A stretch of 64,000 bases of DNA, from positions 62,001 to 126,000 of the IMG/VR virus record IMGVR_UViG_3300009181_000033. One strand, given 5' to 3'. This document shows, piece after piece, positions 1 to 64,000 of the stretch. The translations under genes and the position numbers were made by a program. A model generated the notes under the pieces. The model saw only the letters and a list, made by a program, of their open reading frames with translations. It did no database searches and was not told where the DNA came from. Positions within the stretch are counted from its first letter, which is position 1. Each line of letters begins with the position of its first letter.

Positions 1-66
1 GCAACCTGATTGTAGTTAATCCTACCTCCGGGCCTCCCCAATGTATCGAGGAAGGGATTGTAAAAA

Positions 67-237
67 TCACCCCATAAAACCCTCCACCTGATTATTGGAG
101 TTTTTTCTCACAATGGTTCCGGTGGAACTGGAGTAAAGGAAACGAACCATATCTCCAATTTTCCAATCAACCTCATCGAGTAGTTTTCCATCGAGGGTGA
201 GGAGGGAGGAGATGAATACCGTGTTTATTTCACTCAT
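67..237 (-). CDS. small KOW/SH3-like family protein (WKIGDMVRF)
   Basis: Start reassigned to the ATG at 237, overlapping the upstream stop; carries the family motif internally. Confidence 0.5.
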   Translation of the reverse strand: MSEINTVFISSLLTLDGKLLDEVDWKIGDMVRFLYSSSTGTIVRKNSNNQVEGFMG

Positions 238-419
238 GATTCTTTCTCCAGTTCCCCTGGGGCGATGATTTGTTCCGGACGGAAATAAATCTGTTTCCCA
301 TCGGGTAGCAGGGTGAGGTAGGATTGAATCCCATAGGAATTCCACCTTATATCCAGGATTATCCCGGTTCTTGTTGGCTCACCAAAAAAGTTTGTAAAAC
401 ACAGATCACCAACATCCAT
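234..419 (-). CDS. MKPGD-family small protein (MDVGDL...GII...YLTLLPDG)
   Basis: Family motif; GTGCAA promoter 36 nt upstream. Confidence 0.7.
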   Translation of the reverse strand: MDVGDLCFTNFFGEPTRTGIILDIRWNSYGIQSYLTLLPDGKQIYFRPEQIIAPGELEKES

Positions 420-455
420 AACCCTATCCTATCATGGTTCCTCAGGGTTTTGCAC
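420..455 (-). promoter_or_regulatory. leaderless phage promoter GTGCAA-N18-TAGGAT-N6-ATG
   Basis: One of about 35 copies with fixed spacing to the start codon. Confidence 0.7.
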
Positions 456-701
456 CGTTCCTAGAACAATATAGGTTCCATCGGTTACGTAAGAATAGTT
501 CTCACACCTTCTCATGGGAACTTCGTGTTTAAAAACCGTTCCAGGCCGGGAAGAATGAATCAATAGGATCTTTGAAACACCATCACCAGGAATTCCAGGA
601 AGTTCACCAACGATTGTATAAATTGTGTTTCTGGATTGGGATAGGATAACATCACCAACCTGTAATTCACTCTCCAGGGCAACGGAACCGATCTCCCTCA
701 C
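432..701 (-). CDS. hypothetical protein, KOW-like (LQVGDVI)
   Basis: ORF track; its C-terminus VQNPEEP is encoded by the next promoter. Confidence 0.6.
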   Translation of the reverse strand: MREIGSVALESELQVGDVILSQSRNTIYTIVGELPGIPGDGVSKILLIHSSRPGTVFKHEVPMRRCENYSYVTDGTYIVLGTVQNPEEP

Positions 702-703
702 CG

Positions 704-886
704 TTACCCCACAAGGTGTTTATCGTGGCGGAATTCTGTTAGGATCTCCCACAGGAGGGCCGGAAGTGAATCATGGATGTGAAGGTAACCTGGTATACCA
801 TCATACATGCAACACCAGGCCGGGCCAGGTGAAATAACTCCGGGCTTTTCTCTCCAAATCCTGAATGATTTCATTAGGTTAAACAT
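704..886 (-). CDS. hypothetical protein
   Basis: ORF packs tightly between its neighbours. Confidence 0.55.
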   Translation of the reverse strand: MFNLMKSFRIWREKPGVISPGPAWCCMYDGIPGYLHIHDSLPALLWEILTEFRHDKHLVG

Positions 887-1099
887 TCAACTACGAATTT
901 CTAGTTCAGCTTCGAGTTCGGTGATTTGCCTTTTTAATTCAGCAATTTGTAATCTAATCTGAGCGGTGGAAAGATTACTAAAATCTTTTGGTTTAGGTAA
1001 ACCAATCATTCTACTTTTTTCTTTCTTATCTTCGGTTAGTTGGGCTCGCTTAATTTCTTCTGTAATAATCTGCTTAAGTTGTGCTGCGGTGATTTTCAT
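887..1099 (-). CDS. putative virion protein with MKIT..QL..II.EE leader
   Basis: N-terminal motif shared with other ORFs; ATATTTA directly upstream. Confidence 0.65.
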   Translation of the reverse strand: MKITAAQLKQIITEEIKRAQLTEDKKEKSRMIGLPKPKDFSNLSTAQIRLQIAELKRQITELEAELEIRS

Positions 1100-1244
1100 G
1101 GTGATAAATATATCTCCTAATTAAAAATGTCAGTGAAGTTGAAAATATCATATACTGATGATTAGCAACGCGAGGTGTATCATAGGGATATTTATTTATT
1201 GTGAGTTAGAGAAAAGATACGGCCTTGTGCCGTATCATGAATCG

Positions 1245-1649
1245 TCATATTCTATCATGCTGAGTTTCAATGTATTTTTTCACACTTTCTTCGTTGGTTT
1301 CTCCAACAGATCCGTAGAAGGTTCCTCTACTCCACAAACCTGATCCCCAAAATTTTCTACCTTTTAGTTTTGGAAACTTAGTGAAGATATACACAGCTGA
1401 TATTGATTTCAACGTTTTTGCTATTTCTATCGGAGCTGTTTGATGATCCGCCTGAACAAAAATGTGAACATGATCTGGCATCACTTCAATGGTATGTAAT
1501 AGCCAACCATATTCTCCACAAGTTTCTGCAATGATATGTTTTGTCTCGACAGCAATATCATCTTTTAACACTGCATGTCGATATTTTGGGCACCAAACGA
1601 TGTGATAACCGAGTGAATGAACGCAATTATTTTCTGATATTTTTTGCAT
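1245..1649 (-). CDS. tnpA: IS200-type Y1 (HUH) transposase
   Basis: YHIVWCPKYR, DHVH (HUH), LWSRG, catalytic YIETQ; likely start MQKISENN. Confidence 0.95.
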   Translation of the reverse strand: MQKISENNCVHSLGYHIVWCPKYRHAVLKDDIAVETKHIIAETCGEYGWLLHTIEVMPDHVHIFVQADHQTAPIEIAKTLKSISAVYIFTKFPKLKGRKFWGSGLWSRGTFYGSVGETNEESVKKYIETQHDRI

Positions 1650-1668
1650 ATTGGTTATACTTATAAAC

Positions 1669-2832
1669 GTGAACAGGACGATCAAGGTAAAATTACAACT
1701 TTCTGATGCAGATGTTCTCTCGCTTAGAGAAACTCAGAAGATTGTTTCGTCCTGCTTCAACGATCACGTAGCTTGGTCATTTAAGAAGAAGTCTTGGTCG
1801 AAGTTAACTGCCCATAAAGATCTCTATTTCTCACAGAGAGAAAAATTCCCTCAACTTCCGTCTGCAATGTTGCAATCCACAAGAGATACAGCTCTTGAAT
1901 CTGTAAAAGCGTTAAAATTCAAGTTTCAGCCTAAGAAATCTGAAAACAGCGGGATTAGGTACGATAAGAGATTGTTCTCACTAAGAGGAGAACAACTTAC
2001 TTTGAGCTCTATAAACGGTAGAATTAAGACAATAGTTCAATTCCCTGAATGGTGTAAGGAAGTTGTAAAAAAGGGAAAGGTTCAAGGAATTCAACTTTGC
2101 TGGGACAAGAAAAAGAAACAGTTTAATGCGAGTATAGTCTTTAGCTTGTTCGATATTAAGCCTAAATCAGACGGAACAGTCATAGGCTTAGATAGAGGTT
2201 TGATCAACTTAGTGACGAGTTCAGAAGGTGAAATTTTTGGTGGGAAATCAGTCAGAAAGAATCAGAGGAAGTTCCTCTACTTGAGGAAGAAGTTGTCGAC
2301 AAAAGGTACTCATTCCGCTAAAAGGCTTCTTAGGAAGATTAGTGGAAAAGAGCAGCGGTTCAGTCGAGAAATTAATCACATCATTGCGAAAGAATTGTCT
2401 GAAAGAAGTGAAGTCAAAACGTATGTCATAGAGGATTTAAGCGGAATTAGAAACAAATCAAGAGGAAGAAAGATGAACAAGATTCTCTCCTCTTGGGCTT
2501 TTAAACAGTTTGAATCTTTCTTGACTTATAAGTGCACAGCAAAAGGAATATCTGTCGAAAAAGTTGATGCAAGATATACGTCACAAAGATGTTCTTGTTG
2601 CGGAACAATTAGAAAAGAAAATCGTTTGAGAGGAAGATACTCCTGTAATCGATGTAGTTTCACAAAACACGCAGACATTAATGCAGCAATTAATATCAGA
2701 GATCGTTGGATCTCTAAATCATCTCGCAGCTTGAACTGTGAGCAGGATGCAGTCAATCATCCACACGGAAACAGTGTTGTTCTTGACGTTGGATCAAGCG
2801 CTGAGTTCCAAGGTCACGGCCTCGTGCCGTGA
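1669..2832 (+). CDS. tnpB: RNA-guided endonuclease TnpB
   Basis: RuvC motifs GLDRG / IEDL / HADINAA, TSQRCSCCG zinc ribbon; GTG start at 1669 after ATACTTA. Confidence 0.95.
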   Translation: MNRTIKVKLQLSDADVLSLRETQKIVSSCFNDHVAWSFKKKSWSKLTAHKDLYFSQREKFPQLPSAMLQSTRDTALESVKALKFKFQPKKSENSGIRYDKRLFSLRGEQLTLSSINGRIKTIVQFPEWCKEVVKKGKVQGIQLCWDKKKKQFNASIVFSLFDIKPKSDGTVIGLDRGLINLVTSSEGEIFGGKSVRKNQRKFLYLRKKLSTKGTHSAKRLLRKISGKEQRFSREINHIIAKELSERSEVKTYVIEDLSGIRNKSRGRKMNKILSSWAFKQFESFLTYKCTAKGISVEKVDARYTSQRCSCCGTIRKENRLRGRYSCNRCSFTKHADINAAINIRDRWISKSSRSLNCEQDAVNHPHGNSVVLDVGSSAEFQGHGLVP

Positions 2833-2840
2833 CTATTTGA

Positions 2841-3109
2841 CCCTCCGCATTACATTTCGGGAAACTCCGTTCATCCGTTAATCCCTCGTGTTGGAAGAAG
2901 ATCTCTTCCGATTCCTTGAATAAGGAACGTAGATCCTCGTAGCCCAGCTCAATGGAATTGGTTCCACTTCCCCAAGGATCGGTGATTCCAATACTAAACC
3001 TCTTGTAGGTTGGATTCCAATGAATGCTTAGATGATTTCCTTCCATATCATGAAAACCAGCCGAGGTGTTCTTCTTCTTTTTTGCCGTGGTGTTCAACCC
3101 CTTCTTCAT
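2841..3109 (-). CDS. hypothetical protein whose stop was displaced by the IS insertion
   Basis: Promoter at 3110-3145; native end would be CNAEG-TAA at the empty site; now reads on into the IS to 2753. Confidence 0.6.
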
Positions 3110-3413
3110 GATTCTATTCTATCATCCTCCTGCGAAACTTTGCACCGGATCAACATCACTCATGAAAAGGTAGAATTCCTTAACACCTTCGTAATCCCAC
3201 ACACCAACTCGAATTCCAAACTGTTGAACCGCACTGATCCAGGAACCGTGAGGAGATCTTGAGTTCTGTGGGGAATCATAGGTAAATCCCCCGGCCGAGA
3301 TCCATTTTCCACCCTTTTCCACCCCACGAAATCCTCGGTTCTTACCGGATTTTATTGGTGGTTGAGATGAAATATTTCCGTGTGGATCACAGCCAAGTTC
3401 CTCAAGGTTCATG

Positions 3414-3815
3414 TTACGCGTTTTCCCATCCTCCAACCGGCCGATATCCGGAAGGATACTGGCAAACATAACCACGCCAACCATCGGCCTCGCATCCTTC
3501 CAAGGCATCCGAAAGATTGTTCCAGGTGGTTGGATTCCACGAGGCTATTTTTCCTGTTGGAGAACCATCAACAGTGTAGGCAATTCCGTACAACATTCGC
3601 CCATCCAATTCCTTGGTGTGCCTAACCCATTCCTGAAGTGCCCCAATTAGATTTTCTGCCTCCTTCCAACCTTCGGAGGAGGGAGGAAGAGAAAAAGAAG
3701 TACTTTCGTGATAATCAACAGTAACAATTCTCAGTGTTCCATCTACAATCATCTCCAGGAACAAATCACCGTGTTTTTCGGAATCAATTTCGCTTGTGTA
3801 TAGATCTGCACTCAT
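3414..3815 (-). CDS. hypothetical protein
   Basis: GTGCAA promoter at 3816-3851. Confidence 0.65.
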   Translation of the reverse strand: MSADLYTSEIDSEKHGDLFLEMIVDGTLRIVTVDYHESTSFSLPPSSEGWKEAENLIGALQEWVRHTKELDGRMLYGIAYTVDGSPTGKIASWNPTTWNNLSDALEGCEADGWRGYVCQYPSGYRPVGGWENA

Positions 3816-3851
3816 GTTTCTATTCTACCTCACTCAGGTATGGGTTTGCAC

Positions 3852-4031
3852 TCACCTGATCACCTCGTAACAACTTCGAAACCCATTGAATTCCCAACGA
3901 ACAATCTCTCCGTTTCCCAAAAGAACCTCAACATTTCTCCAGGATACCTTGAGAATCAATCCAATCTCAGGTGTGTAACGGTGAACCACCAATTTTCCAG
4001 GTTGAATATCGTTAACACTTGAAGGAATCAC
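3852..4031 (-). CDS. MKPGD-family small protein (IQPGKLVV), not in the ORF track
   Basis: Manual translation, 59 aa, GTGA overlap with the upstream gene. Confidence 0.6.
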   Translation of the reverse strand: MIPSSVNDIQPGKLVVHRYTPEIGLILKVSWRNVEVLLGNGEIVRWEFNGFRSCYEVIR

Positions 4032-4345
4032 GGATCATCCTTTTCATCCTTACACATGTGATCCAAATAGAATGGAAGGGCACCTGGTGGCATGGGTTGA
4101 ACCTGAAACATTTGTTGGGAAATTTGAGTATAATTCCGTGTGATGGGCCTCACGATATTATCAAAGGGATTCTTAAAATTGCTCCATAACACCTTGGCAT
4201 TGTTTTCATCGATTTTTTCCACCACCGTTCCAAGTGAATGTGGGGCCAAATAAAACCGTACCATATCACCTGGTTTTGGTTCATTACAAAACTTGCCTTC
4301 GATGGTTACCAGGGTTCTAATATCCATGATTCTAATATCACTCAT
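4028..4345 (-). CDS. MKPGD-family protein with C-terminal extension
   Basis: PKPGDMVRF...LGTVV...VLWS. Confidence 0.7.
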   Translation of the reverse strand: MSDIRIMDIRTLVTIEGKFCNEPKPGDMVRFYLAPHSLGTVVEKIDENNAKVLWSNFKNPFDNIVRPITRNYTQISQQMFQVQPMPPGALPFYLDHMCKDEKDDP

Positions 4346-4599
4346 GATTCACCTTCCACCTGTTGAGGAATTGCCCGATTTAACCAACCAATAATACCCC
4401 TTGAGGTGATAACCCGGCAACCATTTCCACCTCGTTCAAAGGAATCCTCCAATACCATTGCGAGTTCTCCTGTTTCAAAGAATCCACTAAAACCATTGGG
4501 ATTTTCTTCGATCTTTCCCCACCTGGCACGGAGAACATTACCGAACATCTTATCAATCTCAGGAATTCCTCCTAAACGAACGAGTTCACCAGGTTTCAC
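4342..4599 (-). CDS. MKPGD-family small protein
   Basis: MKPGELVR...GIIGW. Confidence 0.75.
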   Translation of the reverse strand: MKPGELVRLGGIPEIDKMFGNVLRARWGKIEENPNGFSGFFETGELAMVLEDSFERGGNGCRVITSRGIIGWLNRAIPQQVEGES

Positions 4600-4640
4600 T
4601 TGAGCACCTCTATGCTAGAGTACCACACTGATCGGGTGTT

Positions 4641-4835
4641 TTACACGCACGAGATCATCTCAAGACTGACCGGTTGGAGGCTCAAGGTTCTCCCGTCTTG
4701 AAGCACGATCTTCCAAACATCCAGTGTTCCACGTTTCCCAGGGCTCAACACGATACCCAACATCCCGTTGTACTCTTTGGTCCAGGACTTGTCACCCGCC
4801 CTCACTTTCACTCGAACCAGATCACCAGGTTTCAT
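4641..4835 (-). CDS. MKPGD-family small protein, KOW-like
   Basis: MKPGDLVRV...GMLGIVL...LEMIS. Confidence 0.75.
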   Translation of the reverse strand: MKPGDLVRVKVRAGDKSWTKEYNGMLGIVLSPGKRGTLDVWKIVLQDGRTLSLQPVSLEMISCV

Positions 4836-5047
4836 ACGATCACCTCAGTTTTAAGGTGTGTTACCTGAGATGATTCGGATAAATCCGGCCATAAAATACG
4901 TACCCTATTTTTATCAAATATTTCTAGTACAATTCCAAGCCTCATGTGGCCATTGTAGAAGTTACCTACCATATCACCTGGTTGTGGATTGTGTACCGGG
5001 CCACCGGTGGGGGCAGAAAGTGAAAGTGTGTAGTGATTAGAGATCAC
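4832..5047 (-). CDS. MKPGD-family small protein
   Basis: PQPGDMV...LGIVL...ILWP. Confidence 0.65.
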   Translation of the reverse strand: MISNHYTLSLSAPTGGPVHNPQPGDMVGNFYNGHMRLGIVLEIFDKNRVRILWPDLSESSQVTHLKTEVIV

Positions 5048-5050
5048 AAT

Positions 5051-5269
5051 TCACTTTACCTCATCTGTGTAACCTGAGAAAATATTGATTACTCCACGAT
5101 CGGTAATCACATGGTAAAATACCCGAGGATTATCACCGCTTTCCACAGATTCCTCCAGAAAAATTCCGATGGTATCCGAAGAAAATCGAATCACAGGTTC
5201 CCCTGGTTTATAATCAAGAGGATATCCATGGGAATGTGCATAGATTCGAATCAAATCACCCGGTTTCAT
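5051..5269 (-). CDS. MKPGD-family small protein
   Basis: MKPGDLIR...GIFLE. Confidence 0.75.
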   Translation of the reverse strand: MKPGDLIRIYAHSHGYPLDYKPGEPVIRFSSDTIGIFLEESVESGDNPRVFYHVITDRGVINIFSGYTDEVK

Positions 5270-5433
5270 GTGGGAAACTCCGTTAGGTTGTGTTCCTGAT
5301 ATGCCAACTTCTGACCCGTGGATGGGTCAAGAACAACACAATAATCCTTTCCAAAAGTTTCAATGATAATCAATGGGGTTCGAGAATCAATGAGTCTGGA
5401 TCCCTTAAGAAAAACCATATCACCTGGTTTCAC
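5266..5433 (-). CDS. MKPGD-family small protein, not in the ORF track
   Basis: Manual translation (V/M)KPGDMVFL, 55 aa. Confidence 0.65.
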   Translation of the reverse strand: MKPGDMVFLKGSRLIDSRTPLIIIETFGKDYCVVLDPSTGQKLAYQEHNLTEFPT

Positions 5434-5606
5434 GAGATCACCTGGTAATAGTTAAGGAAGTATGCTTGTGCACCATGATTCACCTTGCCATTTGTGAATA
5501 AAACAACAAACCCGTATTCAGTTTCCTCAAGAATCACACCCATCTCCTCATCATGAAAAACCGAGGCATTTGTATAGATGGTATGAATCATATCACCGGT
5601 TTTCAT
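5430..5606 (-). CDS. MKPGD-family small protein, not in the ORF track
   Basis: MKTGDMI..., 58 aa, with its own GTGCAA promoter. Confidence 0.65.
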   Translation of the reverse strand: MKTGDMIHTIYTNASVFHDEEMGVILEETEYGFVVLFTNGKVNHGAQAYFLNYYQVIS

Positions 5607-5642
5607 GATTCACTCTACCATCCCTTTACGGAACTTTGCACC

Positions 5643-5837
5643 TCAAAGTGATTCTATTTCATCATAGAAAACTGGGAATATCTTTGCAGTTGCTGGATGA
5701 AGAACCTGAGATGGTTCGGATTGATCCACACCCATATCCTCCAGGAGTATGAAAAAATCATCTCGAATTTCACGAATCACCAAGGAACCATAGATATCGG
5801 AATCCACAGTCAATCGTACGAGATCACCACGAATCAT
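5643..5837 (-). CDS. MKPGD-family small protein
   Basis: MIRGDLVR. Confidence 0.7.
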   Translation of the reverse strand: MIRGDLVRLTVDSDIYGSLVIREIRDDFFILLEDMGVDQSEPSQVLHPATAKIFPVFYDEIESL

Positions 5838-6028
5838 ACAGGTTTAATCCTTTCCAGGCCAATTCTTTTCACACCGGTGCTGGTGATGATTTCACAGGTT
5901 GGAAATGATGGTGAATAATCTGGATGATTCCACAGAATTTGCTGAACATAAATTCCAAGATAAGGAATGGCATAAGTGTAGGAGTTAACCATCATTCCTT
6001 CAACTTTTACGAGATCACCGGGTTTCAT
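5834..6028 (-). CDS. MKPGD-family small protein
   Basis: MKPGDLVK. Confidence 0.75.
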   Translation of the reverse strand: MKPGDLVKVEGMMVNSYTYAIPYLGIYVQQILWNHPDYSPSFPTCEIITSTGVKRIGLERIKPV

Positions 6029-6248
6029 TGAGAATCTCCATATCCATTCTATAAACCCAACGTACTCCTCGAGGAAATAAAACCTTCAAAACATCCTGAC
6101 CCCATTGATTCTGATGTTCTTCAAGAAGGCAAACAATCTCATTTTTTTCCATGTGAATTTCCCAGGAATCACACTGATCATCAGTGTATACACGTACCAC
6201 ACCAACCTGAATTTTATTGCTGACACGAAGAAGATCACCAGGTTTCAT
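6015..6248 (-). CDS. MKPGD-family small protein
   Basis: MKPGDLLR...KVLFPRGVRW. Confidence 0.75.
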   Translation of the reverse strand: MKPGDLLRVSNKIQVGVVRVYTDDQCDSWEIHMEKNEIVCLLEEHQNQWGQDVLKVLFPRGVRWVYRMDMEILNETR

Positions 6249-6508
6249 ACCAATTCCAGATCACATCTTTTTATCCAACCACAACCACCTAATGTAGGTA
6301 AAACCTTTACCCAAAATGTTTGGATGTGTTTTCCATCACCAGGAATTTCCTTTTGTTCCAATACAATTCCAACATCAATGTAACTGAATTTTCCTACGTG
6401 GCACTTCCTATAGATCGATTCAAAACTCGGCGGATCATCCCACAGCACCTTAAATGGTTCCTCACCCTCCAATTCAGGAATGATTCGTACCATATCACCG
6501 GGTTTCAT
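6245..6508 (-). CDS. MKPGD-family small protein
   Basis: MKPGDMVR...GIVLE...WVKV...GW; promoter at 6509-6544. Confidence 0.75.
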   Translation of the reverse strand: MKPGDMVRIIPELEGEEPFKVLWDDPPSFESIYRKCHVGKFSYIDVGIVLEQKEIPGDGKHIQTFWVKVLPTLGGCGWIKRCDLELV

Positions 6509-6517
6509 GATTCCAAT

Positions 6518-6787
6518 CTACCACATCCATTCCACGGTTTGCACATCTTCTTCTCGAATCCAACCAATTCCGGTGGGACAAGAAATCTTCAACCACCTCT
6601 CGTAGATCTCATCATCTTCATCCACGTAAACATCACATTCCAATACCAATCCAACATCCAAGTAGTGAAAATGGGTTGCAGGTGGAATAAGAATTCCAGC
6701 CTTTGTGTACAACACCAAGGTGGCAACATCAGGAAAGTTTGGATCCAAACTTTCCGCACGAATTCGTACGAGATATCCAGGGATCAC
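6518..6787 (-). CDS. MKPGD-family small protein
   Basis: MIPGYLVR...CPTGIGW; close paralogue of 8294-8563. Confidence 0.75.
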   Translation of the reverse strand: MIPGYLVRIRAESLDPNFPDVATLVLYTKAGILIPPATHFHYLDVGLVLECDVYVDEDDEIYERWLKISCPTGIGWIREEDVQTVEWMW

Positions 6788-6999
6788 GAGATAACCTCGA
6801 GGATGGAATCTGTGAGTTCCGCAATTCTTCCTTTACCCATCCAATTAGGGAGAGTTTCGTTCATGAGAATCGTACACAGGTGAACCTGATCATATCCACC
6901 CGAATCACGGAAACAACCTTCCATCGGGCGAATGTGTAGGATGATTCCAATCATTTCCCTTCCTTGATCATGGGTTCGTACCAGATCACCAGGTTTCAC
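6784..6999 (-). CDS. MKPGD-family small protein
   Basis: MKPGDLVR...LEVIS. Confidence 0.75.
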   Translation of the reverse strand: MKPGDLVRTHDQGREMIGIILHIRPMEGCFRDSGGYDQVHLCTILMNETLPNWMGKGRIAELTDSILEVIS

Positions 7000-7232
7000 G
7001 TGAGAACCTCTATATCATCCTCAATCTCTTCATCCTTCAACCAGGTTCTTCCAACCATTCTAACAGGGGAGGTGAGAAAAACATGGATCTCGTTGTACTT
7101 GGATCCTGGCTTCTTTGGGATGAAATCAATCACCATTCCAAACCAATCACCATAAACGTTATCAAAAACTTGATGACGATGGTAAAAATCAGGCGGAACA
7201 GGTTTGTTTCTAACCATATCACCAGGTTTCAT
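6996..7232 (-). CDS. MKPGD-family small protein
   Basis: MKPGDMVR; promoter upstream. Confidence 0.75.
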   Translation of the reverse strand: MKPGDMVRNKPVPPDFYHRHQVFDNVYGDWFGMVIDFIPKKPGSKYNEIHVFLTSPVRMVGRTWLKDEEIEDDIEVLT

Positions 7233-7250
7233 GGTTCTACCTTACCACAC

Positions 7251-7487
7251 TCACATGTGGGTTTGCATGGTTTGCCGGGTTGATTCCATACGATAAGCGG
7301 TTTGAGGTTCAACCACGATTAGGTCTGATTCCCTACAATGAACGATTCCTTGGGAAGGAAACAACACAGACCACCATGGAAACGGATCATAGGTTTTCGG
7401 TGTGTGACTCTCAAGCAAGAATCCATATTCAATGTCCAGATTCATTTCCCATCGAAACTTCCAACAGACAAGATCACCGGGGCTCAT
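7251..7487 (-). CDS. MKPGD-family small protein
   Basis: MSPGDLV. Confidence 0.7.
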   Translation of the reverse strand: MSPGDLVCWKFRWEMNLDIEYGFLLESHTPKTYDPFPWWSVLFPSQGIVHCRESDLIVVEPQTAYRMESTRQTMQTHM

Positions 7488-7746
7488 TTCGCTTCACTCT
7501 CTTCAAAAATGAATCCTCACCATGATCACCTGAATACAGATAATCGATATCCCTCATCACCTGTGACAGGTTTCTAAGAATAGGAATCTGTTCACGTAGG
7601 TAACTCAAAACCTCTTCACCGTAACCTCGATAATATCCCCACTCATCTTTTAGATCGTTATTCTCAATCTCGTGCTCAAGCTCATCAGCAAACTGGTGAA
7701 CCTGATAATAGATGTAACCGTTGTTATTGAAACTTCCTCCGCTCAT
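7474..7746 (-). CDS. hypothetical protein (MSGGSF...SGD), duplicated at 9936-10202
   Basis: Closely similar second copy. Confidence 0.75.
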   Translation of the reverse strand: MSGGSFNNNGYIYYQVHQFADELEHEIENNDLKDEWGYYRGYGEEVLSYLREQIPILRNLSQVMRDIDYLYSGDHGEDSFLKRVKRNEPR

Positions 7747-7994
7747 TTGCTTCCTCCTTTCAAGATTTCTTCTACGAGTAACTCAGGCTCACCCCATCTT
7801 TCGATCGAACGCCAAGGTAAAGAACCGAGCTCATTTCGCCGTAGCTGGCTCAAATCGTTGAGCTCAGTGATTCCGTAGATTTCAGCGTTCTCAATCTCTT
7901 CGTGGGCATATTTGAATCCAATTTTGCCAGCCTCGGACTCATCCTTCGCCTCTACGAGAATTTCTGTTTGAAATGTCACGCGATAAAGTTTCAT
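7743..7994 (-). CDS. hypothetical protein, paralogue of 10223-10489
   Basis: LYRxTFQTEILV...GSLPWR shared. Confidence 0.75.
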   Translation of the reverse strand: MKLYRVTFQTEILVEAKDESEAGKIGFKYAHEEIENAEIYGITELNDLSQLRRNELGSLPWRSIERWGEPELLVEEILKGGSK

Positions 7995-8251
7995 GGTAGC
8001 ACTTTATCATAGTTTGGACTGGGTTTGCACTCAATGGCTACATTTGCGATCCATAATGGTTGTCCATGCACCAGGATTCTCGTGAATTCTTCACGAATCT
8101 CTAGGATGACCCCTACGTCCTCGGAATAAACAATGACAGCCTTGTGATACCCATATTCCCCTGGATAGCTAGCGTATGCTTTTCTTCCAAGATCAAGGCC
8201 ATGCATCACGGCCCACCGTGGGATCGTAGAGACCATATCACCAGGTTTCAT
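7991..8251 (-). CDS. MKPGD-family small protein
   Basis: MKPGDMV; promoter at 8252-8287. Confidence 0.75.
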   Translation of the reverse strand: MKPGDMVSTIPRWAVMHGLDLGRKAYASYPGEYGYHKAVIVYSEDVGVILEIREEFTRILVHGQPLWIANVAIECKPSPNYDKVLP

Positions 8252-8293
8252 GGTTTTATCTTACCACACTCACGTGTGGGTTTGCACCGGGTT

Positions 8294-8563
8294 TCATGAT
8301 AACTTCTTGATATACACGAGTGGCAACCAACCGATTCCGGTGGGACAAACTATCCTTGCCCAAACACCATCGAGTTCTGGTGGGTCATACTTGTTGACAT
8401 TCATAATTTCCACAATGGTTCCAATGTGATCATAGTGGAATCGAGCAGTAGACTCAAGCCGAGTGGACCAGATACCGGGGGAAGAGTAGAACAAAACATC
8501 AGGCTCAGGATGGTTACGATTCTGGATTCGTTTGTTGAGGATGACAAGATCACCGGGTTTCAT
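8294..8563 (-). CDS. MKPGD-family small protein
   Basis: MKPGDLV...CPTGIGW. Confidence 0.75.
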   Translation of the reverse strand: MKPGDLVILNKRIQNRNHPEPDVLFYSSPGIWSTRLESTARFHYDHIGTIVEIMNVNKYDPPELDGVWARIVCPTGIGWLPLVYIKKLS

Positions 8564-9558
8564 GGCACCCGAGAGAACACCTTATCGAGTGACATCCCAT
8601 CCGTTTCATCAACCAACCGTGTGTCACCTAGGATCTTCATTCGGGTATCCCGGGAAGGTGGACCAAACTCACGAACGAACTTGAACCTGGAAGGGCGGTT
8701 CTTGATGGAGTCATCGATTCGACTGATGTTGTTTGCTGTCATGATGAAAACATTCCCCCTGTAATCATTGTGCACCCCATCGAGGGCATTGATGATTGCA
8801 TCAAATGTGAACTTCACCTGATCGTTCTTCATGGAACACTCCCTCCCGTCAAAGTAGTTATCAAAGTCCTCGAGGAGAACGATTGAGCGAGGAGGAACGG
8901 AGGCGAACATCATTGCAACATCCAGGTTGTTGTACTCCGGATTGAGGTAGACAACATTGATGGGCAAGGAATACTTTCGCGAGAGATACTTTACGAACTG
9001 TGTCTTTCCGTTTCCTGGTGGGCCATAGAGGAGGCAGCCTGTCTTGTTTGACTCTCCCGAGAGCACCTTTACAACATCCCGCTCAATGTCATTGTAGAGT
9101 TCCTTGTCAAGGACGGGTTCTGTATGAGGATCACACTTGAGTTCCCCCAGCCTGTCACAACCGTGAGGCGTGAGGGCCATCACGGGAGCATAATCTGAAT
9201 CGGTCTCACGGGTGAGGAGTTTGTTGATATTCTCACGGTTCCACCTCATGAACGTGAGGACCGTCATCTCCTCCTTTCCTTGCCATCCGGCAGTGAGCAA
9301 CCTCTCTCCACGAGAGAAATACATGTAAACTCCCCGAAGTTTCACGATTGCATCATAGGTGTTCGGAAACTTTGGCTCGGAAACGTGCTCACCAGCCAGG
9401 ACCCACTTGAACTGTGCCTCCTTTTCAATCAAACTGATTACCCTCTTGGAGGTGTCGTTGTCCAGCCGATACGAACCAGTCAACAAGTACTTGAAGATTG
9501 CCCAGATCGATACAAATGTAGAACCAAGAATTCCAATCAATCCAAAGAATGTGTTCAT
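8560..9558 (-). CDS. membrane-anchored AAA+ ATPase, BCS1-like
   Basis: N-terminal TM helix, GPPGNGKT, VLLEDFD, LDGV, MTAN, RPSRF. Confidence 0.85.
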   Translation of the reverse strand: MNTFFGLIGILGSTFVSIWAIFKYLLTGSYRLDNDTSKRVISLIEKEAQFKWVLAGEHVSEPKFPNTYDAIVKLRGVYMYFSRGERLLTAGWQGKEEMTVLTFMRWNRENINKLLTRETDSDYAPVMALTPHGCDRLGELKCDPHTEPVLDKELYNDIERDVVKVLSGESNKTGCLLYGPPGNGKTQFVKYLSRKYSLPINVVYLNPEYNNLDVAMMFASVPPRSIVLLEDFDNYFDGRECSMKNDQVKFTFDAIINALDGVHNDYRGNVFIMTANNISRIDDSIKNRPSRFKFVREFGPPSRDTRMKILGDTRLVDETDGMSLDKVFSRVP

Positions 9559-9562
9559 TTAT

Positions 9563-9910
9563 TTAACCACCAGAATCTTTCGCCATCCAAAGGCCAAAAG
9601 GTAGACCCGAAAGAGCCGAGATCCAGAACCAGTTCCACCAACCCATGAAAGCGTAACCCGTGAAGAGATTAACACCTACCCAAACGAATGATCCCATGGC
9701 AAGGAAAGCTCCTGGGAACACAACACACCATGCCAAAATCCTGATGAAACCCGGAAATACTGTGGCAATTGCCGCCAGAATTGCTGTCATTACAATGAAT
9801 TGCATTTTTACCTCGTGAAGATCTTGATGAGAACAATCACAATGAAACACGGGATCACAATTGAGGCTACTGTACCCCACATCAACCAGGTCGCCATCTT
9901 CAGGAACCAC
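9563..9910 (-). CDS. putative membrane protein (start uncertain, possibly at MQFIV)
   Basis: Hydrophobic segments. Confidence 0.55.
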   Translation of the reverse strand: MVPEDGDLVDVGYSSLNCDPVFHCDCSHQDLHEVKMQFIVMTAILAAIATVFPGFIRILAWCVVFPGAFLAMGSFVWVGVNLFTGYAFMGWWNWFWISALSGLPFGLWMAKDSGG

Positions 9911-9935
9911 GTAACTGCGTCAACCAAAACATTAA

Positions 9936-10202
9936 TCATAAATTCTTCTTCACCCTCTCTAGGAACGAATCCTCATCGTGATCACCAGAATACAGGTAAT
10001 CAATGTCCCTCATCACCTGCGACATCTTTCTAAGAATAGGAATCTGTTCACGCAGGTAACTCAACACATCTTCACTGTAACCTGGGCAATATCCCTACTC
10101 ATCTTTTCGATCATTATTCTCAATCGCATGCTCAAGTTCATCAACAAACTGACTCACCTGATAATAAATGTACCCATTCGAATTGAAGTGTCCGCCTGAC
10201 AT
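9936..10202 (-). pseudogene. second copy of 7474-7746 with TGG>TAG at 10095-10097
   Basis: Aligns full length with the first copy; Trp codon replaced by TAG. Confidence 0.75.
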
Positions 10203-10222
10203 AATTTCCTCCTACAGCTCTT

Positions 10223-10489
10223 TCACGCAGAGTTTCTTTCTCTCAGGATTTCTTCAACAGTTAGTTCAGGTTCCTTTGCCAAATCACGTTGGATGTTTCT
10301 CCACGGCAAAGAACCACGTTCACCTCGAAGGAGTTGATCCTCTGCTGTGATCTCCTTGATGGAATACACGTTCGTATTTCCATTACCAATCTCCTCTTCT
10401 AGATTATTGTACCCAATTCGTTCTGCCTCACGTTCATCCGAGGCATCCACCAAGATCTCTGTTTGAAATGTCAGCCTATAAAGGGTCAT
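10223..10489 (-). CDS. hypothetical protein, paralogue of 7743-7994
   Basis: Promoter at 10490-10525. Confidence 0.75.
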   Translation of the reverse strand: MTLYRLTFQTEILVDASDEREAERIGYNNLEEEIGNGNTNVYSIKEITAEDQLLRGERGSLPWRNIQRDLAKEPELTVEEILRERNSA

Positions 10490-10513
10490 GTCACTACCTT
10501 AAACCACAAGGTA

Positions 10514-10798
10514 TCAGATTTGCACATCTACATTCATTACTGTTCCAGGAGAAATCAACTTAATCTCATCCTCTTCCTCCACGAAAATTTCTTTCACAAC
10601 ACCTTCACACAAAAGTTTTAAGGTTGAATATGAAGTTTCCCAACGCCCAAATGGATCTTGATTTTGACCTTCATCGTGATTCAATACCACACCCACAATC
10701 ACACCACATTCCATTCCTTCCCAAATCTTGGTAATCTTAATCAAATTACCCCTCATCAAACCTAAACACTGTGATCTAGACATACTTGAATCCCCCAA
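10514..10798 (-). CDS. MKPGD-like small protein (MRGNLI)
   Basis: Family-like pattern; start uncertain. Confidence 0.55.
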   Translation of the reverse strand: MGDSSMSRSQCLGLMRGNLIKITKIWEGMECGVIVGVVLNHDEGQNQDPFGRWETSYSTLKLLCEGVVKEIFVEEEDEIKLISPGTVMNVDVQI

Positions 10799-10880
10799 AG
10801 GTTAATCACGTAAGAAGAATGTCACCACCCACACTCGACAAATTCTCAACAAATTCCATCACTCATTTCCTTCCACATAA

Positions 10881-10920
10881 AACTTCGGTCGGATCCCCAC
10901 AAAGAAAATCCGACCGAAAT
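10881..10920 (-). terminator. conserved TCGGTCGGAT...ATCCGACCGA hairpin
   Basis: The same hairpin follows all three lectin-like genes. Confidence 0.8.
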
Positions 10921-10946
10921 TGTTTTAATCGTGTTTAATCATTAAA

Positions 10947-11825
10947 TCAAACCAACCCACCACGAGTCATCAGATCCGTAGTCACAGCGGCACGCTGAGA
11001 ATCGGTCAGAGAACCCTTCCAGATGTGAAGTTGTGAGATTGAAACGTTAAGATCTTTACCCACCAACATTTGGTTTACTGTGATTGCACTTCTTCCACCA
11101 TTTCCATACTGCGCAAAAGAACCATCGTCTTGATAGACAGTTTTACTGACACCATTTTGCCAGAACTTGAACTGACCTGCTGCAGTAGATGCAGATGTAC
11201 CAGTGTATTCCATCAACCACAATTGAGGCACTGCTGTAATATTTGCATCACACTTGAAATTTCCCAAATTATTAATGGTGGATCTTCTGGAGAAATAAAC
11301 ACCAGATCCGTAACCGTAAAGACCTGGTGCTCTACAGAACATATTGCCATCAGTCGTGCTCATGAACGCAGCTAAACCGACAACACCACCAGCATGTGTA
11401 GCACCTTGACCCGAAGTGGGGATAATTAACGCAGCAACCGTGTATGCACCTGTATATCCAGAAATTTTTGACGCCCAATCATTTGCTTTTAAGTATAAAT
11501 CTCCTCCCAAAACAGCAGTTGGTAGTGTTATGCCATTTGAAGACCATCCAGAAGCTCTATATTCTGGTCCATAGTTCGAACCAACGGTCAAGTTTTGTAC
11601 GGCACTGCTGTCTGGAATAGATGAAATTCTACTAGTTCCAGAAACACTGGCAAATGTAGCTGATGCTACATCCCAGTGACTTTGCTCCAAACCTGCAATC
11701 ACGTAAGCGGGATCAGAGCTCCCACCCCCTGATGATGAGACCCCAACTCCCATTGAGGTGCTTTTTGTCGTGTCACCGTTGATCACAACTTGTTTACTTG
11801 TATCTCCACTTATTGTTATCGGCAT
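10947..11825 (-). CDS. putative virion LamG/concanavalin-like protein with MPI..GD..K N-terminus
   Basis: Gly/Ser/Thr-rich; resembles the C-terminal module of 51565-54633; ATACTTA upstream. Confidence 0.65.
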   Translation of the reverse strand: MPITISGDTSKQVVINGDTTKSTSMGVGVSSSGGGSSDPAYVIAGLEQSHWDVASATFASVSGTSRISSIPDSSAVQNLTVGSNYGPEYRASGWSSNGITLPTAVLGGDLYLKANDWASKISGYTGAYTVAALIIPTSGQGATHAGGVVGLAAFMSTTDGNMFCRAPGLYGYGSGVYFSRRSTINNLGNFKCDANITAVPQLWLMEYTGTSASTAAGQFKFWQNGVSKTVYQDDGSFAQYGNGGRSAITVNQMLVGKDLNVSISQLHIWKGSLTDSQRAAVTTDLMTRGGLV

Positions 11826-12021
11826 AATTTTTCTCCTATGGGTTAAGAATCCTTAATGAATTCTGTGCAAATAAGTATGGTGCAACTGCGGGAAACAAAT
11901 TACGTGAATGTTTGTAACATGATCTGATGCCCACATATACGAACAATTGGTTTGAGATCACAGGTGTAAAAAACTTTTTTCTATCTCTTCTCTCTTCATG
12001 CCAACACCATAAACTACCCCA

Positions 12022-12234
12022 CTAACTCTTTTCACAAACCACCTCAAACTCCACCACATCAAAGAGATCACAGATATCTTTCATCCGACCTCGGTGGGTT
12101 ATTCCATTACTCAACAGGTACTTGTAGGACAATCCCCAGGTGTCTTCAGTCACCGACAGGATAACTCCGGTCAAGTTTGAATGTCCATTTCTCTGCAGGT
12201 ACTCGTTTGGAAGTAATAGATCACCAGGTTTCAT
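12022..12234 (-). CDS. MKPGD-family small protein
   Basis: MKPGDLL. Confidence 0.75.
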   Translation of the reverse strand: MKPGDLLLPNEYLQRNGHSNLTGVILSVTEDTWGLSYKYLLSNGITHRGRMKDICDLFDVVEFEVVCEKS

Positions 12235-12431
12235 TCCACCAACTCCAGGTAATTTCGATGAAGTCTAACAATCATCTTGCCCGTGTCAGGGTGACCCACC
12301 CTCAACACCTGCAACATCTCCAGCTGGTATTTGGTGTACTTCTTCCCTTTGGTGGGTACGTACTCCGGACCAAGCACCACCCCAAGAATGTCGGGTGAAG
12401 TCTTGAATCGAACCAGGTTACCAGGCTTCAT
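12231..12431 (-). CDS. MKPGD-family small protein
   Basis: MKPGNLVRF; promoter at 12432-12467. Confidence 0.75.
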   Translation of the reverse strand: MKPGNLVRFKTSPDILGVVLGPEYVPTKGKKYTKYQLEMLQVLRVGHPDTGKMIVRLHRNYLELVE

Positions 12432-12588
12432 GATTCAAACTTACCACACTGAAATGGGGGTTTGCACCCGTGCCTAGATCTCCACATCATCTTATCTTTT
12501 GCGCGCCAAGTGAACAACCCGTGGAACCTTCCGATCTCCACGCACAACCTCTTGTTCCGACCCTCCATCGATCTCTTGGATGGGATGC

Positions 12589-13772
12589 TGAATAACTTAC
12601 GGCACAAGGCCGTAAGGTTCGAGGGTAGTCTTGCCTTCATCGACTTTACCCTTTAGGGACTTCAGCTCGGACGGTTTTGCCGTCCTTCGGCCCTTCCTGC
12701 AAATCTCTTTCTTCACAGGATCGATCTTTAGGCGTAATGCGATGTTGAAAGCTGCATTCACGTCCGCATGATCAATGTGTTCACAGTGCAAACAGTGAAA
12801 CACTTTTCCATTTCTGCTCTCTTTATCAACGACTCCGCAACGAGAACACGAGGTTGATGTCCAAGCAGGATCAACAACGTTCAACTCTACACCTTGCTCC
12901 TTGGCTTTGTAAGTGAGAAGCATTCTCACTTGATAGAACGGCCAAGAGTTCAAAGTATGATTTCCTTGTTTGCGGTACTTCTTCGTACAATCTTTTCTGA
13001 TCCCTGAGAGATCTTCTAACTTAATTCCAACTCCACTTTTCTTTGCTTCTTTGACTATTGTAGTTGTGATCTTGTGAATCGTATCGGTCGTCTTCCTTCT
13101 CTCACGATCCTTGATCTTCTTCAGCTGTGACCACTGCTTCTTCTCTTGCAGGTTCTGCCTAATATTCTTATACTTCTTCTTCAAGAAGGGAATCTGTTTT
13201 CCAAACTTCTTGATTTTTCCTGTCTGCGGATTTGCCACAACAATGGAGTGAGAAGTTGAGTTAAGATCGATGCCGATGAAACCTTTAGGTTCATCGACCT
13301 GTTGATCAGGGAAAGTCACAGAAACATAAGCCCAAGTTTTATCAATCTCAACTTGATTAAGCTTTGTCCAATCAGAAGGAAACCAACAGCGAAATTCTAC
13401 CCTAAGACTTGGAATCCGTAGTTTCCTAGTTTCTGCATCAAACTTTAGATTTTGACCAGGAACCGTTAGTTTAACCTTTTTTGGGTTAACTGATTTGATC
13501 TTCTTATTCAGTCCATACTTTCTAACGATCTGATTAGCAATCTCAGATTTTAGGCCGATATGTTTAATAGCTTTTGTTGAGACGAGACCATTTTCAAGAG
13601 CGTACTGAGCAACTTTAATTGCCTTCTCAAAGAGAGAAGGCTCAAAGCTTACACCATGTTTCACCTTGAATGTCTTGATCATCTCCATAATAAGTATTCT
13701 TTACTTAAGAAAAGTACTAAACAAAAATTCATGATACGGCACAAGGCCGATATCCTTTCTTTTTGTTAGCGT
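12589..13772 (-). mobile_element. IS1341-like tnpB-only element (IS200/IS605 family), target TTTAC
   Basis: Left hairpin GATATCGGC-CTTGT-GCCGTATC; right hairpin TTACGGC-CTTGT-GCCGTAA then GTTATTCA; excision rejoins an ORF (CYFT/HPIQEIDGG). Confidence 0.88.
12597..13688 (-). CDS. tnpB: RNA-guided endonuclease TnpB
   Basis: GIDLN / LEDL / HADVNAA, TSTSCSRCG zinc ribbon. Confidence 0.93.
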   Translation of the reverse strand: MEMIKTFKVKHGVSFEPSLFEKAIKVAQYALENGLVSTKAIKHIGLKSEIANQIVRKYGLNKKIKSVNPKKVKLTVPGQNLKFDAETRKLRIPSLRVEFRCWFPSDWTKLNQVEIDKTWAYVSVTFPDQQVDEPKGFIGIDLNSTSHSIVVANPQTGKIKKFGKQIPFLKKKYKNIRQNLQEKKQWSQLKKIKDRERRKTTDTIHKITTTIVKEAKKSGVGIKLEDLSGIRKDCTKKYRKQGNHTLNSWPFYQVRMLLTYKAKEQGVELNVVDPAWTSTSCSRCGVVDKESRNGKVFHCLHCEHIDHADVNAAFNIALRLKIDPVKKEICRKGRRTAKPSELKSLKGKVDEGKTTLEPYGLVP

Positions 13773-13898
13773 GTAAAGTAGCACATGCGAATATTAAATC
13801 GATAGGAAATTACCCACTCAAATCCCGTGCGTTTGCTCTTGCCGGTCTTCGGATCGTAACGAACACCTGTCCAGGAAAAATTCATAGGTTCACCTTCA

Positions 13899-14702
13899 TC
13901 ATACAATAATAGTTTCCTCTGGTCTAACGGTTCCAAAGTAAGATGCCCGGGCCACCACACACTCGATAGAATTAGAAACACGTACCTTACAAGGTGTATG
14001 TGTGTGTCCTGCCAAAACAATCACACGTTTCTTCTTTCTACCTTCCATAACTCTCTCAATCATTTGGCCTAAAACAGTGTTTGCATTGTACGGCAACCAA
14101 AACTTTTCCATCTTGGTTCCAACCGCCCGGGTTGCCTCCTTCCACGGTGGGAAATGTGTAACAATGAAAATCGTCTTGTGACTCTCCAGGGAATCAACCA
14201 ATTTCTTCTCCAGTTGATTCGCAGACATTTCCGCAAGATGCCTAAAGAACTTGATTCTCGATTCCATGTCAGGCAAAACCCTCAAGTCATGTGTCAACAA
14301 CCAATCAGTTGTCCACTTCAAATACGATGGATCACCTGACAATGCATCATACCAACCTTCGGCACCAATCAGGGCAACATCTTCGTTGAGAGAAACAACA
14401 TCACTCTCGGTCAACCAATGAAGATTCGGATAAAAATCACAGAGTCGACGAACATCATCATGAACCGAATCCATGTATCGCCCATGATAATCATGGTTGC
14501 CAAGCACGAAATAGATTGGACCTGGAAAGTTACGTGCAAGATACCGCAAATCGTTTTCAAGATTCTTCCCAGAGGAAATATCCCCAGAAAGAAACAAACC
14601 ATCCGCATGAAGTCCTTCCAACCTTCGAACAAAGAACCTCTTCATCCACGGCAAAACCGACATATTTAAATGCGGATCACTATACCAAACATATCGTTTC
14701 AT
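13899..14702 (-). CDS. calcineurin-like metallophosphoesterase
   Basis: SDPH, GD, GNHD, THFPP, GHTH motifs. Confidence 0.9.
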   Translation of the reverse strand: MKRYVWYSDPHLNMSVLPWMKRFFVRRLEGLHADGLFLSGDISSGKNLENDLRYLARNFPGPIYFVLGNHDYHGRYMDSVHDDVRRLCDFYPNLHWLTESDVVSLNEDVALIGAEGWYDALSGDPSYLKWTTDWLLTHDLRVLPDMESRIKFFRHLAEMSANQLEKKLVDSLESHKTIFIVTHFPPWKEATRAVGTKMEKFWLPYNANTVLGQMIERVMEGRKKKRVIVLAGHTHTPCKVRVSNSIECVVARASYFGTVRPEETIIV

Positions 14703-15088
14703 ACATCCTCCAAATCAATCTCAAGTTCCCGCTTGCGTACCCAACTCCCGCCTTCCCTCGCCCAAAACTCCAACACCTTCAATGACTCCGAAGTCATGGT
14801 TGGTCCCACATTACAACATCCGGAATTTGGTGGATCACCATAGTAGAGATCTGGAATCAACAGAGAAGGTGGTTCCTTTTGATCTGCGGAGAATTTATCC
14901 CGCGTTAGTGAAACCTTAAAGAGTGTTCCACACGCCTGACAGACAATCAGGTATAAAACTACTTCGTTTGCATAGGGATTCGGTGCCAGGTCCGGATGAA
15001 ATGCACCATACCGTGGAACACCATTGTCATCCCACCACTCAGGCTTCTCAGTGATGCGTGAGAGAATGTCAGAATAACGTGTCTTCAT
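14699..15088 (-). CDS. hypothetical Cys-containing phage protein
   Basis: WWDDNGVPRY, CQACG, YGDPP. Confidence 0.7.
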   Translation of the reverse strand: MKTRYSDILSRITEKPEWWDDNGVPRYGAFHPDLAPNPYANEVVLYLIVCQACGTLFKVSLTRDKFSADQKEPPSLLIPDLYYGDPPNSGCCNVGPTMTSESLKVLEFWAREGGSWVRKRELEIDLEDV

Positions 15089-15127
15089 AAATAACCAGTT
15101 GATCCATAATACTTAGTTAGTATTAAG

Positions 15128-16186
15128 ATGAATAATGAGCAATTATTAAGAGAAGTAATTAGATTATCGTTAGTTGAACAATCGTTTCAACAACCTCAAT
15201 CAAAGATGCGCAAAATTAAACTAACAGTGCCTCAAGAAAGTGGTCTAATAAAGACAATAGAACTTTCTGAGAGTTATATTGTCGGTGTTCTTGGTATACC
15301 AAGAAATCTTCTATTAGAAAGTGTTTACGATTCCAAACTAAATAAAGTCATATTGAAAGAACATCTTCTATTTGAAGGTTGGTGGAGTGAAGCAAAACAA
15401 CTTCTTGGAAAAGGTATTGATAAAATCAAAGAAACAAGCAATGACATTGTTGATGTCATTGAAAACTTTGGATCAAATGCTAAAGGTGTGGTTGCAGGTC
15501 TTTGGGCGGCAGCATCTGACAGTAACATTCTAGGAAAAGTAACAGGCGCTGCATCACAACTTGCAAGTAGAAGAGCAACTGACATTTTTGAGCCACTTAC
15601 CAAGATTACAAACTTATTAAAAAGTACAGAAATTGGCAAAAAAGCAGCTGGTGTATTTTCAAATATCATTGAAAAAATTAAAACTTTACTGAAGTCTTTC
15701 ACTTCGTTAGATGGATGGAAAGGAATGTTGTCTTCTGCTGCTGTTTATCTTGGCATAAAGTTTCTCAGATCTAAAATCGGAACTACAATTCAAGACATAG
15801 CAGATAAATGTAAATCAGGAGATTGGAAAAGCATTGCAAATGAAATTACAAAAGGTGTTTTTGCAAAAAGTTTAGATGCAATATCTGCTCCCGAAACTGA
15901 GCAAGAAAATGAAGAAAATGAAGAAGATGAAGAAGATGAAGAAACTTCATCCGAAGGTTCGTATATACGAATAGTCATCAACTTCATTAACAGCAAAGTT
16001 ATTAATGCGATTAAAAACTTTATTTTTGAAAAAATCAAATCAATCGCCGGCGATGCCATCGCAGCGCTCGCAGGCCCGGTAGCATGGATAAAAACCGCAG
16101 TAACAATATTCAAAACAACAGATTTCGTTGTTGAAACTTTAATGGACATAATTTCACGCGCAAAAGGTCCATTTAACAAATTGTAA
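15128..16186 (+). CDS. putative virion (internal) protein with LLREVIR..L.E leader and acidic tract
   Basis: AT-rich, opposite strand to its neighbours, ATACTTA upstream. Confidence 0.7.
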   Translation: MNNEQLLREVIRLSLVEQSFQQPQSKMRKIKLTVPQESGLIKTIELSESYIVGVLGIPRNLLLESVYDSKLNKVILKEHLLFEGWWSEAKQLLGKGIDKIKETSNDIVDVIENFGSNAKGVVAGLWAAASDSNILGKVTGAASQLASRRATDIFEPLTKITNLLKSTEIGKKAAGVFSNIIEKIKTLLKSFTSLDGWKGMLSSAAVYLGIKFLRSKIGTTIQDIADKCKSGDWKSIANEITKGVFAKSLDAISAPETEQENEENEEDEEDEETSSEGSYIRIVINFINSKVINAIKNFIFEKIKSIAGDAIAALAGPVAWIKTAVTIFKTTDFVVETLMDIISRAKGPFNKL

Positions 16187-16343
16187 CCTTACATCGGTGT
16201 AACAACAATTAACTTACGCGAGAAATATAGAAAAATACCTATATATCAAAATACGAAATCAGCAAAAACAAAAAGTAAAAACAAACGATTAAAGTACCTA
16301 CAACCTTCCCTTGTGATTCATCGGACCTGTCGCTGTAATCGTC

Positions 16344-16613
16344 CTAAAACTCACTCCCGGCGTCGTCGACAAGTGTCCCCCCCAACTGACACCTGCTTCC
16401 CATCTCCATTAGCCTAACCCAAGAATGCATCACCCAACCAATTTCGGTACCAAACATAACCTTCAACCAATCTTCACCCCACCAATTTTCGATGTCCAAT
16501 ACGAGTCCGGGAATTCCATAAACATTCATTAACCTCTGTCCACCAAAATTTCCAATTTGGACACAAGGCGAAATGTTCTCTGTAGCCGTACACACCAAAT
16601 CGCCGGGTTTCAT
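16344..16613 (-). CDS. MKPGD-family small protein
   Basis: MKPGDLV...WLKV...IGW. Confidence 0.75.
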   Translation of the reverse strand: MKPGDLVCTATENISPCVQIGNFGGQRLMNVYGIPGLVLDIENWWGEDWLKVMFGTEIGWVMHSWVRLMEMGSRCQLGGTLVDDAGSEF

Positions 16614-16957
16614 GGGCTCACTGGATGTCTTTCATCTACGCAACGAAGTGGATCCTCACAAGAACACACAACAAGGGTGCTTCCATCGTCTTTCTCCTGA
16701 ATTTCAATAAATCCCTTTACACACTCAATCCTTGTATCCATCTTCGCTAAAACAACGAAAGGAGTGCACGTTGTGGGAACTGTGGGAGTTGAAACAGTTG
16801 TTGCCTGAGACAATGAATCATCAATGTTTTTCGAAATAAAAAGTGTAATAACAATTAAAGTTGCAACTGCAAATACACCTACGAAAATTCTTCTCTTACT
16901 CATGTCATTCTTCTCCATAAACATAATTTGCTTCAGTTTCATGTCCATTCGGCCCAA
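16610..16957 (-). CDS. putative membrane-anchored protein
   Basis: Single TM helix, Cys-rich tail; start uncertain. Confidence 0.55.
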   Translation of the reverse strand: MGRMDMKLKQIMFMEKNDMSKRRIFVGVFAVATLIVITLFISKNIDDSLSQATTVSTPTVPTTCTPFVVLAKMDTRIECVKGFIEIQEKDDGSTLVVCSCEDPLRCVDERHPVSP

Positions 16958-17154
16958 TTGTAATCAATCAAATAGATGGCTTGTCCATGTAACACCTCTA
17001 GTCCATGTTTCGTAAGGGTACGTGTGTTTGCCGTGATTGCAATACCTTTTCCCGCGTGTTCACTAACATCATCCAGCAACATTCCAAAGCATACTCGCCA
17101 TCGGGATTTTTCACTCTCCCACTTTCTCCACTTCACCATATCACCTGGCTTCAC
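16939..17154 (-). CDS. MKPGD-family small protein
   Basis: GTG start (V)KPGDMVKW. Confidence 0.65.
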   Translation of the reverse strand: MKPGDMVKWRKWESEKSRWRVCFGMLLDDVSEHAGKGIAITANTRTLTKHGLEVLHGQAIYLIDYNWAEWT

Positions 17155-17371
17155 TGACAACCTCAAATTCCAGCTCATCATTTGGCATCTGAAAGAAATC
17201 CCAAACATCAACCACACCATCGTTCTTTAGAACACGAAACACGTGGGTAGGATAGACACCAAGTCCTCGTGACCAATAATCGAGCGGATTAAGAACCTCT
17301 AGGATCAATCCAGATTCACCATCCTCAAAGAACGTGGTCTTGATGTAGTCACCCGACTTTGGAGAAATCAC
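17141..17371 (-). CDS. MKPGD-family small protein
   Basis: KSGDYI...GLILE...RVL. Confidence 0.7.
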   Translation of the reverse strand: MISPKSGDYIKTTFFEDGESGLILEVLNPLDYWSRGLGVYPTHVFRVLKNDGVVDVWDFFQMPNDELEFEVVSEAR

Positions 17372-17598
17372 TTTACCTCCGTAAAATAACTAGAGTTACT
17401 CCAACCAACGTATCCATTCGCCAACCACCGAACCCACAATTCACGATTCTTGGCAGTCTCAAGAATGATTCCGGTTGTATTGCGGGGTGCATCTGGAATG
17501 AGAGGATTTACCCAATCGTTCTTGAAATTTTCAGCCCCAGGAATCGACGTAAACATCGGGAGATTACAGAGACACTTGACGAGGCTTCCTGACTGCAT
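17368..17598 (-). CDS. MKPGD-family small protein
   Basis: MQSGSLVK...GIILE...VGW. Confidence 0.7.
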   Translation of the reverse strand: MQSGSLVKCLCNLPMFTSIPGAENFKNDWVNPLIPDAPRNTTGIILETAKNRELWVRWLANGYVGWSNSSYFTEVK

Positions 17599-17664
17599 AT
17601 AACTACCATATCACGTCTCAATCACAAATTTGCAAAATTTGCACAAGTTTTTTCTATCTTGAAA

Positions 17665-18320
17665 TCAACCTGAGGAAAGGAAGTTTTGCATTTTCGGACT
17701 AGACTTCGCAAGAGTCGACCACACAACACGACCGATTCTCACCGGTCCCAATGCCAAAACTTCATTCTCGTCAGACTTACTCCTCAACGAGAGCAAATTA
17801 TAAAACCCATCAGGTCCACTCAAAAACGTTCCGCTGTTTTCGGCCACGTCTGCCGCCAAGATCACAATCATTCTCTTTCCAGGTGGCACAGAAGCTGTTG
17901 CAAATCGATACGCAATCGCCGGTTCATTCGTCCACGAATCAGCATTTTTTTGTGGGCTATATGTTCCACCCACAACCGCGTCACCTTCCAGCTCGTCAGC
18001 GAAGTCAGGAGATACTCCAAGTCCCCGGAGAAGCCCCACAGCCTCCTCCTTTGACAGTAACATTCCTCTATAAACTGTTTGAACAGCAGGCGGTTTCAAC
18101 ACGTCATCGTACGATCCATCCGCCAAACCAGCACGTAGCACGGCAACAGATTCAGGCGACATGTTGGTGCTCCACAAGATCTGCTTCGAAAGTTGTCGAA
18201 AAGTATCCTTTTCTATTTCGGTATCAGGTTCAGGCAAACGTTGAACTCTCGAATCACCAAAGGCATATGCACTATTTCTTCCCTAATGAGAGAACGAAGC
18301 TCAGATAAACGTATCTTCAT
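17665..18320 (-). CDS. putative ADP-ribosyltransferase-fold virion protein, frameshifted near 18275
   Basis: VYRG / SWT / ENEVL triad; leader MKIRLSELRSLIREE starts at 18320 in another frame. Confidence 0.55.
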
Positions 18321-18341
18321 GACGTTAAATATGGTCCCATC

Positions 18342-18611
18342 TTATTCAAGATTGTCGACGTTGTCTACGAGAGTCTTGAGAATCCAGCCCATTTTTCCTC
18401 GAGAAGTCAATGCCCACACATAATTTTCACATTCTGACGTCCTAATAACTACTCCTATTTCTTCGTACTTAAAGGTGCCGATTGTGTCGATTATCTCTTC
18501 ATTCCATATGCGTGCAGAAATGGAAGGAGTGATGAGATCGCCAGGAAATATTTTTTTTGATTTTTCTCCGCCGATCTTCTTGGGAGCGTTGCCCACATAT
18601 CGATGTTTCAT
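18342..18611 (-). CDS. MKPGD-family small protein
   Basis: FPGDLI...GVVI...TSRGKMGW. Confidence 0.7.
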   Translation of the reverse strand: MKHRYVGNAPKKIGGEKSKKIFPGDLITPSISARIWNEEIIDTIGTFKYEEIGVVIRTSECENYVWALTSRGKMGWILKTLVDNVDNLE

Positions 18612-18612
18612 G

Positions 18613-18843
18613 TTATGATATTTTTTCTATTGAAAATATAAGATTTGAATTTAAAGAAGAATAGTCATCACCTATCAAAAAGCGAAGCCACGTAAATTCG
18701 CCCCATTTCCCAGAGCCTGATCTTGAATTTTGTTGTGTTTCAATAAAAATGCCGACGTACACGGAACCCATGATGCTCCGAATTTTAACCAGATCACCCG
18801 GGTCCAATTCAATTTCTTTGGAGCTATTATATTTCACCAACAT
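18613..18843 (-). CDS. MKPGD-family small protein
   Basis: DPGDLVKI...GIFIE. Confidence 0.7.
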   Translation of the reverse strand: MLVKYNSSKEIELDPGDLVKIRSIMGSVYVGIFIETQQNSRSGSGKWGEFTWLRFLIGDDYSSLNSNLIFSIEKIS

Positions 18844-19084
18844 GGCTCAAAACTCTCACCAAAAAATTATTTTCCAATTCCTTGCTGGTTATCCAAACAC
18901 TCTTAACACAACCATCCACCAATAGCTTCATTGCAAAAACCCCGACCATCTCCAAATCACAAATCTTATTATCAAATCCCAAAAAAATTGCCAAAAAATG
19001 ATTGTTCTCTATCGAGTGACTATACACCCCTCTGATCTCGAGAAGATCACCGATAGTGATTTTTTCATTTTTATTTTTCGACAT
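18827..19084 (-). CDS. MKPGD-family small protein
   Basis: TIGDLL...LLVDG. Confidence 0.65.
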   Translation of the reverse strand: MSKNKNEKITIGDLLEIRGVYSHSIENNHFLAIFLGFDNKICDLEMVGVFAMKLLVDGCVKSVWITSKELENNFLVRVLSHVGEI

Positions 19085-19176
19085 CGAAAATAATTATATT
19101 TGATTTGTTGAAAGTGAAATCATTGGCTTGGCCAACTCCCAATAATTCAATTCCTGATAAAATGAGTTTCATAAGA

Positions 19177-19226
19177 AAATCGGTCGGACTCCCACAAAGA
19201 GAATCCGACCGAAGTTGTTTTTTGTG
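19177..19226 (-). terminator. conserved hairpin, near-identical to 54743-54794
   Basis: CACAAAAAACAACTTCGGTCGGATTCTCTT.GTGGGAGTCCGACCGATTTT. Confidence 0.8.
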
Positions 19227-19238
19227 TTACCTAACGAA

Positions 19239-22200
19239 TCAACCAATTAGGGTGAATGGTGCAGTGGGTGGCGTGAAGTCTCCACTGTACAACGCAGTTC
19301 CCTTGGTGAATCGCACTTCGTCAATGTAGCCATTGAACTCAATTCCCAAAACAGTGGAATAGTCAAACACGTTGCCCAAAATCAAACCATTTTGAGCCAA
19401 GTTAAACGAAAATGTTGTTGAGCCATCGCACACACCGTTCAAGTAAACGTATACTGTGTTTCCTTTTCTAGAAACTGCAACGTGATACCAGGTGTTTAAT
19501 TGGATCGCAGTATTGCAAGTCAGATAGGTACCACCTGCTGTATAGAGCTTCAACTTATTCGCAGAGTTCGTACAGATGAGGAGACCATCCTGTGAACTAA
19601 CTCTGGTGTCAACCATACTATTGTAGTAGTCTCCAGGGAAACCCGTGCTCATGGCACTCATATTGAACCAATACTCTATTGTAAAGTCACCTGTTCCAAG
19701 CGCAAAGTCAGAAGAAGTCGCCGCAACCCTTGCGCCCGACCCTCTACCTCCTGGTAGATAGAGCGAAGAACTTCCAAATTTCGACTTGGTCGTTGAGATA
19801 GCAGTCCCGGTCCCATACGCTGTAAATGTCTTTGGTGAAGTTGAACTGTCCGTGAACGTTGTGCTTCCATTTGATCCCTCAAAGTGAAGCAAACAATTAT
19901 TCCCATCGGTAAATGGTGCAGTGGGTGGCGTGAAGCTGTTGTTGTAGGCACACTTTCCAACCAATATGCGGAATTCATCAAAGTAACCATTGGTTGTTCT
20001 GGCACCGCCGGCGGCTGTCGGACAATTTCCGATATAAATTGTATCAGTGTATAAGGTTCCTGTAGCCCCTGACGTTCCAACAAGATTTCCATCGTAATAG
20101 ATCTTTATTGGACCCGAGCTGGTTTCTCTTGTTACTGCGAAATGGTGCCAAGCATTTGCAGTGACTGTACCAGTCGCCGCCAATGAACCACCCCAGCTAG
20201 TACCGTTATATGACCAATACGAATACAATTGATTTGCACCAGTCACCATCAAAAGCAATCCTTTAAATTCATCACCTGTTATTATAAATTGCTCACCTGC
20301 GCTTAAAGCATTCAGGTAGAACCAACCCTCAATGGTGAAGGGACGGTCGAGGAGAGCAATGGGTCTAGCTTCGGTGCGATCCATTTTGACATAATTTGCA
20401 ACATTTCCATTTAGTTTTAGAGAAGAACCTCCAAATTTTGACTGCAATGTTGAAATTTGAGCGGCACCGATAAATGAAACTCTACAAGGCGCAATATTCG
20501 TTGTTTCGTCTATCGTTGAAGTTTGACCATTGATGCCATCAAAATTTAACAAAACTGCAGTCTTTGAATTGCCGGTAACTGGTGTGGTTGGAGCAGTGAA
20601 ATTTCCAGTATAAACTGCCTCACCTAATTGAACCCTTATGTTGTCCATGTAACCATCAAAAGGTGATATTGACTGGGCATGCGCAGCCAAACCTACGTAG
20701 AAATAACGGTAGGAACCAAATGTTGTATTGCAAGCTTGTGACAACACAGATGTACCATTAACATAAATGTTAAATGTGGATCCATTACGAACTGCTGCTA
20801 TGTGGTACCACTGATTAATCTGTGGAACAAACGAAGTGACCCCCGCATAACCGGTCGCATCATCAACAAATCTCAGTACATTTGTTGAACTTTGAATAAA
20901 CAATTGAGGACCAGCAACACCCGCAGAACCATTCCAGAACTCTATGAGATTTTGGAAACCAATGTTGTTGGAATTAAAGTAGAACCAACCTTCCATCGTG
21001 AAGTCTTGTGTTCCAAAGGAATAAGTGTTTGCACTTGGGTTTGCGAACTGGAGCTTGTTGGTGTTGGTGCCATTGAGGTAAAGGGATTTGCCACCGAACT
21101 TTGATTGGGCGGTGGAGGTGGCAACGGTGCCGATGCGATGCTGGGTTAGGGGAGATTGGGCAGAGTCTAAAAGGGGAGAAACGTCTTTTACGGTAACAGT
21201 ACTGTTGCCATTATTTGAAACAAATAATTTTGAATTTGCAGCAACAACACCATAAGGATTAGTAAATCCTGCAAAAGTTGTCGTAACTGAATTTGTTGAA
21301 ATGTCTATAACAGAAACTGTGTTTCCACTATAATTAGCAACATATAGTTTTTTGCCATCTGGACTCACAGATGATCCATATGGTGCTGCACCGACAGTGA
21401 TATCGGTTCCTTTTGTTGAGCTTGAAAAATAAACTGGTGACACGGTCCCGCTAGCATTAGTGTAATTTGAATAGTAAGCAGCGTTAGTTGCTTTTGTTGC
21501 AACATAAGCTCCGGAAAAACCGGTTAAAGTTGACAACAGAGATATAGCACCAGTATCTTGGTTTAAAGAATAAACCTTTACGCTAGATCCTAAGCTTACA
21601 TATAATTTAGTGCCATCAGACGATACTACTGGGGCATATACACCCCATGTCGTGTCTCCCAATAGTGTAGCCGAAGGTGTTGCGGCAGTTAAATCAATCC
21701 TATATAAACCTGCGTTTTGACATGCGACGAATAAAAATTTATCATTTGTAGTTATTGCCGACGAATGAACGCCAGTTCCTGTTGTCACAGAGCTAAAAGA
21801 GCCATTTGTTGTGTCTACAATATAAACTTTATTTTGACTGTAGTTAGTTCCATAAATTTTCGTACCCGTTGAATTTATTGTCAACTGGTGAATTTTATTA
21901 CCCTCTGTTTCGAGAGTTTGTGTTTTCGTTCCTGAGGCAACGTCAATTACATGAATTCCACTTCCCGAAGCGAGAGACCATGAACCAATATAAGCTTTTG
22001 CACCATCAGGCGAAAGAATACCTTGCATTGGTGTTGTGGCGCTTATTGTTGAGTCTGCCACCGAAGCAGCGTCATCGAAGTGCAGCAACATCTTCGTATA
22101 AGGATCAGTAGTGATCGTGGCGGTTCCATTGATAATCTGCTGGATGATAGAAGATGTCCTCTTACGAAGAGCGGTCTTCGACATGTCACCCTTGTTCTTG

Positions 22201-22241
22201 GCGACGACCTTGGTCATGTCGCCCTTAAATTTTATAGGCAT
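19239..22241 (-). CDS. large virion adhesin-like protein: YVTN beta-propeller + three LamG/concanavalin-like domains
   Basis: LYVANYSGNTVSVID; repeated SKFGGSS / FTIEGWFY / WYHIA / GYxDE units; true start MPIKFKG at 22241. Confidence 0.85.
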   Translation of the reverse strand: MPIKFKGDMTKVVAKNKGDMSKTALRKRTSSIIQQIINGTATITTDPYTKMLLHFDDAASVADSTISATTPMQGILSPDGAKAYIGSWSLASGSGIHVIDVASGTKTQTLETEGNKIHQLTINSTGTKIYGTNYSQNKVYIVDTTNGSFSSVTTGTGVHSSAITTNDKFLFVACQNAGLYRIDLTAATPSATLLGDTTWGVYAPVVSSDGTKLYVSLGSSVKVYSLNQDTGAISLLSTLTGFSGAYVATKATNAAYYSNYTNASGTVSPVYFSSSTKGTDITVGAAPYGSSVSPDGKKLYVANYSGNTVSVIDISTNSVTTTFAGFTNPYGVVAANSKLFVSNNGNSTVTVKDVSPLLDSAQSPLTQHRIGTVATSTAQSKFGGKSLYLNGTNTNKLQFANPSANTYSFGTQDFTMEGWFYFNSNNIGFQNLIEFWNGSAGVAGPQLFIQSSTNVLRFVDDATGYAGVTSFVPQINQWYHIAAVRNGSTFNIYVNGTSVLSQACNTTFGSYRYFYVGLAAHAQSISPFDGYMDNIRVQLGEAVYTGNFTAPTTPVTGNSKTAVLLNFDGINGQTSTIDETTNIAPCRVSFIGAAQISTLQSKFGGSSLKLNGNVANYVKMDRTEARPIALLDRPFTIEGWFYLNALSAGEQFIITGDEFKGLLLMVTGANQLYSYWSYNGTSWGGSLAATGTVTANAWHHFAVTRETSSGPIKIYYDGNLVGTSGATGTLYTDTIYIGNCPTAAGGARTTNGYFDEFRILVGKCAYNNSFTPPTAPFTDGNNCLLHFEGSNGSTTFTDSSTSPKTFTAYGTGTAISTTKSKFGSSSLYLPGGRGSGARVAATSSDFALGTGDFTIEYWFNMSAMSTGFPGDYYNSMVDTRVSSQDGLLICTNSANKLKLYTAGGTYLTCNTAIQLNTWYHVAVSRKGNTVYVYLNGVCDGSTTFSFNLAQNGLILGNVFDYSTVLGIEFNGYIDEVRFTKGTALYSGDFTPPTAPFTLIG

Positions 22242-22307
22242 AATAGTACTAATTTCCTTTCCGGAACTCCGCGAAAGTTCCGTCGACGTATAAATATAAT
22301 TCAATGT
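22201..22307 (-). repeat. 107-bp perfect inverted repeat, copy A (partner 51499-51605)
   Basis: Direct comparison; covers ATATTTA, a 5' UTR hairpin, the RBS and the first ~13 codons. Confidence 0.92.
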
Positions 22308-22314
22308 CGAATAT

Positions 22315-22590
22315 TTAAAATTTAAAAGCGCTGTCCTTCGGCGCGTCCAGGACCAGGTGCATGTCTCCTTCCCACACATCGAAAGACTTGATGAATCCAT
22401 CGATTAAAATGGTGGCTGTGACCATCGGTGGGAAAACCAATTGTCCTTCTTCTGGCAGCTCGAGCGCCAACAACAGGCCCGTATAGCGCCGGCCGCCGGA
22501 ATATACGTCGACAAAATCGCCGGGCTTGAAATCTTTCCAATTCGAATTTTTCACGGCCATCTCACTTGACATTGAACAGGAAAAATCCAA
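22315..22590 (-). CDS. MKPGD-family small protein (FKPGDFV)
   Basis: Family motif; start probably MAVKNS. Confidence 0.65.
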   Translation of the reverse strand: MDFSCSMSSEMAVKNSNWKDFKPGDFVDVYSGGRRYTGLLLALELPEEGQLVFPPMVTATILIDGFIKSFDVWEGDMHLVLDAPKDSAFKF

Positions 22591-22984
22591 ACAACATCAC
22601 GGCCGTCGCAACAACTTTCCTCACCGTCAACTGCTCACCTAAAAATATCACGGTCAAAGCAGTCGTCACCACCGGGCTCGTCGACACCATCGTCGACAAC
22701 ATCCCAGGGTCAGAACTCCCCTTCAACAAGGTGCCAAACATGACGGCCGCAAACACGTTCATCAAGAGGCTTATGACGGCAAATAAAACGCCCAAAGAAC
22801 TGTACCCAACAATCCCATTCCTATTTATCAAATAAAGGAAAACTGGAATCTCCAACGCGTATACGGCGCCGGCGACGATCTGCATCTGATACGGATGAAT
22901 GCGATCCACCGCCATCTTTCTGAAAAATGCCGACACACCAAACAACAGGATCGTCGGAATCAATAAACCCAGGTGCTTCAACAT
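22562..22984 (-). CDS. EamA/DMT-family membrane transporter
   Basis: Multiple TM helices, SPVVT...FLGEQLT motif. Confidence 0.8.
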   Translation of the reverse strand: MLKHLGLLIPTILLFGVSAFFRKMAVDRIHPYQMQIVAGAVYALEIPVFLYLINRNGIVGYSSLGVLFAVISLLMNVFAAVMFGTLLKGSSDPGMLSTMVSTSPVVTTALTVIFLGEQLTVRKVVATAVMLFGFFLFNVK

Positions 22985-23048
22985 AAATTTCGAAAACTAT
23001 ATATTGTCGTTCCCCAGCGTTTTAGCAATTTTTAATTTTATTTTTAGA

Positions 23049-23609
23049 TCAACATCCGTCGTCGTCCAACACCTTTTCCCTCATGCGACCCAAAAGGCCA
23101 CCCAGGCCTTCCTTTTTAATGATCCTGTCGAACTGTCTCCGATAATTCTCTGATAAACTCATCCCCTCGAATTCTATGTCAACCACCTTATATCCGCCAT
23201 CCTCATTCCTCAGCCTATAACCAACCTCAACAGGCTCGGCACGAGAACTCCTTGGCGGAACAGCAACTCCCCTAACAAAATCACCCTCGGAAGTCCACGC
23301 AACCTTCCAACCAACGACACCCTTGATGTTTCTCTGATAACTCCTCCTCACCAGAATTCCCATCATCATACGAAACTCAAGGCGCTCAACATCTGTCATC
23401 CCAGACCAGTGGTCATGCATTGCAGACTGCGCCATCGCCTCGTAATCAACCACCTCGTCAAGCACAAGCAACAAAGCAGTCGGATTCTTTGCACTCCTCA
23501 GAATCTCGGAATGCTTGGCAACCACGTACTCCTGGGGAGTCAGGGCAAAAACATCACAAGCAGATAGTCCAACAAAACAAAAAACAAAGGCACACAAGGA
23601 CTTCTTCAT
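23049..23609 (-). CDS. mlaC: MlaC/Ttg2D-like periplasmic phospholipid-binding protein
   Basis: Signal peptide, DYEAMAQ..M..HW, YKVVDIEFEGMSL.ENYRRQF..II. Confidence 0.85.
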   Translation of the reverse strand: MKKSLCAFVFCFVGLSACDVFALTPQEYVVAKHSEILRSAKNPTALLLVLDEVVDYEAMAQSAMHDHWSGMTDVERLEFRMMMGILVRRSYQRNIKGVVGWKVAWTSEGDFVRGVAVPPRSSRAEPVEVGYRLRNEDGGYKVVDIEFEGMSLSENYRRQFDRIIKKEGLGGLLGRMREKVLDDDGC

Positions 23610-23837
23610 GGCACAAATCTATGTTCCTTCAATAAGCATGTATAAAACATTTCATGACATTTTGATCACGAAATAATCACGCAGTCACAGCACCCTTGAG
23701 GCTCGTGCCAAATCCTTCAACAAATTTGATTCGATACGTGAATAACTTTCCTCCCACCGAGCTCACACAAAGCCACCCCTATTTTTTCTCAAATATATTC
23801 ACACACAAAAACTTTAATCTACATATATAGCTTCGTC

Positions 23838-24209
23838 ATGAAGCTACTCAATAAACTCGTTGCCAAAATACACGAAATAAAGAAGTCACACCTCAGGTCA
23901 CCACAATGGGACGAAGTCAGGGACGCGTTCGTCAAAAAATACCCGACATGTGCAGCATGCGGCGGCACGGAATCCCTACAAGTCCACCACATAAAACCAT
24001 TCCACCTACATCCGGAATTGGAACTCGACGAGGGTAACCTCATCAGCCTATGCATGGGCGAACACAACTGTCACCTCAACATCGGCCACGGCGACTCATT
24101 CAAATGCTACAACCCGGACGTCGACATCGACTCCGCCCACTTCAGGCTCGGCTCCCCCAACGAGAGAAAATTTATCATAGAAAACGCAAAAAAGAAGCGG
24201 CGCTCCTGA
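23838..24209 (+). CDS. HNH endonuclease
   Basis: CAACG...QVHHI.P...NLISLC...CH. Confidence 0.85.
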   Translation: MKLLNKLVAKIHEIKKSHLRSPQWDEVRDAFVKKYPTCAACGGTESLQVHHIKPFHLHPELELDEGNLISLCMGEHNCHLNIGHGDSFKCYNPDVDIDSAHFRLGSPNERKFIIENAKKKRRS

Positions 24210-24215
24210 GAATAT

Positions 24216-24626
24216 TCACCGCGACCTGAACGCCGGCTTATACCGCTCAACAACCTGAACGTTCTCGCTCTCAACGCCCATCACCTCACGAATAACTCCC
24301 AAGGCACGATCCACGTCAAACGTCTTGCAGCTGAACGCGTCCAAACTAAAGAACCGCTGCAACGGCCACGCATGCACACTCAAATGCGAAGTCGATATAA
24401 CCTGTACCCCGGTTATCCCTCCCTCGTCCTCAAAACACCCCGTCTCACGCACACGCTCGAGCACTTCAGGATCCACAGGAACCTCGTATATCATCGGTCG
24501 ATCCAATGGCTTCATCTCCAGCACATCGGTCAAAGCAGCAAACAATCTCCCTAAACCCGCGCGCGTGAACACAGCAACATCCCGCACACGAGCGTCAACA
24601 ATAATATGCAATCCAGCGTCTTCCAT
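24216..24626 (-). CDS. speD: S-adenosylmethionine decarboxylase proenzyme-like
   Basis: GLHIIVD, GITG...STSHLSVHAWP, LDAFSCK. Confidence 0.85.
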   Translation of the reverse strand: MEDAGLHIIVDARVRDVAVFTRAGLGRLFAALTDVLEMKPLDRPMIYEVPVDPEVLERVRETGCFEDEGGITGVQVISTSHLSVHAWPLQRFFSLDAFSCKTFDVDRALGVIREVMGVESENVQVVERYKPAFRSR

Positions 24627-24720
24627 CAGAAACTCCTTTCAGCGAACACGCATAACTATTCAACAAAAAAGAAAGGGCACCACACATGATGCCCTTCTAA
24701 TCATCTTTTCTAACTTCTAG

Positions 24721-24912
24721 TCACATCATCATAGGATCAATGTCGCCCATTTTCTTGTGAGCAGCCTGAGCCTCAGCCGGCTCATACTCGTGATCATATC
24801 CACAGGTACCACACGCCTCATAATCTGCCGGCACGTCAGCAGGAACTGCACCCATCACACGACTCACTTCTTCTTTAATAATTCTTCTTAATTGTGAAAC
24901 TGTTAATCTCAT
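24721..24912 (-). CDS. small protein with MRLT.SQLRRIIKEE leader
   Basis: Leader motif; CGTCG..H.Y. Confidence 0.7.
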   Translation of the reverse strand: MRLTVSQLRRIIKEEVSRVMGAVPADVPADYEACGTCGYDHEYEPAEAQAAHKKMGDIDPMMM

Positions 24913-25074
24913 CGTATATTTTCTCCCTGCTTGCTTATTGCTTAGTTATATATATTTCATAAAACAAAATGGGGGTTTTTACGCCCCCATTTTTATTAAC
25001 AATATTCCCGGGCTCCCCGGGCGCGCGATCGAGCACCCTTTTACAACCAACATTTTCAAGCTCGATCAATAAGG

Positions 25075-25446
25075 TTAGGCTGACAGCTCTCTTGAACTGA
25101 TCTCATCTGCCAAATTTCTTGAACTTGTTCCAATATAACCAAGAACCTCGCCCAAGGCTCGGGCCGCAGGATTCTTGCCCTCACCGGTCATCTTAAACCC
25201 AGCTGAATCAAGAATGTACCCATAGAGGCCTCGAAGATCCAACTTCCTCGAAAGAGCTCCAACAGCCTTCGGCGTCGACATCAGCTCCTTCGCTGCCTCA
25301 AGAACACCAGGCACATCATGCATCTTCCGTATCACAACAGCCCCTCCCACCGTATCCTCATGCTCACCACCAACATTCTTCATGTCCTCAGACAAACCAA
25401 TCTCTTCCCGAATAATCCGCCTGAGCTGCAACGTCGTCAACTTCAT
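25075..25446 (-). CDS. putative virion protein with MKLTTLQLRRIIREE leader
   Basis: Leader motif; ATAGTTA upstream. Confidence 0.7.
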   Translation of the reverse strand: MKLTTLQLRRIIREEIGLSEDMKNVGGEHEDTVGGAVVIRKMHDVPGVLEAAKELMSTPKAVGALSRKLDLRGLYGYILDSAGFKMTGEGKNPAARALGEVLGYIGTSSRNLADEISSRELSA

Positions 25447-25476
25447 GCCCATAACTATGGACCCCTCCCACAAAAC

Positions 25477-25761
25477 CTAAAACTCTCTCGTCGTACGATA
25501 ATCAAACTCAATCGCACCATCATCGTTCTTGTACGCTATCACTGACACACGCCACTTCTCCCGACCCTCCTCAGCAAACGTATCCGCCATCACCTCAACA
25601 GCATCCATCACATCATCCAACACCCCAGGATCTGTCGTCCACTGTTCCACAAATTCAGACAACGACTGCTCACTCCCCTCAAACATCCCATGCGTACAAT
25701 CCTCACGATGCGAATCCCAAATGTATTGCAACCTCGACATAATAAAATCTTCCTTTCTCAA
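25477..25761 (-). CDS. hypothetical acidic protein
   Basis: ORF with RBS-like GAAAGGA before MSRLQY. Confidence 0.6.
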   Translation of the reverse strand: MRKEDFIMSRLQYIWDSHREDCTHGMFEGSEQSLSEFVEQWTTDPGVLDDVMDAVEVMADTFAEEGREKWRVSVIAYKNDDGAIEFDYRTTREF

Positions 25762-25779
25762 CTCAAATCACACATAAAA

Positions 25780-26050
25780 CAAATTCCAAAAAAAATTTCC
25801 GGGAAATTTTCGAGAATACAACTGACACCAAAAAAACCATCCCACGGAAAATAGCCCGCAAGGCAAAGCAAACGAATGGGAAAAAATCCCCGGGAATTTT
25901 CGAACACCCTTAGCCGCGGCGGTGCTGCAGAAAGCCCACATAGTTCGCATATGGCCGGGGGGCCCCGGGGCTAAAAGGGGCTGTTTTGGGGCTGTTTTTG
26001 GGGCCCACCTGGCTGCATTTAGGCTTATTTTGGCGCCTTTTTGAGGGGGG
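25780..26050. other. strand-skew switch site 1 (C/A-rich to G/T-rich); candidate terminus or origin
   Basis: Non-coding; repeated AAAA(T)..CCGGGAA(A)TTTTCGA; GC palindromes; motifs shared in inverted form with 49285-49523. Confidence 0.55.
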
Positions 26051-26597
26051 CTGGTGGGTTGTTGTGGGGGCTGGAGGAGGCTGGGGGTGGCTGGGGTGTA
26101 TACCATTCGATGTCATCTAGGTTATAGGTATCGAAGAGGGAGGGGGAGTGTGAGGGTAGGGGGATTGAGGATAGGTCGAGTTCGAAGTTGTCGTGCCAAA
26201 TTGCCATAGTTTCGTGGATGTTGTGTGGGGGTGAGGGGAGTGATTCTGGGGGTTGGGTGATTTTGAAGGACTGCATTCTGATAAGTAGGTGGAGATTCCT
26301 TTGTTTCAGCCGAAGATTTTGAAGTAGAGCCAGATGAAGGGTGAGGTGAAGAGGCCGAGGAGGATGATGGAGAGGATTGCGCAGCCTGGGGCTATGGATG
26401 TGGTGCCTTTGCCTTTGTTGGTGATGAGGTCTGTGGCTACGGCGGTTGCGAAGATCTTTCCTGTGTTGCTGGCTTTGAACATGGTGTTTCTCCTTTTTGT
26501 TTGGTTGTGTTTGGAGCGGGATGTCGGTAATGCTCCGACCTTTCGGGCTTGGAAAGCCCGCGCACATCTGTCTATACCAATCCCGCGAATGTGTGGG

Positions 26598-26670
26598 TGG
26601 GGCCGAACGGAATTGAACCGTTAACCTACCGGTTAAAAGCCGGCTGCTCTACCTGTTGAGCTACGGTCCC
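26598..26670 (-). tRNA. tRNA-Lys(TTT), A4-C69 mismatch, no encoded CCA
   Basis: Cloverleaf GGGACCG..CTTTTAA..GTTCAATT. Confidence 0.85.
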
Positions 26671-26764
26671 GGGTGTGTTACTTGGGATCCCCCATATGGA
26701 TCCTTTTCACTTATTCAATAATAAATACAATCTGCTGTTTCCTCGCACATGGGTTGAGGTAACA

Positions 26765-26839
26765 TGGCGACCTCACGGAGACTTGAACTCCGATATCGAC
26801 CTTGAAAGGGTCGAGTCCTGACCTTTAGACGATGAGGCC
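26765..26839 (-). tRNA. tRNA-Glu(TTC)
   Basis: Cloverleaf with CCA. Confidence 0.9.
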
Positions 26840-26869
26840 GTTGTGATTAATTGTCAAGTTAAGTTAGAT

Positions 26870-26960
26870 TGGCGGATTCTCAAGGATTCGAACCTTGGGT
26901 GGGCTATTAACCCACGGCGGTTTTCAAAACCGCTGCCTTAAACCTCTCGGCCAAGAATCC
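26870..26960 (-). tRNA. tRNA-Ser(TGA)
   Basis: Long variable arm, G73, CCA. Confidence 0.92.
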
Positions 26961-27100
26961 ATATGACTTACAGTGTTTCATTTGACTTTCTTAACTTAAT
27001 CTACCGAGTCTTAGTTTTACACCACCAGATTCACATTTTTTCATCCTCAAATCTTATTAGCTAAAAAAGTTAGACTAGCTGTCTAGGTCGTAATATATAT

Positions 27101-27883
27101 ATGATTATGGAACATAAAGATTTTCTGTGTGAGCATTGTGAGCGTGTCTGCAAGAATGCCATGTCGCTATCTCAACATCGTTTAAGATGTGAGAAGAATC
27201 CTGGGAATATTAAAGATAATTTCTATCTACCTTCTAGGAAGGGAAAATACAAGAAAGACAATCCTTCAGAGTTGACGTTGAAGAGGCGAGCTGCTCGAGC
27301 TAGAAAAGTCTTATTTGAGGAGAATGGCTCACTATCTTGCTTGTACTGTGAAAAACTCACCGAGGATTATTCATGTTTAACTGTACATGAATCAATGTGT
27401 CCAAAGAATCCCAACAGAGGAGACAGAAGCCTTAGTGAAGAGACTAAAAAGAAATTATCACTTATCACGAAGGGTAGAAAGATGTCAGATGAGTTTAAGA
27501 CAAAGATTAGTGAGGCAATGAAGCGAGCTATTCTTGAGCATCCTGAATCTTATACGTCATCCAACAGAGGAAGGGTAAAACAGATTATTGTCGATGGAGT
27601 TAAGCTTCATGGTTCATGGGAGGCAACTTTTTATTCCTGGGCAAAAGAAAATAATCTGAATCCTGAAAGGTGTTTGACTGGATTTGATTACTTCTGGAAT
27701 GGGAAGAACAGAAAGTATTTTCCGGATTTTTATCTTCCGAATCTTGATCTTTATGTCGAAGTGAAAGGATATGAGACCGAACAAGATAGAGAAAAATGGA
27801 GACAGTTTCCTGAGAAGATTATTGTTCTAAAAAAAGAAGAGATAAGAAGCATTCTGAAAGGATCTTATTCAATCCGATTTTAA
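27101..27883 (+). CDS. free-standing homing-type endonuclease: Zn-finger repeats, NUMOD3-like helices, PD-(D/E)xK domain
   Basis: CEHC..H..C, SEETKKKLS, YFPDFYLP...YVEVKG; antisense inside the tRNA cluster. Confidence 0.8.
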   Translation: MIMEHKDFLCEHCERVCKNAMSLSQHRLRCEKNPGNIKDNFYLPSRKGKYKKDNPSELTLKRRAARARKVLFEENGSLSCLYCEKLTEDYSCLTVHESMCPKNPNRGDRSLSEETKKKLSLITKGRKMSDEFKTKISEAMKRAILEHPESYTSSNRGRVKQIIVDGVKLHGSWEATFYSWAKENNLNPERCLTGFDYFWNGKNRKYFPDFYLPNLDLYVEVKGYETEQDREKWRQFPEKIIVLKKEEIRSILKGSYSIRF

Positions 27884-27889
27884 AGAGTT

Positions 27890-27967
27890 TGGTGGAACGG
27901 GTGGGACTCGAACCCACACATGTCCGGTTATGAGCCGGGTAATCTGAACCAATTGATTTACCGTTCC
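27890..27967 (-). tRNA. tRNA(CAT), Met or Ile2
   Basis: Cloverleaf, CTCATAA loop, AATC/GATT D-stem, CCA. Confidence 0.85.
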
Positions 27968-27978
27968 ATTTAGAGATT

Positions 27979-28056
27979 TGGTGGGACAGGAGGGACTCGA
28001 ACCCCCACATGTTCGCTTATGAGGCGACTAATCTGAACCTATTGATTTACTGTCCC
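27979..28056 (-). tRNA. tRNA(CAT), Met or Ile2, tandem paralogue
   Basis: Same D-arm as the neighbour with covarying stems, CCA. Confidence 0.85.
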
Positions 28057-28067
28057 ATTTTAGTATT

Positions 28068-28144
28068 TGGCACCCCCAGATGGATTCGAACCACCGACCG
28101 GTCGGGTAGAAACCGACAGCTCTAATCCGCTGAGCTATGGGGGC
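28068..28144 (-). tRNA. tRNA-Arg(TCT)
   Basis: Cloverleaf, CCA. Confidence 0.9.
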
Positions 28145-28169
28145 GTGTTGTGTTTTCTTTTGTGATTTT

Positions 28170-28254
28170 TGGTGGAAGGTGATGGATTCGAACCATCGAA
28201 GGCGGTGCCGGCAGATTTACAGTCTGCTCCCTTTAGCCACTCGGGAAACCTTCC
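28170..28254 (-). tRNA. tRNA-Tyr(GTA)
   Basis: Long variable arm, CCA. Confidence 0.92.
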
Positions 28255-28285
28255 TTGGAGACGTTACGTTGATTATCAAAGAACG

Positions 28286-28371
28286 TGGTACCAGGGACGG
28301 GACTCGAACCCGTACGACTGTGAGGTCCGCGGATTTTAAGTCCGCTGCGTATACCATTCCGCCACCCTGGC
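28286..28371 (-). tRNA. tRNA-Leu(TAA)
   Basis: Long variable arm, CCA. Confidence 0.92.
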
Positions 28372-28417
28372 AAGGTGAGGGACCTATTGTGACCGGGTCC
28401 CTGGGCGGTGTATTTAT

Positions 28418-28738
28418 TTACTTAGTTTTGGTCTTGGTCGCCGTTGGTGTCTTCTTGGTGGGTGTTGTCTTCTCGAGGAGGACTGGAACGACCTGTGCGT
28501 AGTAGGATGATGGGACGTCAGGTCGACGATGGTTGATGTTGGAGGCGCATGAGGCAGCCTTGGATCGTGAGTAGAAGATCTGGGCTTCGGCCTTGACAGA
28601 CCAGATTCCACGGAGTCGACCGGAGTATGCACGGCGGTTGAGGAACTTGCCTGCGTTTGCCTCCCGCACGATGTAGGCGGTGTAGTACTTGTCCATGTCG
28701 ATGTCTGAGGCGAACTGCTGCGTCTTGGTGTTATTCAT
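28418..28738 (-). CDS. hypothetical protein
   Basis: Promoter-like GTAAATC..TATAA upstream, hairpin downstream. Confidence 0.65.
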   Translation of the reverse strand: MNNTKTQQFASDIDMDKYYTAYIVREANAGKFLNRRAYSGRLRGIWSVKAEAQIFYSRSKAASCASNINHRRPDVPSSYYAQVVPVLLEKTTPTKKTPTATKTKTK

Positions 28739-28798
28739 GTTGTTTATATTATTCTTTCCTTGGCTGGATTTACAAACTATTTTTTGGGGTGGAATCTG

Positions 28799-29014
28799 TT
28801 AGGCTGCGAGGATTGTGGCGGTGTTGGAGGCGATGTGTTTGGCGTTGTCGTTGGTGGTGATGATGGCTTCTTGTGAGTTTGAGAAGAAGATGTTGTTGCG
28901 TGGGTCGATGATGGGGTCGATGTGGATGATGGGGAGGAAGGATCCTGAGGGAGTGAGGATGACTTGACCGATTTGGAGGGAGCTGACCTTGGTGGTTGTT
29001 GTGTTGTTGCTCAT
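28799..29014 (-). CDS. hypothetical protein (LQIGQVI)
   Basis: ORF track; KOW-like start. Confidence 0.55.
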   Translation of the reverse strand: MSNNTTTTKVSSLQIGQVILTPSGSFLPIIHIDPIIDPRNNIFFSNSQEAIITTNDNAKHIASNTATILAA

Positions 29015-29038
29015 GGTGGGTATAAGTATGTTGATTTT

Positions 29039-29112
29039 GAGCCACCTGTCGGAATCGAACCGACGACCTACGGGTTAAAAGCCCGCTGCTCTACCGACTG
29101 AGATACAGTCCC
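29039..29112 (-). pseudogene. chimeric tRNA: Lys(TTT) 5' half fused to the 3' half of a GCCACCT/AGGTGGC (Thr-type) tRNA
   Basis: Acceptor strands GGGACTG and AGGTGGC do not pair; AGGTGGC pairs with GCCACCT at 29774-29780. Confidence 0.8.
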
Positions 29113-29148
29113 ATGACGTCAATCTAAGCGAGGCGACCCCAGTGGGAA

Positions 29149-29232
29149 TGGAGCCTGAGGTCAGATTCGAACTGACGTGGGTTACCCGCCGCGTTACAAA
29201 TGCGGTCCAATCGACCTCTATGGGACTCAGGC
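29149..29232 (-). tRNA. tRNA-Thr(TGT) with atypical long variable arm
   Basis: GCCTGAG/CTCAGGC, TTTGTAA loop, GGGTAACCC extra arm, T73-CCA. Confidence 0.8.
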
Positions 29233-29703
29233 TTGATTCTTGAATTCTCTGTTACCTTTTCTTATTCGTGTTGATGTTTTTTCTTTTGATGATCTTCCCC
29301 AATTTCTAAAGTTAGGTGTTAGTGCGTGACAGTTAGGACATAATACTCTAAGATTTTCTTTTGTATTATTAGTATGATTACCGTCGATATGATCGATTTC
29401 TAGAATTGTCTGTCCATTATCTCGTGTCTTATTATAACCGCATTGAGAACAAGTATTATTCGCTTCTTGCAATAATCGTTCTCGTCGTTTACCGTAACCC
29501 AGCTTTTCAAAAGGAACCGAAGACCAATCAGTATAAGAATGTTGATTCTTTGCTTCTTTACCTCTTCTCGACTTCATTGCTTCGTAAAAAGCTTCTGTCT
29601 TGGGAGGAACAGCAATCCTATCAGGGTTTTCCTTACAGTGCCTTTCATGATATTTCAATCCTCTTTTTCCACATTCTCTTGAACAATATTTACATGTATC
29701 CAT
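29227..29703 (-). CDS. HNH homing endonuclease
   Basis: CSQCG, LEIDHIDGN..NN..ENLRVLCPNCH; stop codon lies inside tRNA-Thr. Confidence 0.9.
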   Translation of the reverse strand: MDTCKYCSRECGKRGLKYHERHCKENPDRIAVPPKTEAFYEAMKSRRGKEAKNQHSYTDWSSVPFEKLGYGKRRERLLQEANNTCSQCGYNKTRDNGQTILEIDHIDGNHTNNTKENLRVLCPNCHALTPNFRNWGRSSKEKTSTRIRKGNREFKNQA

Positions 29704-29747
29704 ATTACTAAGTATTAGTTACATGCAACCGTTGACCAAAAAAAGTG

Positions 29748-29780
29748 AAACCGTTGCTCTACCAGCTGAGCTAAGGTGGC
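29748..29780 (-). pseudogene. orphan tRNA 5' half (Thr-type), broken in the anticodon loop
   Basis: GCCACCTTAGCTCAGCTGGTAGAGCAACGGTTT followed by unrelated sequence. Confidence 0.8.
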
Positions 29781-29815
29781 GGGTTGTGGGCGGGTTGTTT
29801 CCGCCCGAGGTGTGT

Positions 29816-30520
29816 TTATCCGTTCATCGTCTTGGAGGGCTTGACGGTGTCGTCGCTCCTGGTGATGAGCTCAACATCGGAGGTGAAGAGGTAGATGGGC
29901 TTGCGGCCTTCGATCTCCACGTAGCATCTGATGCGCTGTGAGCTGTCGACGATGCCGGTGAGTCCGATGAAGCGAGGATCTCCGCCGATGATGCGGACGA
30001 GGTCGCCTTGTTCGATCCTGACGTTGCGAGATCGCTCGGTGGCGGCGACACGGTTGTGATGTTGGAGATGGAGTGAAATTGATGCGATGGTGGCTGCATC
30101 GAAGTTGGAGATGATGTCGCTGAAGATGACAGCGGCTTGGTCGTTGAGCTTCGGCAGCTTGGCGCCGGCCTTCTCGACCTTCTTCATGTGTGCCGGCTTC
30201 TTGTTGTCGTTGAGAGCCTGTAGCGCTGCCAGCTTCTCTGCCTTGGCTGCAGCTCGGGCGCCGCGCCGGTCGGCACGCTCTGCCTCGAGCTTGGAGAGCT
30301 TGTTGGCCTTGTTTGCCTCGCGGGTGGCCTTGCGCTCGGCCTTTGCCTCGTCGTCGGTGGATGGCGACTTCTTGCCCTTGGCAAGTTCGGCCTTGACAGG
30401 CTTTGCCATGGCAACGGCCGGCTCGGAGGAAGCGGATGCGTCCTTGGCAGCCTTGCGAGCCTTGGCAGCAGCGAGAGCCTTATCGATTGCGGAGAGCTTG
30501 GTCGTGTCAGTCATTTCCAT
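29816..30520 (-). CDS. Lys/Ala-rich protein with C-terminal KOW motif
   Basis: Histone-H1-like N-terminus; IEQGDLVRIIGGD..FIGLTGIV. Confidence 0.75.
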   Translation of the reverse strand: MEMTDTTKLSAIDKALAAAKARKAAKDASASSEPAVAMAKPVKAELAKGKKSPSTDDEAKAERKATREANKANKLSKLEAERADRRGARAAAKAEKLAALQALNDNKKPAHMKKVEKAGAKLPKLNDQAAVIFSDIISNFDAATIASISLHLQHHNRVAATERSRNVRIEQGDLVRIIGGDPRFIGLTGIVDSSQRIRCYVEIEGRKPIYLFTSDVELITRSDDTVKPSKTMNG

Positions 30521-30861
30521 ATTCCTTGTTGTTTGGTTGCCGTTACTTTCTTAATTTACTCTGTGGTTGCCGACTTTGCACCGACTATTTTTCGTTTGCG
30601 ATTTTAATTTCTTCCTCCGTTGGAGGGCGCAGTTTGAAGCTGGAGGAAGGAATGACGAAGATTCCGTCGTAGATGAGATCCCCTGCCATGTTGAGGCAAC
30701 CCCCGATGGTGTCGATGATGGGGAAGGTCTCGCCGATGTAGTGATTCACGTAGACTCGTTTATTGACGTCGAAGTATATCCAGTCTTTGGTGAGTACCGC
30801 CATCAGGCGAGGTGTCGTGTTGTTGAGTTTTGGATAGAGAGGCTTTTGCTTTTCTTCCATG

Positions 30862-31212
30862 TCAGTAGTGTCCTGGTCGAGTGGTGTGACCCGACCAGGC
30901 GGTACCGTCCCAGATGTATGCATGTTCTGTGCCAAAATCTGGCCAAGCTTCTCGAAGCATCTCGTCGAGGTTGTCGTAGAAGACGAATTCCTTGTCTTCC
31001 CCACGATCCCTGGCGTATGCCACGGTCTCGGCGAGGGTGTCACCCAAGGAGCTCAGGTTGCCGAGCTCCACGAGTTCTCGAGCTAGCTTGGATGAGTTGT
31101 AATGATTCGTGAGGGTTGCGCCTACTCCCTCAGGGCGGCCGTCGTAGTGACAGTAAACGCCCTCGATGGATCCGTTAGCGTGAATGATTCCGATGCATGA
31201 GCGAGTTGACAT
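30862..31212 (-). CDS. conserved-looking phage hypothetical protein
   Basis: MSTRS.IG...GVYCHYDG.PEGVG..L. Confidence 0.75.
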   Translation of the reverse strand: MSTRSCIGIIHANGSIEGVYCHYDGRPEGVGATLTNHYNSSKLARELVELGNLSSLGDTLAETVAYARDRGEDKEFVFYDNLDEMLREAWPDFGTEHAYIWDGTAWSGHTTRPGHY

Positions 31213-31221
31213 GTGTACCTT

Positions 31222-31452
31222 TCAGTGATTGGATGCGAGGGCGAGAGGTTGGACTTCGGTGCGTAGTCTCTGGACGGTGGAGAGGAAGCCGATGTAGGCT
31301 TCGTCGATGGCATCGATCTCCCTGAAGTCAGGGTCGGTGGCGTTCTCCTCCAGGACTTGCAGCTCTTTGATGCGATTCTTCATCTGTCTCAGCTCGAATT
31401 CGAGTGAGGTGAGGTGAGACATCTTCAGGGTGTAGAACAGCTGAGGAATCAT
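31222..31452 (-). CDS. hypothetical protein
   Basis: RBS AAAGGAA, GC3 codon pattern. Confidence 0.6.
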   Translation of the reverse strand: MIPQLFYTLKMSHLTSLEFELRQMKNRIKELQVLEENATDPDFREIDAIDEAYIGFLSTVQRLRTEVQPLALASNH

Positions 31453-31463
31453 TCTTTTTCCTT

Positions 31464-31721
31464 TCAGTAGGAAGCCTGGCGACAGATGACTGGCTTTTGG
31501 CTTGACGGCATTAGGAGCCTCTTCTTGTAGCCGTTTCCGACATTGATGCAGTTGAAGTAGAAGACTGCTTGAGCCAGATCACCACGGAACGAGTAGCGGG
31601 TTCGGTAGCTACCCTTGCTGTACCGGCCGACCTGCACGAGGAACTCGGTGGCGGAGGAGTATGCAATGTGCTTGCCGTTGAGTGTTGCGGTCTTGAGGTT
31701 CGTCTGCATTCCGTTCATCAT
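31464..31721 (-). CDS. hypothetical protein
   Basis: GTGCAAAGTCAAC promoter upstream. Confidence 0.7.
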   Translation of the reverse strand: MMNGMQTNLKTATLNGKHIAYSSATEFLVQVGRYSKGSYRTRYSFRGDLAQAVFYFNCINVGNGYKKRLLMPSSQKPVICRQASY

Positions 31722-31963
31722 GATCTTAATCTACCTTGAGGATTGTTGACTTTGCACTCAGTCGAGAGAGGCCTTCAGATTCGCGATGCCGATCTCGAAC
31801 GCCCGGATGTCGAGAGGATCCGTGGCGGTACGCAGGGACTCCGTCATGCTGTCGAGCAGCGTTCGACGGTATTCCACCGGCAGATTGGTGAGGTCGAGCT
31901 TCTTAACTTCGGATCGGTTGGCTTCCATGGTTCTACTCTATCAGGTTGAGGTGGAACTTTTCA

Positions 31964-32188
31964 CTACCTGCCCCATTGCTGAGGAATCGACTTTCGAAGA
32001 ATCTCGAGGATTCCGCCGAAGTTGCCCAAATCATCATCATCATCGAGATCATCTAGTGCGGCACGAATCCGCTTCGCCTCCTCGAGGGTCATGCACATGG
32101 AGACACAGTCAGACTTACCTGGCACACCTGGTACATACTTTGTGATGATCATGATCTCTTTGTACTCCTTCTCAGTTGAGCTTTTCAC
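31964..32188 (-). CDS. hypothetical protein
   Basis: ORF track; real start may be an internal Met after a GTGAAA promoter variant. Confidence 0.5.
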   Translation of the reverse strand: MKSSTEKEYKEIMIITKYVPGVPGKSDCVSMCMTLEEAKRIRAALDDLDDDDDLGNFGGILEILRKSIPQQWGR

Positions 32189-32535
32189 ACTCGGCCGATG
32201 GCGGAAAGGAACTGCTTCTTCGCCTCGGCGCCGAGGACCGCACCGACCATCACGTAGAGCGCCTCGCGGAAGGACGTGAACTTGGCGAGGGTCGCCGAGA
32301 ACTCCATGACGTGGTTACCGTGGATGGGGGAGATGTAGGAGGCGTTCCGTTTGACCGCGTCATTGATCTCATCGAGTGAGCGGACGAGGCGACATCCGAT
32401 ACTCTCAAGTTCCTCAGCGTGTCGATCGACCGTCGCGGCGATGGTCAGGAGGTCGCACTGTGTGAGGGTCCACTCCCTCTCGTTGGGGGAGATGAGGGTG
32501 AGAACAGCGTTCTCGAACTTATTGGTGTTGTTCAT
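32185..32535 (-). CDS. hypothetical protein
   Basis: GTGCAA promoter 36 nt upstream. Confidence 0.7.
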   Translation of the reverse strand: MNNTNKFENAVLTLISPNEREWTLTQCDLLTIAATVDRHAEELESIGCRLVRSLDEINDAVKRNASYISPIHGNHVMEFSATLAKFTSFREALYVMVGAVLGAEAKKQFLSAIGRV

Positions 32536-33049
32536 AGATTAGTTATACTTCAGCGAATGTTGACTTTGCACTCACATGCAGAAGAAGAGCACCACGGTGG
32601 CGTAGAAGCAAGCTAGTGTGAAGCACCCGACGATTCCGTACGCCACCGTCCGCACCGCGAACTGCGCGGGAGAGATGCGTTCACCACGGCTGTTCACCAT
32701 CAGTTCCTTCAGCTCGTCAACCATGAGACAAGTGTACTCCGCAGAATGTTGACCTTGCACCGCTCCAAAAATATTTTTTATTTTCTTCCCTCCCCAGGAC
32801 CCTCCGACAATCCCCGGACTGCATCCCCAGGCTGCCCAGGATGCCCTCAGAATAGTCTTTGCCACCAGGACGGGTTGACATCCATGCCGGCATTTGAAAA
32901 CACTCCTGAAGGCATCCTGGCGCAAGTATGTCAAAGAGCGGGATTAGAATGGTGTCAAATCTGACCCATGGGTCTATCTCGAATCAGCTTGTTTTCAAAT
33001 GCCGGGTATGACAATAAATGTCACATTGACATGTGCTTTTTTGTGTACT

Positions 33050-33277
33050 TTAGAGAGCAGATGGGACAGTGGGTCTAGGGGGTAGGATGACTTCCTCGTC
33101 GTCGATGATTGAGGTGTCGATGAGATCGTTCATGTCCTTAGCAGACCTCTTAAGGTAATACCTCCCGCCGTCAACCGAAATGGAACCACACTTGCAGGTG
33201 ACGAAGTCATGCACGCCTCTGCTCTCGATGTTGTCGCTGCACTTCCTGCATTGAGCTGAGTTTCTGAGGATGCCCAT
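33050..33277 (-). CDS. small Zn-ribbon phage protein
   Basis: RNSAQCRKC.D.IES..HDFVTCKCG.ISVDGG; start at MGILRN. Confidence 0.75.
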   Translation of the reverse strand: MGILRNSAQCRKCSDNIESRGVHDFVTCKCGSISVDGGRYYLKRSAKDMNDLIDTSIIDDEEVILPPRPTVPSAL

Positions 33278-33290
33278 GGTGTTAAGCCTT

Positions 33291-34607
33291 TCAGCGCCAG
33301 GCGCCGTTGATCTGCTTCGCGTTGTCCATCTGGACGAGGACGTCCGAGGTGTGGAAGTGCATCTTGCAACCCTTGCCAAGGACGTAGCCTCGGCGGATCC
33401 TCGAGGGACCAGGAGCTGCACACTCTCCGTCGGTCATGATGAGCAAGCCATCCCAGCGGCCACGGTTCTTCGGATCGTTGGCGAGCTGAGTGGGAGCATT
33501 GAAGTCGGTTCCGCCACCACGAACCCTCTTGGCAGGAATGTTTGCGCCCTTGCGCCAGGTGTAGACATCCTTGTTGAGAGCGATCGTGTCGAAGGGAACA
33601 ACGTCGATGGTGACGTTCTTGGTGAGGCTACCGAGTTCACCGAAGAATTCTGCCAGCATGTTGTTGCTGACCGATCCCGACTGATCGATGGCGACAAGGA
33701 TCTTGGCTACGTAGCCTTTCTTGACGCCTGGGTGGATGTAAGGGTAGCGCTTGTTGATTCGCTTGATCGAGGTGCTGCGGCCGCCCTTGACGAGGTTGCC
33801 GACGAACTGGCGAAGGACGTTCCGCCAATTGATCACGGTGGTGATCGACTTGCGGATGGCTTCAATCATGTCGGCCGACATGTTTCCCCAGCCATTGGCC
33901 TGGGCGTCGGCGTGCTTGGCTGCCTTCTCGACCATTGCCCTGACCTTGCCTTCAACGTATTCACGCTTCTCCTCCGGAATGCTGTCCCAGGCGTCATGGT
34001 CGTCCATCGAGACAATGATGTTGCCTTCCCCGGTGAGTTCTTCGGGAGTCATGCCTTGCTTCTCGGCTTCCTCCTTGATCTTTTCGAAGTACCATTCGGA
34101 AGACTGCATGGGTGGAAGCTTGGCGATGATCTCCGCCAGCTTCATGCCCTGCTTCTCGTCTGCCGTGAAGTCTCGGCCTTCGGGGTGCTTTGGGAAGACA
34201 CCGGGAACGAGTGCGAATTCGGGGAGGATGCGATCACCCGTGACGTGGGAGGAATATTGCTTATTTTCCTTGTCGAGGAGGATGGAGTTAATGGCAAGAT
34301 CGGTGGCGACGTTCCAAAGTTGGGGTGGTGTCTTGCGGCGTGCCTGGACGTGGCCGAACACGAGGTGATAGTATTCGTGATTGATGACACCACGGATCTC
34401 GCGTGGCGAGAGGGAACCGAAGAATTCCGGGTTCCAGTACATCACGATTTCGTCGTTCTTCTCATTGAAGGCGACCGCGGCTGTGGGGATCGATCGAGTC
34501 GGAGTCTTCTGGATATGTCTGCTGAGCTCTGCGAAGAAAGGAGAATCCTGCAGGAAAGAAATGAGATGCCTGTCAAGGTTGAAATCCGTCTCAGCTTGAG
34601 TGAACAT
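33291..34607 (-). CDS. DUF2201-type HExxH metallopeptidase + VWA domain protein
   Basis: INHEYYH, NVATDLAIN, MIDAS DQSGS, GGGT, TDG. Confidence 0.9.
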   Translation of the reverse strand: MFTQAETDFNLDRHLISFLQDSPFFAELSRHIQKTPTRSIPTAAVAFNEKNDEIVMYWNPEFFGSLSPREIRGVINHEYYHLVFGHVQARRKTPPQLWNVATDLAINSILLDKENKQYSSHVTGDRILPEFALVPGVFPKHPEGRDFTADEKQGMKLAEIIAKLPPMQSSEWYFEKIKEEAEKQGMTPEELTGEGNIIVSMDDHDAWDSIPEEKREYVEGKVRAMVEKAAKHADAQANGWGNMSADMIEAIRKSITTVINWRNVLRQFVGNLVKGGRSTSIKRINKRYPYIHPGVKKGYVAKILVAIDQSGSVSNNMLAEFFGELGSLTKNVTIDVVPFDTIALNKDVYTWRKGANIPAKRVRGGGTDFNAPTQLANDPKNRGRWDGLLIMTDGECAAPGPSRIRRGYVLGKGCKMHFHTSDVLVQMDNAKQINGAWR

Positions 34608-34686
34608 AAATTACCCTTATCACTGAAGGTGCGGACTTTGCACCGGTGGTCAAAACAATTTCTTTCCCACAAGATCCTATTTAAAT

Positions 34687-34956
34687 TCAGTCGAATCTCT
34701 TCACTGTCACAGTTGTCGTGGTGACGACTTCCTCGGTGCAAACTCTGAAGTTCTCCTTGGGAATGTCCCAGTAGAACCATCTGAGATTGCCGTTCGACAG
34801 GAGCTGAGTATTGCTATATTCCCCGAATATATACTCAGTTCCTGCCGGCACAACGGTGATGGTCTCTGACTGGAGATTATTATATGACCATTCCTTTGTG
34901 AGGATGGCCACCTTACGCGTATTTTTTGAGGTGGATGTTTCGCTCTTGCTGCCCAT
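34687..34956 (-). CDS. hypothetical protein
   Basis: ORF track; start approximate. Confidence 0.5.
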   Translation of the reverse strand: MGSKSETSTSKNTRKVAILTKEWSYNNLQSETITVVPAGTEYIFGEYSNTQLLSNGNLRWFYWDIPKENFRVCTEEVVTTTTVTVKRFD

Positions 34957-35113
34957 GGTGTACATCCTAAAATGCTGTTGAGCAATCTTACAACTATTTT
35001 TAGAAAATCATTTTAAGCAGATCATCTGCTCCCAGGAGGGAACATCAAAGCTACTGAGCCTATCACGATTGTGATCCAAAAAATGGAAACTATGATATCG
35101 CTCATGGCAGGTT

Positions 35114-35335
35114 TCAGATTGGATTCTTTTCGAGAGCCTCGAGTGTTGCTTCTGTGACCCGCTGTTCTCTTCTCTGGAGGAGCTCTAACCAGGATTCATC
35201 TGAACTGATCATTGCTTGGATCGTCTGGGTGACGGCGTCTGTGATCTGATCGTTAACTCCGTTGGGAAAAGACATGTGATTGAGCAGAAGCACGATGAGC
35301 TCTTCGTTGGTGTAACGTTTTGTGATGGACAACAT
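35114..35335 (-). CDS. hypothetical protein
   Basis: RBS AAAGGTG. Confidence 0.55.
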   Translation of the reverse strand: MLSITKRYTNEELIVLLLNHMSFPNGVNDQITDAVTQTIQAMISSDESWLELLQRREQRVTEATLEALEKNPI

Positions 35336-35553
35336 GTTTCACCTTTTCATGGCGCTGAGCTTGCCCAGTACCTTCTCCAAAGAGCCTTGTCGAACCTTTA
35401 AATCATTCTCTTCCTCAGAGTCCTCGAGGGTACTGTATAATCGAAGCTCAATCTCATCCAGCTTGTAACGGACGAGCGTGTGTAGGTGTGTGATGTCGAT
35501 ATTGTCTAGCATAGCCCAAGCATTTTAAGACATCTTTTTTCATTGTACAAATT

Positions 35554-35628
35554 TGGTGGATCCAGTGGGATTCGAACCTACAGCCTACGGGTTAAAAGCC
35601 CGCTGCACTACCGTTGTGCTATGGATCC
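35554..35628 (-). tRNA. tRNA-Lys(TTT)
   Basis: Complete cloverleaf with CCA. Confidence 0.92.
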
Positions 35629-35688
35629 AGAAAAGAAAAGAGAAGGAGGAGCATTAAGGAAGCTTGGGCTAGAAGAAAAGCTGAGAAA

Positions 35689-36465
35689 TCAAGAACATTG
35701 GATGATGCCTTTCTCATAGAGACCTCGGTTGTTGATACCAAGGACGTACGTCCTGCCTGACGTACCAAACCTATTTTTAGAAACTGTGAAGATTCTCTCA
35801 CCGTATGTCTCCGACTTCTTCTCAAGGTCCACGTAGACCTCACCTCTCACGTCGACGGCATGCAGGATTGTGTTCTTTCCTGCGAAGACGGCCGGTCCAT
35901 TGCCGTGGCTTTTTGTCACCTGACCGATGAAGATCACAACACCGAAGTTCTTCTTGGCCCAGTCGGTCAAAGCCTCGACCGAACGGACGGCCGTCATGGA
36001 ATTCGTGAGGGCACCGTTGTACTTGCCATCGTCCAGGGTCTGAAGCGAGTCCTGGAGGATGAACACCTGCTTGCCGGGGTTCGCCTTGCGGAGAGAATCG
36101 GCATGCTTCAGCAGGTCGCTGACCAAGGTGTCCTGTCCGACGACGAAGCCGTTGCGGAGACCGAGGCGCTCCACGACCATCTTGACCTGATAGAGGCTTT
36201 CCTCACCGGTATTGTAGAGACAGATGTGACCGGCTGAGGTGATGGCGTTGGCAAGCTGGAGGAGCAAGGTTGTCTTGCCGGCGCCAGGGGTGCCGGTGAG
36301 CATCATGACGGAGGAGGGCACGAAGCCGTCACCGCCGAGGGCGTCGTCGAACCAGGAGATGCCGACCTTCTTGCGATCGCGGAGAGCATCGGGGACCTGG
36401 ATGTCCATGATGTTCATGCCGCGCTTGAGACCACGAATTCCGACGTTCAGATTCATCTTCGACAT
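35689..36465 (-). CDS. RadA/Sms-like RecA-family ATPase (core only)
   Basis: GTPGAGKT, GEES, DSLQT, GQVTK, LHAVD and KNRFG signature; no Zn finger or Lon-like domain. Confidence 0.85.
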   Translation of the reverse strand: MSKMNLNVGIRGLKRGMNIMDIQVPDALRDRKKVGISWFDDALGGDGFVPSSVMMLTGTPGAGKTTLLLQLANAITSAGHICLYNTGEESLYQVKMVVERLGLRNGFVVGQDTLVSDLLKHADSLRKANPGKQVFILQDSLQTLDDGKYNGALTNSMTAVRSVEALTDWAKKNFGVVIFIGQVTKSHGNGPAVFAGKNTILHAVDVRGEVYVDLEKKSETYGERIFTVSKNRFGTSGRTYVLGINNRGLYEKGIIQCS

Positions 36466-36802
36466 TTCGATTTCCTCTCGGCGTTCCGGGTTACTCTCTT
36501 AACCTATCATGCCGGTTGCAGACCTTGCACCAGGCACCCAACTTTTTATTGAACCACGATAGAATACGCGGGTCGAGAGAGATTCATGGAGCACCTCACC
36601 CCGCTCTCATTGAAGACGACGTCGACGAACGAACAGGCCGAACCGCCTTCGTAGCCAGCGGCCGCAAGATCGTAGTCCTGCAAGTCGTAGACCATGCGAG
36701 TGTAGCAGTCGGACGTGGTCGTTGCAAGACGACCGTTCACCTTGAGGAGCGTTCCCTTGTTCATAGTTAAGTTGTACCTTGCTGGTTGCAGACCTTGCAC
36801 CA

Positions 36803-37237
36803 TCAATCGAAAATAGGCTCAAAGTCACGCAAATTTGAGGCGAGATAAATCCTTCCGCCCACGAGGAACTTGAAGCGCTGGACTCTCCTCGTGCTCTTCC
36901 CCAGGTTCCAAGGGGATTCTTCCACGCGACAGTCGCCCATGTATACCGCGAGGGTTCCACTCTCAATCATCCGGACACTAACACGTGAACCGATCTTGGC
37001 GGAGACAAGGTAGGAGTGCTCGTGTCGACGGTAGATTTTCTCGTCGAAGCGGGCATCCTCGTATAAATGAATTCTGTTATTCCAGAGCGAACCCACCGTG
37101 AGGTGCGGGGCGCGGATCTCCATTTCCTCGTCAGTGCTGTAATCGTGGACCAACGGAAATGGCAGGAGTTCCTTAGGTCGGGAGACCTGATCATCTTTCC
37201 ACTGGACCTTGGGACGGCTAGTTCGATAATAGCTCAT
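36803..37237 (-). CDS. hypothetical protein
   Basis: ATGA overlap; TVGSLW..GTLAVY. Confidence 0.6.
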   Translation of the reverse strand: MSYYRTSRPKVQWKDDQVSRPKELLPFPLVHDYSTDEEMEIRAPHLTVGSLWNNRIHLYEDARFDEKIYRRHEHSYLVSAKIGSRVSVRMIESGTLAVYMGDCRVEESPWNLGKSTRRVQRFKFLVGGRIYLASNLRDFEPIFD

Positions 37238-37434
37238 GTCTCCACCCTGGAATTGTTTTCGAAGGCCACCTGGAGAGAACAGGGCTCGAGGACGAAAGTG
37301 TCGTACCCACTTACCACGACGGCCATGCCTTCACGGGTGATATCAACCCATCGCCCAGTACGCCCCTCGGCCGTGATGACGTACGACCCCAACTGAGGGA
37401 TCTTCGACGTCTTTCTTCTCTCGTTCCAGTTCAC
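37234..37434 (-). CDS. hypothetical protein
   Basis: GTGCAA promoter 36 nt upstream. Confidence 0.65.
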   Translation of the reverse strand: MNWNERRKTSKIPQLGSYVITAEGRTGRWVDITREGMAVVVSGYDTFVLEPCSLQVAFENNSRVET

Positions 37435-37607
37435 TTTCTTAATCTACTCCGCCAACCGCCAAACTTGCACCAACCACAAAAAATATTTGAAGGCCTGAAA
37501 CAATACCCCCAAATCCCCGCACCCGCGACCGGTCGGAAACCATCCCCAGAAGAGCCCAGAATGCCCTCAGAATAGCTTTACTCCCAATGCCATAGGTTCT
37601 TTTGTCG

Positions 37608-37970
37608 TTAGCCAGAAAGTTTTTTCTTGGCTAGCTTCTTCATCGGCAAGAGAATATCCTGGCATGCGTGGTTTAACACCATCCTCTTGCGGTTGAGCTT
37701 CTGGCTCCTCGTGGGAGGAGTGGATCCACCCTCTTCAGGAAACAAGCCAAATGTCTTCATTGTCGCAGGCTTGTTAACCCTGGGCTTCTCCAGCCTCTTC
37801 TTCACAAGCGTACGCCAGATCTTCCGAAACTTTCTCTTCATCACAAGAGCCTCATCAGGGGGAAGGCTTGACAAGACGATGCAGATGTCATTGCTCACAG
37901 GTTCAATGGGCGCAATTCCCATCATGTGCCAAATGGCATTGAGCAACATCCGATCATGTTCGTTATTCAT
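37608..37970 (-). CDS. basic hypothetical protein
   Basis: KRKFRKIWR; start likely MNNEHD. Confidence 0.6.
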   Translation of the reverse strand: MNNEHDRMLLNAIWHMMGIAPIEPVSNDICIVLSSLPPDEALVMKRKFRKIWRTLVKKRLEKPRVNKPATMKTFGLFPEEGGSTPPTRSQKLNRKRMVLNHACQDILLPMKKLAKKKLSG

Positions 37971-37972
37971 TT

Positions 37973-38530
37973 TCAATTTCCCCTGGATACAGACCACTTC
38001 AGGTAAGTCTTCAAACACGCTAGCTTCAGAGAATCAAATGCTTCCTTTCGAACCGTTAGCTTGAGCCTCTTCGCCAACTTCCATCCCCTGTGCCACGCCT
38101 CGATCTCTTCCTCAACACAAGCGACCTTGTGCTGGAAGGTCCTGTTGACACCCGGATGACTCATGAACGGATAACCCATTCCGAATCGATCGTGATTTTC
38201 GTTCGAATTAATCAGGAAGTGACCACACTCGTGGAGCAGGTACATGAACTGGTTCTCAGGTTTCGCCGAAGAACAGATGGAGATGTTCTTGTTTTCATGG
38301 TCGTAGGCACCTGCTAGCTTTGACTTGAAGGTTACCGAGATTCCTTTTGAGGCGCACCAATTAACCAAACGATCGAGATTGCGAATAGAAACAGTATCAA
38401 CACACCATTGCATCTCCAGGGTTGTCTTGGCCGTCCCGGAACGCAGGTCCCGCTGAAAGCGGTCCCACGCCCGGGTACGCCAGAGCTCCCTATCAAAGCT
38501 CCGACCGGCCGTCGATGACATCGACATCAC
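37973..38530 (-). CDS. HExxH zincin-like metallopeptidase (ImmA/IrrE-like)
   Basis: LLHECGH...EEEIEAW. Confidence 0.75.
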   Translation of the reverse strand: MMSMSSTAGRSFDRELWRTRAWDRFQRDLRSGTAKTTLEMQWCVDTVSIRNLDRLVNWCASKGISVTFKSKLAGAYDHENKNISICSSAKPENQFMYLLHECGHFLINSNENHDRFGMGYPFMSHPGVNRTFQHKVACVEEEIEAWHRGWKLAKRLKLTVRKEAFDSLKLACLKTYLKWSVSRGN

Positions 38531-39645
38531 TTCCTGCTCTTCTTGGCTCGAGCAGGTGCTTCAGTTGTCTGTCCGCTCAACGCCTTGGCCTGTGTCTCCT
38601 CGTTAACGCCAAACACCTCGAGGATGGTCGAAACACAATGCTTGTGAACCTGCTTCGAGAGAGCCAGATTCTCAGTGCCATTGCTCGTCATTTTCGACCA
38701 AGCCGACACACGAAGTTCACCAGGGAGATCCTTCATGAACTTGTGAAGATTCTCACCTTGCTTGTCGGTGAGCTCCTTCAGGGTCTTGGTGATGTAGTCA
38801 GCCACCTTTTCGATCAGGACATTCTGTTTCTCCTGGCCGAGCTTGGCAACCTTCTTCTTCACCTTGTCATAGTCGCTCAACACCTCCTCGCCGGTGACCT
38901 GATTGTCGATGGTCTTGGCGAAGGAGTGATAGGCGATGGTCGCCTCCGTGCCGACGTAGCCGAGGCACATCGGGTAGAAGAGCGGGTCGTTGGGCTGGTC
39001 GGCAATCCCGGCCGTGACCAGTGCACGGCTCAGGCGCTCCCACGAACGGCGGCTAGGCGTAACCTTGCCAGGCTCCACGTCCTTGGGCGCATCGAGCCAC
39101 TTCTCGTTGCTGGCGATAAAATCGACAACGAATTCGTGGACGCCACCATCCGCTCGGGCCCACGTGGCCCAATCCTCAACCGTGGGAGTTAGGTCGATGG
39201 TCCAGAAGCGGTCCAGGAGGGCGGGATCCATCTCGTTAACGGTGTAGCTTGCACCGGTGTTGACGGCCGCATAGACGCGTGTCTTGGGATGGAGCTTCCA
39301 TCCGTTTAACTCGCGGTCCAGGACGATCTGGAAAGCGGCCTGTTGCACCTCGTTGGTGCCGCGATTTAGCTCGTCCAGGAAGAGACAGACAGGCTCCATG
39401 CAGGAACGCTTGAACCAGTCAGGAGGGTTGAAGCGAGTCACCTCGCCGTCGGTGCTGGGGAGACCGACCATGTCGCCCTCGGTCATTTGCGAGAGACGGC
39501 GGTCAATAACATCCAAGCCAAACACCTTCGCAACCTGCCGCACAATCTGCGACTTGCCGATACCGTGTGGACCACGGAGCAGCACCGAGTCGAAGGGAAG
39601 CTTGGAAGCCACGGACATGAAGGTCTTGATGCTCATCGTCGTCAT
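38527..39645 (-). CDS. MoxR/AAA_5-like ATPase
   Basis: GPHGIGKS, LFLDELNR, DPALLDRF, PSRRSW. Confidence 0.9.
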   Translation of the reverse strand: MTTMSIKTFMSVASKLPFDSVLLRGPHGIGKSQIVRQVAKVFGLDVIDRRLSQMTEGDMVGLPSTDGEVTRFNPPDWFKRSCMEPVCLFLDELNRGTNEVQQAAFQIVLDRELNGWKLHPKTRVYAAVNTGASYTVNEMDPALLDRFWTIDLTPTVEDWATWARADGGVHEFVVDFIASNEKWLDAPKDVEPGKVTPSRRSWERLSRALVTAGIADQPNDPLFYPMCLGYVGTEATIAYHSFAKTIDNQVTGEEVLSDYDKVKKKVAKLGQEKQNVLIEKVADYITKTLKELTDKQGENLHKFMKDLPGELRVSAWSKMTSNGTENLALSKQVHKHCVSTILEVFGVNEETQAKALSGQTTEAPARAKKSRK

Positions 39646-39698
39646 GCTGTATGTTCTCCTGATTCGCTGTCAGTTGATAGTTTAGTTATGCTGCTTGC

Positions 39699-39929
39699 TC
39701 AGCCGACCTTGCACCCCTCAGCAAAAATTTTTTCAACCTCAATTTTGAGGAGCTTGTACGCAATACGCCAGTCACGATCCTTGGCAGTCGCAAGCTGCTG
39801 GTCGTTCACCGTCAAGGCTGTGACATAATACTTCCCAAGCCTTTCTCCCGTCACGATAGGCTTGAGAGACTTGCCAAAGAGCTCAGTAAACTTGAGCTCA
39901 ACCTGCTTCTTAGGGTTCGGCTTGAACAT
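39699..39929 (-). CDS. hypothetical protein
   Basis: Promoter upstream; C-terminus CKVG comes from the next promoter. Confidence 0.65.
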   Translation of the reverse strand: MFKPNPKKQVELKFTELFGKSLKPIVTGERLGKYYVTALTVNDQQLATAKDRDWRIAYKLLKIEVEKIFAEGCKVG

Positions 39930-40320
39930 GTTCTTATACTACCTCAGGAGCCTGCAGGTTTGCACCGGCAAGATAATTTTCCTTCTGTTTTTCACTGGCA
40001 ATGTCAAAGGATGGTCGGTCACAATTGGCACAGAGGAAGTCCCCTGCCTCGTCCACCGTGCCCACGTTCTTATCGGTACAGACAACACAATACTGGGTGC
40101 AGATCTTGTAATTCTTGTTCATTTCATCTTTCCAATTTCTTCTTTGAGCGCCTTATAAGACCAAAAGCAATACATCACCGTCAACACGAACCAAAACAGC
40201 AAAGCCATCTCGAGGAGAGCAGAGTTCCGAGATGCCCAGTACGTGTTCAGAACAGTGCTAAGGAATCCGTAAGAAAAAGACATGTAAATCACCGTCACAA
40301 TGAATAACGGCATGTTGTCT

Positions 40321-40536
40321 TCAACCAGTCTTCTCTGTGTACGATCTTGCCAGAATGCTCCTGACCGGCGCATCGGCCGCCTCGAGAGTCACCAGGATGT
40401 CATAGAGCTCACCCAGCCTGGCATTGTTACTCTTCTTCTCAATCTCGAGAAGCGTTGCCACCGTACGGCGAGCCGCCAAGGTGAGCTCCGTAAGCCTCTC
40501 AAGCTGATCGATCTTCATGTCTTCGTCCATGTTCAA
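40321..40536 (-). CDS. hypothetical protein
   Basis: ORF packing and codon pattern. Confidence 0.55.
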   Translation of the reverse strand: MNMDEDMKIDQLERLTELTLAARRTVATLLEIEKKSNNARLGELYDILVTLEAADAPVRSILARSYTEKTG

Positions 40537-40895
40537 TCTCCAATCGTGTTGCTGTTGTTGATGATCATCACGGTGTAGGTGTCGCCCTCGATAACCACCT
40601 TGGGCTCACGTACACACTTCAACATCTCGCTGAACCTCTTCACCATGCGTTCAGCTGCCTCCTTCACCTCAGGCTTGTGGCTGTCAAGCGGCGCCAACCT
40701 GAAGGTGAGATAGTAGCCTGTGTAGTCGATCCAGGATCCCTGCTCGAGCACGGAACCGAACTCCTCGAAGATGAGACATCTGAAGTGCTTGGAGACAGCT
40801 TCGGTTACCTGCCTGAAGATGCGAGCAACCTCACCGAGAATTTGGTAGTAGTGCTCGTTGAGAGCGTCAGCCGGGGTGAACGGGTACTTGATCAC
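40533..40895 (-). CDS. hypothetical protein
   Basis: GTG start after GGAGG, overlapping the upstream stop. Confidence 0.6.
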   Translation of the reverse strand: MIKYPFTPADALNEHYYQILGEVARIFRQVTEAVSKHFRCLIFEEFGSVLEQGSWIDYTGYYLTFRLAPLDSHKPEVKEAAERMVKRFSEMLKCVREPKVVIEGDTYTVMIINNSNTIGD

Positions 40896-41662
40896 ATATC
40901 CTCCGAGGTAAACCAGGCGACATCGCCCTTGGTGTTCTTGAGACCGAACCGGGCAGCCCACGTGCCACGGAACTGGGTAACCTTCTTCCAGAAGAGACGG
41001 CCGGTGAAACCCTTCACGGTGAGCTCCGTGCCGTTGGCGGGAAGGTTGACGAAAGCAGCCTCGGCGTCAACCTTGGTAGCGGCAGCCTTCGCCTCACGCT
41101 TGGCTTCCCGCTTCGCCGCATGAGCCGCCTCGGCAGCGACACGCTTCTCCTCATTGATCCTGCGCGCCGCGGCAACAGCAGTTGCCTTGGCGGAGCGGTC
41201 GCGGTTTGAGGCATCCATATAGGCTTCCCAGGCGATGAAGTTGGCCCACATCAGGGGATCACCCGAGACGAAGGTAGCAGCGTCGGTTTGAGGGTTAACG
41301 AGCTTGCTGGCCATCCGGTCGCCGTGAAGGTTGGTGCAGTCGACCCAAGCGAACTGCTCGAAGAACTCGAGCTCGCGCACCTTGTCGGTGAGGTAGTCAG
41401 GCAGCTGTTCGTGGTCTCCGCGCAGCGAACCCCAGTGAGCCCGGGGACGATCGGTGTTGATGTGCTCCGGCGGGATGCCGTGGGTGCCGAGCCACACCAG
41501 GGCGTAGGTGCACTGGGTGGTGCGGTAGTCGGAGTAGTCCATCGTGTCGGACCAGTTACGGGTCTCGGTGGTGCGCTCGACGCGGAGCACCCGGCTAACG
41601 AACACCTCAGACTCGAGGTCGATGTTGTTGTCGTAGTCGCGGGTGATGAGGGTGATTGCCAT
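40892..41662 (-). CDS. hypothetical protein with Ala-rich helix
   Basis: Strong GC3 bias, RBS GGAG. Confidence 0.75.
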   Translation of the reverse strand: MAITLITRDYDNNIDLESEVFVSRVLRVERTTETRNWSDTMDYSDYRTTQCTYALVWLGTHGIPPEHINTDRPRAHWGSLRGDHEQLPDYLTDKVRELEFFEQFAWVDCTNLHGDRMASKLVNPQTDAATFVSGDPLMWANFIAWEAYMDASNRDRSAKATAVAAARRINEEKRVAAEAAHAAKREAKREAKAAATKVDAEAAFVNLPANGTELTVKGFTGRLFWKKVTQFRGTWAARFGLKNTKGDVAWFTSEDM

Positions 41663-41709
41663 GTCGTTCGCTCCGAGTTATCGGGTGGCTCCATTGCCAC
41701 CTGATAGAA

Positions 41710-41985
41710 TTAGTATACCAAGCTGGTTGCCGACTTTGCACCGGCGATGTTCGTGCGGAAGCAGACGCGTCCGTTCTCGATAACATACTCCCATCCCATC
41801 AGCTGCGCAAAAGCATACGCCTCGCGGTGATCAATAGGACAGACAGGAGCATGGTCGAGGTGGTGGAAGTGGTTGCATGGGTTGTTGTCGTTGTCGAAGG
41901 CGTCCGGGCCCTCGACGATGAACGTGGTATCGAGCGGAGCATAGGTGGGGTTGTTGACGCTATCATCGAAGCAGACGTAGAGCAT
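41710..41985 (-). CDS. hypothetical protein
   Basis: RBS AAAGGA. Confidence 0.6.
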   Translation of the reverse strand: MLYVCFDDSVNNPTYAPLDTTFIVEGPDAFDNDNNPCNHFHHLDHAPVCPIDHREAYAFAQLMGWEYVIENGRVCFRTNIAGAKSATSLVY

Positions 41986-42017
41986 GATGTATTCCTTTCA
42001 GCACTGGGTTGAGGTGA

Positions 42018-42299
42018 TCAGTCGTTGAAGATCTCGATGGAGATCCCATCAGTCGACTTGAACTGGAGGGAGATGACGTCTCCGTGCATCCGCCTAGGGC
42101 GGTCAAAGACGAATAGCTTCGAGACGCCGGTCTTGGATGATCGCACGTAGAATCCCTCGTCCAGGGAATCGTTGCTCACCTGTGCCACACGGAAATTCGG
42201 AATGGAGCTCATCTCGCACGTGCCGAGCTTGCCATCCCAGACGAAGAGACGGCCGTCATATACAGGAACTTGCTGCTTTCCGTTAACCTTCATATTCAT
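42018..42299 (-). CDS. hypothetical protein
   Basis: GTGCAAAGTCAAC promoter upstream. Confidence 0.7.
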   Translation of the reverse strand: MNMKVNGKQQVPVYDGRLFVWDGKLGTCEMSSIPNFRVAQVSNDSLDEGFYVRSSKTGVSKLFVFDRPRRMHGDVISLQFKSTDGISIEIFND

Positions 42300-42352
42300 G
42301 GTTATACCTCCCCCGTTGTTGACTTTGCACCTTCAAAGAGAATTTTCTTCAG

Positions 42353-42544
42353 TCACCTTACGAAGACAGGAGCACACTCGTAGAGGGGAGAGCTGGAGAC
42401 CCTGATGTTGTAGTAACCCCTCTTCTCGAGGGCCGTGACGGCCGAGGGTACCTTATTGGAACTGACCTGCTTGCGTCCAGGCTTGCCTGCGGGAGTGCGG
42501 TAGGCGAGCTCATATACGCTGATCTTCTCGGCGAAGCTGCTCAT
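42353..42544 (-). CDS. hypothetical protein, first gene of the leftward arm
   Basis: Start MSSFAEK after AAAGGAA. Confidence 0.6.
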   Translation of the reverse strand: MSSFAEKISVYELAYRTPAGKPGRKQVSSNKVPSAVTALEKRGYYNIRVSSSPLYECAPVFVR

Positions 42545-42559
42545 GTCCAATTCCTTTCC

Positions 42560-42700
42560 ATAAATCAAAACTAACACTCGACAACGCGACATTGCACCAA
42601 AAAACAAGAAAAAAATTTCTTTGCGCAATATTGCGGTGCTTTTGAACAAATTTATTTTTGGTGTGCAAAGCGTGAACTGGGCGAGGTACAACAGGATAAT
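42560..42700. promoter_or_regulatory. back-to-back GTGCAA promoters with A/T-rich spacer: divergence point of the early-type block
   Basis: TTGCAC at ~42592 and GTGCAA at ~42663; coding strand switches here. Confidence 0.7.
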
Positions 42701-42702
42701 CG

Positions 42703-42942
42703 ATGGACTTCAACGATTTCCTGAAGGAAGCACTTGAACCTGACGTCAACCTGAGGCAGGGACAGAAGCTCATGATCAACCTTCACTCGGTTCGGAAAGA
42801 CCTATACGGGAAGCTCTTCAACGGCTCACTCGAAGGCAAGACTTTTTCGTGGGTGTTGTACGACTGTTTCTACGAAGACTAGAAGATGTGGGCGACAATT
42901 GAGTGGCTTGGAGAAAACTGGTGCAAAGTCGGCAACGAGTGA
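42703..42942 (+). pseudogene. small ORF with in-frame TAG at 42880
   Basis: MDFNDF...DCFYED*KMWATIEWLGENW reads on plausibly after the stop. Confidence 0.45.
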
Positions 42943-43313
42943 GGTGCAACTGAATCATGAACGAAGAAGTCAACGTGACGTTAACTGCTCGTGAGCTTGT
43001 CGACACGTATCGTGCCGTGCGATCCCTGATGGGTCACTCGTGTCGGACGAAGCTATCAGTAACTACTACGAGCGACTGGACAGAATTCACTCCAAACTGA
43101 TTGATGCAACTGTGCAAGTGGCTTCCAAGAACAAGGAGGATGGACAATGAGTAACACACGTAAGGTAACGAGACTTCTTATTGACATGATGGATAACGGC
43201 GTGCTTGATCCTAATAATCTGGCTCTGCTGTGTCTCGGTTACATGTCTGAAGATGACGTGGCTGATATGGCTCGCCTCAACGATCTTCTCGAGGAGGAGG
43301 AGGATGATGATGC

Positions 43314-43679
43314 ATGATTGAGCCAATAGTCGAATTCAGACTGGAGCGTGTGGAAAATCGGCCGGACCGGTTTAACTATTATCCCATAGGCAATGGCATG
43401 GTGGCGTCCATACAAGCTGGACATGCCAACTATTGTCATCCTCGAATTACAGATCCATCGTCTGACGCTTACACCGAATTTGAAGTTGCCCTATTCTTCC
43501 TCAACGAGTGGTACCACCCTCACACCAACGAGAAGCTCTGTGACAGAAAATGGGCTTCGCATTGGTCGCCTAACGACCAAGTTGGAGCCTACGTTCCCCG
43601 GGTAGAAGTTATCAACATGATCAACGACCTTCGAGATTATTTCAAGGTCACGTACGCAGGAAAGGAAACAGACACATGA
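43314..43679 (+). CDS. phage hypothetical protein
   Basis: NGMVASIQAG..NYCHPR; RBS GGAGG. Confidence 0.7.
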   Translation: MIEPIVEFRLERVENRPDRFNYYPIGNGMVASIQAGHANYCHPRITDPSSDAYTEFEVALFFLNEWYHPHTNEKLCDRKWASHWSPNDQVGAYVPRVEVINMINDLRDYFKVTYAGKETDT

Positions 43680-43975
43680 TGATCAAGGCGAATGACGTTG
43701 TCTTCTGGAAGGGTCCCAATGGTCTCTACCGCCGCTGGGCAGACGTGGTAGACACGAACGGTGACCAGGTAAAGATCAAGCTCCGCCACGACATTTTCGA
43801 CTACGACCCTTGCAACGGAAAGCGCCACCTGCGGGAAGGAGAGATCCTCAGTGTGCCAATCAACGAAGTCATTTACAACAGCGAATACTATCGATCGAAG
43901 GAGAAGATCAAGGATCACATGGAGTCAGTGAGGAAAGAAAGCAAGAAACCCATTGCCGTAGGAGAAATCTGGTGA
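43676..43975 (+). CDS. hypothetical SH3-like protein
   Basis: ATGA overlap; IKANDVV. Confidence 0.65.
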   Translation: MMIKANDVVFWKGPNGLYRRWADVVDTNGDQVKIKLRHDIFDYDPCNGKRHLREGEILSVPINEVIYNSEYYRSKEKIKDHMESVRKESKKPIAVGEIW

Positions 43976-44175
43976 AGAAAGTCATTTGCTTGCTGTTGCT
44001 TGCTTCTTTCACCCTGGTTTCAACAGCACAAGCTGGCACGGCCGAGTGCGCAACCATCACAGACCACGACACAAGAATGATGTGCTTTGCCTCCCAAACT
44101 AACAACTCCTCGTACTGCTCTTTCATCAAAGACCACGACAAGCGTGCACAGTGCCGCATTATGACGGGGAATTAA
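43972..44175 (+). CDS. small secreted Cys-repeat protein
   Basis: Signal peptide; C..I.DHD.R..C twice. Confidence 0.65.
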   Translation: MKKVICLLLLASFTLVSTAQAGTAECATITDHDTRMMCFASQTNNSSYCSFIKDHDKRAQCRIMTGN

Positions 44176-44228
44176 AATAATCTCACCCGTCGGTGCAAAG
44201 TCAACTCCGAACAAGGTAATCTAGAACC

Positions 44229-44948
44229 ATGAAGACGAAGAAGAGCACCGACGAGCTGGAAAACGACGACTTCATCATCGAATCCCCCGCCGGAGAATCC
44301 TCCGACGACTGGGACACCGTCTCCGATAACGTTCCACGCTCCATGCTCGGAGCTCCTTCAAAGGATCGATCAGCCTCACGACCGGACATCTCCAAGCTCC
44401 CCAGCGGAATCGGACCTGACGGAATCCCAACCTTCGTGCGAGGTGACAAGGTCGTCATCGAACGATACTCCGGAGCACTCAAGGGTCACCCGTACCTCGA
44501 CACCCGTACCTACGTCATCCAGAACGTAGACACGGTCACCGGAAAGATCACCATGTACGACGCCGCCCAAGGCCAGTTCGCCACCGACAACTGGAAGGCC
44601 GGACTGCAGAACGGCAACGTCTACAAGCTAGCCAAGAATACCACCATCGATCTCTCCTCCAAGCGCAAGCGCGGTCGTCCCCGCAAGAACCCCGACGCTC
44701 CCACCAACGTCGCCAAGCCCCCTCCCGCCCTCGACGCCAACGGCATGCCCGTCGTCAAGAAGCGCGGCCGTCCCGCAGGCTCAAAGAACCGTCCCAAGGA
44801 AGTCATCATCAACGAAAAGCGGGCAAAGAAGGACGCACGATTCTTCAAGCGCTACGCCAAGCACCCTTCCTCCCACCAACAGAAGGCCGATCCCAAGTGG
44901 ATCTTCCTCCTCCCCATGGTCGACCTCCTCAAGGTCCTCACCAGGTAA
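44229..44948 (+). CDS. AT-hook (HMGA-like) DNA-binding protein
   Basis: Acidic N-terminus; KRKRGRPRK and KKRGRPAGSKNRPK; promoter at 44193-44228. Confidence 0.75.
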   Translation: MKTKKSTDELENDDFIIESPAGESSDDWDTVSDNVPRSMLGAPSKDRSASRPDISKLPSGIGPDGIPTFVRGDKVVIERYSGALKGHPYLDTRTYVIQNVDTVTGKITMYDAAQGQFATDNWKAGLQNGNVYKLAKNTTIDLSSKRKRGRPRKNPDAPTNVAKPPPALDANGMPVVKKRGRPAGSKNRPKEVIINEKRAKKDARFFKRYAKHPSSHQQKADPKWIFLLPMVDLLKVLTR

Positions 44949-44951
44949 CCC

Positions 44952-45227
44952 ATGCAAGGCTCACTCTGGCGGGTGAAGATGCATGTCTACGGACACACCT
45001 TCAATGGGAACGGTGACATGTTCCTCTTGAAGCCAGGTGAGCTCGTCGTTGTAGGAGACGGAATGGTTCAAGGCGACATGCTAGGGTGGGCAGACTCACA
45101 ATTCAGACCATTCGATCGAAAACTCGTGAACGCCCATCTGTGGGTCAAGGTGCTCCTACCACGCCAGTGTTGGATGAATCGGACATACTTCAACCGTGAT
45201 TCCATGTGGCTGGATAGGGTCTCATGA
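44952..45227 (+). CDS. SH3-like small protein
   Basis: KPGELVV...WVKVL. Confidence 0.6.
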   Translation: MQGSLWRVKMHVYGHTFNGNGDMFLLKPGELVVVGDGMVQGDMLGWADSQFRPFDRKLVNAHLWVKVLLPRQCWMNRTYFNRDSMWLDRVS

Positions 45228-45439
45228 GGAGGTTCGAGGCGGGCGACTTGATCACCCTGAAATATGCGTACGCTTACTCCCCATCATCGATCGCACCCGC
45301 AATCGTACTCGAGGTCATTCGAGGTGGATACAAGGTGCTCTTCCCAAACGGCGTCTACGAACTCAGCTCAGACTACGCCCACGAATCATGCCAACTTCTT
45401 CAAGATTTCGGTGCAAAGTCAACATTCGCTGAAGTATAA
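45224..45439 (+). CDS. MKPGD-like small protein
   Basis: FEAGDLI...IVLE...YKVLFPNG. Confidence 0.65.
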   Translation: MRRFEAGDLITLKYAYAYSPSSIAPAIVLEVIRGGYKVLFPNGVYELSSDYAHESCQLLQDFGAKSTFAEV

Positions 45440-45473
45440 CTGAATTGAAGGTGAGGAAAGGAAGGGCAAGAAC

Positions 45474-45773
45474 GTGAACAAGAACGTGAACAACTTCGTC
45501 GTCCAGGTTATCGAGCACTACAACGACCGCGGCGGTGACGGTGGCATGGCCACGACCATCGTCGGTGTGGTGAAGACCCTCGAGGCGGGCATGCAGATGC
45601 TCGATGATATGGGTGCCAAGGAAGGCCGAGTCCTTCAGATCTTCCCTCCCATGGTCCGCGAGGACGGACGGCTCGTCCCTGGTCCGCCCGACGTCTTCCC
45701 TTACTGTGCTCCTCCTCAGAAGAAGGCCCGTGGCAAGAAGATCGCTGCGGATGTAGCCGAAACTGCTGAGTGA
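45474..45773 (+). CDS. hypothetical protein
   Basis: Promoter at ~45410 and RBS. Confidence 0.6.
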   Translation: MNKNVNNFVVQVIEHYNDRGGDGGMATTIVGVVKTLEAGMQMLDDMGAKEGRVLQIFPPMVREDGRLVPGPPDVFPYCAPPQKKARGKKIAADVAETAE

Positions 45774-46039
45774 GAAAATCTGACGGACAGTGAAAAGCTC
45801 AACATCAAAAGGAGTATAACAGGATCATGAACGAATTCAGTCACGCGGAACTGCGGCTCATCCTCGAAGGCCTTGATGTCGTCCGTGAACGGATGCGGGA
45901 AGATATCAGTGTCAACCTCAACCTCGGCGAGGAAGAGTACAACCAGGTGGTCAGGCTCCAAGACAAGATCATCGAGGCCCTGGAATCTCGCTGCTTCTAC
46001 TGAGTATAAAGTCAACACCCTCTGGAGTATAACTGAATC

Positions 46040-46408
46040 ATGAAGGGCATGAAGAAGGTTGTCACCCTCCCAGCCGGAACCAAATACCACTGGAATCGCT
46101 CACCAGAAGAAGTAAAAGATATCTACAGTCGACTCCCTCCACTCGATGACGCCGGCGAACCCACCATCGTCAACTCCACAGGCACCTCCCACCTCAATGA
46201 ACCAACGATAGTCACCATCACCAAAACACGTAAGATCGACTGGCACTCCTGGTTCAATAAACCCAAATTCCTCGTCGAAGGGCTAACCACCATCAACGGA
46301 AACCCAAAAATCATCATGTTCTCCCTACCCCCCAACGAGTTCTTCCGCCTCGAGGAAGAGGAAGTCATCGTTAACGCCTCGCGAGTCCGCCGGCCCGTGG
46401 CACGCTGA
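46040..46408 (+). CDS. hypothetical protein, paralogue of 46808-47167
   Basis: PAGT.Y, D.AGEP, WFNKP, TING.P shared. Confidence 0.75.
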   Translation: MKGMKKVVTLPAGTKYHWNRSPEEVKDIYSRLPPLDDAGEPTIVNSTGTSHLNEPTIVTITKTRKIDWHSWFNKPKFLVEGLTTINGNPKIIMFSLPPNEFFRLEEEEVIVNASRVRRPVAR

Positions 46409-46417
46409 ACTTCGCCA

Positions 46418-46453
46418 GTGCAAAGTCAACATCAAAAGGAGTATAATAGAATC
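46418..46453 (+). promoter_or_regulatory. consensus leaderless promoter GTGCAA-N18-TATAAT-N6-ATG
   Basis: Perfect -10 box; near-identical copies at ~45790 and 47135. Confidence 0.8.
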
Positions 46454-46618
46454 ATGGTCAGCAAGGATAAGCAGGCACAGGTTGCTCAGGACGCTCTCTA
46501 CGAGATTGGTTGGGAGATGACTCCTGCCGAGGCTCGTGAGCAGCTCGATTTCTTCGCGAAGATGAGCATTGATATTTGGCTTCAATCTGGTCAGACGGAC
46601 CAATTTGCTTGGGAGTGA
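46454..46618 (+). CDS. hypothetical protein
   Basis: Start reassigned to MVSKDK. Confidence 0.6.
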   Translation: MVSKDKQAQVAQDALYEIGWEMTPAEAREQLDFFAKMSIDIWLQSGQTDQFAWE

Positions 46619-46767
46619 TCATGACATTATACGATGTTGTTTATACTAATTCGTTGGGAATTCGCCAGCTCACCGTTGTATCTTCTTTGGTGATTAAAGA
46701 GACGATTGCTCTTTATTCTCGTGAAGGTGGAGTGATTTTTTCGATCAAGCAGCGGACATAACCGCTT

Positions 46768-46809
46768 GGGACTGTAGCACAATGGCAGTGCAGCTGGCTT
46801 TTAACCAGT
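46768..46809 (+). pseudogene. tRNA-Lys(TTT) 5' half without T arm
   Basis: GGGACTGTAGCACAATGGCAGTGCAGCTGGCTTTTAACCAGT followed by coding sequence. Confidence 0.8.
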
Positions 46810-47167
46810 GGCTCAACGGCTACGACCTGTGAAAGCAAGGGAGACGATCGTCATTCCGGCGGGCACCACGTACTACTACACCCGCACCAAGGAAGAGTGC
46901 GAAGACATCCGCCAACGTGACATCGCAACCGGCAACAACTACGACTCGGCAGGCGAACCAAAAATCTACAGCCGAATCACATCCAGCCGAATCCAAGAAA
47001 ACACCTTCTGCACGATCATCAAGAACCGCAACATCGAGTGGGACACTTGGTTCAATAAGCCATCCCACCTCCTCGAGGTGCTAGCAACGATAAACGGCGC
47101 ACCAAGAATTATTTTAGTCAAAGACCCACGCCGGGTGCAAAGTCAACATCAAAAGGAGTTTAACTAA
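46808..47167 (+). CDS. hypothetical protein, paralogue of 46040-46408
   Basis: Shared motifs. Confidence 0.7.
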   Translation: MAQRLRPVKARETIVIPAGTTYYYTRTKEECEDIRQRDIATGNNYDSAGEPKIYSRITSSRIQENTFCTIIKNRNIEWDTWFNKPSHLLEVLATINGAPRIILVKDPRRVQSQHQKEFN

Positions 47168-47170
47168 ACT

Positions 47171-47668
47171 ATGAACGCTGAACAACTCAAGGAGATTCTC
47201 CACCACCATGCCCTCTGGATCCTCAACCCCGAAGAGGGTTGCAGAGCGAATCTGAGTGGAGCGAATCTGAGCGGAGCGAATCTGTTCAGGGCGAATCTGA
47301 GCGAAGCGTTTCTGTGCGAAGCGTTTCTGTGGGGAGCGTATCTGAACGGAGCGTATCTGAACGGAGCTGATCTGAGTGGAGCGGATCTGAGCAGAGCGAA
47401 TCTGTGGGAAGCGAATCTGTTCAGGGCGTATCTGTGGGAAGCGAATCTGAGTGGAGCGAATCTGAGCGGAGCGAATCTGAGCAGAGCGAATCTGAGTGGA
47501 GCGAATCTGAGTGGAGCCGATCTGCGCGGAGCCGATCTGCTGGATGCAAAGTTCACAGTGGAACTGAAGGACGCAAGAAATCTTCACGCCGTTGTTTACC
47601 ATCCACAACAATTGCCATTTTTGGCACTGAACCCTAGTTTCCTGGAATCTGTGCAAAGTTCCACCTGA
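47171..47668 (+). CDS. pentapeptide repeat protein
   Basis: About 21 A(N/D/Y/F)LXX units encoded by a 15-bp tandem repeat. Confidence 0.95.
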   Translation: MNAEQLKEILHHHALWILNPEEGCRANLSGANLSGANLFRANLSEAFLCEAFLWGAYLNGAYLNGADLSGADLSRANLWEANLFRAYLWEANLSGANLSGANLSRANLSGANLSGADLRGADLLDAKFTVELKDARNLHAVVYHPQQLPFLALNPSFLESVQSST

Positions 47669-47686
47669 AAGAGGTATAACTAAACC

Positions 47687-47884
47687 ATGAACAACGACAC
47701 GATCCGAGGTCTCTCCCCCTACGCCGACTTTAAACACGCTGATCTCGTCCGAAGCTCGCGATTGGCGGCGATCGTCAATTCAGCCGCTTCCAAGGGCCAC
47801 AAGGTCCGTCACGACATTGCCGAGGCTTTGGCCATGGAGCTCGAGTACCTCGCTCTTAACTTCGACCTGGTGCCGAAGAAGTGA
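47687..47884 (+). CDS. hypothetical protein, paralogue of 48079-48267
   Basis: LEYL.LNFDLVPKK shared; promoter at 47651. Confidence 0.7.
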   Translation: MNNDTIRGLSPYADFKHADLVRSSRLAAIVNSAASKGHKVRHDIAEALAMELEYLALNFDLVPKK

Positions 47885-48078
47885 CTCGAACGGTGCAAAG
47901 TTCGCCTGAGAAAGGATATACTAGGACCATGGAACAAGATTGGGAACAAGACCTGCAGTACCTTCCCGACCCCAATGAACACGCCAAGGAATGCTGGGAG
48001 TGGTTCAGGGACGCGATCGAGACACTCGACGTCACAGAAGCGGTGCAAAGTTCAACCGAGAAGTGATAGGATAGAACC

Positions 48079-48267
48079 ATGAGCAACGACAAGTCCCACC
48101 TCCATCCCGACCTCCACGATGCCTCCCTCGAGAAGGCCTGCAAGATGGCCAATGGCCTCACCCACACGGCCCACAAGAGCCGCACCACGGTCGAGAGCGA
48201 TGCCGCCGACCTCCACTACATGCTCGAATACCTCAGACTTAACTTTGACCTCGTCCCGAAGAAGTGA
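48079..48267 (+). CDS. hypothetical protein, paralogue of 47687-47884
   Basis: Promoter at 48043. Confidence 0.7.
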   Translation: MSNDKSHLHPDLHDASLEKACKMANGLTHTAHKSRTTVESDAADLHYMLEYLRLNFDLVPKK

Positions 48268-48276
48268 GGAACAACC

Positions 48277-48483
48277 ATGAACATAACAGATGAATTTGTC
48301 ATCCACCGGGCCAAACGAACCAACTCCGGCGCCTACATCCTCCTCTGCAACCTTCCACAGAACGAAGTAACTCCCTGGGTCACCTGGTACTCGGAAGATA
48401 TCACAGGCACACACAGGATCAACGGCAACTACTTCTACTCAGATGAAGCAGCAGACGCCTTCAAGGACTTCGAGGAGAGATAA
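48277..48483 (+). CDS. hypothetical protein (PWVTW..GNYF..A.KDF.ER)
   Basis: RBS GAGGA. Confidence 0.7.
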   Translation: MNITDEFVIHRAKRTNSGAYILLCNLPQNEVTPWVTWYSEDITGTHRINGNYFYSDEAADAFKDFEER

Positions 48484-48489
48484 ACCACA

Positions 48490-48729
48490 ATGCCCCTACT
48501 ACTAGTCGCAGCCATCGCAATCGCCATCGCCTACTTCTCCCCCCGCGCCGCCAACATCATCGCAGGCCTAATCACATTCGGCTTCATCGTCCCATTCTAC
48601 ACATTCGGCGGAGGCACATTCATCTGGACCATCACCACCCTCTGCGGACTATCCATCCCATACATCATCTGCTGCTTCGGCGGACTAATCATCGGCTCCC
48701 TCCTCGCCATGGCCATCTACTCAGAATAA
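48490..48729 (+). CDS. small membrane protein
   Basis: Hydrophobic; architecture similar to 9563-9910. Confidence 0.6.
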   Translation: MPLLLVAAIAIAIAYFSPRAANIIAGLITFGFIVPFYTFGGGTFIWTITTLCGLSIPYIICCFGGLIIGSLLAMAIYSE

Positions 48730-48736
48730 ATACACC

Positions 48737-49081
48737 ATGCCCTTCCCTCCAATCGGCTCCCTCTGGCATGCAATCCCCAACTCCCAAGAAATCTTCGCCT
48801 ACCCAATCGGCCCATCATCCAACATCACCACCATCAGAAATCACCACACCATCCTCGTACTAAAACACCCCGACCCTCGCCACACCACAAACTCATCCCC
48901 CAATAACCCAAAAGGCCTCATCAACGTAATCGTCTTCCCCGAAACACTCCACGCCACCATCTTCTCCTCCAACTTCCACAACACCCTATCCCCAATCGCC
49001 GGAGAAAACAAAAGCACCCCCACACTCCCCCAGGACAACCAACCCAAAACCGAGACTACTTTTCCCCCAGGGAGAGACTAA
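48737..49081 (+). CDS. hypothetical protein in a C/A-skewed zone
   Basis: PIGSLW start like other SH3-type ORFs. Confidence 0.45.
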   Translation: MPFPPIGSLWHAIPNSQEIFAYPIGPSSNITTIRNHHTILVLKHPDPRHTTNSSPNNPKGLINVIVFPETLHATIFSSNFHNTLSPIAGENKSTPTLPQDNQPKTETTFPPGRD

Positions 49082-49530
49082 CCAAATATCACCCAAAATG
49101 CCCAACACCACACCCACACGCCGTGAGGGCACTTTACCCAACAGAGACTACAATTCCCCCAGGGAGAGACCAACACACCCCACAACCAACACCCCACAAT
49201 GCCCCCACAACACAAGAAAGCATACCCACCAAAAGAACTACTTCTCCCCCAAGGAGAACACAACAACACACACAACACCTAACAAAAAAGGCGCCCAGGG
49301 CAGCGCAAACCGCATAATGAGTTTTTCGAGGAAAAAAACGCATTTTTTTCACTTTTTTTTGGGACTTAGTCATCGCCGGCCCGATAGTGCGCTTTTTGCC
49401 ACCCTGGGCGCAATTGTCTCCTGCTAGCCTCGTCTCCGGGGCGCTCCAGGCGTGTATGCACGTGCACGCTTGTGGGGGCCGTGGGAGGGCATTTGTGGGT
49501 TAGTTGAGTTTCCCGGGGATTTTGTTGGTG
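49050..49530. other. strand-skew switch site 2; candidate terminus or origin
   Basis: Three ACTAC..TCCCCCA(G/A)GGAGA direct repeats, GC palindromes, inverted motifs shared with site 1. Confidence 0.55.
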
Positions 49531-49812
49531 GTGGTGGTGGGTTTGGGGGGGTGATATCTGTTTCGCCCATGGGTTGAGGCTAGGGACGCGTCCCAGTCTA
49601 TGGTGTTGGGGATGATGGGGTGGAGACCTGTGTCTTGGGGTTTTCTTTGTTGTTGAAGTTCTAGTGGGAGAAGTCTTCTGTGGTTTCTATGTTATGTGAT
49701 TAGGGGTGATGGTTGGGTATCTTTTGGGGGTGGGGTGTGGATGAGCGTATTAGTTGGTTTGTTTTTCGTGTTGTGGGGAGCTGGGTTTTTAAGGTTTGTC
49801 ACTCGCTGGTGG

Positions 49813-50070
49813 TTATGTGTCGTCTTTGATTTCTTGGCAGTCTTCGTCTAGTGTTGGGTAGATGAGGGCGTTGAGCATTTTGAGTAGGTCTTCTTGGAGG
49901 TCCCATTTTGAGGAGCCGGATGGGAGGTATTCTTCGGAGTAGTTGGTGATGTTGCCGTGTGTGTTGTGGAAGACTTCTCTGATGGTGAAGATGTATGAGG
50001 GAGGGTGGTTGTTGTCGCCGTCTTCTAGGGTAGACCTGATGATCCTGTATTTTGGGTGTGTTTTTTTCAT
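49813..50070 (-). CDS. hypothetical phage protein
   Basis: YRII...IREVF...G.I...DL.KML.A. Confidence 0.6.
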   Translation of the reverse strand: MKKTHPKYRIIRSTLEDGDNNHPPSYIFTIREVFHNTHGNITNYSEEYLPSGSSKWDLQEDLLKMLNALIYPTLDEDCQEIKDDT

Positions 50071-50133
50071 TGGTGTGTTTGAATTAGAAAATCCTCCTCC
50101 CGGGGTTTTGGAAGGAGGATTGGTGTGGGTGGG

Positions 50134-51372
50134 TTAGGAGATTGTGATTTCTAGTTCGAAGCCGAGGAATTCTATGAGTGATTTCCATCCTGAGTTGGCT
50201 GTTGATTGGAGGGTGGAGATTGCGTATTCGTAGAGGGAGTTGATTTTTTGGGTTGTTTTTTCCCAGAGGGATTGTGCCCAGGAGGAGATTTTTTCCCATG
50301 TGTTGGAGAGGGCTGATTTGGCTGAGTCTTTGGCGGCTTCGATGGAGTCGAAGAATCCTTCTTTGAGGAGTGATTGGTGTTGTGAGATTATTTCTCTGTT
50401 TTCTTTTTTGAGTTTTGAGGAGACGAGTGCTTTGAATTTTTCTGCTTCGTTGAGCATTGCGCCGATGACGTCGTTCATGGAGCGTTGTCCTTTGGTGGAT
50501 TTGCGTGATTTGAACTTGACTTGGATGGAGACGTCGGAGTATTTTTTGGCGAGTGCCGTTGTGATTCTTTTTAGTTCGAATGCTTTTTGGAGGGATGATT
50601 CTTGGTCTTTTGGGTTTGTGCCGGAGATGCCTTTTTTCTTTTTGTCTCCGTAGATTGTGGTGGCGCCTGCTGTGGTGAGGAGCCAGTCTGCATGTCCTTG
50701 TGATTCTTTGCCGAACTTCATGAGTCCGCTCATGGATTCGAAGACGAAGGCGTCTTTTAGTTCTGGGTTGGATTCTGGGTCGAGGATGCTGTCGAGTTCT
50801 GTTTGGATTTCTTCTTGGATTTTTTCTTGTTGGATGAGTTGTTTTTCTTCTTTGGTTTTCCCGCCGGCGGCGTAGCCTGAGCTCTTTCTGATTTCGGAGA
50901 CGTCCATTGAGTATTCGACTCCGCTGCGCATTTTCTTGATTTTTTCTAGGACTTCCCCTGCGTAGCCTGAGGCGTCGTAGCCTGCTATTTCGAGGGCGGC
51001 CATGTAGGTTGCCACGGCTTCTCCTCTCTCGCCCGACATGAATTGTCCTGATCCCATCTTGAGGGATATCTTTTGTCCCCCGATGATGAGGTCTGTCTTT
51101 GGTGTTGGGTTGGTTCCGCCGTTTTCCGACCAGAACTTGGAGACGGGTTGGGCGGCGGGCTTGTTGGCTTCGGGGTCTGGGATGGTGTAGCCGAGGTCCC
51201 CTTGGATTCCCTTTGCTATGGCTTTTGCGAGGGTGTTGAAGTGTTGTGGTTCTTCTCCTTTCGCTGCGTCTATGATGGCTGTTTCCAGTTGTGATGCGGC
51301 GCCTAGTTTGTCTTTGGCCAGGTTTTCTTTGAGGCAGAGCTTGACGTAATTTCTCAGGATGGTTTCGTTCAT
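50134..51372 (-). CDS. putative virion protein with possible PD-(D/E)xK-like domain
   Basis: Leader ILRNYVK..LKE; TPKTDL...ISLK; ATATTTA upstream. Confidence 0.65.
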   Translation of the reverse strand: MNETILRNYVKLCLKENLAKDKLGAASQLETAIIDAAKGEEPQHFNTLAKAIAKGIQGDLGYTIPDPEANKPAAQPVSKFWSENGGTNPTPKTDLIIGGQKISLKMGSGQFMSGERGEAVATYMAALEIAGYDASGYAGEVLEKIKKMRSGVEYSMDVSEIRKSSGYAAGGKTKEEKQLIQQEKIQEEIQTELDSILDPESNPELKDAFVFESMSGLMKFGKESQGHADWLLTTAGATTIYGDKKKKGISGTNPKDQESSLQKAFELKRITTALAKKYSDVSIQVKFKSRKSTKGQRSMNDVIGAMLNEAEKFKALVSSKLKKENREIISQHQSLLKEGFFDSIEAAKDSAKSALSNTWEKISSWAQSLWEKTTQKINSLYEYAISTLQSTANSGWKSLIEFLGFELEITIS

Positions 51373-51498
51373 GATGACATTAAATATGCCATCTTTTTTC
51401 TTTTATTCGCCCGGCCCGAAAAGATGCCATCTCGAACCTTTTCACCTGAAGTTGTTGGTTTAGCGCTGCGGCGGACTTCTTTTGCCTCCGATAATTCA

Positions 51499-51605
51499 AC
51501 ATTGAATTATATTTATACGTCGACGGAACTTTCGCGGAGTTCCGGAAAGGAAATTAGTACTATTATGCCTATAAAATTTAAGGGCGACATGACCAAGGTC
51601 GTCGC
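51499..51605 (+). repeat. 107-bp perfect inverted repeat, copy B (partner 22201-22307)
   Basis: Direct comparison. Confidence 0.92.
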
Positions 51606-54600
51606 TAAAAACAAGGGTGATATGACAAAGACAACCCTCCGTAAAAGGGTATCACAGATTTTAAGTGGAGGATCTTCGGGTTCTTCAACAAATGACATCT
51701 ACACCAAGATGCTCCTTCATTTTGACGATACCACAACATCTTCATCTTCAATATCTGCATATTATCCTTTTAGGTGCATCAAATCTTTTGATGGAACAAA
51801 GTTATATGTGGGAACCCACGGTCCGGACACGGGAAGTCAAGGAATTCACGTAATTGATGTCGCAACCAATACAAAAATAAAAACAATTTCTACAACTGGC
51901 AGTGTAATATCTCTTGTTACAAATTCAACGGGAACTAGAATTTATCGTACAAATTACGGTGTGAACAGTTCCTCGAATAGTGGTTCAACAGTTGAAGTAA
52001 TCGATACGTCAAATGATGCTGTCTTAAGTACAATTACTGTTGGATCATCAACAATGTACATTGCAATAACTCCTGATGATAAATTTCTATATGTCACAAG
52101 AGAGTACGGGGGTTTATATCGAATAGATACAGCCACGTTAACCCTAACTGATCTAGGAATTACAACAGCAAAATTTTCACCCATAATATCATCTGATGGA
52201 ACAAAGTTAATTGTAAATGATTCTACATCGGTTTATTGTTACTCAATAAATAAAACGACGGGTGGTTTGACTTTAGTGACCACATTGACAGGTTTTACTA
52301 ATCCTTTTACGTCGTGTTCAGATTCCACTAACGTATATGTTATGAATAAAACTACTTCTGGAACTGTGATACCAGTATCATGGTCAACCTTTACAAAGGG
52401 AACTGCAATAAGCGTGGGCCAGGAACCTTATGGCGGTAGCGTAAGTTCAGATGGAAAACTGTACGTTCCAAACGTTGCTGGCAATACGATTTCTGTCATT
52501 GACACTGCGACCTTGAAAGTTGTTGGTACGTTAACTGGATATACTTCGCCTCGTGATGCAATTGTTTTTGGTTCAAAGTTATTTGTTGCTAATTACACAG
52601 CGAGTGGTTCCATTTCCGTTATTGATCAAGCATCTTTCTCCGATGCAGCCCCGTCAGCAATAAAACAATTTAAGTTTGGCACCGTGACCACTTCCACCGC
52701 CCAGTCCAAGTTCGGTGGCAAGTCACTCGCCCTCGACGGCACCAACACCAACAAGCTCCAGTTTGCCAATCCAAAGACGAAGGCAATGGATTTCTCAAAT
52801 CAACCGTTCTGTGTTGAAGGTTGGTTCTACTTGAATTCACTAACAGGCAATTCATGGTTATTCGGATTTGCCAACAGTGATACAGGCGATTGGCAAGGTC
52901 TCCATGTCGAATTAGATCCCTCTAATCGATTTGCAGTTTACTTGACAACGAATGGTGCAACATGGGATTTGGGTCAACCAGGTATTTCAACAACGACAAC
53001 ACCTTCAATTAATTCTTGGTTTCACCTTGCCTTGACAAGGGAGACAGTCGGGGGCGATATAAAATTGTTCCATAACGGAACCCTGATCGGAACCAAGTCA
53101 ACAACTGCCACGCTTTACACTGGCGATTACATGCAAATTGGTAGAACCAATTATGTTAACGCCACTAGGGTTAATGGTTACGTCGATGATTTCCGTGTTG
53201 TTGTTGGTTCTTGTCCTTACTCTGCATCTGCCTTCGTTGTTCCCACGGCAGAGCTCACTGCAACCGCAGATACAAAGTTGCTCATCAAGGGATCAACCAC
53301 CATCAAGGATGAATCCTCGCTCAACCTCTACACGCAAGCACTTGGTTCTGCCGCATCCTCAACGGTTCAGTCCAAATTCGGTGGTTCTTCCATCAAGATT
53401 GCCTCTGCAACGGGTGATTACGTTAGGGTTTACAACAACACCCAACCCATCGACCTCCGCGACCGTGATTTTACTATCGAGGGTTGGTTCTATTTCAATC
53501 AAAAGAATGTTGGCTATCAACCTCTTTTGGGGATGTATACCGATGGTGACATGCAAGGATTTAACATGTGCCATGAGTCTGGTTCCGGACAAATAGTTTT
53601 TGCATATCTTGCAAATGGATCGTGGGGATCATTAAACTCTGGAGTGAATGCAGACACTGGTTCATGGCATCACATTGCTGTGACTAGATCTGGAACTTCC
53701 CTAAGATTCTTTTTTAACGGACAATTAAAGGCAACAAATACACTCGCTGCTGGTGCATCATTTGCAAGTAAAGACTATATTTTTGCGGGTTACTATCAAC
53801 ACCTGCCTGGCGGTGCAAAAACTTTCAACGGTTACATTGACGAAGTCCGCATATTGGTTGAAAAGTGTGCGTATGCTACCAACTTTACTCCTCAAACAAC
53901 ACAACATCAATTAGGTGCCAATATTGGTCTACCTAACACTGCTGCCCTCACGAATTCATTTACAAATACCACCTTGCCAGGTCTAAAGGTTTGGTACAAG
54001 GCAGACTCGATAACTGGATTGGCGGATGGTGCTTCCGTTACAAGTTGGGTTGACAGTTCAGGCAATGGAAAGAGTCTATCAGGCACAGGGGCAATCTATC
54101 AAGCAACGGGCATCAATGGTAGACCCATTGTTTACTTCAATGGTTCAGGTAATCTCACGGCAACCAATACAGGTCTCCCAACGGGTAATCCAGCAAGGAC
54201 AGTTTATACGGTTGGTTATAAGGGTGGAACTAACGCAAATCAAGAAATGTGGGGTTGGGGTGATAACTCAACCGGTCGCGTGGGTCTTTGGTGGGGCAAT
54301 AATGCTGTATGTTATGAATCCATGGGACCGACGACGGGATGGTATTCTACGGTTGTGGGGAACAAATTTATTTTAACTCATGCCCACGGCGCCGGAGAGA
54401 ACCTCACCCAAAATCCACTTTATGCAAACGGGGTTCCTACAACAATGTCAGCGACAGGAACGGCCAACATAGGCACTAGCACTATTGCTGTTGGTCACAT
54501 TCCAGGTTATACTGACGCCCTTTATTGGGTGGGTGGGTGTGCAGAAATATTGGTATTTGATAGAAAACATACTAATTCAGAGCGCCAGCAAGTTGAAGCA

Positions 54601-54633
54601 TATCTGGCAGAAAAGTATGGAATCTCCGTTTAG
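51565..54633 (+). CDS. large virion adhesin-like protein: YVTN beta-propeller, two LamG domains and a different C-terminal lectin module
   Basis: Paralogue of 19239-22241; C-terminal WYKADS...VTSWVDSSGNG...VEAYLAEKYG. Confidence 0.85.
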   Translation: MPIKFKGDMTKVVAKNKGDMTKTTLRKRVSQILSGGSSGSSTNDIYTKMLLHFDDTTTSSSSISAYYPFRCIKSFDGTKLYVGTHGPDTGSQGIHVIDVATNTKIKTISTTGSVISLVTNSTGTRIYRTNYGVNSSSNSGSTVEVIDTSNDAVLSTITVGSSTMYIAITPDDKFLYVTREYGGLYRIDTATLTLTDLGITTAKFSPIISSDGTKLIVNDSTSVYCYSINKTTGGLTLVTTLTGFTNPFTSCSDSTNVYVMNKTTSGTVIPVSWSTFTKGTAISVGQEPYGGSVSSDGKLYVPNVAGNTISVIDTATLKVVGTLTGYTSPRDAIVFGSKLFVANYTASGSISVIDQASFSDAAPSAIKQFKFGTVTTSTAQSKFGGKSLALDGTNTNKLQFANPKTKAMDFSNQPFCVEGWFYLNSLTGNSWLFGFANSDTGDWQGLHVELDPSNRFAVYLTTNGATWDLGQPGISTTTTPSINSWFHLALTRETVGGDIKLFHNGTLIGTKSTTATLYTGDYMQIGRTNYVNATRVNGYVDDFRVVVGSCPYSASAFVVPTAELTATADTKLLIKGSTTIKDESSLNLYTQALGSAASSTVQSKFGGSSIKIASATGDYVRVYNNTQPIDLRDRDFTIEGWFYFNQKNVGYQPLLGMYTDGDMQGFNMCHESGSGQIVFAYLANGSWGSLNSGVNADTGSWHHIAVTRSGTSLRFFFNGQLKATNTLAAGASFASKDYIFAGYYQHLPGGAKTFNGYIDEVRILVEKCAYATNFTPQTTQHQLGANIGLPNTAALTNSFTNTTLPGLKVWYKADSITGLADGASVTSWVDSSGNGKSLSGTGAIYQATGINGRPIVYFNGSGNLTATNTGLPTGNPARTVYTVGYKGGTNANQEMWGWGDNSTGRVGLWWGNNAVCYESMGPTTGWYSTVVGNKFILTHAHGAGENLTQNPLYANGVPTTMSATGTANIGTSTIAVGHIPGYTDALYWVGGCAEILVFDRKHTNSERQQVEAYLAEKYGISV

Positions 54634-54742
54634 CTCAAGTTGCAATGTATAATGTGGTTTTGAATGACTCACAAGTCCTCCAAAATTACAATGCGATGAA
54701 AGATCAACTTAGATTTACACTAACACTATAAGTCTAAGGCAA

Positions 54743-54794
54743 CACAAAAAACAACTTCGGTCGGATTCTCTTCGTGGGAGTCCGACCGATTTTT
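54743..54794 (+). terminator. conserved hairpin terminator
   Basis: Near-identical to 19177-19226. Confidence 0.8.
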
Positions 54795-54911
54795 ATTGCA
54801 TTGTTGAATTCGGCCACAACTTTTCTTTTTGTTCAAATTCAATATCGAATAATTTGAAATTGGTTGTTATTTATGTTTGTGGGCCTGGCGGTTCCATAGG
54901 AGGTTGAGACA

Positions 54912-55211
54912 ATGAAGGGAATTGTTGTTTTGCTCTGTGCGTTGGCTTTACTGGGTTGTGATGAAGACTGGGGGGTTGCTGGATCTGGTGGCGGGAGCGT
55001 TGACGCAGGAATCGATTCTGCCGGAAGTGGCGGGATGTCTTTGCCGCACAACTTGCCATGGGTCATATGTGGTGGCTACATTGAAAGGGAAGTCATTATA
55101 GAAGGTCAGGCGCATATCTTAGAGGAACCCGTTGATTGCAATGAACACATTGAGCCCGGCGATGACGTGATGGGAGGCTGGAGATCACCGTTCGAATCTG
55201 TGGTGAGGTGA
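54912..55211 (+). CDS. putative lipoprotein
   Basis: LLGC lipobox followed by GSGGGSVDAG. Confidence 0.65.
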   Translation: MKGIVVLLCALALLGCDEDWGVAGSGGGSVDAGIDSAGSGGMSLPHNLPWVICGGYIEREVIIEGQAHILEEPVDCNEHIEPGDDVMGGWRSPFESVVR

Positions 55212-55218
55212 CGCCAAC

Positions 55219-55629
55219 TTATTGTTCATTGACAATTTTGAAATGATAGTGCATTTCTCTCTTGATGCGAGGGACAGCTAGGAATCTCGGGATGATTTGC
55301 GGAAAATTGAAGATCTCAACCTCCACGCTGTGTGGGGAGAGTGAGAGTGTTCCTCGCACACCTTCTAGCAAGCCTCTGTCTATCCCAAAAGACATCTTTG
55401 AGCTATTCCTGTGCCAATGCATGCCATGTTTTTCAAGGCGTTTTGCAAGCGCCTCTGCTGCTGCAATTGCCTCGCTGTCACTTAAGGAGTGATCGTGGAC
55501 ATAGCGAATGTCAGGCTTGGGCTTAATTGTCGGAAGAGCATGTGGAGAGATGGCTGCAGTGGTCGGGGTTGGCGTGGGATGACATGCCGTGAGGAAGATA
55601 AAAATCGCAAGTATCGCGGCAGATCTCAT
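55219..55629 (-). CDS. PHA-granule-region family-like protein with lipoprotein signal
   Basis: LTAC lipobox; H.LS..EA...A..L...G..W...F...G.L....V.V. Confidence 0.6.
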   Translation of the reverse strand: MRSAAILAIFIFLTACHPTPTPTTAAISPHALPTIKPKPDIRYVHDHSLSDSEAIAAAEALAKRLEKHGMHWHRNSSKMSFGIDRGLLEGVRGTLSLSPHSVEVEIFNFPQIIPRFLAVPRIKREMHYHFKIVNEQ

Positions 55630-55973
55630 CTGTTGTAGTCGTCTTGTATCCTAACAATGTCGTCCTCACCAAAGTAAGTGCCTGTTTGGACTTCGATGAA
55701 GGTGAGAACGTCTGCCGGGTGATTGTTGGCAATCCTATGCTTGGCATTTGTGGGGATGTGAAAGTGCTGGTTGGGCCCGCAAGGATATTCCTGGTCTTCG
55801 AGTGTAATTGTGCCATAGCCTGAAAGAATGATCCAGTGCTCTGACCTCTTGGAGTGAGTCTGATAGGAGAGCCTCTGGCCCGGGTCGACAGTAATTAGCT
55901 TGGTGTGGTAGTTGTTTCCCTGCGAGAGGGTTTGGTAAGTCCCCCAAGGCCTTCTTGTTACTGTGCTGTTCAT
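55626..55973 (-). CDS. mannose-6-phosphate isomerase type II C-terminal cupin
   Basis: RPWG, PGQRLSYQ.H..RSEHW, IEVQTG.Y.GEDDIVR.QDDY.R. Confidence 0.92.
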   Translation of the reverse strand: MNSTVTRRPWGTYQTLSQGNNYHTKLITVDPGQRLSYQTHSKRSEHWIILSGYGTITLEDQEYPCGPNQHFHIPTNAKHRIANNHPADVLTFIEVQTGTYFGEDDIVRIQDDYNR

Positions 55974-56668
55974 GTTTCATAGTTCCTGTCGAAGAATTGT
56001 CTACCTGCTTTTCTAATGAGACCACGGAGGTACCTCTGTGAGAAGGTTTCGAGAGCACCGCCAGCACGTGAGAGTCTTGCTTGCAGGTCTTCGTGTTCTG
56101 TTTGCATTCCCGAGAGCATTCCTTTTTCCCAGCCTTCGGCTTCGTAGGCGTAGTTGAGGAAGTCTTCTTTTCGGAGTGAGCAGTCGTCTTGTGCCTCTGG
56201 AGTCTGAGGATCGTCTGCGTTGTCAAGTTTCTTCTTCCCTCGAGTGCCCTTTGAGGCCATGTTATGCCAGGCGCTTATAGCCATTGATGTCATGCTTTCT
56301 CTATCCGAGATGATGAGACCTGATGGTGACGTGGCGTATGCGCAACCGTAGACTATTTTTCCTGGACCTGCGGCCATGGCTATCTGATAGGCATCCCAAC
56401 AAGGATCGTTGGGTTTCGTGATGTTAACGTAACCAATGATGTGTGGTTCAATAAGACTTGATAATTCTTTGAGACCCAAGGTTTCTGCGTTCTCTTCGCT
56501 TGAGAAAGCATCAAGCAGAGAGTCTTCGAAGCCGGGAACGTCATAGATAACCGTGATGATAGCATGGCCGTTGTCGACAACAACGGCGCCGTATCCATCG
56601 ACTGAAGGAGTTCCGGCTTCTTTGAGGAGTCGTTTATAGATTCCCTCGAGGATAACATCGTTTTTCAT
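55970..56668 (-). CDS. putative virion protein with leader ending LLKE
   Basis: Start MKNDVILE after ATATTTA. Confidence 0.65.
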   Translation of the reverse strand: MKNDVILEGIYKRLLKEAGTPSVDGYGAVVVDNGHAIITVIYDVPGFEDSLLDAFSSEENAETLGLKELSSLIEPHIIGYVNITKPNDPCWDAYQIAMAAGPGKIVYGCAYATSPSGLIISDRESMTSMAISAWHNMASKGTRGKKKLDNADDPQTPEAQDDCSLRKEDFLNYAYEAEGWEKGMLSGMQTEHEDLQARLSRAGGALETFSQRYLRGLIRKAGRQFFDRNYET

Positions 56669-56727
56669 GTCACATAAATATGATACATTAGTAGACTTTT
56701 TATCGATATGTCGTATTGTTGTGGTGT

Positions 56728-57804
56728 ATGAGTGAAGATTACTATGCCGTGCTGGGAATTGGTCGAGATGCCAGTGATGAAGACATTCGGCGGGCCTACA
56801 AGAACATAGCAAAAAAAGATCATCCTGACCGCAATCCAGGAGACAAATCGGCAGAGGAGCGCTTTAAGAAAGCAAATGAAGCGTACGCCGTGCTGTCAAA
56901 TGCGGAAAAGAAGAGCCATTATGATCAATGGGGAAATGTCGGTCCTTCCCAGGGTGGATGGCCGTCTGGGGGCGATCCATTCTCAAATTTCCAGGATATT
57001 TTTGCTGATATGTTTGGTGGAGGTCGTAGACACGGTCCGAGCCATCACGACCCGACCGCGCAGGTCCGAGGTGAAGACATTCAAATTGTGCAAAGAATAT
57101 CTTTGAGGGATTCGATGTTGGGATGCAGCAAAGAAATGTCGCTGGAGTTGCCGACAGGGTGCGATGATTGTGGTGGAACAGGGGCGAAAAAAGGAACATC
57201 TCGTGCGAGATGCAACGGGTGCGGAGGTGCCGGACATGTGGTGATAAAACAAGGTTTTATGTCAATAACTCATCCGTGCGGAAAGTGTGGCGGCCGTGGT
57301 GACGTTGTGGAGTCTCCATGTGTAAAATGTCGTGGTGAAGGTCATGTGGCAAGGAAGAAAAAAATAAGCGTCACTATCCCGCCAGGAATCGATACGGGCC
57401 AACAATTGAGGGTGACGGCTGCCGGTGTGGCCGGGAGAAATGGTGGGCCGGCGGGTGATGTATATGTAGTTGTCGAAGTTGAGCCCTTGAACAATTGGCG
57501 AAGGGAAGGGAGTGATCTGGTGACCATGCAGTTGATCGACCTCTTTACTGCTTCGAAGGGTGGTGAGGTCAATTTGGAACTTCCAAGCGGAAAGAAAATT
57601 GACGTTACCGTGCCTGCCGGTACACAACCTGGGACCGAAATAACTTCAAGGGACAATGGCATGCCGAGTGTTAGGAGCCAAAACACAAGGGGCAATTTGA
57701 GGGTTTTGATAAATGTAAAAATTCCCGAGGTGACGTCAGAGAGAGGAAAGATCTTGTTGGGAGCATTAGAAAAGGAATTGGCTTCCCCTGGGACGATCAA
57801 TTAG
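56728..57804 (+). CDS. dnaJ: chaperone DnaJ
   Basis: J domain with HPD, G/F region, four CxxCxGxG repeats, C-terminal domain. Confidence 0.95.
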   Translation: MSEDYYAVLGIGRDASDEDIRRAYKNIAKKDHPDRNPGDKSAEERFKKANEAYAVLSNAEKKSHYDQWGNVGPSQGGWPSGGDPFSNFQDIFADMFGGGRRHGPSHHDPTAQVRGEDIQIVQRISLRDSMLGCSKEMSLELPTGCDDCGGTGAKKGTSRARCNGCGGAGHVVIKQGFMSITHPCGKCGGRGDVVESPCVKCRGEGHVARKKKISVTIPPGIDTGQQLRVTAAGVAGRNGGPAGDVYVVVEVEPLNNWRREGSDLVTMQLIDLFTASKGGEVNLELPSGKKIDVTVPAGTQPGTEITSRDNGMPSVRSQNTRGNLRVLINVKIPEVTSERGKILLGALEKELASPGTIN

Positions 57805-58439
57805 GCCCTGTGCTTCTTTCTCTTGTAGCGAAGAAGTTCGTCGACGATGAGAGACTGTTTGTCTTCGGCTGCGTGCCCCCAAGCCCAGAGCATATTTGAT
57901 TCATGTTTCTTTATTTCCTCCTCCATTTGGAAAGCTCTTTTTTCAAGTGCATCCATCATTTCAGGTGAAGGGTCTTGAATTTTTATGTTGAGTTCAGCGG
58001 CCACGTCAATCAAGGTTTCAATTTCGCCTTTGTTCCATGCCTCGAGGGCTGTCTTGTAGGCTTCTGTCAGCTCCGGATCGCCACCATTCTTGTCGGGATG
58101 AGTTTTGAGTGCAATTTGCTTCCACAACTTTTTGAAGACCTCGACCGTTAGCACCTCCGGTTGCACAATGTCTGCCTCTGTTGTGTCCTCTTCGTCCTTT
58201 ATTTGCTCTTCATTATCCCCATCGATTTCCTGCTCTTCTTTTTTTTCGTCATTTTTCTGACTGTCATCTGATTCGTGTGTTGGAGCCGGGATAGGCGAGA
58301 GATCGGGTGCTTTTTCGTAAAGCTTTCCGCCCATCTCGGACTCGAACTTTGACAATTTTTCCTTGCGGTCTTCAAGCTCAACCTTGAGGTATCCAACCTT
58401 GTGCAGAAGCCCCTTCCATTTCTTTTCCAAGTTGTTCAT
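57801..58439 (-). CDS. J-domain protein
   Basis: ALKTHPDK; coiled coils. Confidence 0.8.
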   Translation of the reverse strand: MNNLEKKWKGLLHKVGYLKVELEDRKEKLSKFESEMGGKLYEKAPDLSPIPAPTHESDDSQKNDEKKEEQEIDGDNEEQIKDEEDTTEADIVQPEVLTVEVFKKLWKQIALKTHPDKNGGDPELTEAYKTALEAWNKGEIETLIDVAAELNIKIQDPSPEMMDALEKRAFQMEEEIKKHESNMLWAWGHAAEDKQSLIVDELLRYKRKKHRA

Positions 58440-58596
58440 GAAAATAAATATATTTTTGTTTTCAACTTAGATTTTTTTTAAACAATTGTCAAAACATTTT
58501 CACATGCGAATATTTATGCGTTGGAGAGTTTTTCGGTGAAATGGTTGCACCTGCGAGCGCTCCAAGACCTTATATCGATAAAGGAAGGTACAAAAT

Positions 58597-61269
58597 ATGT
58601 CAACAACACGCCTTCAGCAATCTCAAGTTAGCGGCTCATTGTCATACAATGACAATGTTGGCCGTAGCGATTTGTTCAAAGCCAATAGATCGCTAGCTGA
58701 TGATCTCAACTCCCTACGCACTCAGGTGAAGGGAATATTAGGTACACAGACCTGGATGGATGAGCAGGCTTTGAGCCTGAGCAACCTCAAGGCTCAATTG
58801 ACCGGCACATTGAGCGCCAACAACGTTGCTGCAGCGGGGACCCTCTCGGTCGCCGGCGCCGCAACAGTGGGCGGAATCCTCGATGTCAACAACACAATCT
58901 CGGCTTCAGCCATCAAGATCGATTGGGACGTTGCCCAACGCCTCTATATCGTCGATTCAGATGGTTCATTGAAGGACGAAGCAAAACTCGTGTTCAATGG
59001 TTCAAAATTAACAGTCACCGGTTCATTCGAATCGACCGGCAACGCTCTCGTCAATGCATTGACCGCTTCTAACGGGATAAATGTTAGCGCCGGTGGTCTA
59101 AGCATTGCCGGTGATCGTCTCTATGTGGATGGCACACTCGGAGTGACTGGCGTCAGCAATTTCGCCAGCGTATACGCTTCAGGGCTTGCAGGCATCTCCG
59201 GTTCACTCACAGTGGCCGGCGCAACATCCCTCAAGTCAGGCTTGAACGTCACCGGATCCATGTCAGGTTCTGGTGCACTCCAGGTCGGTGGAGCTGCAAC
59301 GGTTGCAGGAATCCTCGATGTCAACAACACAATCTCAGCTTCGGCCCTCAAGATCGATGGGGACGTTGCTCAGAGACTCTACATCGTCGACGCAGACGGC
59401 TCATTGAAGGATGAAGCCAACATGGTGTTCGACGGTTCAGCCTTCAAGGTCACTGGCTCCATCTCTGGCTCAGGTGCCATGCAGGCCGGCGGAGCTCTCA
59501 CCGTTGGTGGTGCTGCGGCCTTCAATAGCTCCATGTCAGTTGCAGGTGCTGCTGCATTCAACAGCAGCATGACACTCACCGGCTCATTTGCAATGACCGG
59601 GTCCATGGACGTGAGCGGGTCAGCTTTGTTCCGCAATGGCCTTGAAATCGCGGGCGATGCCCTCGAGATCACCGGCTCATTCGCTGTCACCGGCTCAACT
59701 TCCTTTGACGGCAGCGTCAAGCTCGTTGGTGACGTTGCAAAACGCCTCTACATCGTCGGAGACGACGGTGCGGTGAAGGACGAAGCCAAACTAGTGTTCA
59801 ACGGCTCTACATTGTTTGTGACAGGTGGGTTGGACGTCAGCAGCGGCCTCACAGTCGCTGGTGTCACCGTCAACACCTCTGTTGCCGACTTCAACGCCGG
59901 GATAACCGCGGACGTGATCAAGATCGACGGTGACGTCGCTCAAAGACTCTACATCGTTGGTGCTTCTGGTGAACTCAATGACGAAGAGAAACTAACGTTT
60001 AATGGGTCTGCCTTCAAGGTCACAGGCGTCGTCTCCGGATCAGGCAACTTCCAGGCCGGCGGATCACTCGCCGTCGCTGGTGCTGCTTCGCTCAGCTCCA
60101 CATTGGGTGTAACAGGCCTCGCCACACTAAACAATGGCTTGACTGTCAACTCTGCGGCCGCTGACTTCAACGCCGGGATAACCGCTAACGAGATCAAGAT
60201 CGACAGCGACGTCGCTCAGCGTCTTTACATCGTTGGTGCTTCTGGTGAGCTCAATGACGAAGAGAAACTAACGTTTGATGGGTCTGCCTTCAAGGTGACC
60301 GGTGCCGTTTCTGGTTCCGGAAACTTCCAAGCTGGTGGAACACTCACCGTTGCCGGTGCAGCTTCACTCAACAGCACTCTAGCTGTTGCTGGTGCCGCTG
60401 ACCTCAATGGTGCATTGGACGTCGCTGGCCAGGTTGACCTCGCCGCTTCAGGTGTTGCGACAAACGTTCGCGGCACTTTGAGCGTTGCGCAGGCAGCCAA
60501 CTTCAGCAACAACGTCGTTGTCGCTGGCGATCTCTTCGTCAACGGTACAACCACATACATCAACACGAGCGAAGTTCGCGTTGCTGATGCGTTCATGTAC
60601 CTCGCCACTGGCTCACTCGGTACAACCGACTCAGGTATCGTCCTCCACGGCGGTGCAGGCGTTGGAATGGACCTCGTCATGGGACAGGACGGTGGTGCCG
60701 GAGAGTTCATCTTCGGTAAGGGCTCTCGTGGGCCCGACGGGAATGGGGAGATGGACGGCATCGAGCTCGTCCCTGCCTGGATGTCTGAGCTCAAGCTCGG
60801 CTCACAAGAAGGGCTCTTCAGCGGCTCGTTGGCGCTCTCCGGATCGGACCTCAAGGTCAAGTCCGCCTCGGGTGCCCTCAAGCTCGTTGCCTTCGGGGAC
60901 GAGGAATTCAGCGTTGCCGCTGACACCCAAATGTCTGCATTCCAGACCCAATTCGGTTCCAGCACAACATTGGTTGGTGCCATCCTCGGCCTAGCCGGTG
61001 TTGGCGGCGCTAGCTCCTTCCGCAAGGGCAAGATCTCAGGTTCAGCCATTTCTACACAGTATGGCGGCACCCTTGACTTCTCTTCGGTTGGTGCTCTCCG
61101 CGCGACCGGCGATGCAGCCGCTGGTATGGACGTATACCTCAACGGTGTGCTCCTCGTCCAAGGCGACGATTATACTGTCGCCGCAGTCGATGAGATAACA
61201 TTCGTCGCTGGATTCAGGGTTGTTGCCGATGACAGCATAGTTGTTGTAATTCGCAACGCTGCTTTGTGA
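58597..61269 (+). CDS. large repetitive virion fibre-like protein
   Basis: Five DVA(Q/K)RLYIV...DE...F.GS repeats, many TGS/SGS beta units, C-terminal VYLNG..DY domain. Confidence 0.8.
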   Translation: MSTTRLQQSQVSGSLSYNDNVGRSDLFKANRSLADDLNSLRTQVKGILGTQTWMDEQALSLSNLKAQLTGTLSANNVAAAGTLSVAGAATVGGILDVNNTISASAIKIDWDVAQRLYIVDSDGSLKDEAKLVFNGSKLTVTGSFESTGNALVNALTASNGINVSAGGLSIAGDRLYVDGTLGVTGVSNFASVYASGLAGISGSLTVAGATSLKSGLNVTGSMSGSGALQVGGAATVAGILDVNNTISASALKIDGDVAQRLYIVDADGSLKDEANMVFDGSAFKVTGSISGSGAMQAGGALTVGGAAAFNSSMSVAGAAAFNSSMTLTGSFAMTGSMDVSGSALFRNGLEIAGDALEITGSFAVTGSTSFDGSVKLVGDVAKRLYIVGDDGAVKDEAKLVFNGSTLFVTGGLDVSSGLTVAGVTVNTSVADFNAGITADVIKIDGDVAQRLYIVGASGELNDEEKLTFNGSAFKVTGVVSGSGNFQAGGSLAVAGAASLSSTLGVTGLATLNNGLTVNSAAADFNAGITANEIKIDSDVAQRLYIVGASGELNDEEKLTFDGSAFKVTGAVSGSGNFQAGGTLTVAGAASLNSTLAVAGAADLNGALDVAGQVDLAASGVATNVRGTLSVAQAANFSNNVVVAGDLFVNGTTTYINTSEVRVADAFMYLATGSLGTTDSGIVLHGGAGVGMDLVMGQDGGAGEFIFGKGSRGPDGNGEMDGIELVPAWMSELKLGSQEGLFSGSLALSGSDLKVKSASGALKLVAFGDEEFSVAADTQMSAFQTQFGSSTTLVGAILGLAGVGGASSFRKGKISGSAISTQYGGTLDFSSVGALRATGDAAAGMDVYLNGVLLVQGDDYTVAAVDEITFVAGFRVVADDSIVVVIRNAAL

Positions 61270-61275
61270 TAACAT

Positions 61276-61313
61276 GATATGCGGCACCTGACCTAGGTCA
61301 GGTGCCGCATATC
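61276..61313 (+). terminator. perfect 38-bp palindrome after the fibre gene
   Basis: GATATGCGGCACCTGACCT|AGGTCAGGTGCCGCATATC. Confidence 0.75.
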
Positions 61314-61442
61314 TTTATCTTAGAATTTCTAACATCGCAAGGGACACTACTTATATCAGATCCGCTGCAAAGGCTGCTTTTGCATTGTGAATTCCTACGT
61401 TAATAATATTTAACAGCAACAAAAGAAAGGTTATATAACAAC

Positions 61443-61873
61443 ATGGCTGACGTCACGAGAATATCAGGAAGAGGGCCTGCAGGCCCAAAAGGGGATACCG
61501 GACCTTCGGGAGCAGTGTTTCCTCTTTATTAAGCGGTGTTAGCAGCACCAACAACTCATCTTCAGCCCCTCTTGTCGTTGGGTCCGCGTACCTGGATCCT
61601 TCCACGGTCAATGCTTCCAACATTGCTTTTGAGACAATATTGGGAGTTTCTGGTGGTGGTGCTTCATCAGCGGCAAATATCGTTCTATTTGATCTGACAA
61701 CTGGCACAGCAGTATGCACTCTCAGCTCAACATCTAGTGCGGGTGAGTTTAAACAACAAACAATATCGATGCCAAATTCAGCAAAGCACTATGAAGTTAG
61801 ACTTTACGCATCGAACACCTCAGGATCATCTACCAGGGCGATTGCTAGCATGGCTAGACTTCGCTTTTATTGA
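61443..61873 (+). CDS. short collagen-like structural protein, frameshifted near 61510; paralogue of 61885-62346
   Basis: MADVTRISGRGPAGPKGDTGPS, then a -1 shift into SSLLSG...YEVRLY...MARLRFY. Confidence 0.65.
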
Positions 61874-61884
61874 GGAGAACCATT

Positions 61885-62346
61885 ATGCCCATAAAATGGA
61901 AAGGATCGAATACATCCACTACAAAACTCAATATTTTTGGCGTGGGATCTGAGGGTCCCAGGGGTGAGCAGGGTCCTGCTGGCACCACGCTATTATCAGT
62001 TTTTAATGGATCTATTTCTACAATGAATGGTTCTTCGAGTCCTGAAGTTCTCGGATCAACATATGTTGATCCGACAAAAATTGGAGGCACCAAGATGGTC
62101 CTTGAGGGATCGATAGCTTCTGTTGGTGGAGGTAATTCCACCGCTGCAAACCTGGTGCTCTTCAACAAGACATCGAACTCTGTCGCGACCACAGTTTCGA
62201 CTACACTACAAAATTCGACCTTCGTGAGCTCTGAATTGAACATGCCCGCCTCGCCGGGGTTGTACGAGGTCAGGCTCTACGTATCCAACGCAACTGGTGC
62301 AACCAGCGCCGCTGTGGCGTACATGGCTCGTCTCCGTTTCTATTGA
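61885..62346 (+). CDS. structural protein with MPIKWKG N-terminus and short G-X-Y tract
   Basis: GPRGEQGPAG; YEVRLY...MARLRFY. Confidence 0.75.
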   Translation: MPIKWKGSNTSTTKLNIFGVGSEGPRGEQGPAGTTLLSVFNGSISTMNGSSSPEVLGSTYVDPTKIGGTKMVLEGSIASVGGGNSTAANLVLFNKTSNSVATTVSTTLQNSTFVSSELNMPASPGLYEVRLYVSNATGATSAAVAYMARLRFY

Positions 62347-62371
62347 ATCTAACGAATAAAGGAAAACAAAA

Positions 62372-63418
62372 ATGGCACTACCTACATTAGCAAAAACATG
62401 GGAAATCAACGCAAATGACGCATATAACTATCAAGGATCAGTTCTCGCAGTTGCAAGGCTTGCAACTTGGAAACTTTTCACTGCACTCAAATCCTCGGGT
62501 TGGATAGTTCAGTCGTCATCAAATGGAACAACAGCATCAGCATCAGATTTGTGGACAGATAGCTCTAAACTTAATTGGAATGGGAACGGCCTGGCTAGAT
62601 CATGAGTCGTCTTAAGAAACTCCGTATTCGGTAGCACTTATGACATTTGTATAGATTGCTTGTCAGGCGCCGGCGCTTTGAACGTTAACCCTCAAAATTT
62701 TGCCATTGTTGCTCGTAAACTTGGTTATGTAACAACTTCGTTGGTAACGACGTCTAGACCAGGTGGATCCAACGCTGGAGATGCAGAGCAAGTCATTGGA
62801 AATCATTCACTTGCAACTGGTGGACCATCTTGGAGTCAGCAGTGGTTTGGTGGAGACCAAGCTGATCAAGCCCTAGTTTTTCACTGGCAACGTGCTACAG
62901 ACAATTCGGCATTTAGATTTTTTATCTACAACCAAGATATTCTAACATATTTCTTTATGTTGGAAAAAGCCGGTAATCCATCTGCTGCTTGGACAAGTGC
63001 GTCATCAGACAGTCAGGTTGTGGGCTGGGGTATTTCTAGGTACGCTAGCGCCACAACAGTAGATATTGGCACAAATTTATGGACCAACGGTGTTCTAATG
63101 ACTAGATTGGGAACCTCACCCCAGACTGTCGGACTTCGTACTACGGTTGAAAGTTACAACGGTGGTTGGGTAACTCAGGGCATCATAAATGATCAGACTC
63201 TTGAGTATCCAATGATTCCAATGGGCCTTGTCTGCACGAATGCTCCATACCGCATGCGCCTAGGAAACATTGTTGACATGTGGCATACGCAGATCACCCT
63301 GCCCCATGGATCTACTTTCCCATCCGATGGAACTCGTCAATTCCTTCAGTTGGGCACCGTAATCATTCCTTGGGGAACTTCTGCATCTCCAGGTCCCCTG
63401 CTCCGCACACGTTTCTGA
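62372..63418 (+). CDS. putative structural protein with in-frame TGA at 62603
   Basis: 62372-62605 and 62660-63418 are in the same frame with one stop between (ARS*VVL). Confidence 0.65.
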
Positions 63419-63446
63419 TTCTTTGTAGTCAAGAAAGGAGTCTAGA

Positions 63447-63809
63447 ATGGCAGACTATAGCGGAGGTTCTATTTTCACAGGAGATTGGTCTAATATACCA
63501 ATGTCAGAACTTCGTCCTCGTGACAACCCACTCGTCGGTCCGTTCTTGGGGGCGGTAACTGACAACGATCTGATTTGTAAGATTGGTGGAGACTTAAGTC
63601 CACGTGACAACCCACTACCCGGTTGGTTGGGACTTGAGCTACCAGTGCAAAACACGGTCACCTATTACTATGCAATGCGCGGTAAGGACAACACCGGTTA
63701 CAAGACCTGGGTCGCGTCAGGTTCGCCTGACACAACAGCATCACAGTACACAGGCTCGCTCAGTGGAACGATGACAGACATCGTCGTATTGCAGAGTTGG
63801 ACCAAGTAA
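63447..63809 (+). CDS. putative structural protein
   Basis: RBS AAAGGAG; internal L.PRDNPL repeat. Confidence 0.7.
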   Translation: MADYSGGSIFTGDWSNIPMSELRPRDNPLVGPFLGAVTDNDLICKIGGDLSPRDNPLPGWLGLELPVQNTVTYYYAMRGKDNTGYKTWVASGSPDTTASQYTGSLSGTMTDIVVLQSWTK

Positions 63810-63832
63810 CCAAAAACAAAATCACCATTTTT

Positions 63833-63868
63833 CCACCCGGGAGCTATCGAGTTTCCGGGTGGTTTTTT
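63833..63868 (+). terminator. rho-independent terminator
   Basis: CCACCCGGGA...TTCCGGGTGG followed by a T tract. Confidence 0.8.
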
Positions 63869-64000
63869 ATTTTGTGAAGTTTTTAATTCATATACGAAAA
63901 TATTCAACTGCGAATATTTATTATTTCGGAGGGTATGTCCATGAGCAAGGGTCCGTTATCTCCAAAGGATATGGAGAATTACATACTAGAAATTAAGTCT

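What the first reader, a model, noticed from the sequence alone, without database searches (positions are those of the whole stretch)
19177..54794. Outward-facing adhesin paralogues with a perfect 107-bp inverted repeat and mosaic conserved linkers
Seen: 22201-22307 and 51499-51605 are identical in inverted orientation, and the terminators nearly so, while the gene bodies are highly diverged. Short GC-richer islands stay similar at the DNA level (about 21035-21130 versus 52680-52770, STAQSKFGGKSL..GTNTNKLQFANP; also TKMLLHFDD and the FTIEGWFY block) between AT-rich variable modules. LamG modules appear in a different order: the NIGFQ/NVGYQ-type and TRET..G.IK-type domains are swapped, and the last domains differ. 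Inference: gene conversion or crossover at these linkers shuffles receptor-binding modules and would invert the ~29-kb interval, with no dedicated invertase. The RadA-like ATPase lies inside that interval.
Basis: partly seen in the sequence, partly recalled or inferred. Interest (0 to 1): 0.72.

Follow-up and report, generated by a model that had tools for sequence, protein, structure and literature searches.

The report
Paired phage adhesin genes, shared start
A 298-kb T4-like freshwater phage carries two old, diverged copies of a large surface-binding protein gene that face away from each other 29 kb apart, and whose first 107 bases have been made identical again by recombination; this is an ordinary way for phage host-recognition genes to evolve, and nothing shows a switching device.

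Summary
Bases 22201-22307 and 51499-51605 are a perfect 107-bp inverted repeat, the terminators are 96% alike, and the gene bodies share only about 44% of residues.

The window lies in a complete 297,894-bp virus record with a T4 Gp23-type capsid gene. Genes A (19239-22241, minus strand) and B (51565-54633, plus strand) each encode a short N-terminal segment, a 7-bladed YVTN-type beta-propeller and three LamG jelly rolls.

The perfect repeat is 66 nt of upstream leader plus the first 13.7 codons. Only two other proteins share this architecture. In LamG1 and LamG2, A groups with one of them and B with the other. In the first 45 residues, A groups with B (12 of 12 informative sites). So the 5' end was homogenised after the copies diverged.

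- The "conserved linkers" are LamG core strands, equally conserved between genomes.
- The claimed swap of LamG order is rejected (AU p = 0.004).
- B's last domain is a different type.
- No invertase or reverse transcriptase serves the locus.
- Every available assembly has one orientation, but the data have little power.
- A crossover within the 107 bp would leave both proteins unchanged.

The parts
19239..22241 (-). Gene A, 1000 aa. Layout: N-terminal segment (aa 1-60), 7-bladed YVTN-type beta-propeller (aa ~62-355, nt 21177-22058), LamG1 (nt ~20562-21125), LamG2 (nt ~19902-20462), LamG3 (nt ~19242-19805).
   Evidence: The public gene call has exactly this 1000-aa product. Pfam gives Laminin_G_3 at 169.8 bits in 3 stretches and Lactonase propeller at 32.9 bits. 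The AlphaFold model has mean pLDDT 79, and above 90 for the propeller. Foldseek's best PDB match is 1l0q, a YVTN propeller, followed by neurexin and laminin LNS arrays.
51565..54633 (+). Gene B, 1022 aa counted from the start codon it shares with A (the open frame reaches back to 51424). Layout: N-terminal segment, propeller (~51742-52632), LamG1 (~52684-53259), LamG2 (~53350-53919), then a third domain of a different type (~53962-54630).
   Evidence: Homology to A begins 66 nt before this ATG and is absent further upstream. Pfam gives Laminin_G_3 at 125.9 bits in 2 stretches. The C-terminal domain has no Pfam hit but matches PHROG 10356, 'virion structural protein'.
22201..22307 (-). Left arm of the perfect 107-bp inverted repeat: 66 nt upstream of A's start codon (22242-22307) plus the first 41 nt of coding sequence. 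The upstream part holds an AT-rich stretch, a 6-bp hairpin and a Shine-Dalgarno-like AAAGGAAA.
   Evidence: No sigma-70 consensus is found. The RNA fold is no more stable than shuffled sequence (z = -0.22). The motif occurs nowhere else in the genome.
51499..51605 (+). Right arm of the perfect 107-bp inverted repeat, covering the same elements ahead of and inside gene B.
22153..22200 (-). Extension of the repeat into codons 15-30 of A, with 11 mismatches to its partner at 51606-51653.
19176..19232 (-). Intrinsic terminator of gene A: a 9-bp outer stem (TCGGTCGGA / TCCGACCGA) followed by a T run.
54737..54793 (+). Intrinsic terminator of gene B, 96% identical to A's.
10880..10926 (-). Third and only other copy of the same terminator hairpin in the genome. 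It follows gene C.
10947..11825 (-). Gene C, 292 aa. It has no family match. Its first 24 residues resemble the N-terminus of A and B (13 of 24 identical). It may be a third protein carrying the same N-terminal handle.
   Evidence: There are no Pfam or PHROG hits. The link is weak: E = 0.006 for one pairwise comparison.
21035..21131 (-). GC-rich island at the start of LamG1, encoding the opening strands with the motif SKFGGKSL..GTNT.KLQFANP. Its partner in B is 52678-52774, at 85% identity.
   Evidence: It is conserved in all four family members, so it is a core motif of the domain and not a linker.
52678..52774 (+). The LamG1-start island of gene B.
35689..36465 (-).
   Evidence: Pfam KaiC (PF06745) scores 39.6 bits, above its cut-off. 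RecA scores only 18.3 bits, below its cut-off. PHROG matches to DnaB-like and UvsX-like families are weak.
30569..47176 (.). GC-rich core of the interval (50-56% GC). It holds about 14 copies of a promoter-like motif and is transcribed outward from about 42.3-42.9 kb, leftward towards A and rightward towards B.
   Evidence: gene tables.

Best explanation
A and B are two anciently duplicated paralogues of an adhesin-like protein, probably used for host recognition, in a T4-like freshwater jumbo phage. Each has a short N-terminal segment, a YVTN-type beta-propeller and three LamG jelly rolls.

The genes sit back to back, 29 kb apart, each at the outer end of one arm of an outward-transcribed block.

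The perfect 107-bp inverted repeat is their shared leader, ribosome-binding region and first 13.7 codons. It is identical because homologous recombination between the two inverted copies (gene conversion) recently overwrote one 5' end with the other. The rest of each gene kept its own much older lineage. As a result both proteins keep the same expression signals and the same N-terminal segment while carrying different binding modules.

On longer time-scales, modules have also been exchanged with outside alleles. B's last domain is of a different type. An independent lake population carries a diverged patch in A's LamG2.

Shown here: the repeat, the domain architecture, the discordant trees, the excess of identical codons, and the absence of an invertase or reverse transcriptase.

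Inferred: that conversion rather than selection alone keeps the identity; that the N-terminal segment anchors the proteins to the virion; and that the proteins bind host surface carbohydrate.
For: - The genome is a complete 297,894-bp virus record. It has a Gp23-type capsid gene, a baseplate wedge gene and collagen-like tail fibre genes, and a RecA/UvsX homologue.
- The domain architecture is supported.
- The LamG arrays match phage families annotated as baseplate wedge or virion structural proteins.
- The repeat's anatomy is shown.
- Trees are discordant along the gene. In the N-terminal 45 residues, 12 of 12 informative sites group A+B against P0001+P0002. In the LamG1 body, 18 of 20 group A+P0001 against B+P0002.
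- In the domain tree, A_D1+P1_D1 has support 98/85, B_D1+P2_D1 100/99, B_D2+P2_D2 98/84 and A_D3+P1_D3 98/81.
- In the first 14 codons, 11 of 12 identical residues use the identical codon, against 41% in the rest of the gene (p = 4e-4).
- The relatives carry an unrelated leader and N-terminus. This stretch is therefore not universally constrained.
- The gene-call tables list no recombinase family inside the interval. The genome's only Resolvase match is the TnpA of an IS607-like element outside the window, and there is no Phage_integrase match. There is no reverse transcriptase.
- Run X2, an independent 2025 sample, has gene A at about 99% identity except for a patch at 19952-20317 that is under 85% identical. 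The ends of that patch match neither B, P0001 nor P0002.
Against: - Only two relatives exist, both on short contigs from other samples. It is unknown whether they are a paralogue pair in one genome.
- Selection on a shared regulatory and translation-initiation region could contribute to the identity.
- Virion location and binding function rest on domain-level similarity only. Neither gene lies in the baseplate module, and the neighbours of the relatives are replication genes.
- The N-terminal 60 residues are modelled with low confidence.
Confidence: 0.7

Rival explanations
1. One reading: an invertase-free recombinational switch. Recombination between the inverted copies repeatedly flips the 29-kb interval, and crossovers at internal conserved stretches create chimeric adhesins, diversifying host range.
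For: - The perfect 107-bp inverted repeat exists.
- The phage encodes a RecA/UvsX homologue and is T4-like. From general knowledge, such phages recombine very actively.
- The family is mosaic.
- The interval is transcribed outward on both arms, so a flipped isomer would keep gene orientation relative to A and B and should be viable.
Against: - All assemblies have one orientation, and none breaks at the repeat.
- A crossover in the 107 bp changes neither protein, because both bodies lie outside the flipped segment.
- The internal islands have at most 26 nt of perfect match and are equally conserved between genomes.
- The LamG order is not swapped.
- The diverged patch in run X2 does not come from B.
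- The available data have low power: depth is about 16x, and the k=31 Logan contigs cannot bridge the repeat.
Confidence: 0.12
2. Purifying selection alone keeps the 107 bp identical, because it holds a promoter or operator, a ribosome-binding region and an N-terminal signal that both genes need. No recent gene conversion occurred.
For: - The repeat coincides with the leader plus the translation-initiation region.
- B has no co-directional upstream gene, so its promoter probably lies in these 66 nt.
Against: - The match is perfect across 107 nt, including the hairpin loop, the spacers and 11 of 12 synonymous choices.
- There is no unusual RNA structure and no recognisable promoter consensus.
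- The relatives use an unrelated leader and N-terminus.
- Selection cannot explain why the N-terminal residues follow a different tree from the gene bodies.
Confidence: 0.15
3. The repeat, or the arrangement of the two genes, is an assembly artefact.
For: The three JGI assemblies are 100% identical over the loci compared and may share reads, so they are not independent.
Against: - The 107-nt Logan contig has twice the depth of its flanks in the source run.
- Contig overlaps of 123 nt suggest an assembly word longer than the repeat. This is an inference.
- The co-assembly breaks elsewhere, at about 31.9 kb and 48.1 kb, not at the repeat.
- An independent 2025 run holds both flanks.
Confidence: 0.03

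Closest known systems
Mosaic tail-fibre adhesins of T-even phages (gp37/gp38), where recombination at short conserved motifs swaps specificity modules (Tetart et al. 1998; cited from my own knowledge, not checked here)
   Same: Both are host-recognition genes of T4-like phages built from modules with discordant histories, with short conserved stretches between variable parts.
   Different: - The domains here are a beta-propeller plus LamG jelly rolls, not a fibrous gp37.
- The conserved stretches are domain-core strands.
- No exchange between A and B is seen at those stretches. The only A-B exchange is at the extreme 5' end.
Phages with several receptor-binding proteins that share an N-terminal anchor, such as the Alcyoneusvirus phages RaK2 and phiK64-1 and the Agtrevirus tailspikes (PMC10253068 and PMC10791037, found; I read only their titles and abstracts)
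   Same: Two, possibly three, proteins in one phage share a short N-terminal segment and differ in their C-terminal binding parts.
   Different: - Anchoring to the virion is not shown here.
- The two genes are 29 kb apart and inverted, not clustered.
- The identity reaches into the untranslated leader.
Invertase-driven tail-fibre switches: the Mu G segment with Gin, the P1 C segment with Cin, and shufflons (from my own knowledge)
   Same: In both, inverted repeats in host-range genes delimit a segment that could flip.
   Different: - There is no invertase here.
- The variable parts lie outside, not inside, the segment that could flip.
- The repeat is 107 bp of general homology, not a ~26-bp crossover site.
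- Only one orientation has been seen.
Concerted evolution of inverted paralogues by RecA-dependent gene conversion, as in tufA/tufB of Salmonella (Abdulkarim and Hughes 1996; from my own knowledge)
   Same: In both, inverted paralogues in one replicon are kept alike by conversion, and the same recombination can occasionally invert the interval between them.
   Different: Only the first ~107-160 nt are homogenised here. The rest of each gene has diverged beyond the reach of recombination.
LamG-rich structural proteins of cyanomyoviruses (annotated 'baseplate wedge initiator') and the YVTN propeller of the Methanosarcina surface-layer protein, PDB 1l0q
   Same: The LamG arrays are about 33% identical to those of Synechococcus phage proteins. 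The propeller is the best Foldseek match in the PDB.
   Different: The propeller-plus-three-LamG architecture has only two full-length clusters among 1.84 billion representative proteins, and only four proteins in all.

Membership tests
Laminin_G_3 / concanavalin A-like lectin domain (Pfam PF13385) | A profile match above the curated cut-off. | tested here: met
   A scores 169.8 bits in 3 stretches and B 125.9 bits in 2 stretches, against a cut-off of 27.6. B's third domain alone has no Pfam hit.
YVTN / lactonase-type 7-bladed beta-propeller | A profile match and a seven-bladed fold. | tested here: met
   For A, PF10282 scores 32.9 bits against a cut-off of 21.7. For B it scores 20.1 bits, just under the cut-off. 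The model of A shows a confident propeller at residues 62-355. The best PDB match is 1l0q (E = 1e-15).
Phage receptor-binding or tail-fibre protein | The protein is part of the virion and binds the host surface. | not testable with these tools
   There is only domain-level similarity to PHROG families annotated as baseplate wedge or virion structural proteins and to cyanophage structural proteins.
Site-specific invertible host-range segment (Gin/Cin/Hin type) | A serine invertase encoded beside the segment. | tested here: not met
   The only Resolvase-family gene lies at genome bases 50434-51063 and overlaps a TnpB gene, as in IS607-like elements. It is about 30 kb from gene A. No recombinase family appears in the gene tables of the interval.
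Site-specific invertible host-range segment (Gin/Cin/Hin type) | Alternative variable gene ends lie inside the invertible segment, so that flipping changes the protein. | tested here: not met
   Both variable gene bodies lie outside the two repeat arms.
Site-specific invertible host-range segment (Gin/Cin/Hin type) | Both orientations are present in a population. | tested here: inconclusive
   Only one orientation appears in all assemblies. The Logan contigs stop at the repeat, and no raw reads were available.
Diversity-generating retroelement target | A reverse transcriptase in the genome, with a template repeat. | tested here: not met
   There is no RVT_1 match in the genome.
Concerted evolution by gene conversion between paralogues | A segment in which the paralogues of one genome group together, against the tree of the rest of the gene. 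| tested here: met
   In the N-terminus, 12 of 12 informative sites support A+B. In the LamG1 body, 18 of 20 support A+P0001 against B+P0002. The domain clades are well supported. Caveat: the genomes that carry P0001 and P0002 are unknown.
Concerted evolution by gene conversion between paralogues | Excess identity at synonymous and non-coding positions within the converted tract. | tested here: met
   The 66 non-coding bases are identical. In the first 14 codons, 11 of 12 identical residues use identical codons, against a background of 0.41 (p = 4e-4).

The most novel reading that the evidence does not exclude
The 107-bp repeat supports a low-level flip-flop of the 29-kb outward-transcribed block, driven by the phage's own RecA/UvsX. 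The phage would then exist as two genome isomers, and rare crossovers deeper in the genes would create propeller/LamG chimeras. That would be an invertase-free counterpart of the Mu and P1 host-range switches.
Probability: 0.1. Interest if true: 0.6.

Novelty: new member of a known kind. Interest (0 to 1): 0.3.

Why it matters
This locus is a clean natural example of two things in one pair of phage host-recognition genes. The expression signals and N-terminal segment stay uniform through gene conversion, while the binding modules diverge and are replaced.

The propeller-plus-three-LamG architecture is rare. Only four proteins were found, so it marks an uncharacterised adhesin type in freshwater jumbo phages.

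The finding does not reveal a new mechanism. If both genome isomers were found, it would show that general recombination alone can flip a large block of a phage genome.

Tried and rejected
- **Cultured phage relatives.** A megablast of both genes against 50,697 phage records found no match.
- **More family members.** I ran scans of IMG/VR with A, B, P0001 and P0002, one metagenome scan with the four-protein alignment, and a profile search of 1.84 billion representative proteins. Beyond the four known proteins, these returned only LamG-level matches. A second genome carrying a paralogue pair could therefore not be examined.
- **Orientation from public runs.** Only Logan contigs were served. They end at the repeat, so they say nothing about orientation. 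Several apparent joints and loose ends in run X2 turned out to be contigs of gene B laid on A's conserved islands.
- **Diversity-generating retroelement.** Rejected: no reverse transcriptase.
- **Invertase.** Rejected.
- **A structured RNA in the 107 nt.** Rejected: z = -0.22, and no Rfam family other than tRNAs matches in the window.
- **Sigma-70 promoter in the shared leader.** None found.
- **T4 late-promoter motif TATAAATA.** It occurs only 6 times in the genome. In the shared leader it occurs only on the opposite strand.
- **The terminators as a genome-wide repeat family.** Rejected: there are only three copies, all in the window.
- **LamG1 split by insertion of the propeller.** The idea came from the LLHFDD strand motif at residues 49-57. 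The model is too uncertain there (pLDDT about 31) to decide.


Full report
**What the window is.** The window is bases 62001-126000 of a single 297,894-bp contig. The contig has 42.9% GC and a 123-bp overlap between its ends. IMG/VR lists it as a complete virus. It encodes:
- a T4 Gp23-type major capsid protein;
- a gp6-like baseplate wedge protein and collagen-like tail fibre proteins;
- a RecA/UvsX homologue;
- eleven tRNAs inside the window.

The runs that hold it are freshwater metagenomes. It is therefore a T4-like freshwater jumbo phage. No cultured phage matches it at the DNA level.

**Check of the observation.**
- The two arms, 22201-22307 and 51499-51605, are identical and extend by no further base. 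The similarity continues to 160 nt at 92%.
- The terminators are 57 nt at 96% identity, and the scan reads them as a hairpin plus a T run.
- This hairpin family has exactly three copies in the genome. The third, at 10880-10926, follows gene C.
- The island 21035-21131 / 52678-52774 is 97 nt at 85% identity and is locally GC-rich.
- The proteins share 44% of residues over 845 aa.
- After the 107-nt match, the longest exact matches between the two genes are 32 and 20 nt in the terminators and 26 nt in the island.

**Anatomy of the genes.**
- The public gene call for A begins at the ATG at 22241 and gives 1000 aa.
- Homology between the two loci begins 66 nt upstream of that ATG and is absent beyond it. 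B's true start is therefore almost certainly the equivalent ATG at 51565, not the ATG at 51424 where the open frame begins.
- The perfect repeat is thus 66 nt of leader plus the first 41 coding bases. The leader holds an AT-rich stretch, a 6-bp hairpin and a Shine-Dalgarno-like AAAGGAAA.
- It has no sigma-70 consensus and no unusual RNA stability. It occurs nowhere else in the genome.
- The AlphaFold model of A (mean pLDDT 79) shows a poorly defined N-terminal 60 residues with one helix. It also shows a confident seven-bladed propeller at 62-355 and three jelly rolls.
- Foldseek's best PDB match is the YVTN propeller of an archaeal surface-layer protein. Neurexin and laminin LNS arrays follow.
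- Among viral models, the matches are concanavalin-like proteins of uncultured tailed phages, cyanophage structural proteins and a putative adhesin of Pseudomonas phage PaBG.
- PHROG families annotated as baseplate wedge or virion structural proteins match the LamG arrays. About 330 phage records do as well, mostly cyanomyoviruses.
- A host-recognition role is the best reading. It rests on domain-level similarity only.

**Relatives and trees.**
- Only two other proteins share the full architecture. P0001 is 51% identical to A and P0002 is 47% identical. Both sit on short contigs from other metagenomes.
- A profile search of 1.84 billion representative proteins found no further full-length cluster.
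- Sliding-window identities, domain-by-domain comparison, a maximum-likelihood tree of 49 LamG domains and counts of informative sites agree on the following:
  - In LamG1 and LamG2, A pairs with P0001 and B pairs with P0002.
  - In LamG3, A, P0001 and P0002 form one clade, while B carries an unrelated domain type.
  - In the first 45 residues, A pairs with B and P0001 pairs with P0002 (12 of 12 informative sites).
- The relatives also have an unrelated leader.
- The duplication that produced A and B is therefore older than the split from the relatives. The 5' end of A and B must have been made alike afterwards.
- In the first 14 codons, 11 of 12 identical residues use the identical codon, against 41% elsewhere in the gene (p = 4e-4).
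- Gene conversion between the inverted copies is the simplest explanation. Selection on shared signals may help to preserve the result.

**The "linkers" and the "swap".**
- The conserved islands encode the opening strands of each LamG domain. The same motif recurs at the start of all three domains.
- In the main island, codon identity at identical residues is 0.55-0.70 for five of the six pairs, including pairs from different genomes, against a background of 0.36-0.46. The island therefore does not mark exchange between A and B.
- All four second domains form one clade (support 100/99).
- Forcing B's second domain to group with the first domains of A and P0001 costs 33 log-likelihood units (AU p = 0.0037).
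- A single clade of all four first domains is not rejected (p = 0.29).
- The LamG order is therefore not swapped.

**Inversion.**
- The three JGI assemblies hold this genome as follows:
  - two give it as one contig;
  - the third, a co-assembly, gives it as three contigs.
- All have the same orientation across both repeat arms. They are 100% identical over the loci compared and are probably not independent.
- The co-assembly breaks at about 31.83-31.95 kb and 48.10-48.20 kb, not at the repeat. No repeats lie at those break points.
- The Logan contigs (word size 31) end at the repeat and cannot show orientation. The 107-nt contig has twice the depth of its flanks.
- No invertase, tyrosine recombinase or reverse transcriptase serves the locus.
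- A crossover within the 107 bp lies in identical sequence, with both gene bodies outside the flipped segment. It would change neither protein.
- The interval is transcribed outward from about 42.3-42.9 kb on both arms (gene tables). A flipped isomer would therefore keep the same orientation logic and should be viable.
- Occasional flipping in a phage that has its own recombinase is plausible, but it has not been shown.

**Population variation.** An independent 2025 run (X2) holds the phage at about 99% identity. Gene A there has a patch at 19952-20317, in the C-terminal half of LamG2, that is under 85% identical. The ends of that patch match neither B nor the two relatives. This points to exchange with outside alleles, not between A and B.

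**Verdict.** It is wrong about the domain swap and about the role of the linkers, and it is unsupported on inversion. The locus is a good but ordinary example of modular, partly concerted evolution of phage adhesin paralogues.

Noticed in passing
window 30569-47176: The core of the interval is GC-rich (50-56%, against 43% for the genome). It holds about 14 copies of a roughly 35-nt promoter-like motif: GTGCAAAGTCAAC, then about 10 nt, then TATAAC-like, then ATG 5-8 nt later. Copies at 30569-42318 lie on the minus strand and copies at 42921-47135 on the plus strand, so the block is transcribed outward from about 42.3-42.9 kb.
   Followed up: partly
window ~31830-31952 and ~48105-48205: In the co-assembly 3300010885 the genome is split into three contigs. 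The 16,376-nt contig is almost exactly the GC-rich core. No repeats lie at the break points, which suggests strain variation at the borders of this block.
   Followed up: partly
window 10947-11825 (-) and 10880-10926: A 292-aa protein with no family match starts with a segment like the A/B N-terminus (13 of 24 residues identical). It is followed by the third copy of the A/B terminator hairpin.
   Followed up: partly
G000:C1:49234-51063 (about 11-13 kb before the window); window 1651-2832 (+) and 12597-13688 (-): There is an IS607-like pair: a 209-aa serine recombinase overlapping a 406-aa TnpB. Two more TnpB genes lie inside the window.
   Followed up: partly
G000:C1:210602-212099: The RecA/UvsX homologue matches in two pieces, about 650 nt apart and in different open frames. 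The gene may be interrupted.
   Followed up: no
window 19952-20317: In the independent 2025 freshwater run X2, gene A is about 99% identical except for this patch in LamG2, which is under 85% identical and matches neither B nor the relatives.
   Followed up: partly
window 26512-29232 and 35554-35628: There are eleven tRNA genes, all on the minus strand. They include two tRNA-Met and two tRNA-Lys.
   Followed up: no
window 33291-34607 (-) and 38527-39645 (-): The GC-rich core contains a DUF2201 metallopeptidase/VWA-like protein and an AAA_5 (MoxR-like) ATPase. The longer opposite-strand ORF at 33270-34724 has no family match and is probably spurious.
   Followed up: no
window 56716-57804 (+); L020; G000 around bases 144185 and 285380: The phage encodes a full DnaJ. 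It also has homologues of the IF-1-like and PhoH-like genes that flank P0002 in its own contig.
   Followed up: no
window 58597-61269 (+): This 890-aa protein has internal 157-nt repeats (58848 and 59283, 82% identical). It weakly matches phage structural and tail-fibre families, plus a short Arr-ms stretch.
   Followed up: no

What the first reader, a model, noticed from the sequence alone, without database searches (positions are those of the whole stretch)
23000..51400. Two mirror-image strand-skew switch sites bracket a 23.5-kb early-gene block
Seen: the + strand is strongly C/A-rich before and G/T-rich after ~25.9 kb, and the same happens at ~49.4 kb. This holds regardless of gene direction (23838+, 48490+ and 50134- are all affected) and fades over 1-3 kb. 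Both centres are non-coding and share motifs in inverted order: AAAATCCCCGGGAA (25883-25896; minus strand 49510-49523) and GGCGCCTTTTT (26032-26042; minus strand 49285-49295). Between them, promoter-dense genes diverge from 42.6 kb toward the two sites. Established: T5 and SPO1 keep first-expressed genes in long terminal repeats, and single-stranded exposure gives G/T bias. Inference: the sites are the ends of a collapsed long terminal repeat or packaging sites, or twin origins. They are nested inside the adhesin inverted repeat.
Basis: partly seen in the sequence, partly recalled or inferred. Interest (0 to 1): 0.8.

Follow-up and report, generated by a model that had tools for sequence, protein, structure and literature searches.

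The report
Twin strand-bias switch sites in jumbo phage
Two short non-coding sites, 23.5 kb apart in a 298-kb freshwater phage genome, are each flanked by DNA whose outward-running strand has been almost stripped of A and C. This is the mark of one strand being single-stranded again and again, most likely where DNA synthesis starts.

Summary
At about 25.9 kb and 49.4 kb the + strand flips from C/A-rich to G/T-rich. At four-fold-degenerate codon sites the + strand G+T share is 0.25 then 0.97 at site 1, and 0.07 then 0.94 at site 2. It is 0.42-0.60 elsewhere. The bias ignores gene direction, so codon use cannot explain it. It decays over about 10-12 kb and skips the two adhesin paralogs. No comparable switch occurs elsewhere in the window or in about 2 Mb of other viral DNA. 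Two related phages have one at the end of the same promoter-dense block.

The strand running 5'->3' away from each site is the depleted one, on both sides. That fits outward leading-strand-only DNA synthesis: an R-loop or D-loop origin, a nick, or break-induced replication. It is the opposite of what resected genome ends would give. I favour twin initiation zones (confidence 0.45).

The collapsed long-terminal-repeat idea is neither shown nor excluded. Only assembled contigs were available, and the T5 repeat boundary shows no such skew. The block does resemble the T5 and SPO1 early repeat. The shared inverted motifs are real, but relatives carry them without any skew.

The parts
22562..25686 (.). 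Site 1 outer-left skew zone. The + strand is C/A-rich. It holds minus-strand genes (EamA, MlaC, AdoMetDC, MKLT-family and a 69-aa gene) plus the plus-strand HNH gene.
   Evidence: The + strand G+T share at four-fold sites is 0.25, against 0.17 for HNH alone. Third-position GC skew runs from -0.38 to -0.90.
25687..26024 (.). Site 1 non-coding centre. It contains an AT-rich stretch with two palindromes AAAATYYCCGGGRAWTTT (25792-25809 and 25883-25900, 90 bp apart). It also has 11-bp-phased GGGGCT(N4-5) repeats and a GC palindrome (25954-26009).
   Evidence: Sequence; repeats; motif search gave 8 hits against 0.13 expected. The module is conserved in relatives L019, L024 and L093.
26032..26098 (+). 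GGCGCCTTTTT followed by an array of G-runs and GGCTGG repeats. The array includes GCTGGTGG and G-quadruplex motifs.
26025..26482 (.). Site 1 inner skew zone. The + strand is G/T-rich. Two minus-strand genes (83 aa and 58 aa) read toward the site.
   Evidence: G+T share at four-fold sites is 0.97 (71 of 73 sites).
26512..29232 (-). tRNA array of 10 genes, interrupted by a homing-endonuclease-like gene (27161-27883, +) and by strongly skewed small genes at 28418-29014.
   Evidence: The four-fold G+T share is 0.83 at 28.4-29.0 kb.
29227..42577 (-). Left arm of the promoter-dense block. It holds small ORFs, a DUF2201 peptidase, a KaiC/DnaB-like ATPase and a MoxR ATPase. The G+T share declines from 0.69 to about 0.5 with distance from site 1.
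42703..49081 (+). Right arm of the block. The G+T share falls to 0.07 in the last three genes (48277-49081).
49082..49812 (.). Site 2 non-coding centre, built as follows:
- a C/A-rich arm with three 35-nt repeats starting at 49048, 49140 and 49230 (the first overlaps the end of ORF 48737-49081);
- GGCGCCTTTTT on the minus strand (49285-49295);
- an inverted repeat (49291-49314 / 49388-49411) around an AT-rich core;
- the palindrome on the minus strand (49506-49523);
- a G/T-rich arm with a G-quadruplex motif (49474-49499).
49813..51372 (.). Site 2 outer-right skew zone. The + strand is G/T-rich. Minus-strand genes (85 aa and 412 aa) read toward the site.
   Evidence: G+T share at four-fold sites is 0.94. 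The 32%-identical ortholog in L005 sits in DNA without any switch.
19176..22241 (-). Left adhesin paralog (LamG and beta-propeller domains) with a 57-nt downstream repeat. It is not skewed.
51424..54793 (+). Right adhesin paralog (43% identical, with a near-identical N-terminus) and the inverted copy of the 57-nt repeat. It is not skewed.

Best explanation
Each site is a fixed start point of outward DNA synthesis in which only the leading strand is made at first. The parental or nascent strand that runs 5'->3' away from the site therefore stays single-stranded for a long time, on both sides.

Single-stranded DNA loses amino bases by deamination (C->T, A->G). Over evolutionary time that strand has become almost pure G+T at unconstrained positions, whatever genes lie there. 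The effect decays with distance, as it does on the displaced strand of vertebrate mitochondrial DNA.

The two sites are inverted copies of one regulatory module at the two ends of a promoter-dense, probably early, gene block. The most likely reading is a pair of replication-initiation zones.

What is shown:
- the strand bias, its independence of gene direction, its gradient and its rarity;
- the inverted motifs;
- the presence of a comparable switch in two relatives.

What is inferred:
- that the cause is single-strandedness;
- that the process is DNA replication;
- that it starts at the sites. Whether the trigger is an R-loop, a nick or a double-strand break cannot be told.
For: 1. Sign. On both sides of both sites the strand running 5'->3' away from the site is G/T-rich. 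This is the leading-strand or displaced-strand sign of replication origins and of the mitochondrial H strand (established knowledge: Lobry and Grigoriev skew; mtDNA deamination gradients).

2. The bias is mutational rather than coding. It is strongest at four-fold sites (0.94-1.00 or 0.00-0.08 G+T) and in non-coding arms. It has the same + strand sign in genes of either direction.

3. Both C and A are depleted, as expected for deamination of single strands. No TC-context signature of an APOBEC-like enzyme is seen.

4. There is a gradient. Within one run of same-direction genes the G+T share falls 0.97, 0.83, 0.69, 0.63-0.66, 0.59, then about 0.5 over about 12 kb. Weaker skew of the same sign persists to 13.9 kb on the left and 57.8 kb on the right.

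5. The pattern is patchy. Genes that look recently acquired are little or not skewed, as expected for slow mutational build-up. These are the adhesins, the homing endonuclease 27161-27883 and the pentapeptide protein.

6. The centres have origin-like furniture: AT-rich cores, phased repeats, palindromes, and G-run or G-quadruplex arrays on the outward strand.

7. Related phages show the same three-part layout at an end of the same block: a C/A-rich arm, an AT-rich hairpin core and a G/T-rich arm. These are L025/L026 and L020/L021. In the L020 phage the site-1 ortholog lies 26.6 kb away.

8. Nothing comparable is found in about 2 Mb of control viral DNA.
Against: - No direct evidence of replication initiation exists. 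No initiator, helicase-loader or polymerase gene was recognised next to the sites.
- Only 64 kb of the 298 kb was read. It is unknown whether this is the genome-wide skew minimum or whether other such sites exist.
- The site-1 motif module exists in relatives L019 and L024 with no skew, and in L093 with weak skew. The closest relative by MoxR shows no switch in 37 kb. The module is therefore not sufficient, and the process is lineage-specific.
- Most flanking genes point toward the sites, which would be head-on to outward forks.
- Two origins only 23.5 kb apart is unusual.
Confidence: 0.45

Rival explanations
1. The 23.5-kb block is a long direct terminal repeat, as in T5 or SPO1, collapsed by the assembler. 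The sites are its boundaries, meaning the physical genome ends or terminase cut sites. The skew would come from end-related single-strandedness. Nick-and-displace duplication of the repeat would expose the inner flanks. End invasion with bubble-migration synthesis would expose the outer flanks.
For: - The block looks like a T5-type repeat: dense promoters, small genes, and two divergent arms running to non-coding, repeat-rich boundaries.
- Both assemblies are circular permutations, which is what a collapsed repeat would give.
- Block size is conserved in a relative, at about 26.6 kb.
- A combination of two known end processes can reproduce all four signs (inference).
- Contig depths in X2 and X3 are somewhat higher inside than outside.
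Against: - It needs two separate mechanisms. Each alone explains only half of the flanks.
- Plain 5'->3' resection or 3' overhangs give the wrong sign.
- The T5 repeat boundary at 10,219 shows no skew switch.
- Depth in X4 is not higher inside, and one contig crosses site 1 at a single depth.
- Direct-repeat boundaries have no need for inverted symmetry, yet the motifs are inverted.
Confidence: 0.2
2. Strong outward, partly non-coding transcription starts at the palindromic module in each centre. It forms long R-loops on the G-rich non-template strand and exposes that strand. No role in replication is needed.
For: - The conserved module at site 1 lies just upstream of the outward MKLT-family genes in every relative, so it may be a promoter or operator.
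- The same module points outward at site 2.
- G-runs and G-quadruplex motifs lie on the would-be non-template strand.
- GC skew of this sign is known to favour R-loops (PMC3787257, abstract seen).
Against: - In three of the four flanks the transcript would have to be antisense to every annotated gene, and across tRNA genes.
- No sigma-70-like outward promoter was found.
- On the left, the skew continues past two strong terminators at 24.97 and 24.67 kb.
- Transcription alone is not known to give about 95% bias at silent sites.
Confidence: 0.12
3. The composition is selected, not mutational. C-rich, G-poor RNA tails would act as Rho-loading sites and insulators at the ends of the block's operons. 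Alternatively, G-rich DNA would serve as a structural or Chi-like signal.
For: - Three of the four flanks give C-rich, G-poor RNA running into hairpin-plus-T-run terminators in the centres.
- GGCTGG repeats including GCTGGTGG lie right of site 1.
Against: - The bias fills silent sites of whole genes for kilobases and follows position, not the sense strand.
- The site 1 left arm and the left arms in L026 and L020 have no gene reading into them.
- The outer-left genes have the opposite, G/T-rich, sense strand.
Confidence: 0.08
4. The pattern is a by-product of mosaic gene origin, codon usage or assembly error.
For: The block has a higher G+C content (0.50-0.60) than its surroundings (0.40-0.45). 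Inside the block, far from the sites, sense strands prefer C at third positions, so part of the inner GC skew follows gene direction.
Against: - Two JGI assemblies, an IMG/VR contig from another sample and a Logan contig agree. The Logan contig matches base for base across site 1.
- Opposite-strand neighbours share the + strand bias.
- The switch falls in non-coding DNA, twice, and again in relatives.
Confidence: 0.03

Closest known systems
GC/AT-skew switch at bacterial and phage replication origins (cumulative-skew minimum)
   Same: The sign is the same: the leading or outward strand has G>C and T>A. The switch is independent of gene direction and lies in an AT-rich non-coding region with repeats.
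   Different: The bias here is local, saturating at about 95% at silent sites and decaying over about 10 kb. It is not a weak genome-wide step. There are two sites 23.5 kb apart. Genome-wide behaviour was not seen.
Strand-displacement deamination gradient of vertebrate mitochondrial DNA (H strand, D-loop)
   Same: One strand becomes G+T-rich through loss of C and A. The magnitude at four-fold sites is comparable, and the gradient follows the time spent single-stranded.
   Different: The pattern here is bidirectional around each site. The genome is a 298-kb double-stranded DNA phage. No evidence exists for asynchronous replication or a stable D-loop.
Long terminal repeats of T5 (10.2 kb) and SPO1 (13.2 kb) carrying the first-expressed genes
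   Same: A block of small, promoter-dense genes in two divergent arms ends in non-coding, repeat-rich boundaries.
   Different: Repetition of the block is not shown here. T5 has no skew switch at its repeat boundary. The boundary motifs here are inverted.
Paired origins in inverted repeats (herpes simplex oriS in the repeats flanking US; chloroplast oriA and oriB in the inverted repeat, with D-loop deamination gradients)
   Same: Two inverted copies of an origin-like element bracket a segment. They are nested in a larger inverted duplication, here the adhesin paralogs. This comparison is from memory and was not tested.
   Different: The inverted copies here share only short motifs, not a long identical repeat. 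No origin-binding protein was identified.
R-loop-prone GC-skewed zones (CpG-island promoters and terminators, immunoglobulin switch regions, T4 oriF/oriG, ColE1)
   Same: The non-template or outward strand is G-rich and G-clustered next to an AT-rich element. This bias sign favours RNA:DNA hybrids.
   Different: No promoter or transcript was shown. The skew extends through kilobases of coding DNA.

Membership tests
Replication origin marked by compositional skew | GC skew changes from negative to positive along the strand, with the opposite change in AT skew | tested here: met
   at both sites.
Replication origin marked by compositional skew | The skew is independent of gene direction (seen at silent sites of genes on both strands) | tested here: met
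   HNH (+) matches its minus-strand neighbours. Minus-strand genes on opposite sides of the sites have opposite bias.
Replication origin marked by compositional skew | The site is the minimum of cumulative skew for the whole replicon, with a terminus opposite | not testable with these tools
   Only 64 kb of the 297,894-bp contig could be read. Walking the contig gives 10 kb per look-up.
Replication origin marked by compositional skew | AT-rich unwinding element plus repeated initiator-binding sites, and an initiator gene nearby | tested here: inconclusive
   AT-rich cores, phased repeats and palindromes are present. No initiator was recognised.
Replication origin marked by compositional skew | Initiation demonstrated physically (marker frequency, nascent strands, 2D gels) | not testable with these tools
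   No raw reads or cultures were available.
Long direct terminal repeat (T5/SPO1 type) | About twofold read depth across the repeat | tested here: inconclusive
   One search returned only Logan contig mean depths. X2 and X3 are somewhat higher inside; X4 is not.
Long direct terminal repeat (T5/SPO1 type) | Read starts and ends pile up at the boundaries | not testable with these tools
   One search had no raw reads, and table 6 was empty.
Long direct terminal repeat (T5/SPO1 type) | First-expressed genes with strong promoters lie inside the repeat | tested here: inconclusive
   The architecture matches T5. The timing of expression is not known.
mtDNA-type strand-displacement deamination gradient | Loss of C and A from one strand at four-fold sites | tested here: met
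   For example, 0 A, 12 C, 108 G and 70 T at the four-fold sites of 50134-51372.
mtDNA-type strand-displacement deamination gradient | A monotonic gradient with distance from the start site | tested here: met
   with exceptions at genes that look recently acquired.
mtDNA-type strand-displacement deamination gradient | Asynchronous (leading-strand-first) replication | not testable with these tools
   Requires experiment.
Rho-dependent terminator (rut) region | A C-rich, G-poor transcript from a gene reading into the region | tested here: not met
   Met for three flanks. The site 1 left arm and the L026 and L020 left arms have no gene reading in.

The most novel reading that the evidence does not exclude
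The phage keeps stable displaced-strand structures at two fixed sites flanking its first-expressed genes. These would be D-loops or R-loops like the mitochondrial 7S D-loop, possibly already present in packaged DNA. Kilobases of one strand would then be single-stranded for much of the phage's life. These structures would prime replication, or possibly drive early expression, immediately after entry. If so, this is a mode of genome organisation not described for tailed phages.
Probability: 0.1. Interest if true: 0.9.

Novelty: new variant of a known kind. Interest (0 to 1): 0.68.

Why it matters
Origins and replication modes of uncultured jumbo phages are essentially unknown. They are usually guessed from weak genome-wide skew. 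Here the genome itself carries a saturated, kilobase-scale footprint that marks two exact sites and gives the polarity of the process.

If the footprint is a record of single-strandedness, several things follow:
- It gives a purely computational way to find start sites of DNA synthesis, or terminal-repeat boundaries, in metagenomic phage genomes.
- It shows that local mutation pressure can rewrite the codon and amino-acid usage of whole phage genes.
- It allows relative dating of gene acquisitions, because unskewed genes inside skewed zones would be recent arrivals.

Tried and rejected
- **Read-level test of the terminal repeat.** All 24 runs are kept only as Logan contigs, and the single read-laying run gave contig mean depths only. 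The result is inconclusive.
- **Close cultured relatives.** None were found in INPHARED by DNA or protein search.
- **Function of the genes next to the sites.** Pfam and PHROGs returned nothing relevant to replication or packaging.
- **Rfam.** Only tRNAs were found.
- **A phage deaminase as the cause.** A dCMP/cytidine-deaminase-like gene lies at the end of the arm in relative L093. It has no homolog in the window or in the other relatives. No TC-context depletion is seen. Rejected.
- **Rho-loading (rut) explanation.** Rejected as sufficient; see the rival explanations.
- **Contig ends of relatives as termini.** The ends fall in ordinary high-GC coding DNA or at promoter repeats, not at skew arms.
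- **Survey of site-1 orthologs.** A profile search with the MKLT-family proteins found only the source contig. A DNA pattern for the site-1 module found only four known contigs.
- **Reaching other parts of the genome through dispersed TnpB copies.** No further copy exists in this genome.
- **Collection scan with the promoter box.** Hits were mostly chance matches, so they were used as negative-control DNA.
- **Literature.** Two full-text searches found no description of such local saturated skew in phages.
- **Fold of the centres.** The call failed on a length limit and was not repeated.

Full report
**What the window is**

The window is positions 62,001-126,000 of a 297,894-bp contig from a freshwater-lake metagenome (JGI Ga0114969_10000001, also IMGVR_UViG_3300009181_000033). 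A second assembly of 297,898 bp starts at window position 37,570 and overlaps itself by about 127 bp. The assemblies are therefore circular permutations.

The sequence carries 11 tRNA genes, TnpB genes, homing endonucleases and auxiliary genes, and looks like a jumbo phage. It has no close cultured relative.

**The observation**

Across about 25.9 kb and about 49.4 kb the + strand changes from C/A-rich to G/T-rich.

- The left/right difference in G+T share in 600-bp windows is 0.37 and 0.49 at the two sites. The rest of the window has sd 0.046 and a maximum of 0.153.
- About 2 Mb of other viral DNA never exceeds 0.18 in 500-bp windows.
- The bias is concentrated at third codon positions.

The + strand G+T share at four-fold-degenerate sites is:

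| Region | G+T share |
|---|---|
| 22.56-25.69 kb (site 1 outer-left) | 0.25 |
| 26.0-26.5 kb (site 1 inner) | 0.97 |
| 48.28-49.08 kb (site 2 inner) | 0.07 |
| 49.8-51.4 kb (site 2 outer-right) | 0.94 |
| Other regions tabulated outside these zones | 0.42-0.60 |

The bias follows position, not gene direction. The plus-strand HNH gene (23838-24209) has the same + strand bias as its minus-strand neighbours. Minus-strand genes left of site 1 and right of site 2 have opposite biases.

**Shape of the signal**

The bias is saturated next to the centres and in their non-coding arms.

- Inside the block, within one run of minus-strand genes, it declines 0.97, 0.83, 0.69, about 0.65, 0.59, then about 0.5 over about 12 kb. 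A mirror-image decline occurs toward site 2.
- Outside the block it is interrupted by the two adhesin paralogs, which are unskewed. It continues more weakly to about 13.9 kb on the left and about 57.8 kb on the right.
- A homing-endonuclease gene in the tRNA array and a pentapeptide-repeat gene are also little skewed.

This patchiness is what a slow mutational pressure acting on a mosaic genome would give.

Both C and A are depleted from the same strand. Overall composition of that strand is A 18%, C 15%, G 34%, T 32%. There is no TC-context signature.

**Anatomy**

Both centres are non-coding in the JGI gene calls.

Site 1 (25687-26024) contains:
- an AT-rich stretch with two near-palindromes 90 bp apart;
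- 11-bp-phased GGGGCT repeats and a GC palindrome;
- then GGCGCCTTTTT and an array of G-runs and GGCTGG repeats.

Site 2 (49082-49812) contains:
- a C/A-rich arm with three 35-nt repeats about 90 bp apart;
- an inverted repeat around an AT-rich core;
- one copy of the palindrome, and a G/T-rich arm.

A third shared motif, CCGTGGGAKGG, lies at a similar distance from the palindrome.

Between the sites, about 15 copies of a box GTGCAAAGTCAACA upstream of a TATAAT-like hexamer point leftward left of 42.6 kb and rightward right of it, as do the genes. Adhesin paralogs (43% identical) and a 57-nt near-perfect inverted repeat bracket the whole 35.6-kb region.

**Relatives**

MoxR homologs retrieved 80 loci. 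Among the closer ones (64-75% identity):

- Two phages (L025/L026 and L020/L021) have the same three-part layout at one end of the same divergent block: C/A-rich arm, AT-rich hairpin core, G/T-rich arm. Their differences in G+T share are about 0.28-0.34.
- In the L020 phage the ortholog of site 1 was found 26.6 kb away. It has the same GC-repeat and palindrome module but only a weak switch.
- In L019 and L024 the same module precedes the conserved MKLT-family genes with no skew at all.
- The closest relative by MoxR identity shows no switch in 37 kb.

The motif module is therefore a conserved regulatory element, probably a terminator plus operator or promoter. The skew-generating process is a separate, lineage-variable feature located at it.

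**Mechanism**

On both sides of both sites the G/T-rich strand is the one that runs 5'->3' away from the site. Deamination of C and A in single-stranded DNA makes a strand G/T-rich. That is the established basis of origin skew and of the mitochondrial H-strand gradient. The outward 5'->3' strand must therefore be the exposed one.

Processes that fit this polarity:
- Outward DNA synthesis in which lagging-strand synthesis is delayed. This could be an R-loop or D-loop origin, nick-primed displacement, or break-induced bubble-migration synthesis from a site-specific break.

Processes that do not fit, or fit only in part:
- It is the opposite of what 5'->3' resection or 3' overhangs at genome ends would give.
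- A T7-type nick-and-displace duplication of a terminal repeat reproduces only the inner flanks.
- End invasion from repeat termini reproduces only the outer flanks.
- Sense transcription predicts the wrong sign in three of four flanks.
- Rho-loading tails fail where no gene reads into the arm.

A single bidirectional initiation process at each site is the most economical account. I hold it at 0.45. The terminal-repeat boundary model is the main rival at 0.20.

**The terminal-repeat question**

The architecture matches T5, where divergent pre-early arms fill the 10.2-kb repeat. However, the T5 boundary shows no skew switch.

The decisive data, read depth and read ends, were not obtainable. All runs are stored as contigs. 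One 10,293-bp contig crosses site 1 at a mean depth of 22.9. The fragmentary depths in three other runs disagree with each other.

**Novelty**

Compositional skew at origins and deamination gradients on displaced strands are known. A pair of local, saturated, bidirectional skew zones at fixed sites in a tailed-phage genome is something I could not find described. These zones rewrite silent sites, and partly the amino-acid content, of whole genes, and they recur in relatives. I rate it a new variant of a known kind.

Noticed in passing
window 1651-2832 (+) and 12597-13688 (-); L105: Two TnpB (IS605 OrfB / Cas12f-like) genes are present. A 92%-identical copy of the second lies in a related phage contig whose MoxR is only 75% identical. 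This suggests recent transfer of the element between phages.
   Followed up: partly
window 26512-29232, 35554-35628, 29048-29105, 46775-46819: An array of 10 tRNA genes sits directly inside site 1, and a further tRNA-Lys lies deep in the block. Rfam also finds a partial tRNA at 29048-29105. A tRNA-Lys-like fragment lies on the opposite strand at 46775-46819.
   Followed up: no
window 23838-24209 (+) and 27101-27883 (+): Two homing-endonuclease-like genes (HNH; NUMOD3/DUF7487) lie on the strand opposite to their neighbours. The first is fully skewed like its surroundings. The second is only weakly skewed, as if inserted more recently.
   Followed up: partly
window 22562-24626 and 56716-57804: Host-like auxiliary genes are present: an EamA-family transporter fragment, an MlaC lipid-binding protein with a signal peptide, S-adenosylmethionine decarboxylase, and a full DnaJ.
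   Followed up: no
window 24721-24912 and 25075-25452; L019 928-2003; L024 719-2192: A family of proteins begins with MKLTxxQLRRIIKEE. They occur as tandem paralogs and always lie directly downstream of the site-1 module in every relative examined. No database family matches them.
   Followed up: partly
window 49048-49320: Three 35-nt repeats lie at 90-92 bp spacing. Repeats 2 and 3 are exactly 30 codons apart and in frame with an uncalled ORF (49098-49427). They may be the remains of a repeat protein decaying under the mutation pressure rather than binding sites.
   Followed up: partly
window 47171-47668; 47687-47884 and 48079-48267: A pentapeptide-repeat protein (165 aa) lies in the right arm. 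Next to it are two small paralogous genes ending in LNFDLVPKK, each preceded by a copy of the promoter repeat.
   Followed up: no
window 26042-26098: Four GGCTGG repeats occur within 50 bp. They include GCTGGTGG, the E. coli Chi sequence, on the outward strand. That is the orientation Chi has on leading strands in bacteria. The host is unknown, so this may be coincidence.
   Followed up: no
window 29500-49500: The block between the sites has a markedly higher G+C content (0.50-0.60) than the rest of the window (0.40-0.45). Relatives' blocks reach 0.6-0.7.
   Followed up: no
L093 17167-17568: A small dCMP/cytidine-deaminase-like gene is the last gene of the arm just before the site-1 ortholog in a related phage. 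It is absent from the window phage.
   Followed up: yes

What the first reader, a model, noticed from the sequence alone, without database searches (positions are those of the whole stretch)
26598..46809. Four different tRNA-Lys(UUU) sequences: two complete, one chimeric, one half
Seen: Lys(TTT) arms occur at 26598, 29039, 35554 and 46768, with different anticodon stems (GCCGG, GCGGG, GCGGG, GCTGG). The two broken copies diverge just 3' of the anticodon arm. Established: tRNA-Lys(UUU) is cleaved by PrrC and by PARIS AriB, and T5 counters PARIS with its own tRNA-Lys. Inference: repeated acquisition under anticodon-nuclease pressure. The halves may be recombination scars or decoy anticodon stem-loops.
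Basis: partly seen in the sequence, partly recalled or inferred. Interest (0 to 1): 0.6.

Follow-up and report, generated by a model that had tools for sequence, protein, structure and literature searches.

The report
Lysine tRNA copies and recombination scars
A 298-kb freshwater phage has two intact lysine tRNA genes and two dead 5' fragments; both fragments are rearrangement scars, one of them the end of a mobile HNH-nuclease cassette that replaced part of a threonine tRNA gene, and nothing yet shows they act as decoys.

Summary
Four different tRNA-Lys(UUU)-derived sequences are present: two complete genes (26596-26670 and 35554-35628, minus strand) and two pieces that stop at the end of the anticodon arm.

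The "chimeric" copy is Lys positions 1-43 fused to positions 44-76 of a tRNA-Thr. The missing Thr 5' part (positions 1-26) lies 685 nt upstream, at 29755-29780. The 685 nt between them hold an HNH endonuclease gene, an odd 84-nt tRNA-Thr(UGU) and the Lys piece. A contig ~98-99% identical over its aligned flanks, from another lake metagenome, has an uninterrupted tRNA-Thr(UGU) there. So this is a polymorphic homing-type cassette that replaced the resident anticodon arm. Homologues of the HNH sit next to tRNA genes in all eight other phages inspected.

The "half" (46768-46809, plus strand) is the 3'-truncated remnant of a solitary tRNA-Lys. Related contigs keep that gene complete (41/42 identical) behind the same small gene.

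"Recombination scars" is therefore supported. "Anticodon-nuclease pressure" and "decoys" remain untested: the host is unknown and no RNA data exist. The closest known system is SegB-type homing in T-even tRNA clusters. I rate this a new variant of a known kind, of moderate interest.

The parts
26596..26670 (-). tRNA-Lys(UUU) I. Complete, in the main tRNA cluster (Gly-Lys-Glu-Ser). One A.C mismatch in the acceptor stem; no encoded CCA.
   Evidence: ARAGORN; Rfam 70.2 bits over the full model; structure. A contig of run X2 carries a 35-nt internal deletion here.
35554..35628 (-). tRNA-Lys(UUU) II. Complete, solitary, with encoded CCA, downstream of a KaiC/RecA-like ATPase gene (35689-36465).
   Evidence: ARAGORN; Rfam 72.5 bits; Pfam for the neighbour. 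94.7% identical to a complete tRNA-Lys in related contig L031.
29070..29112 (-). Foreign tRNA-Lys(UUU) positions 1-43 (acceptor 5' strand GGGACTG, D arm with a G10-to-T mismatch, intact anticodon arm). This is the right-hand end of the HNH cassette.
   Evidence: Absent from the cassette-free allele in runs X2 and X3.
29040..29069 (-). Resident tRNA-Thr positions 44-76 (variable loop, T arm, acceptor 3' strand AGGTGGC, discriminator U).
   Evidence: The same T arm and acceptor occur in intact tRNA-Thr genes of other phage contigs. Continuous with the Thr 5' part in the X2/X3 allele.
29755..29780 (-). Resident tRNA-Thr positions 1-26 (acceptor 5' strand GCCACCT plus D arm), orphaned by the insertion.
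   Evidence: 7/7 Watson-Crick complement to 29041-29047. Identical 26 nt in intact tRNA-Thr(UGU) of L004, L008 and L010.
29070..29754 (-). 685-nt polymorphic cassette that replaced the 17-nt anticodon arm (positions 27-43) of the resident tRNA-Thr.
   Evidence: X2 record 4 (4570 nt; 11-17 differences per aligned piece of about 0.9-1.25 kb) and X3 record 11 jump from 29069 to 29755 with 17 other letters between, which read as a Thr UGU or CGU anticodon arm. X5 records 27 and 28 match the window exactly across parts of the cassette, and L001 carries the inserted form.
29227..29703 (-). HNH endonuclease gene (158 aa) inside the cassette. Its stop codon overlaps the start of the 84-nt tRNA-Thr.
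   Evidence: Pfam HNH above cut-off and PHROG HNH families, E 2e-18. Homologues lie beside tRNA genes in 8 of 8 other phage contexts.
29149..29232 (-). 84-nt tRNA-Thr(UGU) with a 12-nt variable region and encoded CCA, carried by the cassette. It is the only intact Thr(UGU) gene left at this locus.
   Evidence: ARAGORN; Rfam 44.2 bits over the full model.
46768..46809 (+). tRNA-Lys(UUU) positions 1-43 only (42 nt, D and anticodon stems intact). It lies in the 67-nt gap between ORF 46621-46761 and ORF 46829-47167.
   Evidence: 41/42 identical to the complete tRNA-Lys of L033 and diverges right after the anticodon stem. No matching 3' half anywhere in the genome.
46454..46618 (+). 54-aa gene. Its homologues are followed directly by a complete tRNA-Lys(UUU) on the same strand in related contigs L031 and L033, so it serves as the marker of orthology for the 'half' locus.
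   Evidence: BLASTP E 6e-24 (L031) and 2e-13 (L033); gene layouts.
46829..47167 (+). ORFan gene (112 aa, GTG start, paralogue of 46040-46408). It begins 20 nt after the truncation point and sits where the tRNA's 3' third should be.
   Evidence: No homologues beyond near-identical genomes (that search sees only proteins of 0.55-1.75x the query length).
27101..27883 (+). Second endonuclease gene (260 aa, NUMOD3 motif, endonuclease PHROG) inside the tRNA cluster, between tRNA-Ser and tRNA-Met on the opposite strand.

Best explanation
The tRNA genes of this freshwater jumbo phage turn over through nuclease-triggered recombination. The two broken Lys copies are by-products of that process. Two Lys(UUU) genes are intact and presumably decode AAA/AAG.

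The 'chimeric' copy is not a Lys gene that broke in place. A 685-nt cassette replaced positions 27-43 of a resident tRNA-Thr. The cassette holds an HNH endonuclease gene, its own 84-nt tRNA-Thr(UGU), and the first 43 nt of a foreign tRNA-Lys. This left the Thr 5' part orphaned upstream and fused the incoming Lys 1-43 in register to Thr 44-76.

The most likely mechanism is homing. The nuclease breaks a cassette-free tRNA gene, and repair copies the cassette from a donor. Repair uses the conserved D-arm and variable-loop/T-arm sequences shared by different tRNAs as homology arms. The cassette's own Thr(UGU) makes up for the gene it destroys.

The 'half' is the remnant of a solitary tRNA-Lys that is ancestral behind the 54-aa gene. 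It lost everything 3' of position 43 when the downstream DNA was replaced.

Shown: the anatomy, the presence/absence polymorphism, the orthology of the half with complete genes, and the tRNA association of the HNH clade. Inferred: that this HNH makes the break, that 26/27 and 43/44 are its break or repair hot spots, and that neither fragment has a function.
For: 1. The acceptor 5' strand at 29774-29780 pairs 7/7 with 29041-29047. The chimera's own 5' strand mismatches at 3 of 7 positions. The same acceptor, D arm and T arm belong to intact tRNA-Thr genes in five other phage contigs.
2. Contigs from independent lake metagenomes carry an uninterrupted tRNA-Thr at this site: a UGU arm in X2 and a CGU arm in X3. 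X2 record 4 is 4570 nt long and about 98-99% identical over its aligned flanks. L001 carries the cassette, and X5 contigs match parts of it exactly.
3. The cassette ORF is an HNH endonuclease.
4. A 60%-identical homologue in L017 sits between a D-arm remnant ending at position 26 and a tRNA remnant starting at position 44. Homologues in cultured phages lie next to tRNA-Thr genes in Jada (GGU nearest; CGU and UGU further along) and next to tRNA-Thr(UGU) in vB_OspM_OC and XbC2. They lie next to a tRNA-Lys(UUU) with a ~48-nt insertion exactly at 26/27 in pEa_SNUABM_50, and next to a like-sized 121-nt gene annotated 'tRNA-Undet' in fHe-Yen9-03. They lie next to other tRNAs in Munch and MA01.
5. 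L033 has a complete tRNA-Lys 41/42 identical to the half, 9 nt after a homologue of the window's 54-aa gene. L031 has a complete Lys 6 nt after another homologue of that gene.
6. No 3' partner for the GGGACTG acceptor exists in the genome. There is no integrase and no group I intron signal.
7. Published precedent: SegB cuts inside tRNA genes, drives inheritance of the T4 tRNA region and amplifies tRNA genes (PMC2330249, PMC13096335).
Against: - No donor carrying HNH-Thr84-complete Lys was found, so the direction and steps of the event are reconstructed, not observed.
- Nuclease activity and cleavage site are untested.
- The shared 43/44 break could reflect microhomology (the AGGT-type variable loop) and not a cut site.
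- Both fragments keep an intact anticodon hairpin, and the half also keeps its D stem. This is compatible with a retained function.
- All genomes that carry the fragments are near-identical, so purifying selection cannot be measured.
- The reads tool gave contigs only, and contigs show presence, not absence.
Confidence: 0.75

Rival explanations
1. Defence-driven reading. The phage keeps several different Lys(UUU) sequences because host anticodon nucleases deplete tRNA-Lys. On this view the broken copies are kept as anticodon-arm decoys or nuclease sponges.
For: - PARIS AriB cleaves E. coli tRNA-Lys(UUU), Thr(UGU) and Asn(GUU) in the anticodon stem at 40|41, and T5 variants of these three rescue infection. 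The authors note that overexpressed viral tRNAs might also inhibit AriB (PMC12409363).
- This phage carries exactly Lys(UUU) x2, Thr(UGU) and Asn(GUU) among its 14 tRNAs.
- The cassette links a Thr(UGU) gene with a Lys(UUU) piece.
- The four Lys copies differ in the anticodon stem.
- The Thr locus shows three different anticodon-arm alleles among near-identical phages.
- Both fragments keep a perfect anticodon hairpin.
Against: - The host and its defences are unknown, and no bacterial genome of 185,579 species matches these tRNAs.
- All loops are the canonical CUUUUAA.
- Each fragment is fully explained as a junction product.
- The close relative in X2 lacks the chimeric piece entirely, and one X2 contig has a deletion inside Lys I.
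- The chimera has a D-stem mismatch.
- The half region does not fold better than shuffles (z = 0.4).
- No RNA run holds the phage.
Confidence: 0.15
2. Plain codon supply. Two intact Lys(UUU) genes exist because AAA is a top codon of the phage. The broken copies are neutral junk with no link to endonucleases or defence.
For: - In 239 long ORFs, AAA is 38.4 per thousand, level with GAA as the most used among the codon families tabulated, and ACA is the main Thr codon.
- Nine of the phage's 14 tRNA genes have U at the wobble position and read the A-ending codons that the phage uses heavily.
Against: - It does not explain why the fragments break at the same tRNA coordinate.
- It does not explain why one fragment sits at the end of a polymorphic HNH cassette.
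- The host codon usage is unknown, so compensation cannot be tested.
- This reading is compatible with the best explanation for the intact copies and is not a true alternative to it.
Confidence: 0.35
3. The 29039-29780 region is one functional intron-containing or split tRNA-Lys, as ARAGORN proposes when introns are allowed. On the same view the 46768 half is a split-tRNA 5' half joined in trans.
For: ARAGORN with introns allowed models a 74-nt tRNA-Lys with a 668-nt intron. In that model the 5' exon ends in U and the intron ends in G.
Against: - No group I intron match in the region even at E up to 5, nor in the genome near it.
- Outside the HNH ORF only about 210 nt remain, and these are filled by a whole tRNA-Thr and a Lys fragment, which leaves no room for a ribozyme core.
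- The cassette-free allele differs by a replaced 17-nt arm, not a clean insertion.
- The modelled product would combine a Thr-type body with a Lys anticodon and a mismatched stem.
- No 3' half complementary to GGGACTG exists in the genome.
Confidence: 0.03
4. The fragments are att-type remnants of integrase-mediated insertion into tRNA genes.
For: Partial tRNA copies are typical of integration sites.
Against: - No tyrosine-integrase match in the genome, while all 14 control genomes gave matches.
- The record has direct terminal repeats and looks like a virulent jumbo phage.
- att duplications usually keep the 3' part of the tRNA, whereas here the 5' parts are kept.
Confidence: 0.02

Closest known systems
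SegB of phages T4/T6 (free-standing GIY-YIG homing endonuclease in the tRNA cluster; PMC2330249, PMC13096335)
   Same: - A nuclease gene embedded among phage tRNA genes.
- Presence/absence polymorphism between close relatives.
- Flanking tRNA genes travel with the nuclease gene.
- Conserved tRNA sequence serves as target and homology.
- The result is turnover or amplification of tRNA genes.
   Different: - The nuclease here is HNH, not GIY-YIG.
- It sits inside a tRNA gene in place of the anticodon arm, not between genes.
- It carries a replacement for the gene it destroys.
- It leaves in-register chimeric tRNA pieces.
- Cleavage is not demonstrated.
HNH endonucleases F-TflI/II/IV in the tRNA region of phage T5 (cited in PMC2330249, its ref. 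18)
   Same: An HNH-type site-specific nuclease gene encoded within a phage tRNA gene cluster.
   Different: Relatedness to the T5 enzymes was not tested here. No T5-like record appeared among the 30 listed hits (of 50) of the phage search. Insertion inside a tRNA gene is not described for them in the papers read.
T5 tRNA-Lys(UUU)/Thr(UGU)/Asn(GUU) variants that neutralise PARIS AriB (PMC11464382, PMC12409363)
   Same: Phage-borne copies of the same three isoacceptors, with anticodon-stem sequences that differ between copies.
   Different: There is no evidence here of a nuclease, of resistance or of rescue. The host is unknown. The broken copies cannot be charged.
Group I intron-containing bacterial tRNA genes (e.g. 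cyanobacterial tRNA-Leu(UAA))
   Same: A tRNA gene interrupted near the anticodon by a long insert that can carry a homing endonuclease ORF.
   Different: There is no ribozyme core. The anticodon arm is replaced, not split. The insert contains another whole tRNA.

Membership tests
tRNA (Rfam RF00005) | Full cloverleaf with a paired acceptor stem, matched end to end by the covariance model | tested here: met
   Lys I scores 70.2 bits and Lys II 72.5 bits, both over model positions 1-71. ARAGORN agrees.
tRNA (Rfam RF00005) | The same feature, applied to the 'chimeric' copy 29039-29112 | tested here: not met
   Only model positions 8-63 match (43.8 bits). The 5' strand GGGACTG mismatches the 3' strand AGGTGGC at 3 of 7 pairs, and the D stem has a mismatch.
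tRNA (Rfam RF00005) | The same feature, applied to the 'half' 46768-46809 | tested here: not met
   Not called by ARAGORN or Rfam. There is no T arm and no acceptor 3' strand after position 43, and none elsewhere in the genome.
Free-standing homing endonuclease cassette | Intact nuclease ORF with a catalytic motif | tested here: met
   158-aa ORF. Pfam HNH 22.6 bits (cut-off 21.4); PHROG HNH families down to E 2e-18.
Free-standing homing endonuclease cassette | Presence/absence polymorphism at the same site in otherwise near-identical genomes | tested here: met
   The X2 and X3 contigs lack 29070-29754 and have an intact tRNA-Thr. L001 has the insertion, and X5 contigs match parts of it exactly.
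Free-standing homing endonuclease cassette | The enzyme cleaves the cassette-free allele and is inherited preferentially in mixed infection | not testable with these tools
   Needs purified protein and phage crosses.
Free-standing homing endonuclease cassette | Homologues associated with the same kind of target | tested here: met
   8 of 8 other homologue contexts inspected lie within about 300 nt of tRNA genes. Three are at Thr genes and one is at a Lys(UUU) gene with an insertion at 26/27. One is at a like-sized 121-nt gene annotated 'tRNA-Undet', whose sequence I did not read. One lies between tRNA remnants ending at 26 and starting at 44.
SegB / GIY-YIG Seg endonucleases | GIY-YIG catalytic domain | tested here: not met
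   Pfam finds HNH only. It works like SegB but is not a member.
Group I intron in a tRNA gene | Ribozyme core (P1-P9) and a clean insertion between two exon nucleotides | tested here: not met
   No RF00028 match at E up to 5 in 26000-30200, nor near this locus genome-wide. The cassette-free allele shows that 17 nt were replaced.
Anti-defence phage tRNA (T5 tRNA-Lys type) | Escapes cleavage by a host tRNA nuclease and rescues infection | not testable with these tools
   The host is unknown and there is no RNA run. Only the isoacceptor set matches the PARIS target list.
Split (trans-joined) tRNA | A separately encoded 3' half whose acceptor strand complements the 5' half | tested here: not met
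   No T loop followed by a CAGTCCC-type strand (G.U pairs allowed) anywhere in the 297,894-bp genome.
Integrase att-site remnant | A recombinase gene and a duplicated tRNA 3' segment | tested here: not met
   No PF00589 match. The retained pieces are 5' parts.

The most novel reading that the evidence does not exclude
The HNH cassette may be a mobile tRNA-replacement module. On this reading its nuclease breaks Thr/Lys-type tRNA genes at the borders of the anticodon arm (26/27 and 43/44). Homing then swaps in variant Thr(UGU) and Lys(UUU) genes, which are the isoacceptors hit by PARIS-like nucleases. Selfish spread would then double as horizontal transfer of defence-resistant tRNAs between phages. 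The left-over Lys 1-43 pieces could be co-transcribed and act as anticodon-arm decoys.
Probability: 0.12. Interest if true: 0.8.

Novelty: new variant of a known kind. Interest (0 to 1): 0.45.

Why it matters
Homing endonucleases in phage tRNA clusters were recently shown to drive tRNA-gene inheritance and amplification, and so escape from tRNA-cleaving defences (SegB; PMC2330249, PMC13096335). This window shows a natural, polymorphic example from an uncultured freshwater jumbo phage, with a different nuclease class. An HNH gene occupies the place of a tRNA's anticodon arm, brings its own substitute tRNA, and leaves in-register chimeric tRNA pieces.

It also explains where "half" and "chimeric" tRNA genes in phage genomes can come from. 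It warns against reading them as decoys, or as ARAGORN "intron" tRNAs, without comparative evidence.

The junctions recur at 26/27 and 43/44 across three independent lineages. This gives a concrete, testable prediction for the cleavage specificity of this widespread HNH clade.

Tried and rejected
- **Nucleotide search of GenBank phages** with 26000-36000 found no match. The nearest cultured phages share only about 26% protein identity.
- **Searches for relatives through neighbouring proteins.** The 234-aa gene, the HNH, the 122/54/46/165-aa genes and the 112-aa ORFan returned mostly re-assemblies of the same phage. The search sees only proteins of 0.55-1.75x the query length, so its blank says little.
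- **Exact-pattern scans for the broken copies or the 84-nt Thr in IMG/VR** found only the near-identical contig L001. Two scans of 185,579 bacterial species found nothing, so no host source or donor was identified.
- **Split-tRNA partner search:** none found.
- **Group I intron:** none found.
- **Integrase:** none found.
- **T4-type RNA repair.** The Rnl1 family search is uninformative because the controls were silent. RtcB is absent. One borderline RNA_ligase-family hit at genome 37658-38164 (27.6 bits against a cut-off of 27) could equally be a DNA ligase.
- **Fold of the half region** is no more stable than shuffles (z = 0.4).
- **Extra tRNA fragments next to HNH homologues in six cultured phages:** none beyond the annotated genes.
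- **Transcription** could not be tested. 
- **Not attempted:** Complex prediction, structure prediction and the protein atlas. No binding claim is made.

Full report
**Setting.** The window is bases 62001-126000 of a 297,894-bp virus record with direct terminal repeats. It was assembled from a freshwater metagenome. The nearest cultured phages share only about 26% protein identity. ARAGORN finds 14 tRNA genes in the genome. Ten form a cluster at window 26512-29232 on the minus strand, and the rest are solitary.

**Observation.** Two complete tRNA-Lys(UUU) genes are called by both ARAGORN and Rfam: 26596-26670 (70.2 bits) and 35554-35628 (72.5 bits). At 29048-29105 Rfam matches only tRNA model positions 8-63. 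At 46768-46809, on the plus strand, there are 42 nt that align with the other copies from position 1 to the end of the anticodon stem and then stop.
- Genome-wide there are five such hairpins against 0.48 expected from shuffles, and four of them are these Lys arms.
- The 5' parts are 75-83% identical pairwise, so they are four lineages.

**The 'chimeric' copy.**
- Its 3' strand AGGTGGC does not pair with its own 5' strand (3 of 7 mismatches). It pairs 7/7 with GCCACCT at 29774-29780, 685 nt upstream.
- That orphan piece (29755-29780) and the T arm and acceptor at 29040-29069 are the two ends of a tRNA-Thr. The same 26-nt 5' part and the same T arm and acceptor occur in intact tRNA-Thr(UGU/CGU) genes of other IMG/VR phages.
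- Between the two ends lie a ~50-nt leader, an intact 158-aa HNH endonuclease ORF (29227-29703), an 84-nt tRNA-Thr(UGU) with a 12-nt variable region and encoded CCA (29149-29232), a 36-nt spacer, and Lys positions 1-43 (29070-29112).
- ARAGORN with introns allowed reads the whole region as a tRNA-Lys with a 668-nt intron. I reject that model for three reasons: there is no group I intron signal, there is no room for a ribozyme core, and the cassette-free allele described next does not fit a clean insertion.

**Polymorphism.** I laid contigs of four other freshwater metagenome runs on 25400-31000.
- A 4570-nt contig of run X2 has 11-17 differences per aligned piece of about 0.9-1.25 kb. It runs through 27122-29069 and jumps straight to 29755-31000. 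The 17 letters between read as a Thr UGU anticodon arm.
- A contig of X3 has the same joint with a CGU arm.
- Contigs of X5 match parts of the cassette exactly, and IMG/VR contig L001 carries the inserted form.
- So 29070-29754 is a mobile, polymorphic segment. It replaced exactly positions 27-43 of a resident tRNA-Thr. The Lys piece is its right-hand end, fused in register to Thr 44-76.
- The cassette's own Thr(UGU) leaves the phage's tRNA repertoire unchanged.

**The HNH clade and tRNA genes.**
- A 60%-identical homologue in L017 lies between a D-arm remnant that ends at position 26 and a tRNA remnant (variable loop, T arm, acceptor, CCA) that starts at position 44.
- Homologues of 30-45% identity in cultured phages were inspected in seven contexts:
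  - directly after Thr(GGU), with Thr(CGU) and Thr(UGU) further upstream, in Streptomyces phage Jada;
  - 2 nt from Thr(UGU) in Ochrobactrum phage vB_OspM_OC;
  - 76 nt after Thr(UGU) in Xanthomonas phage XbC2;
  - after a 122-nt tRNA-Lys(UUU) in Erwinia phage pEa_SNUABM_50, which carries a ~48-nt insertion exactly after position 26;
  - after a like-sized 121-nt gene annotated 'tRNA-Undet' in Yersinia phage fHe-Yen9-03, whose sequence I did not read;
  - next to other tRNAs in Salmonella phage Munch and Synechococcus phage MA01.
- All eight other contexts inspected (L017 plus these seven) are tRNA-associated.
- A second endonuclease gene (27101-27883) also sits inside the window's cluster.

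**The 'half'.** One metagenome scan with a degenerate Lys II/half pattern gave three informative contigs.
- L033 has a complete tRNA-Lys(UUU) that is 41/42 identical to the half. It diverges from the half exactly after the anticodon stem. It lies 9 nt after a homologue (E 2e-13) of the window's 54-aa gene 46454-46618.
- L031 has a complete Lys (94.7% identical to Lys II) 6 nt after a closer homologue of the same gene (E 6e-24). That homologue itself lies downstream of a homologue of the window's 58-aa gene, with a different 98-aa ORF between them.
- L032 has a complete Lys with a 36/36 match to the half, in a small tRNA cluster.
- The module '54-aa gene followed by tRNA-Lys on the same strand' is therefore ancestral, and the window holds its 3'-truncated remnant.
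- An ORFan gene (46829-47167), paralogous to 46040-46408, now begins 20 nt past the break.
- No complementary 3' half exists in the genome, there is no integrase, and the region does not fold unusually well.

**A shared break point.**
- Both fragments end at tRNA position 43/44.
- The L017 remnant starts at 44.
- The 35-nt deletion inside Lys I in an X2 contig ends between positions 41 and 45.
- The left junctions in the window, in L017 and in the Erwinia phage all lie at 26/27.
- I infer, without proof, that the borders of the anticodon arm are the break or repair hot spots of this nuclease clade. Microhomology in the AGGT-type variable loop is the alternative explanation.

**Why several Lys genes.**
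- Codon supply is sufficient for the intact pair. AAA is 38.4 per thousand, a top codon, and nine of the phage's 14 tRNA genes have U34 and read heavily used A-ending codons.
- The defence reading cannot be excluded. PARIS AriB targets Lys(UUU), Thr(UGU) and Asn(GUU) in the anticodon stem, T5 variants rescue (PMC12409363, PMC11464382), and this phage has all three. PrrC cleaves tRNA-Lys (PMC10264068).
- Against the defence reading: the host is unknown, the loops are canonical, no RNA data exist, and the fragments are fully accounted for as junction products.

**Comparison and verdict.** The closest known system is SegB of T-even phages. SegB recognises the T-loop motif inside tRNA genes, spreads with neighbouring tRNA genes, and amplifies them under defence pressure (PMC2330249, PMC13096335). 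The element here works like that but is not a member: it is HNH, not GIY-YIG. It differs further by occupying the place of an anticodon arm, by carrying a substitute tRNA, and by leaving in-register chimeras. I rate it a new variant of a known kind.

Noticed in passing
window 29149-29232 (-): The cassette's tRNA-Thr(UGU) is 84 nt long, with a 12-nt variable region that could form a 3-bp stem, a weak D stem, an A.C mismatch at 31-39 and an encoded CCA. A long variable arm is unusual for a Thr tRNA. No other IMG/VR contig except the near-identical L001 carries it.
   Followed up: partly
window 26626-26660 and 28152, in contigs of run X2: A close relative carries a 35-nt deletion inside tRNA-Lys I (4-nt microhomology) and 50 extra letters between tRNA-Arg and tRNA-Tyr. 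The cluster is rearranging at strain level.
   Followed up: partly
window 29070-29754 locus, runs X2 and X3: The cassette-free alleles differ from each other only in the 17-nt anticodon arm (anticodon UGU against CGU, with different and imperfect stems), while the D and T arms are the same. The arm itself looks hypervariable.
   Followed up: no
L023 1283-1404 (Erwinia phage pEa_SNUABM_50); L025 479-599 (Yersinia phage fHe-Yen9-03): The Erwinia gene, annotated 122-nt 'tRNA-Lys(ttt)', has a ~48-nt insertion exactly between positions 26 and 27, with an HNH homologue about 60 nt downstream. Rfam still scores it 46.5 bits end to end. The Yersinia gene is 121 nt, annotated 'tRNA-Undet', and also has an HNH homologue about 60 nt downstream, but I did not read its sequence.
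   Followed up: partly
window 26512-26586 (-): tRNA-Gly(UCC) is called by ARAGORN only, with no Rfam match even at E up to 5. Its T loop reads AGCATTA instead of the usual TTCGAAT type. It may be a degenerate or unusual tRNA.
   Followed up: no
window 26685-26703 (-): A hairpin GGATCC-ATATGGG-GGATCC lies just upstream of Lys I. Its first 9 nt equal the 5' end of Lys II. It could be an acceptor-stem remnant of an internally deleted tRNA, or it could be chance.
   Followed up: no
window 45788-45829, 46416-46456, 47135-47176 (+) and 32530-32571 (-): A repeated ~42-nt intergenic motif ends in an AAGGAG ribosome-binding site just before gene starts. The same motif appears in related contigs, where it is read as a pseudo N-terminus 'MQIS..RYIN.M'. 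It is probably a shared promoter/RBS element.
   Followed up: no
window 46040-46408 and 46829-47167 (+); 47171-47668 (+): Two diverged paralogous ORFan genes flank the half-tRNA locus. A pentapeptide-repeat protein gene follows them (Pfam E 3e-32).
   Followed up: partly
window 27101-27883 (+) and 29227-29703 (-): Both endonuclease ORFs, and the L017 homologue, begin with a similar Cys-x2-Cys ... His ... Cys-(K/E)-x-N-P motif, present twice in the 260-aa protein. It is probably a shared zinc-finger DNA-binding module.
   Followed up: no
genome G000:C1:244960-245022 (-), outside the window: A sub-threshold tRNA-like match (25.9 bits) lies 130 nt from tRNA-Gln(UUG). Another HNH ORF sits about 3 kb away at 247982-248383. 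This may be another tRNA remnant.
   Followed up: no
genome G000:C1:37658-38164 (-), outside the window: A 449-aa ORF gives a borderline RNA_ligase (PF09414) match, 27.6 bits against a cut-off of 27. It could be an Rnl2-like RNA ligase or a DNA ligase, and bears on any tRNA-repair scenario.
   Followed up: no
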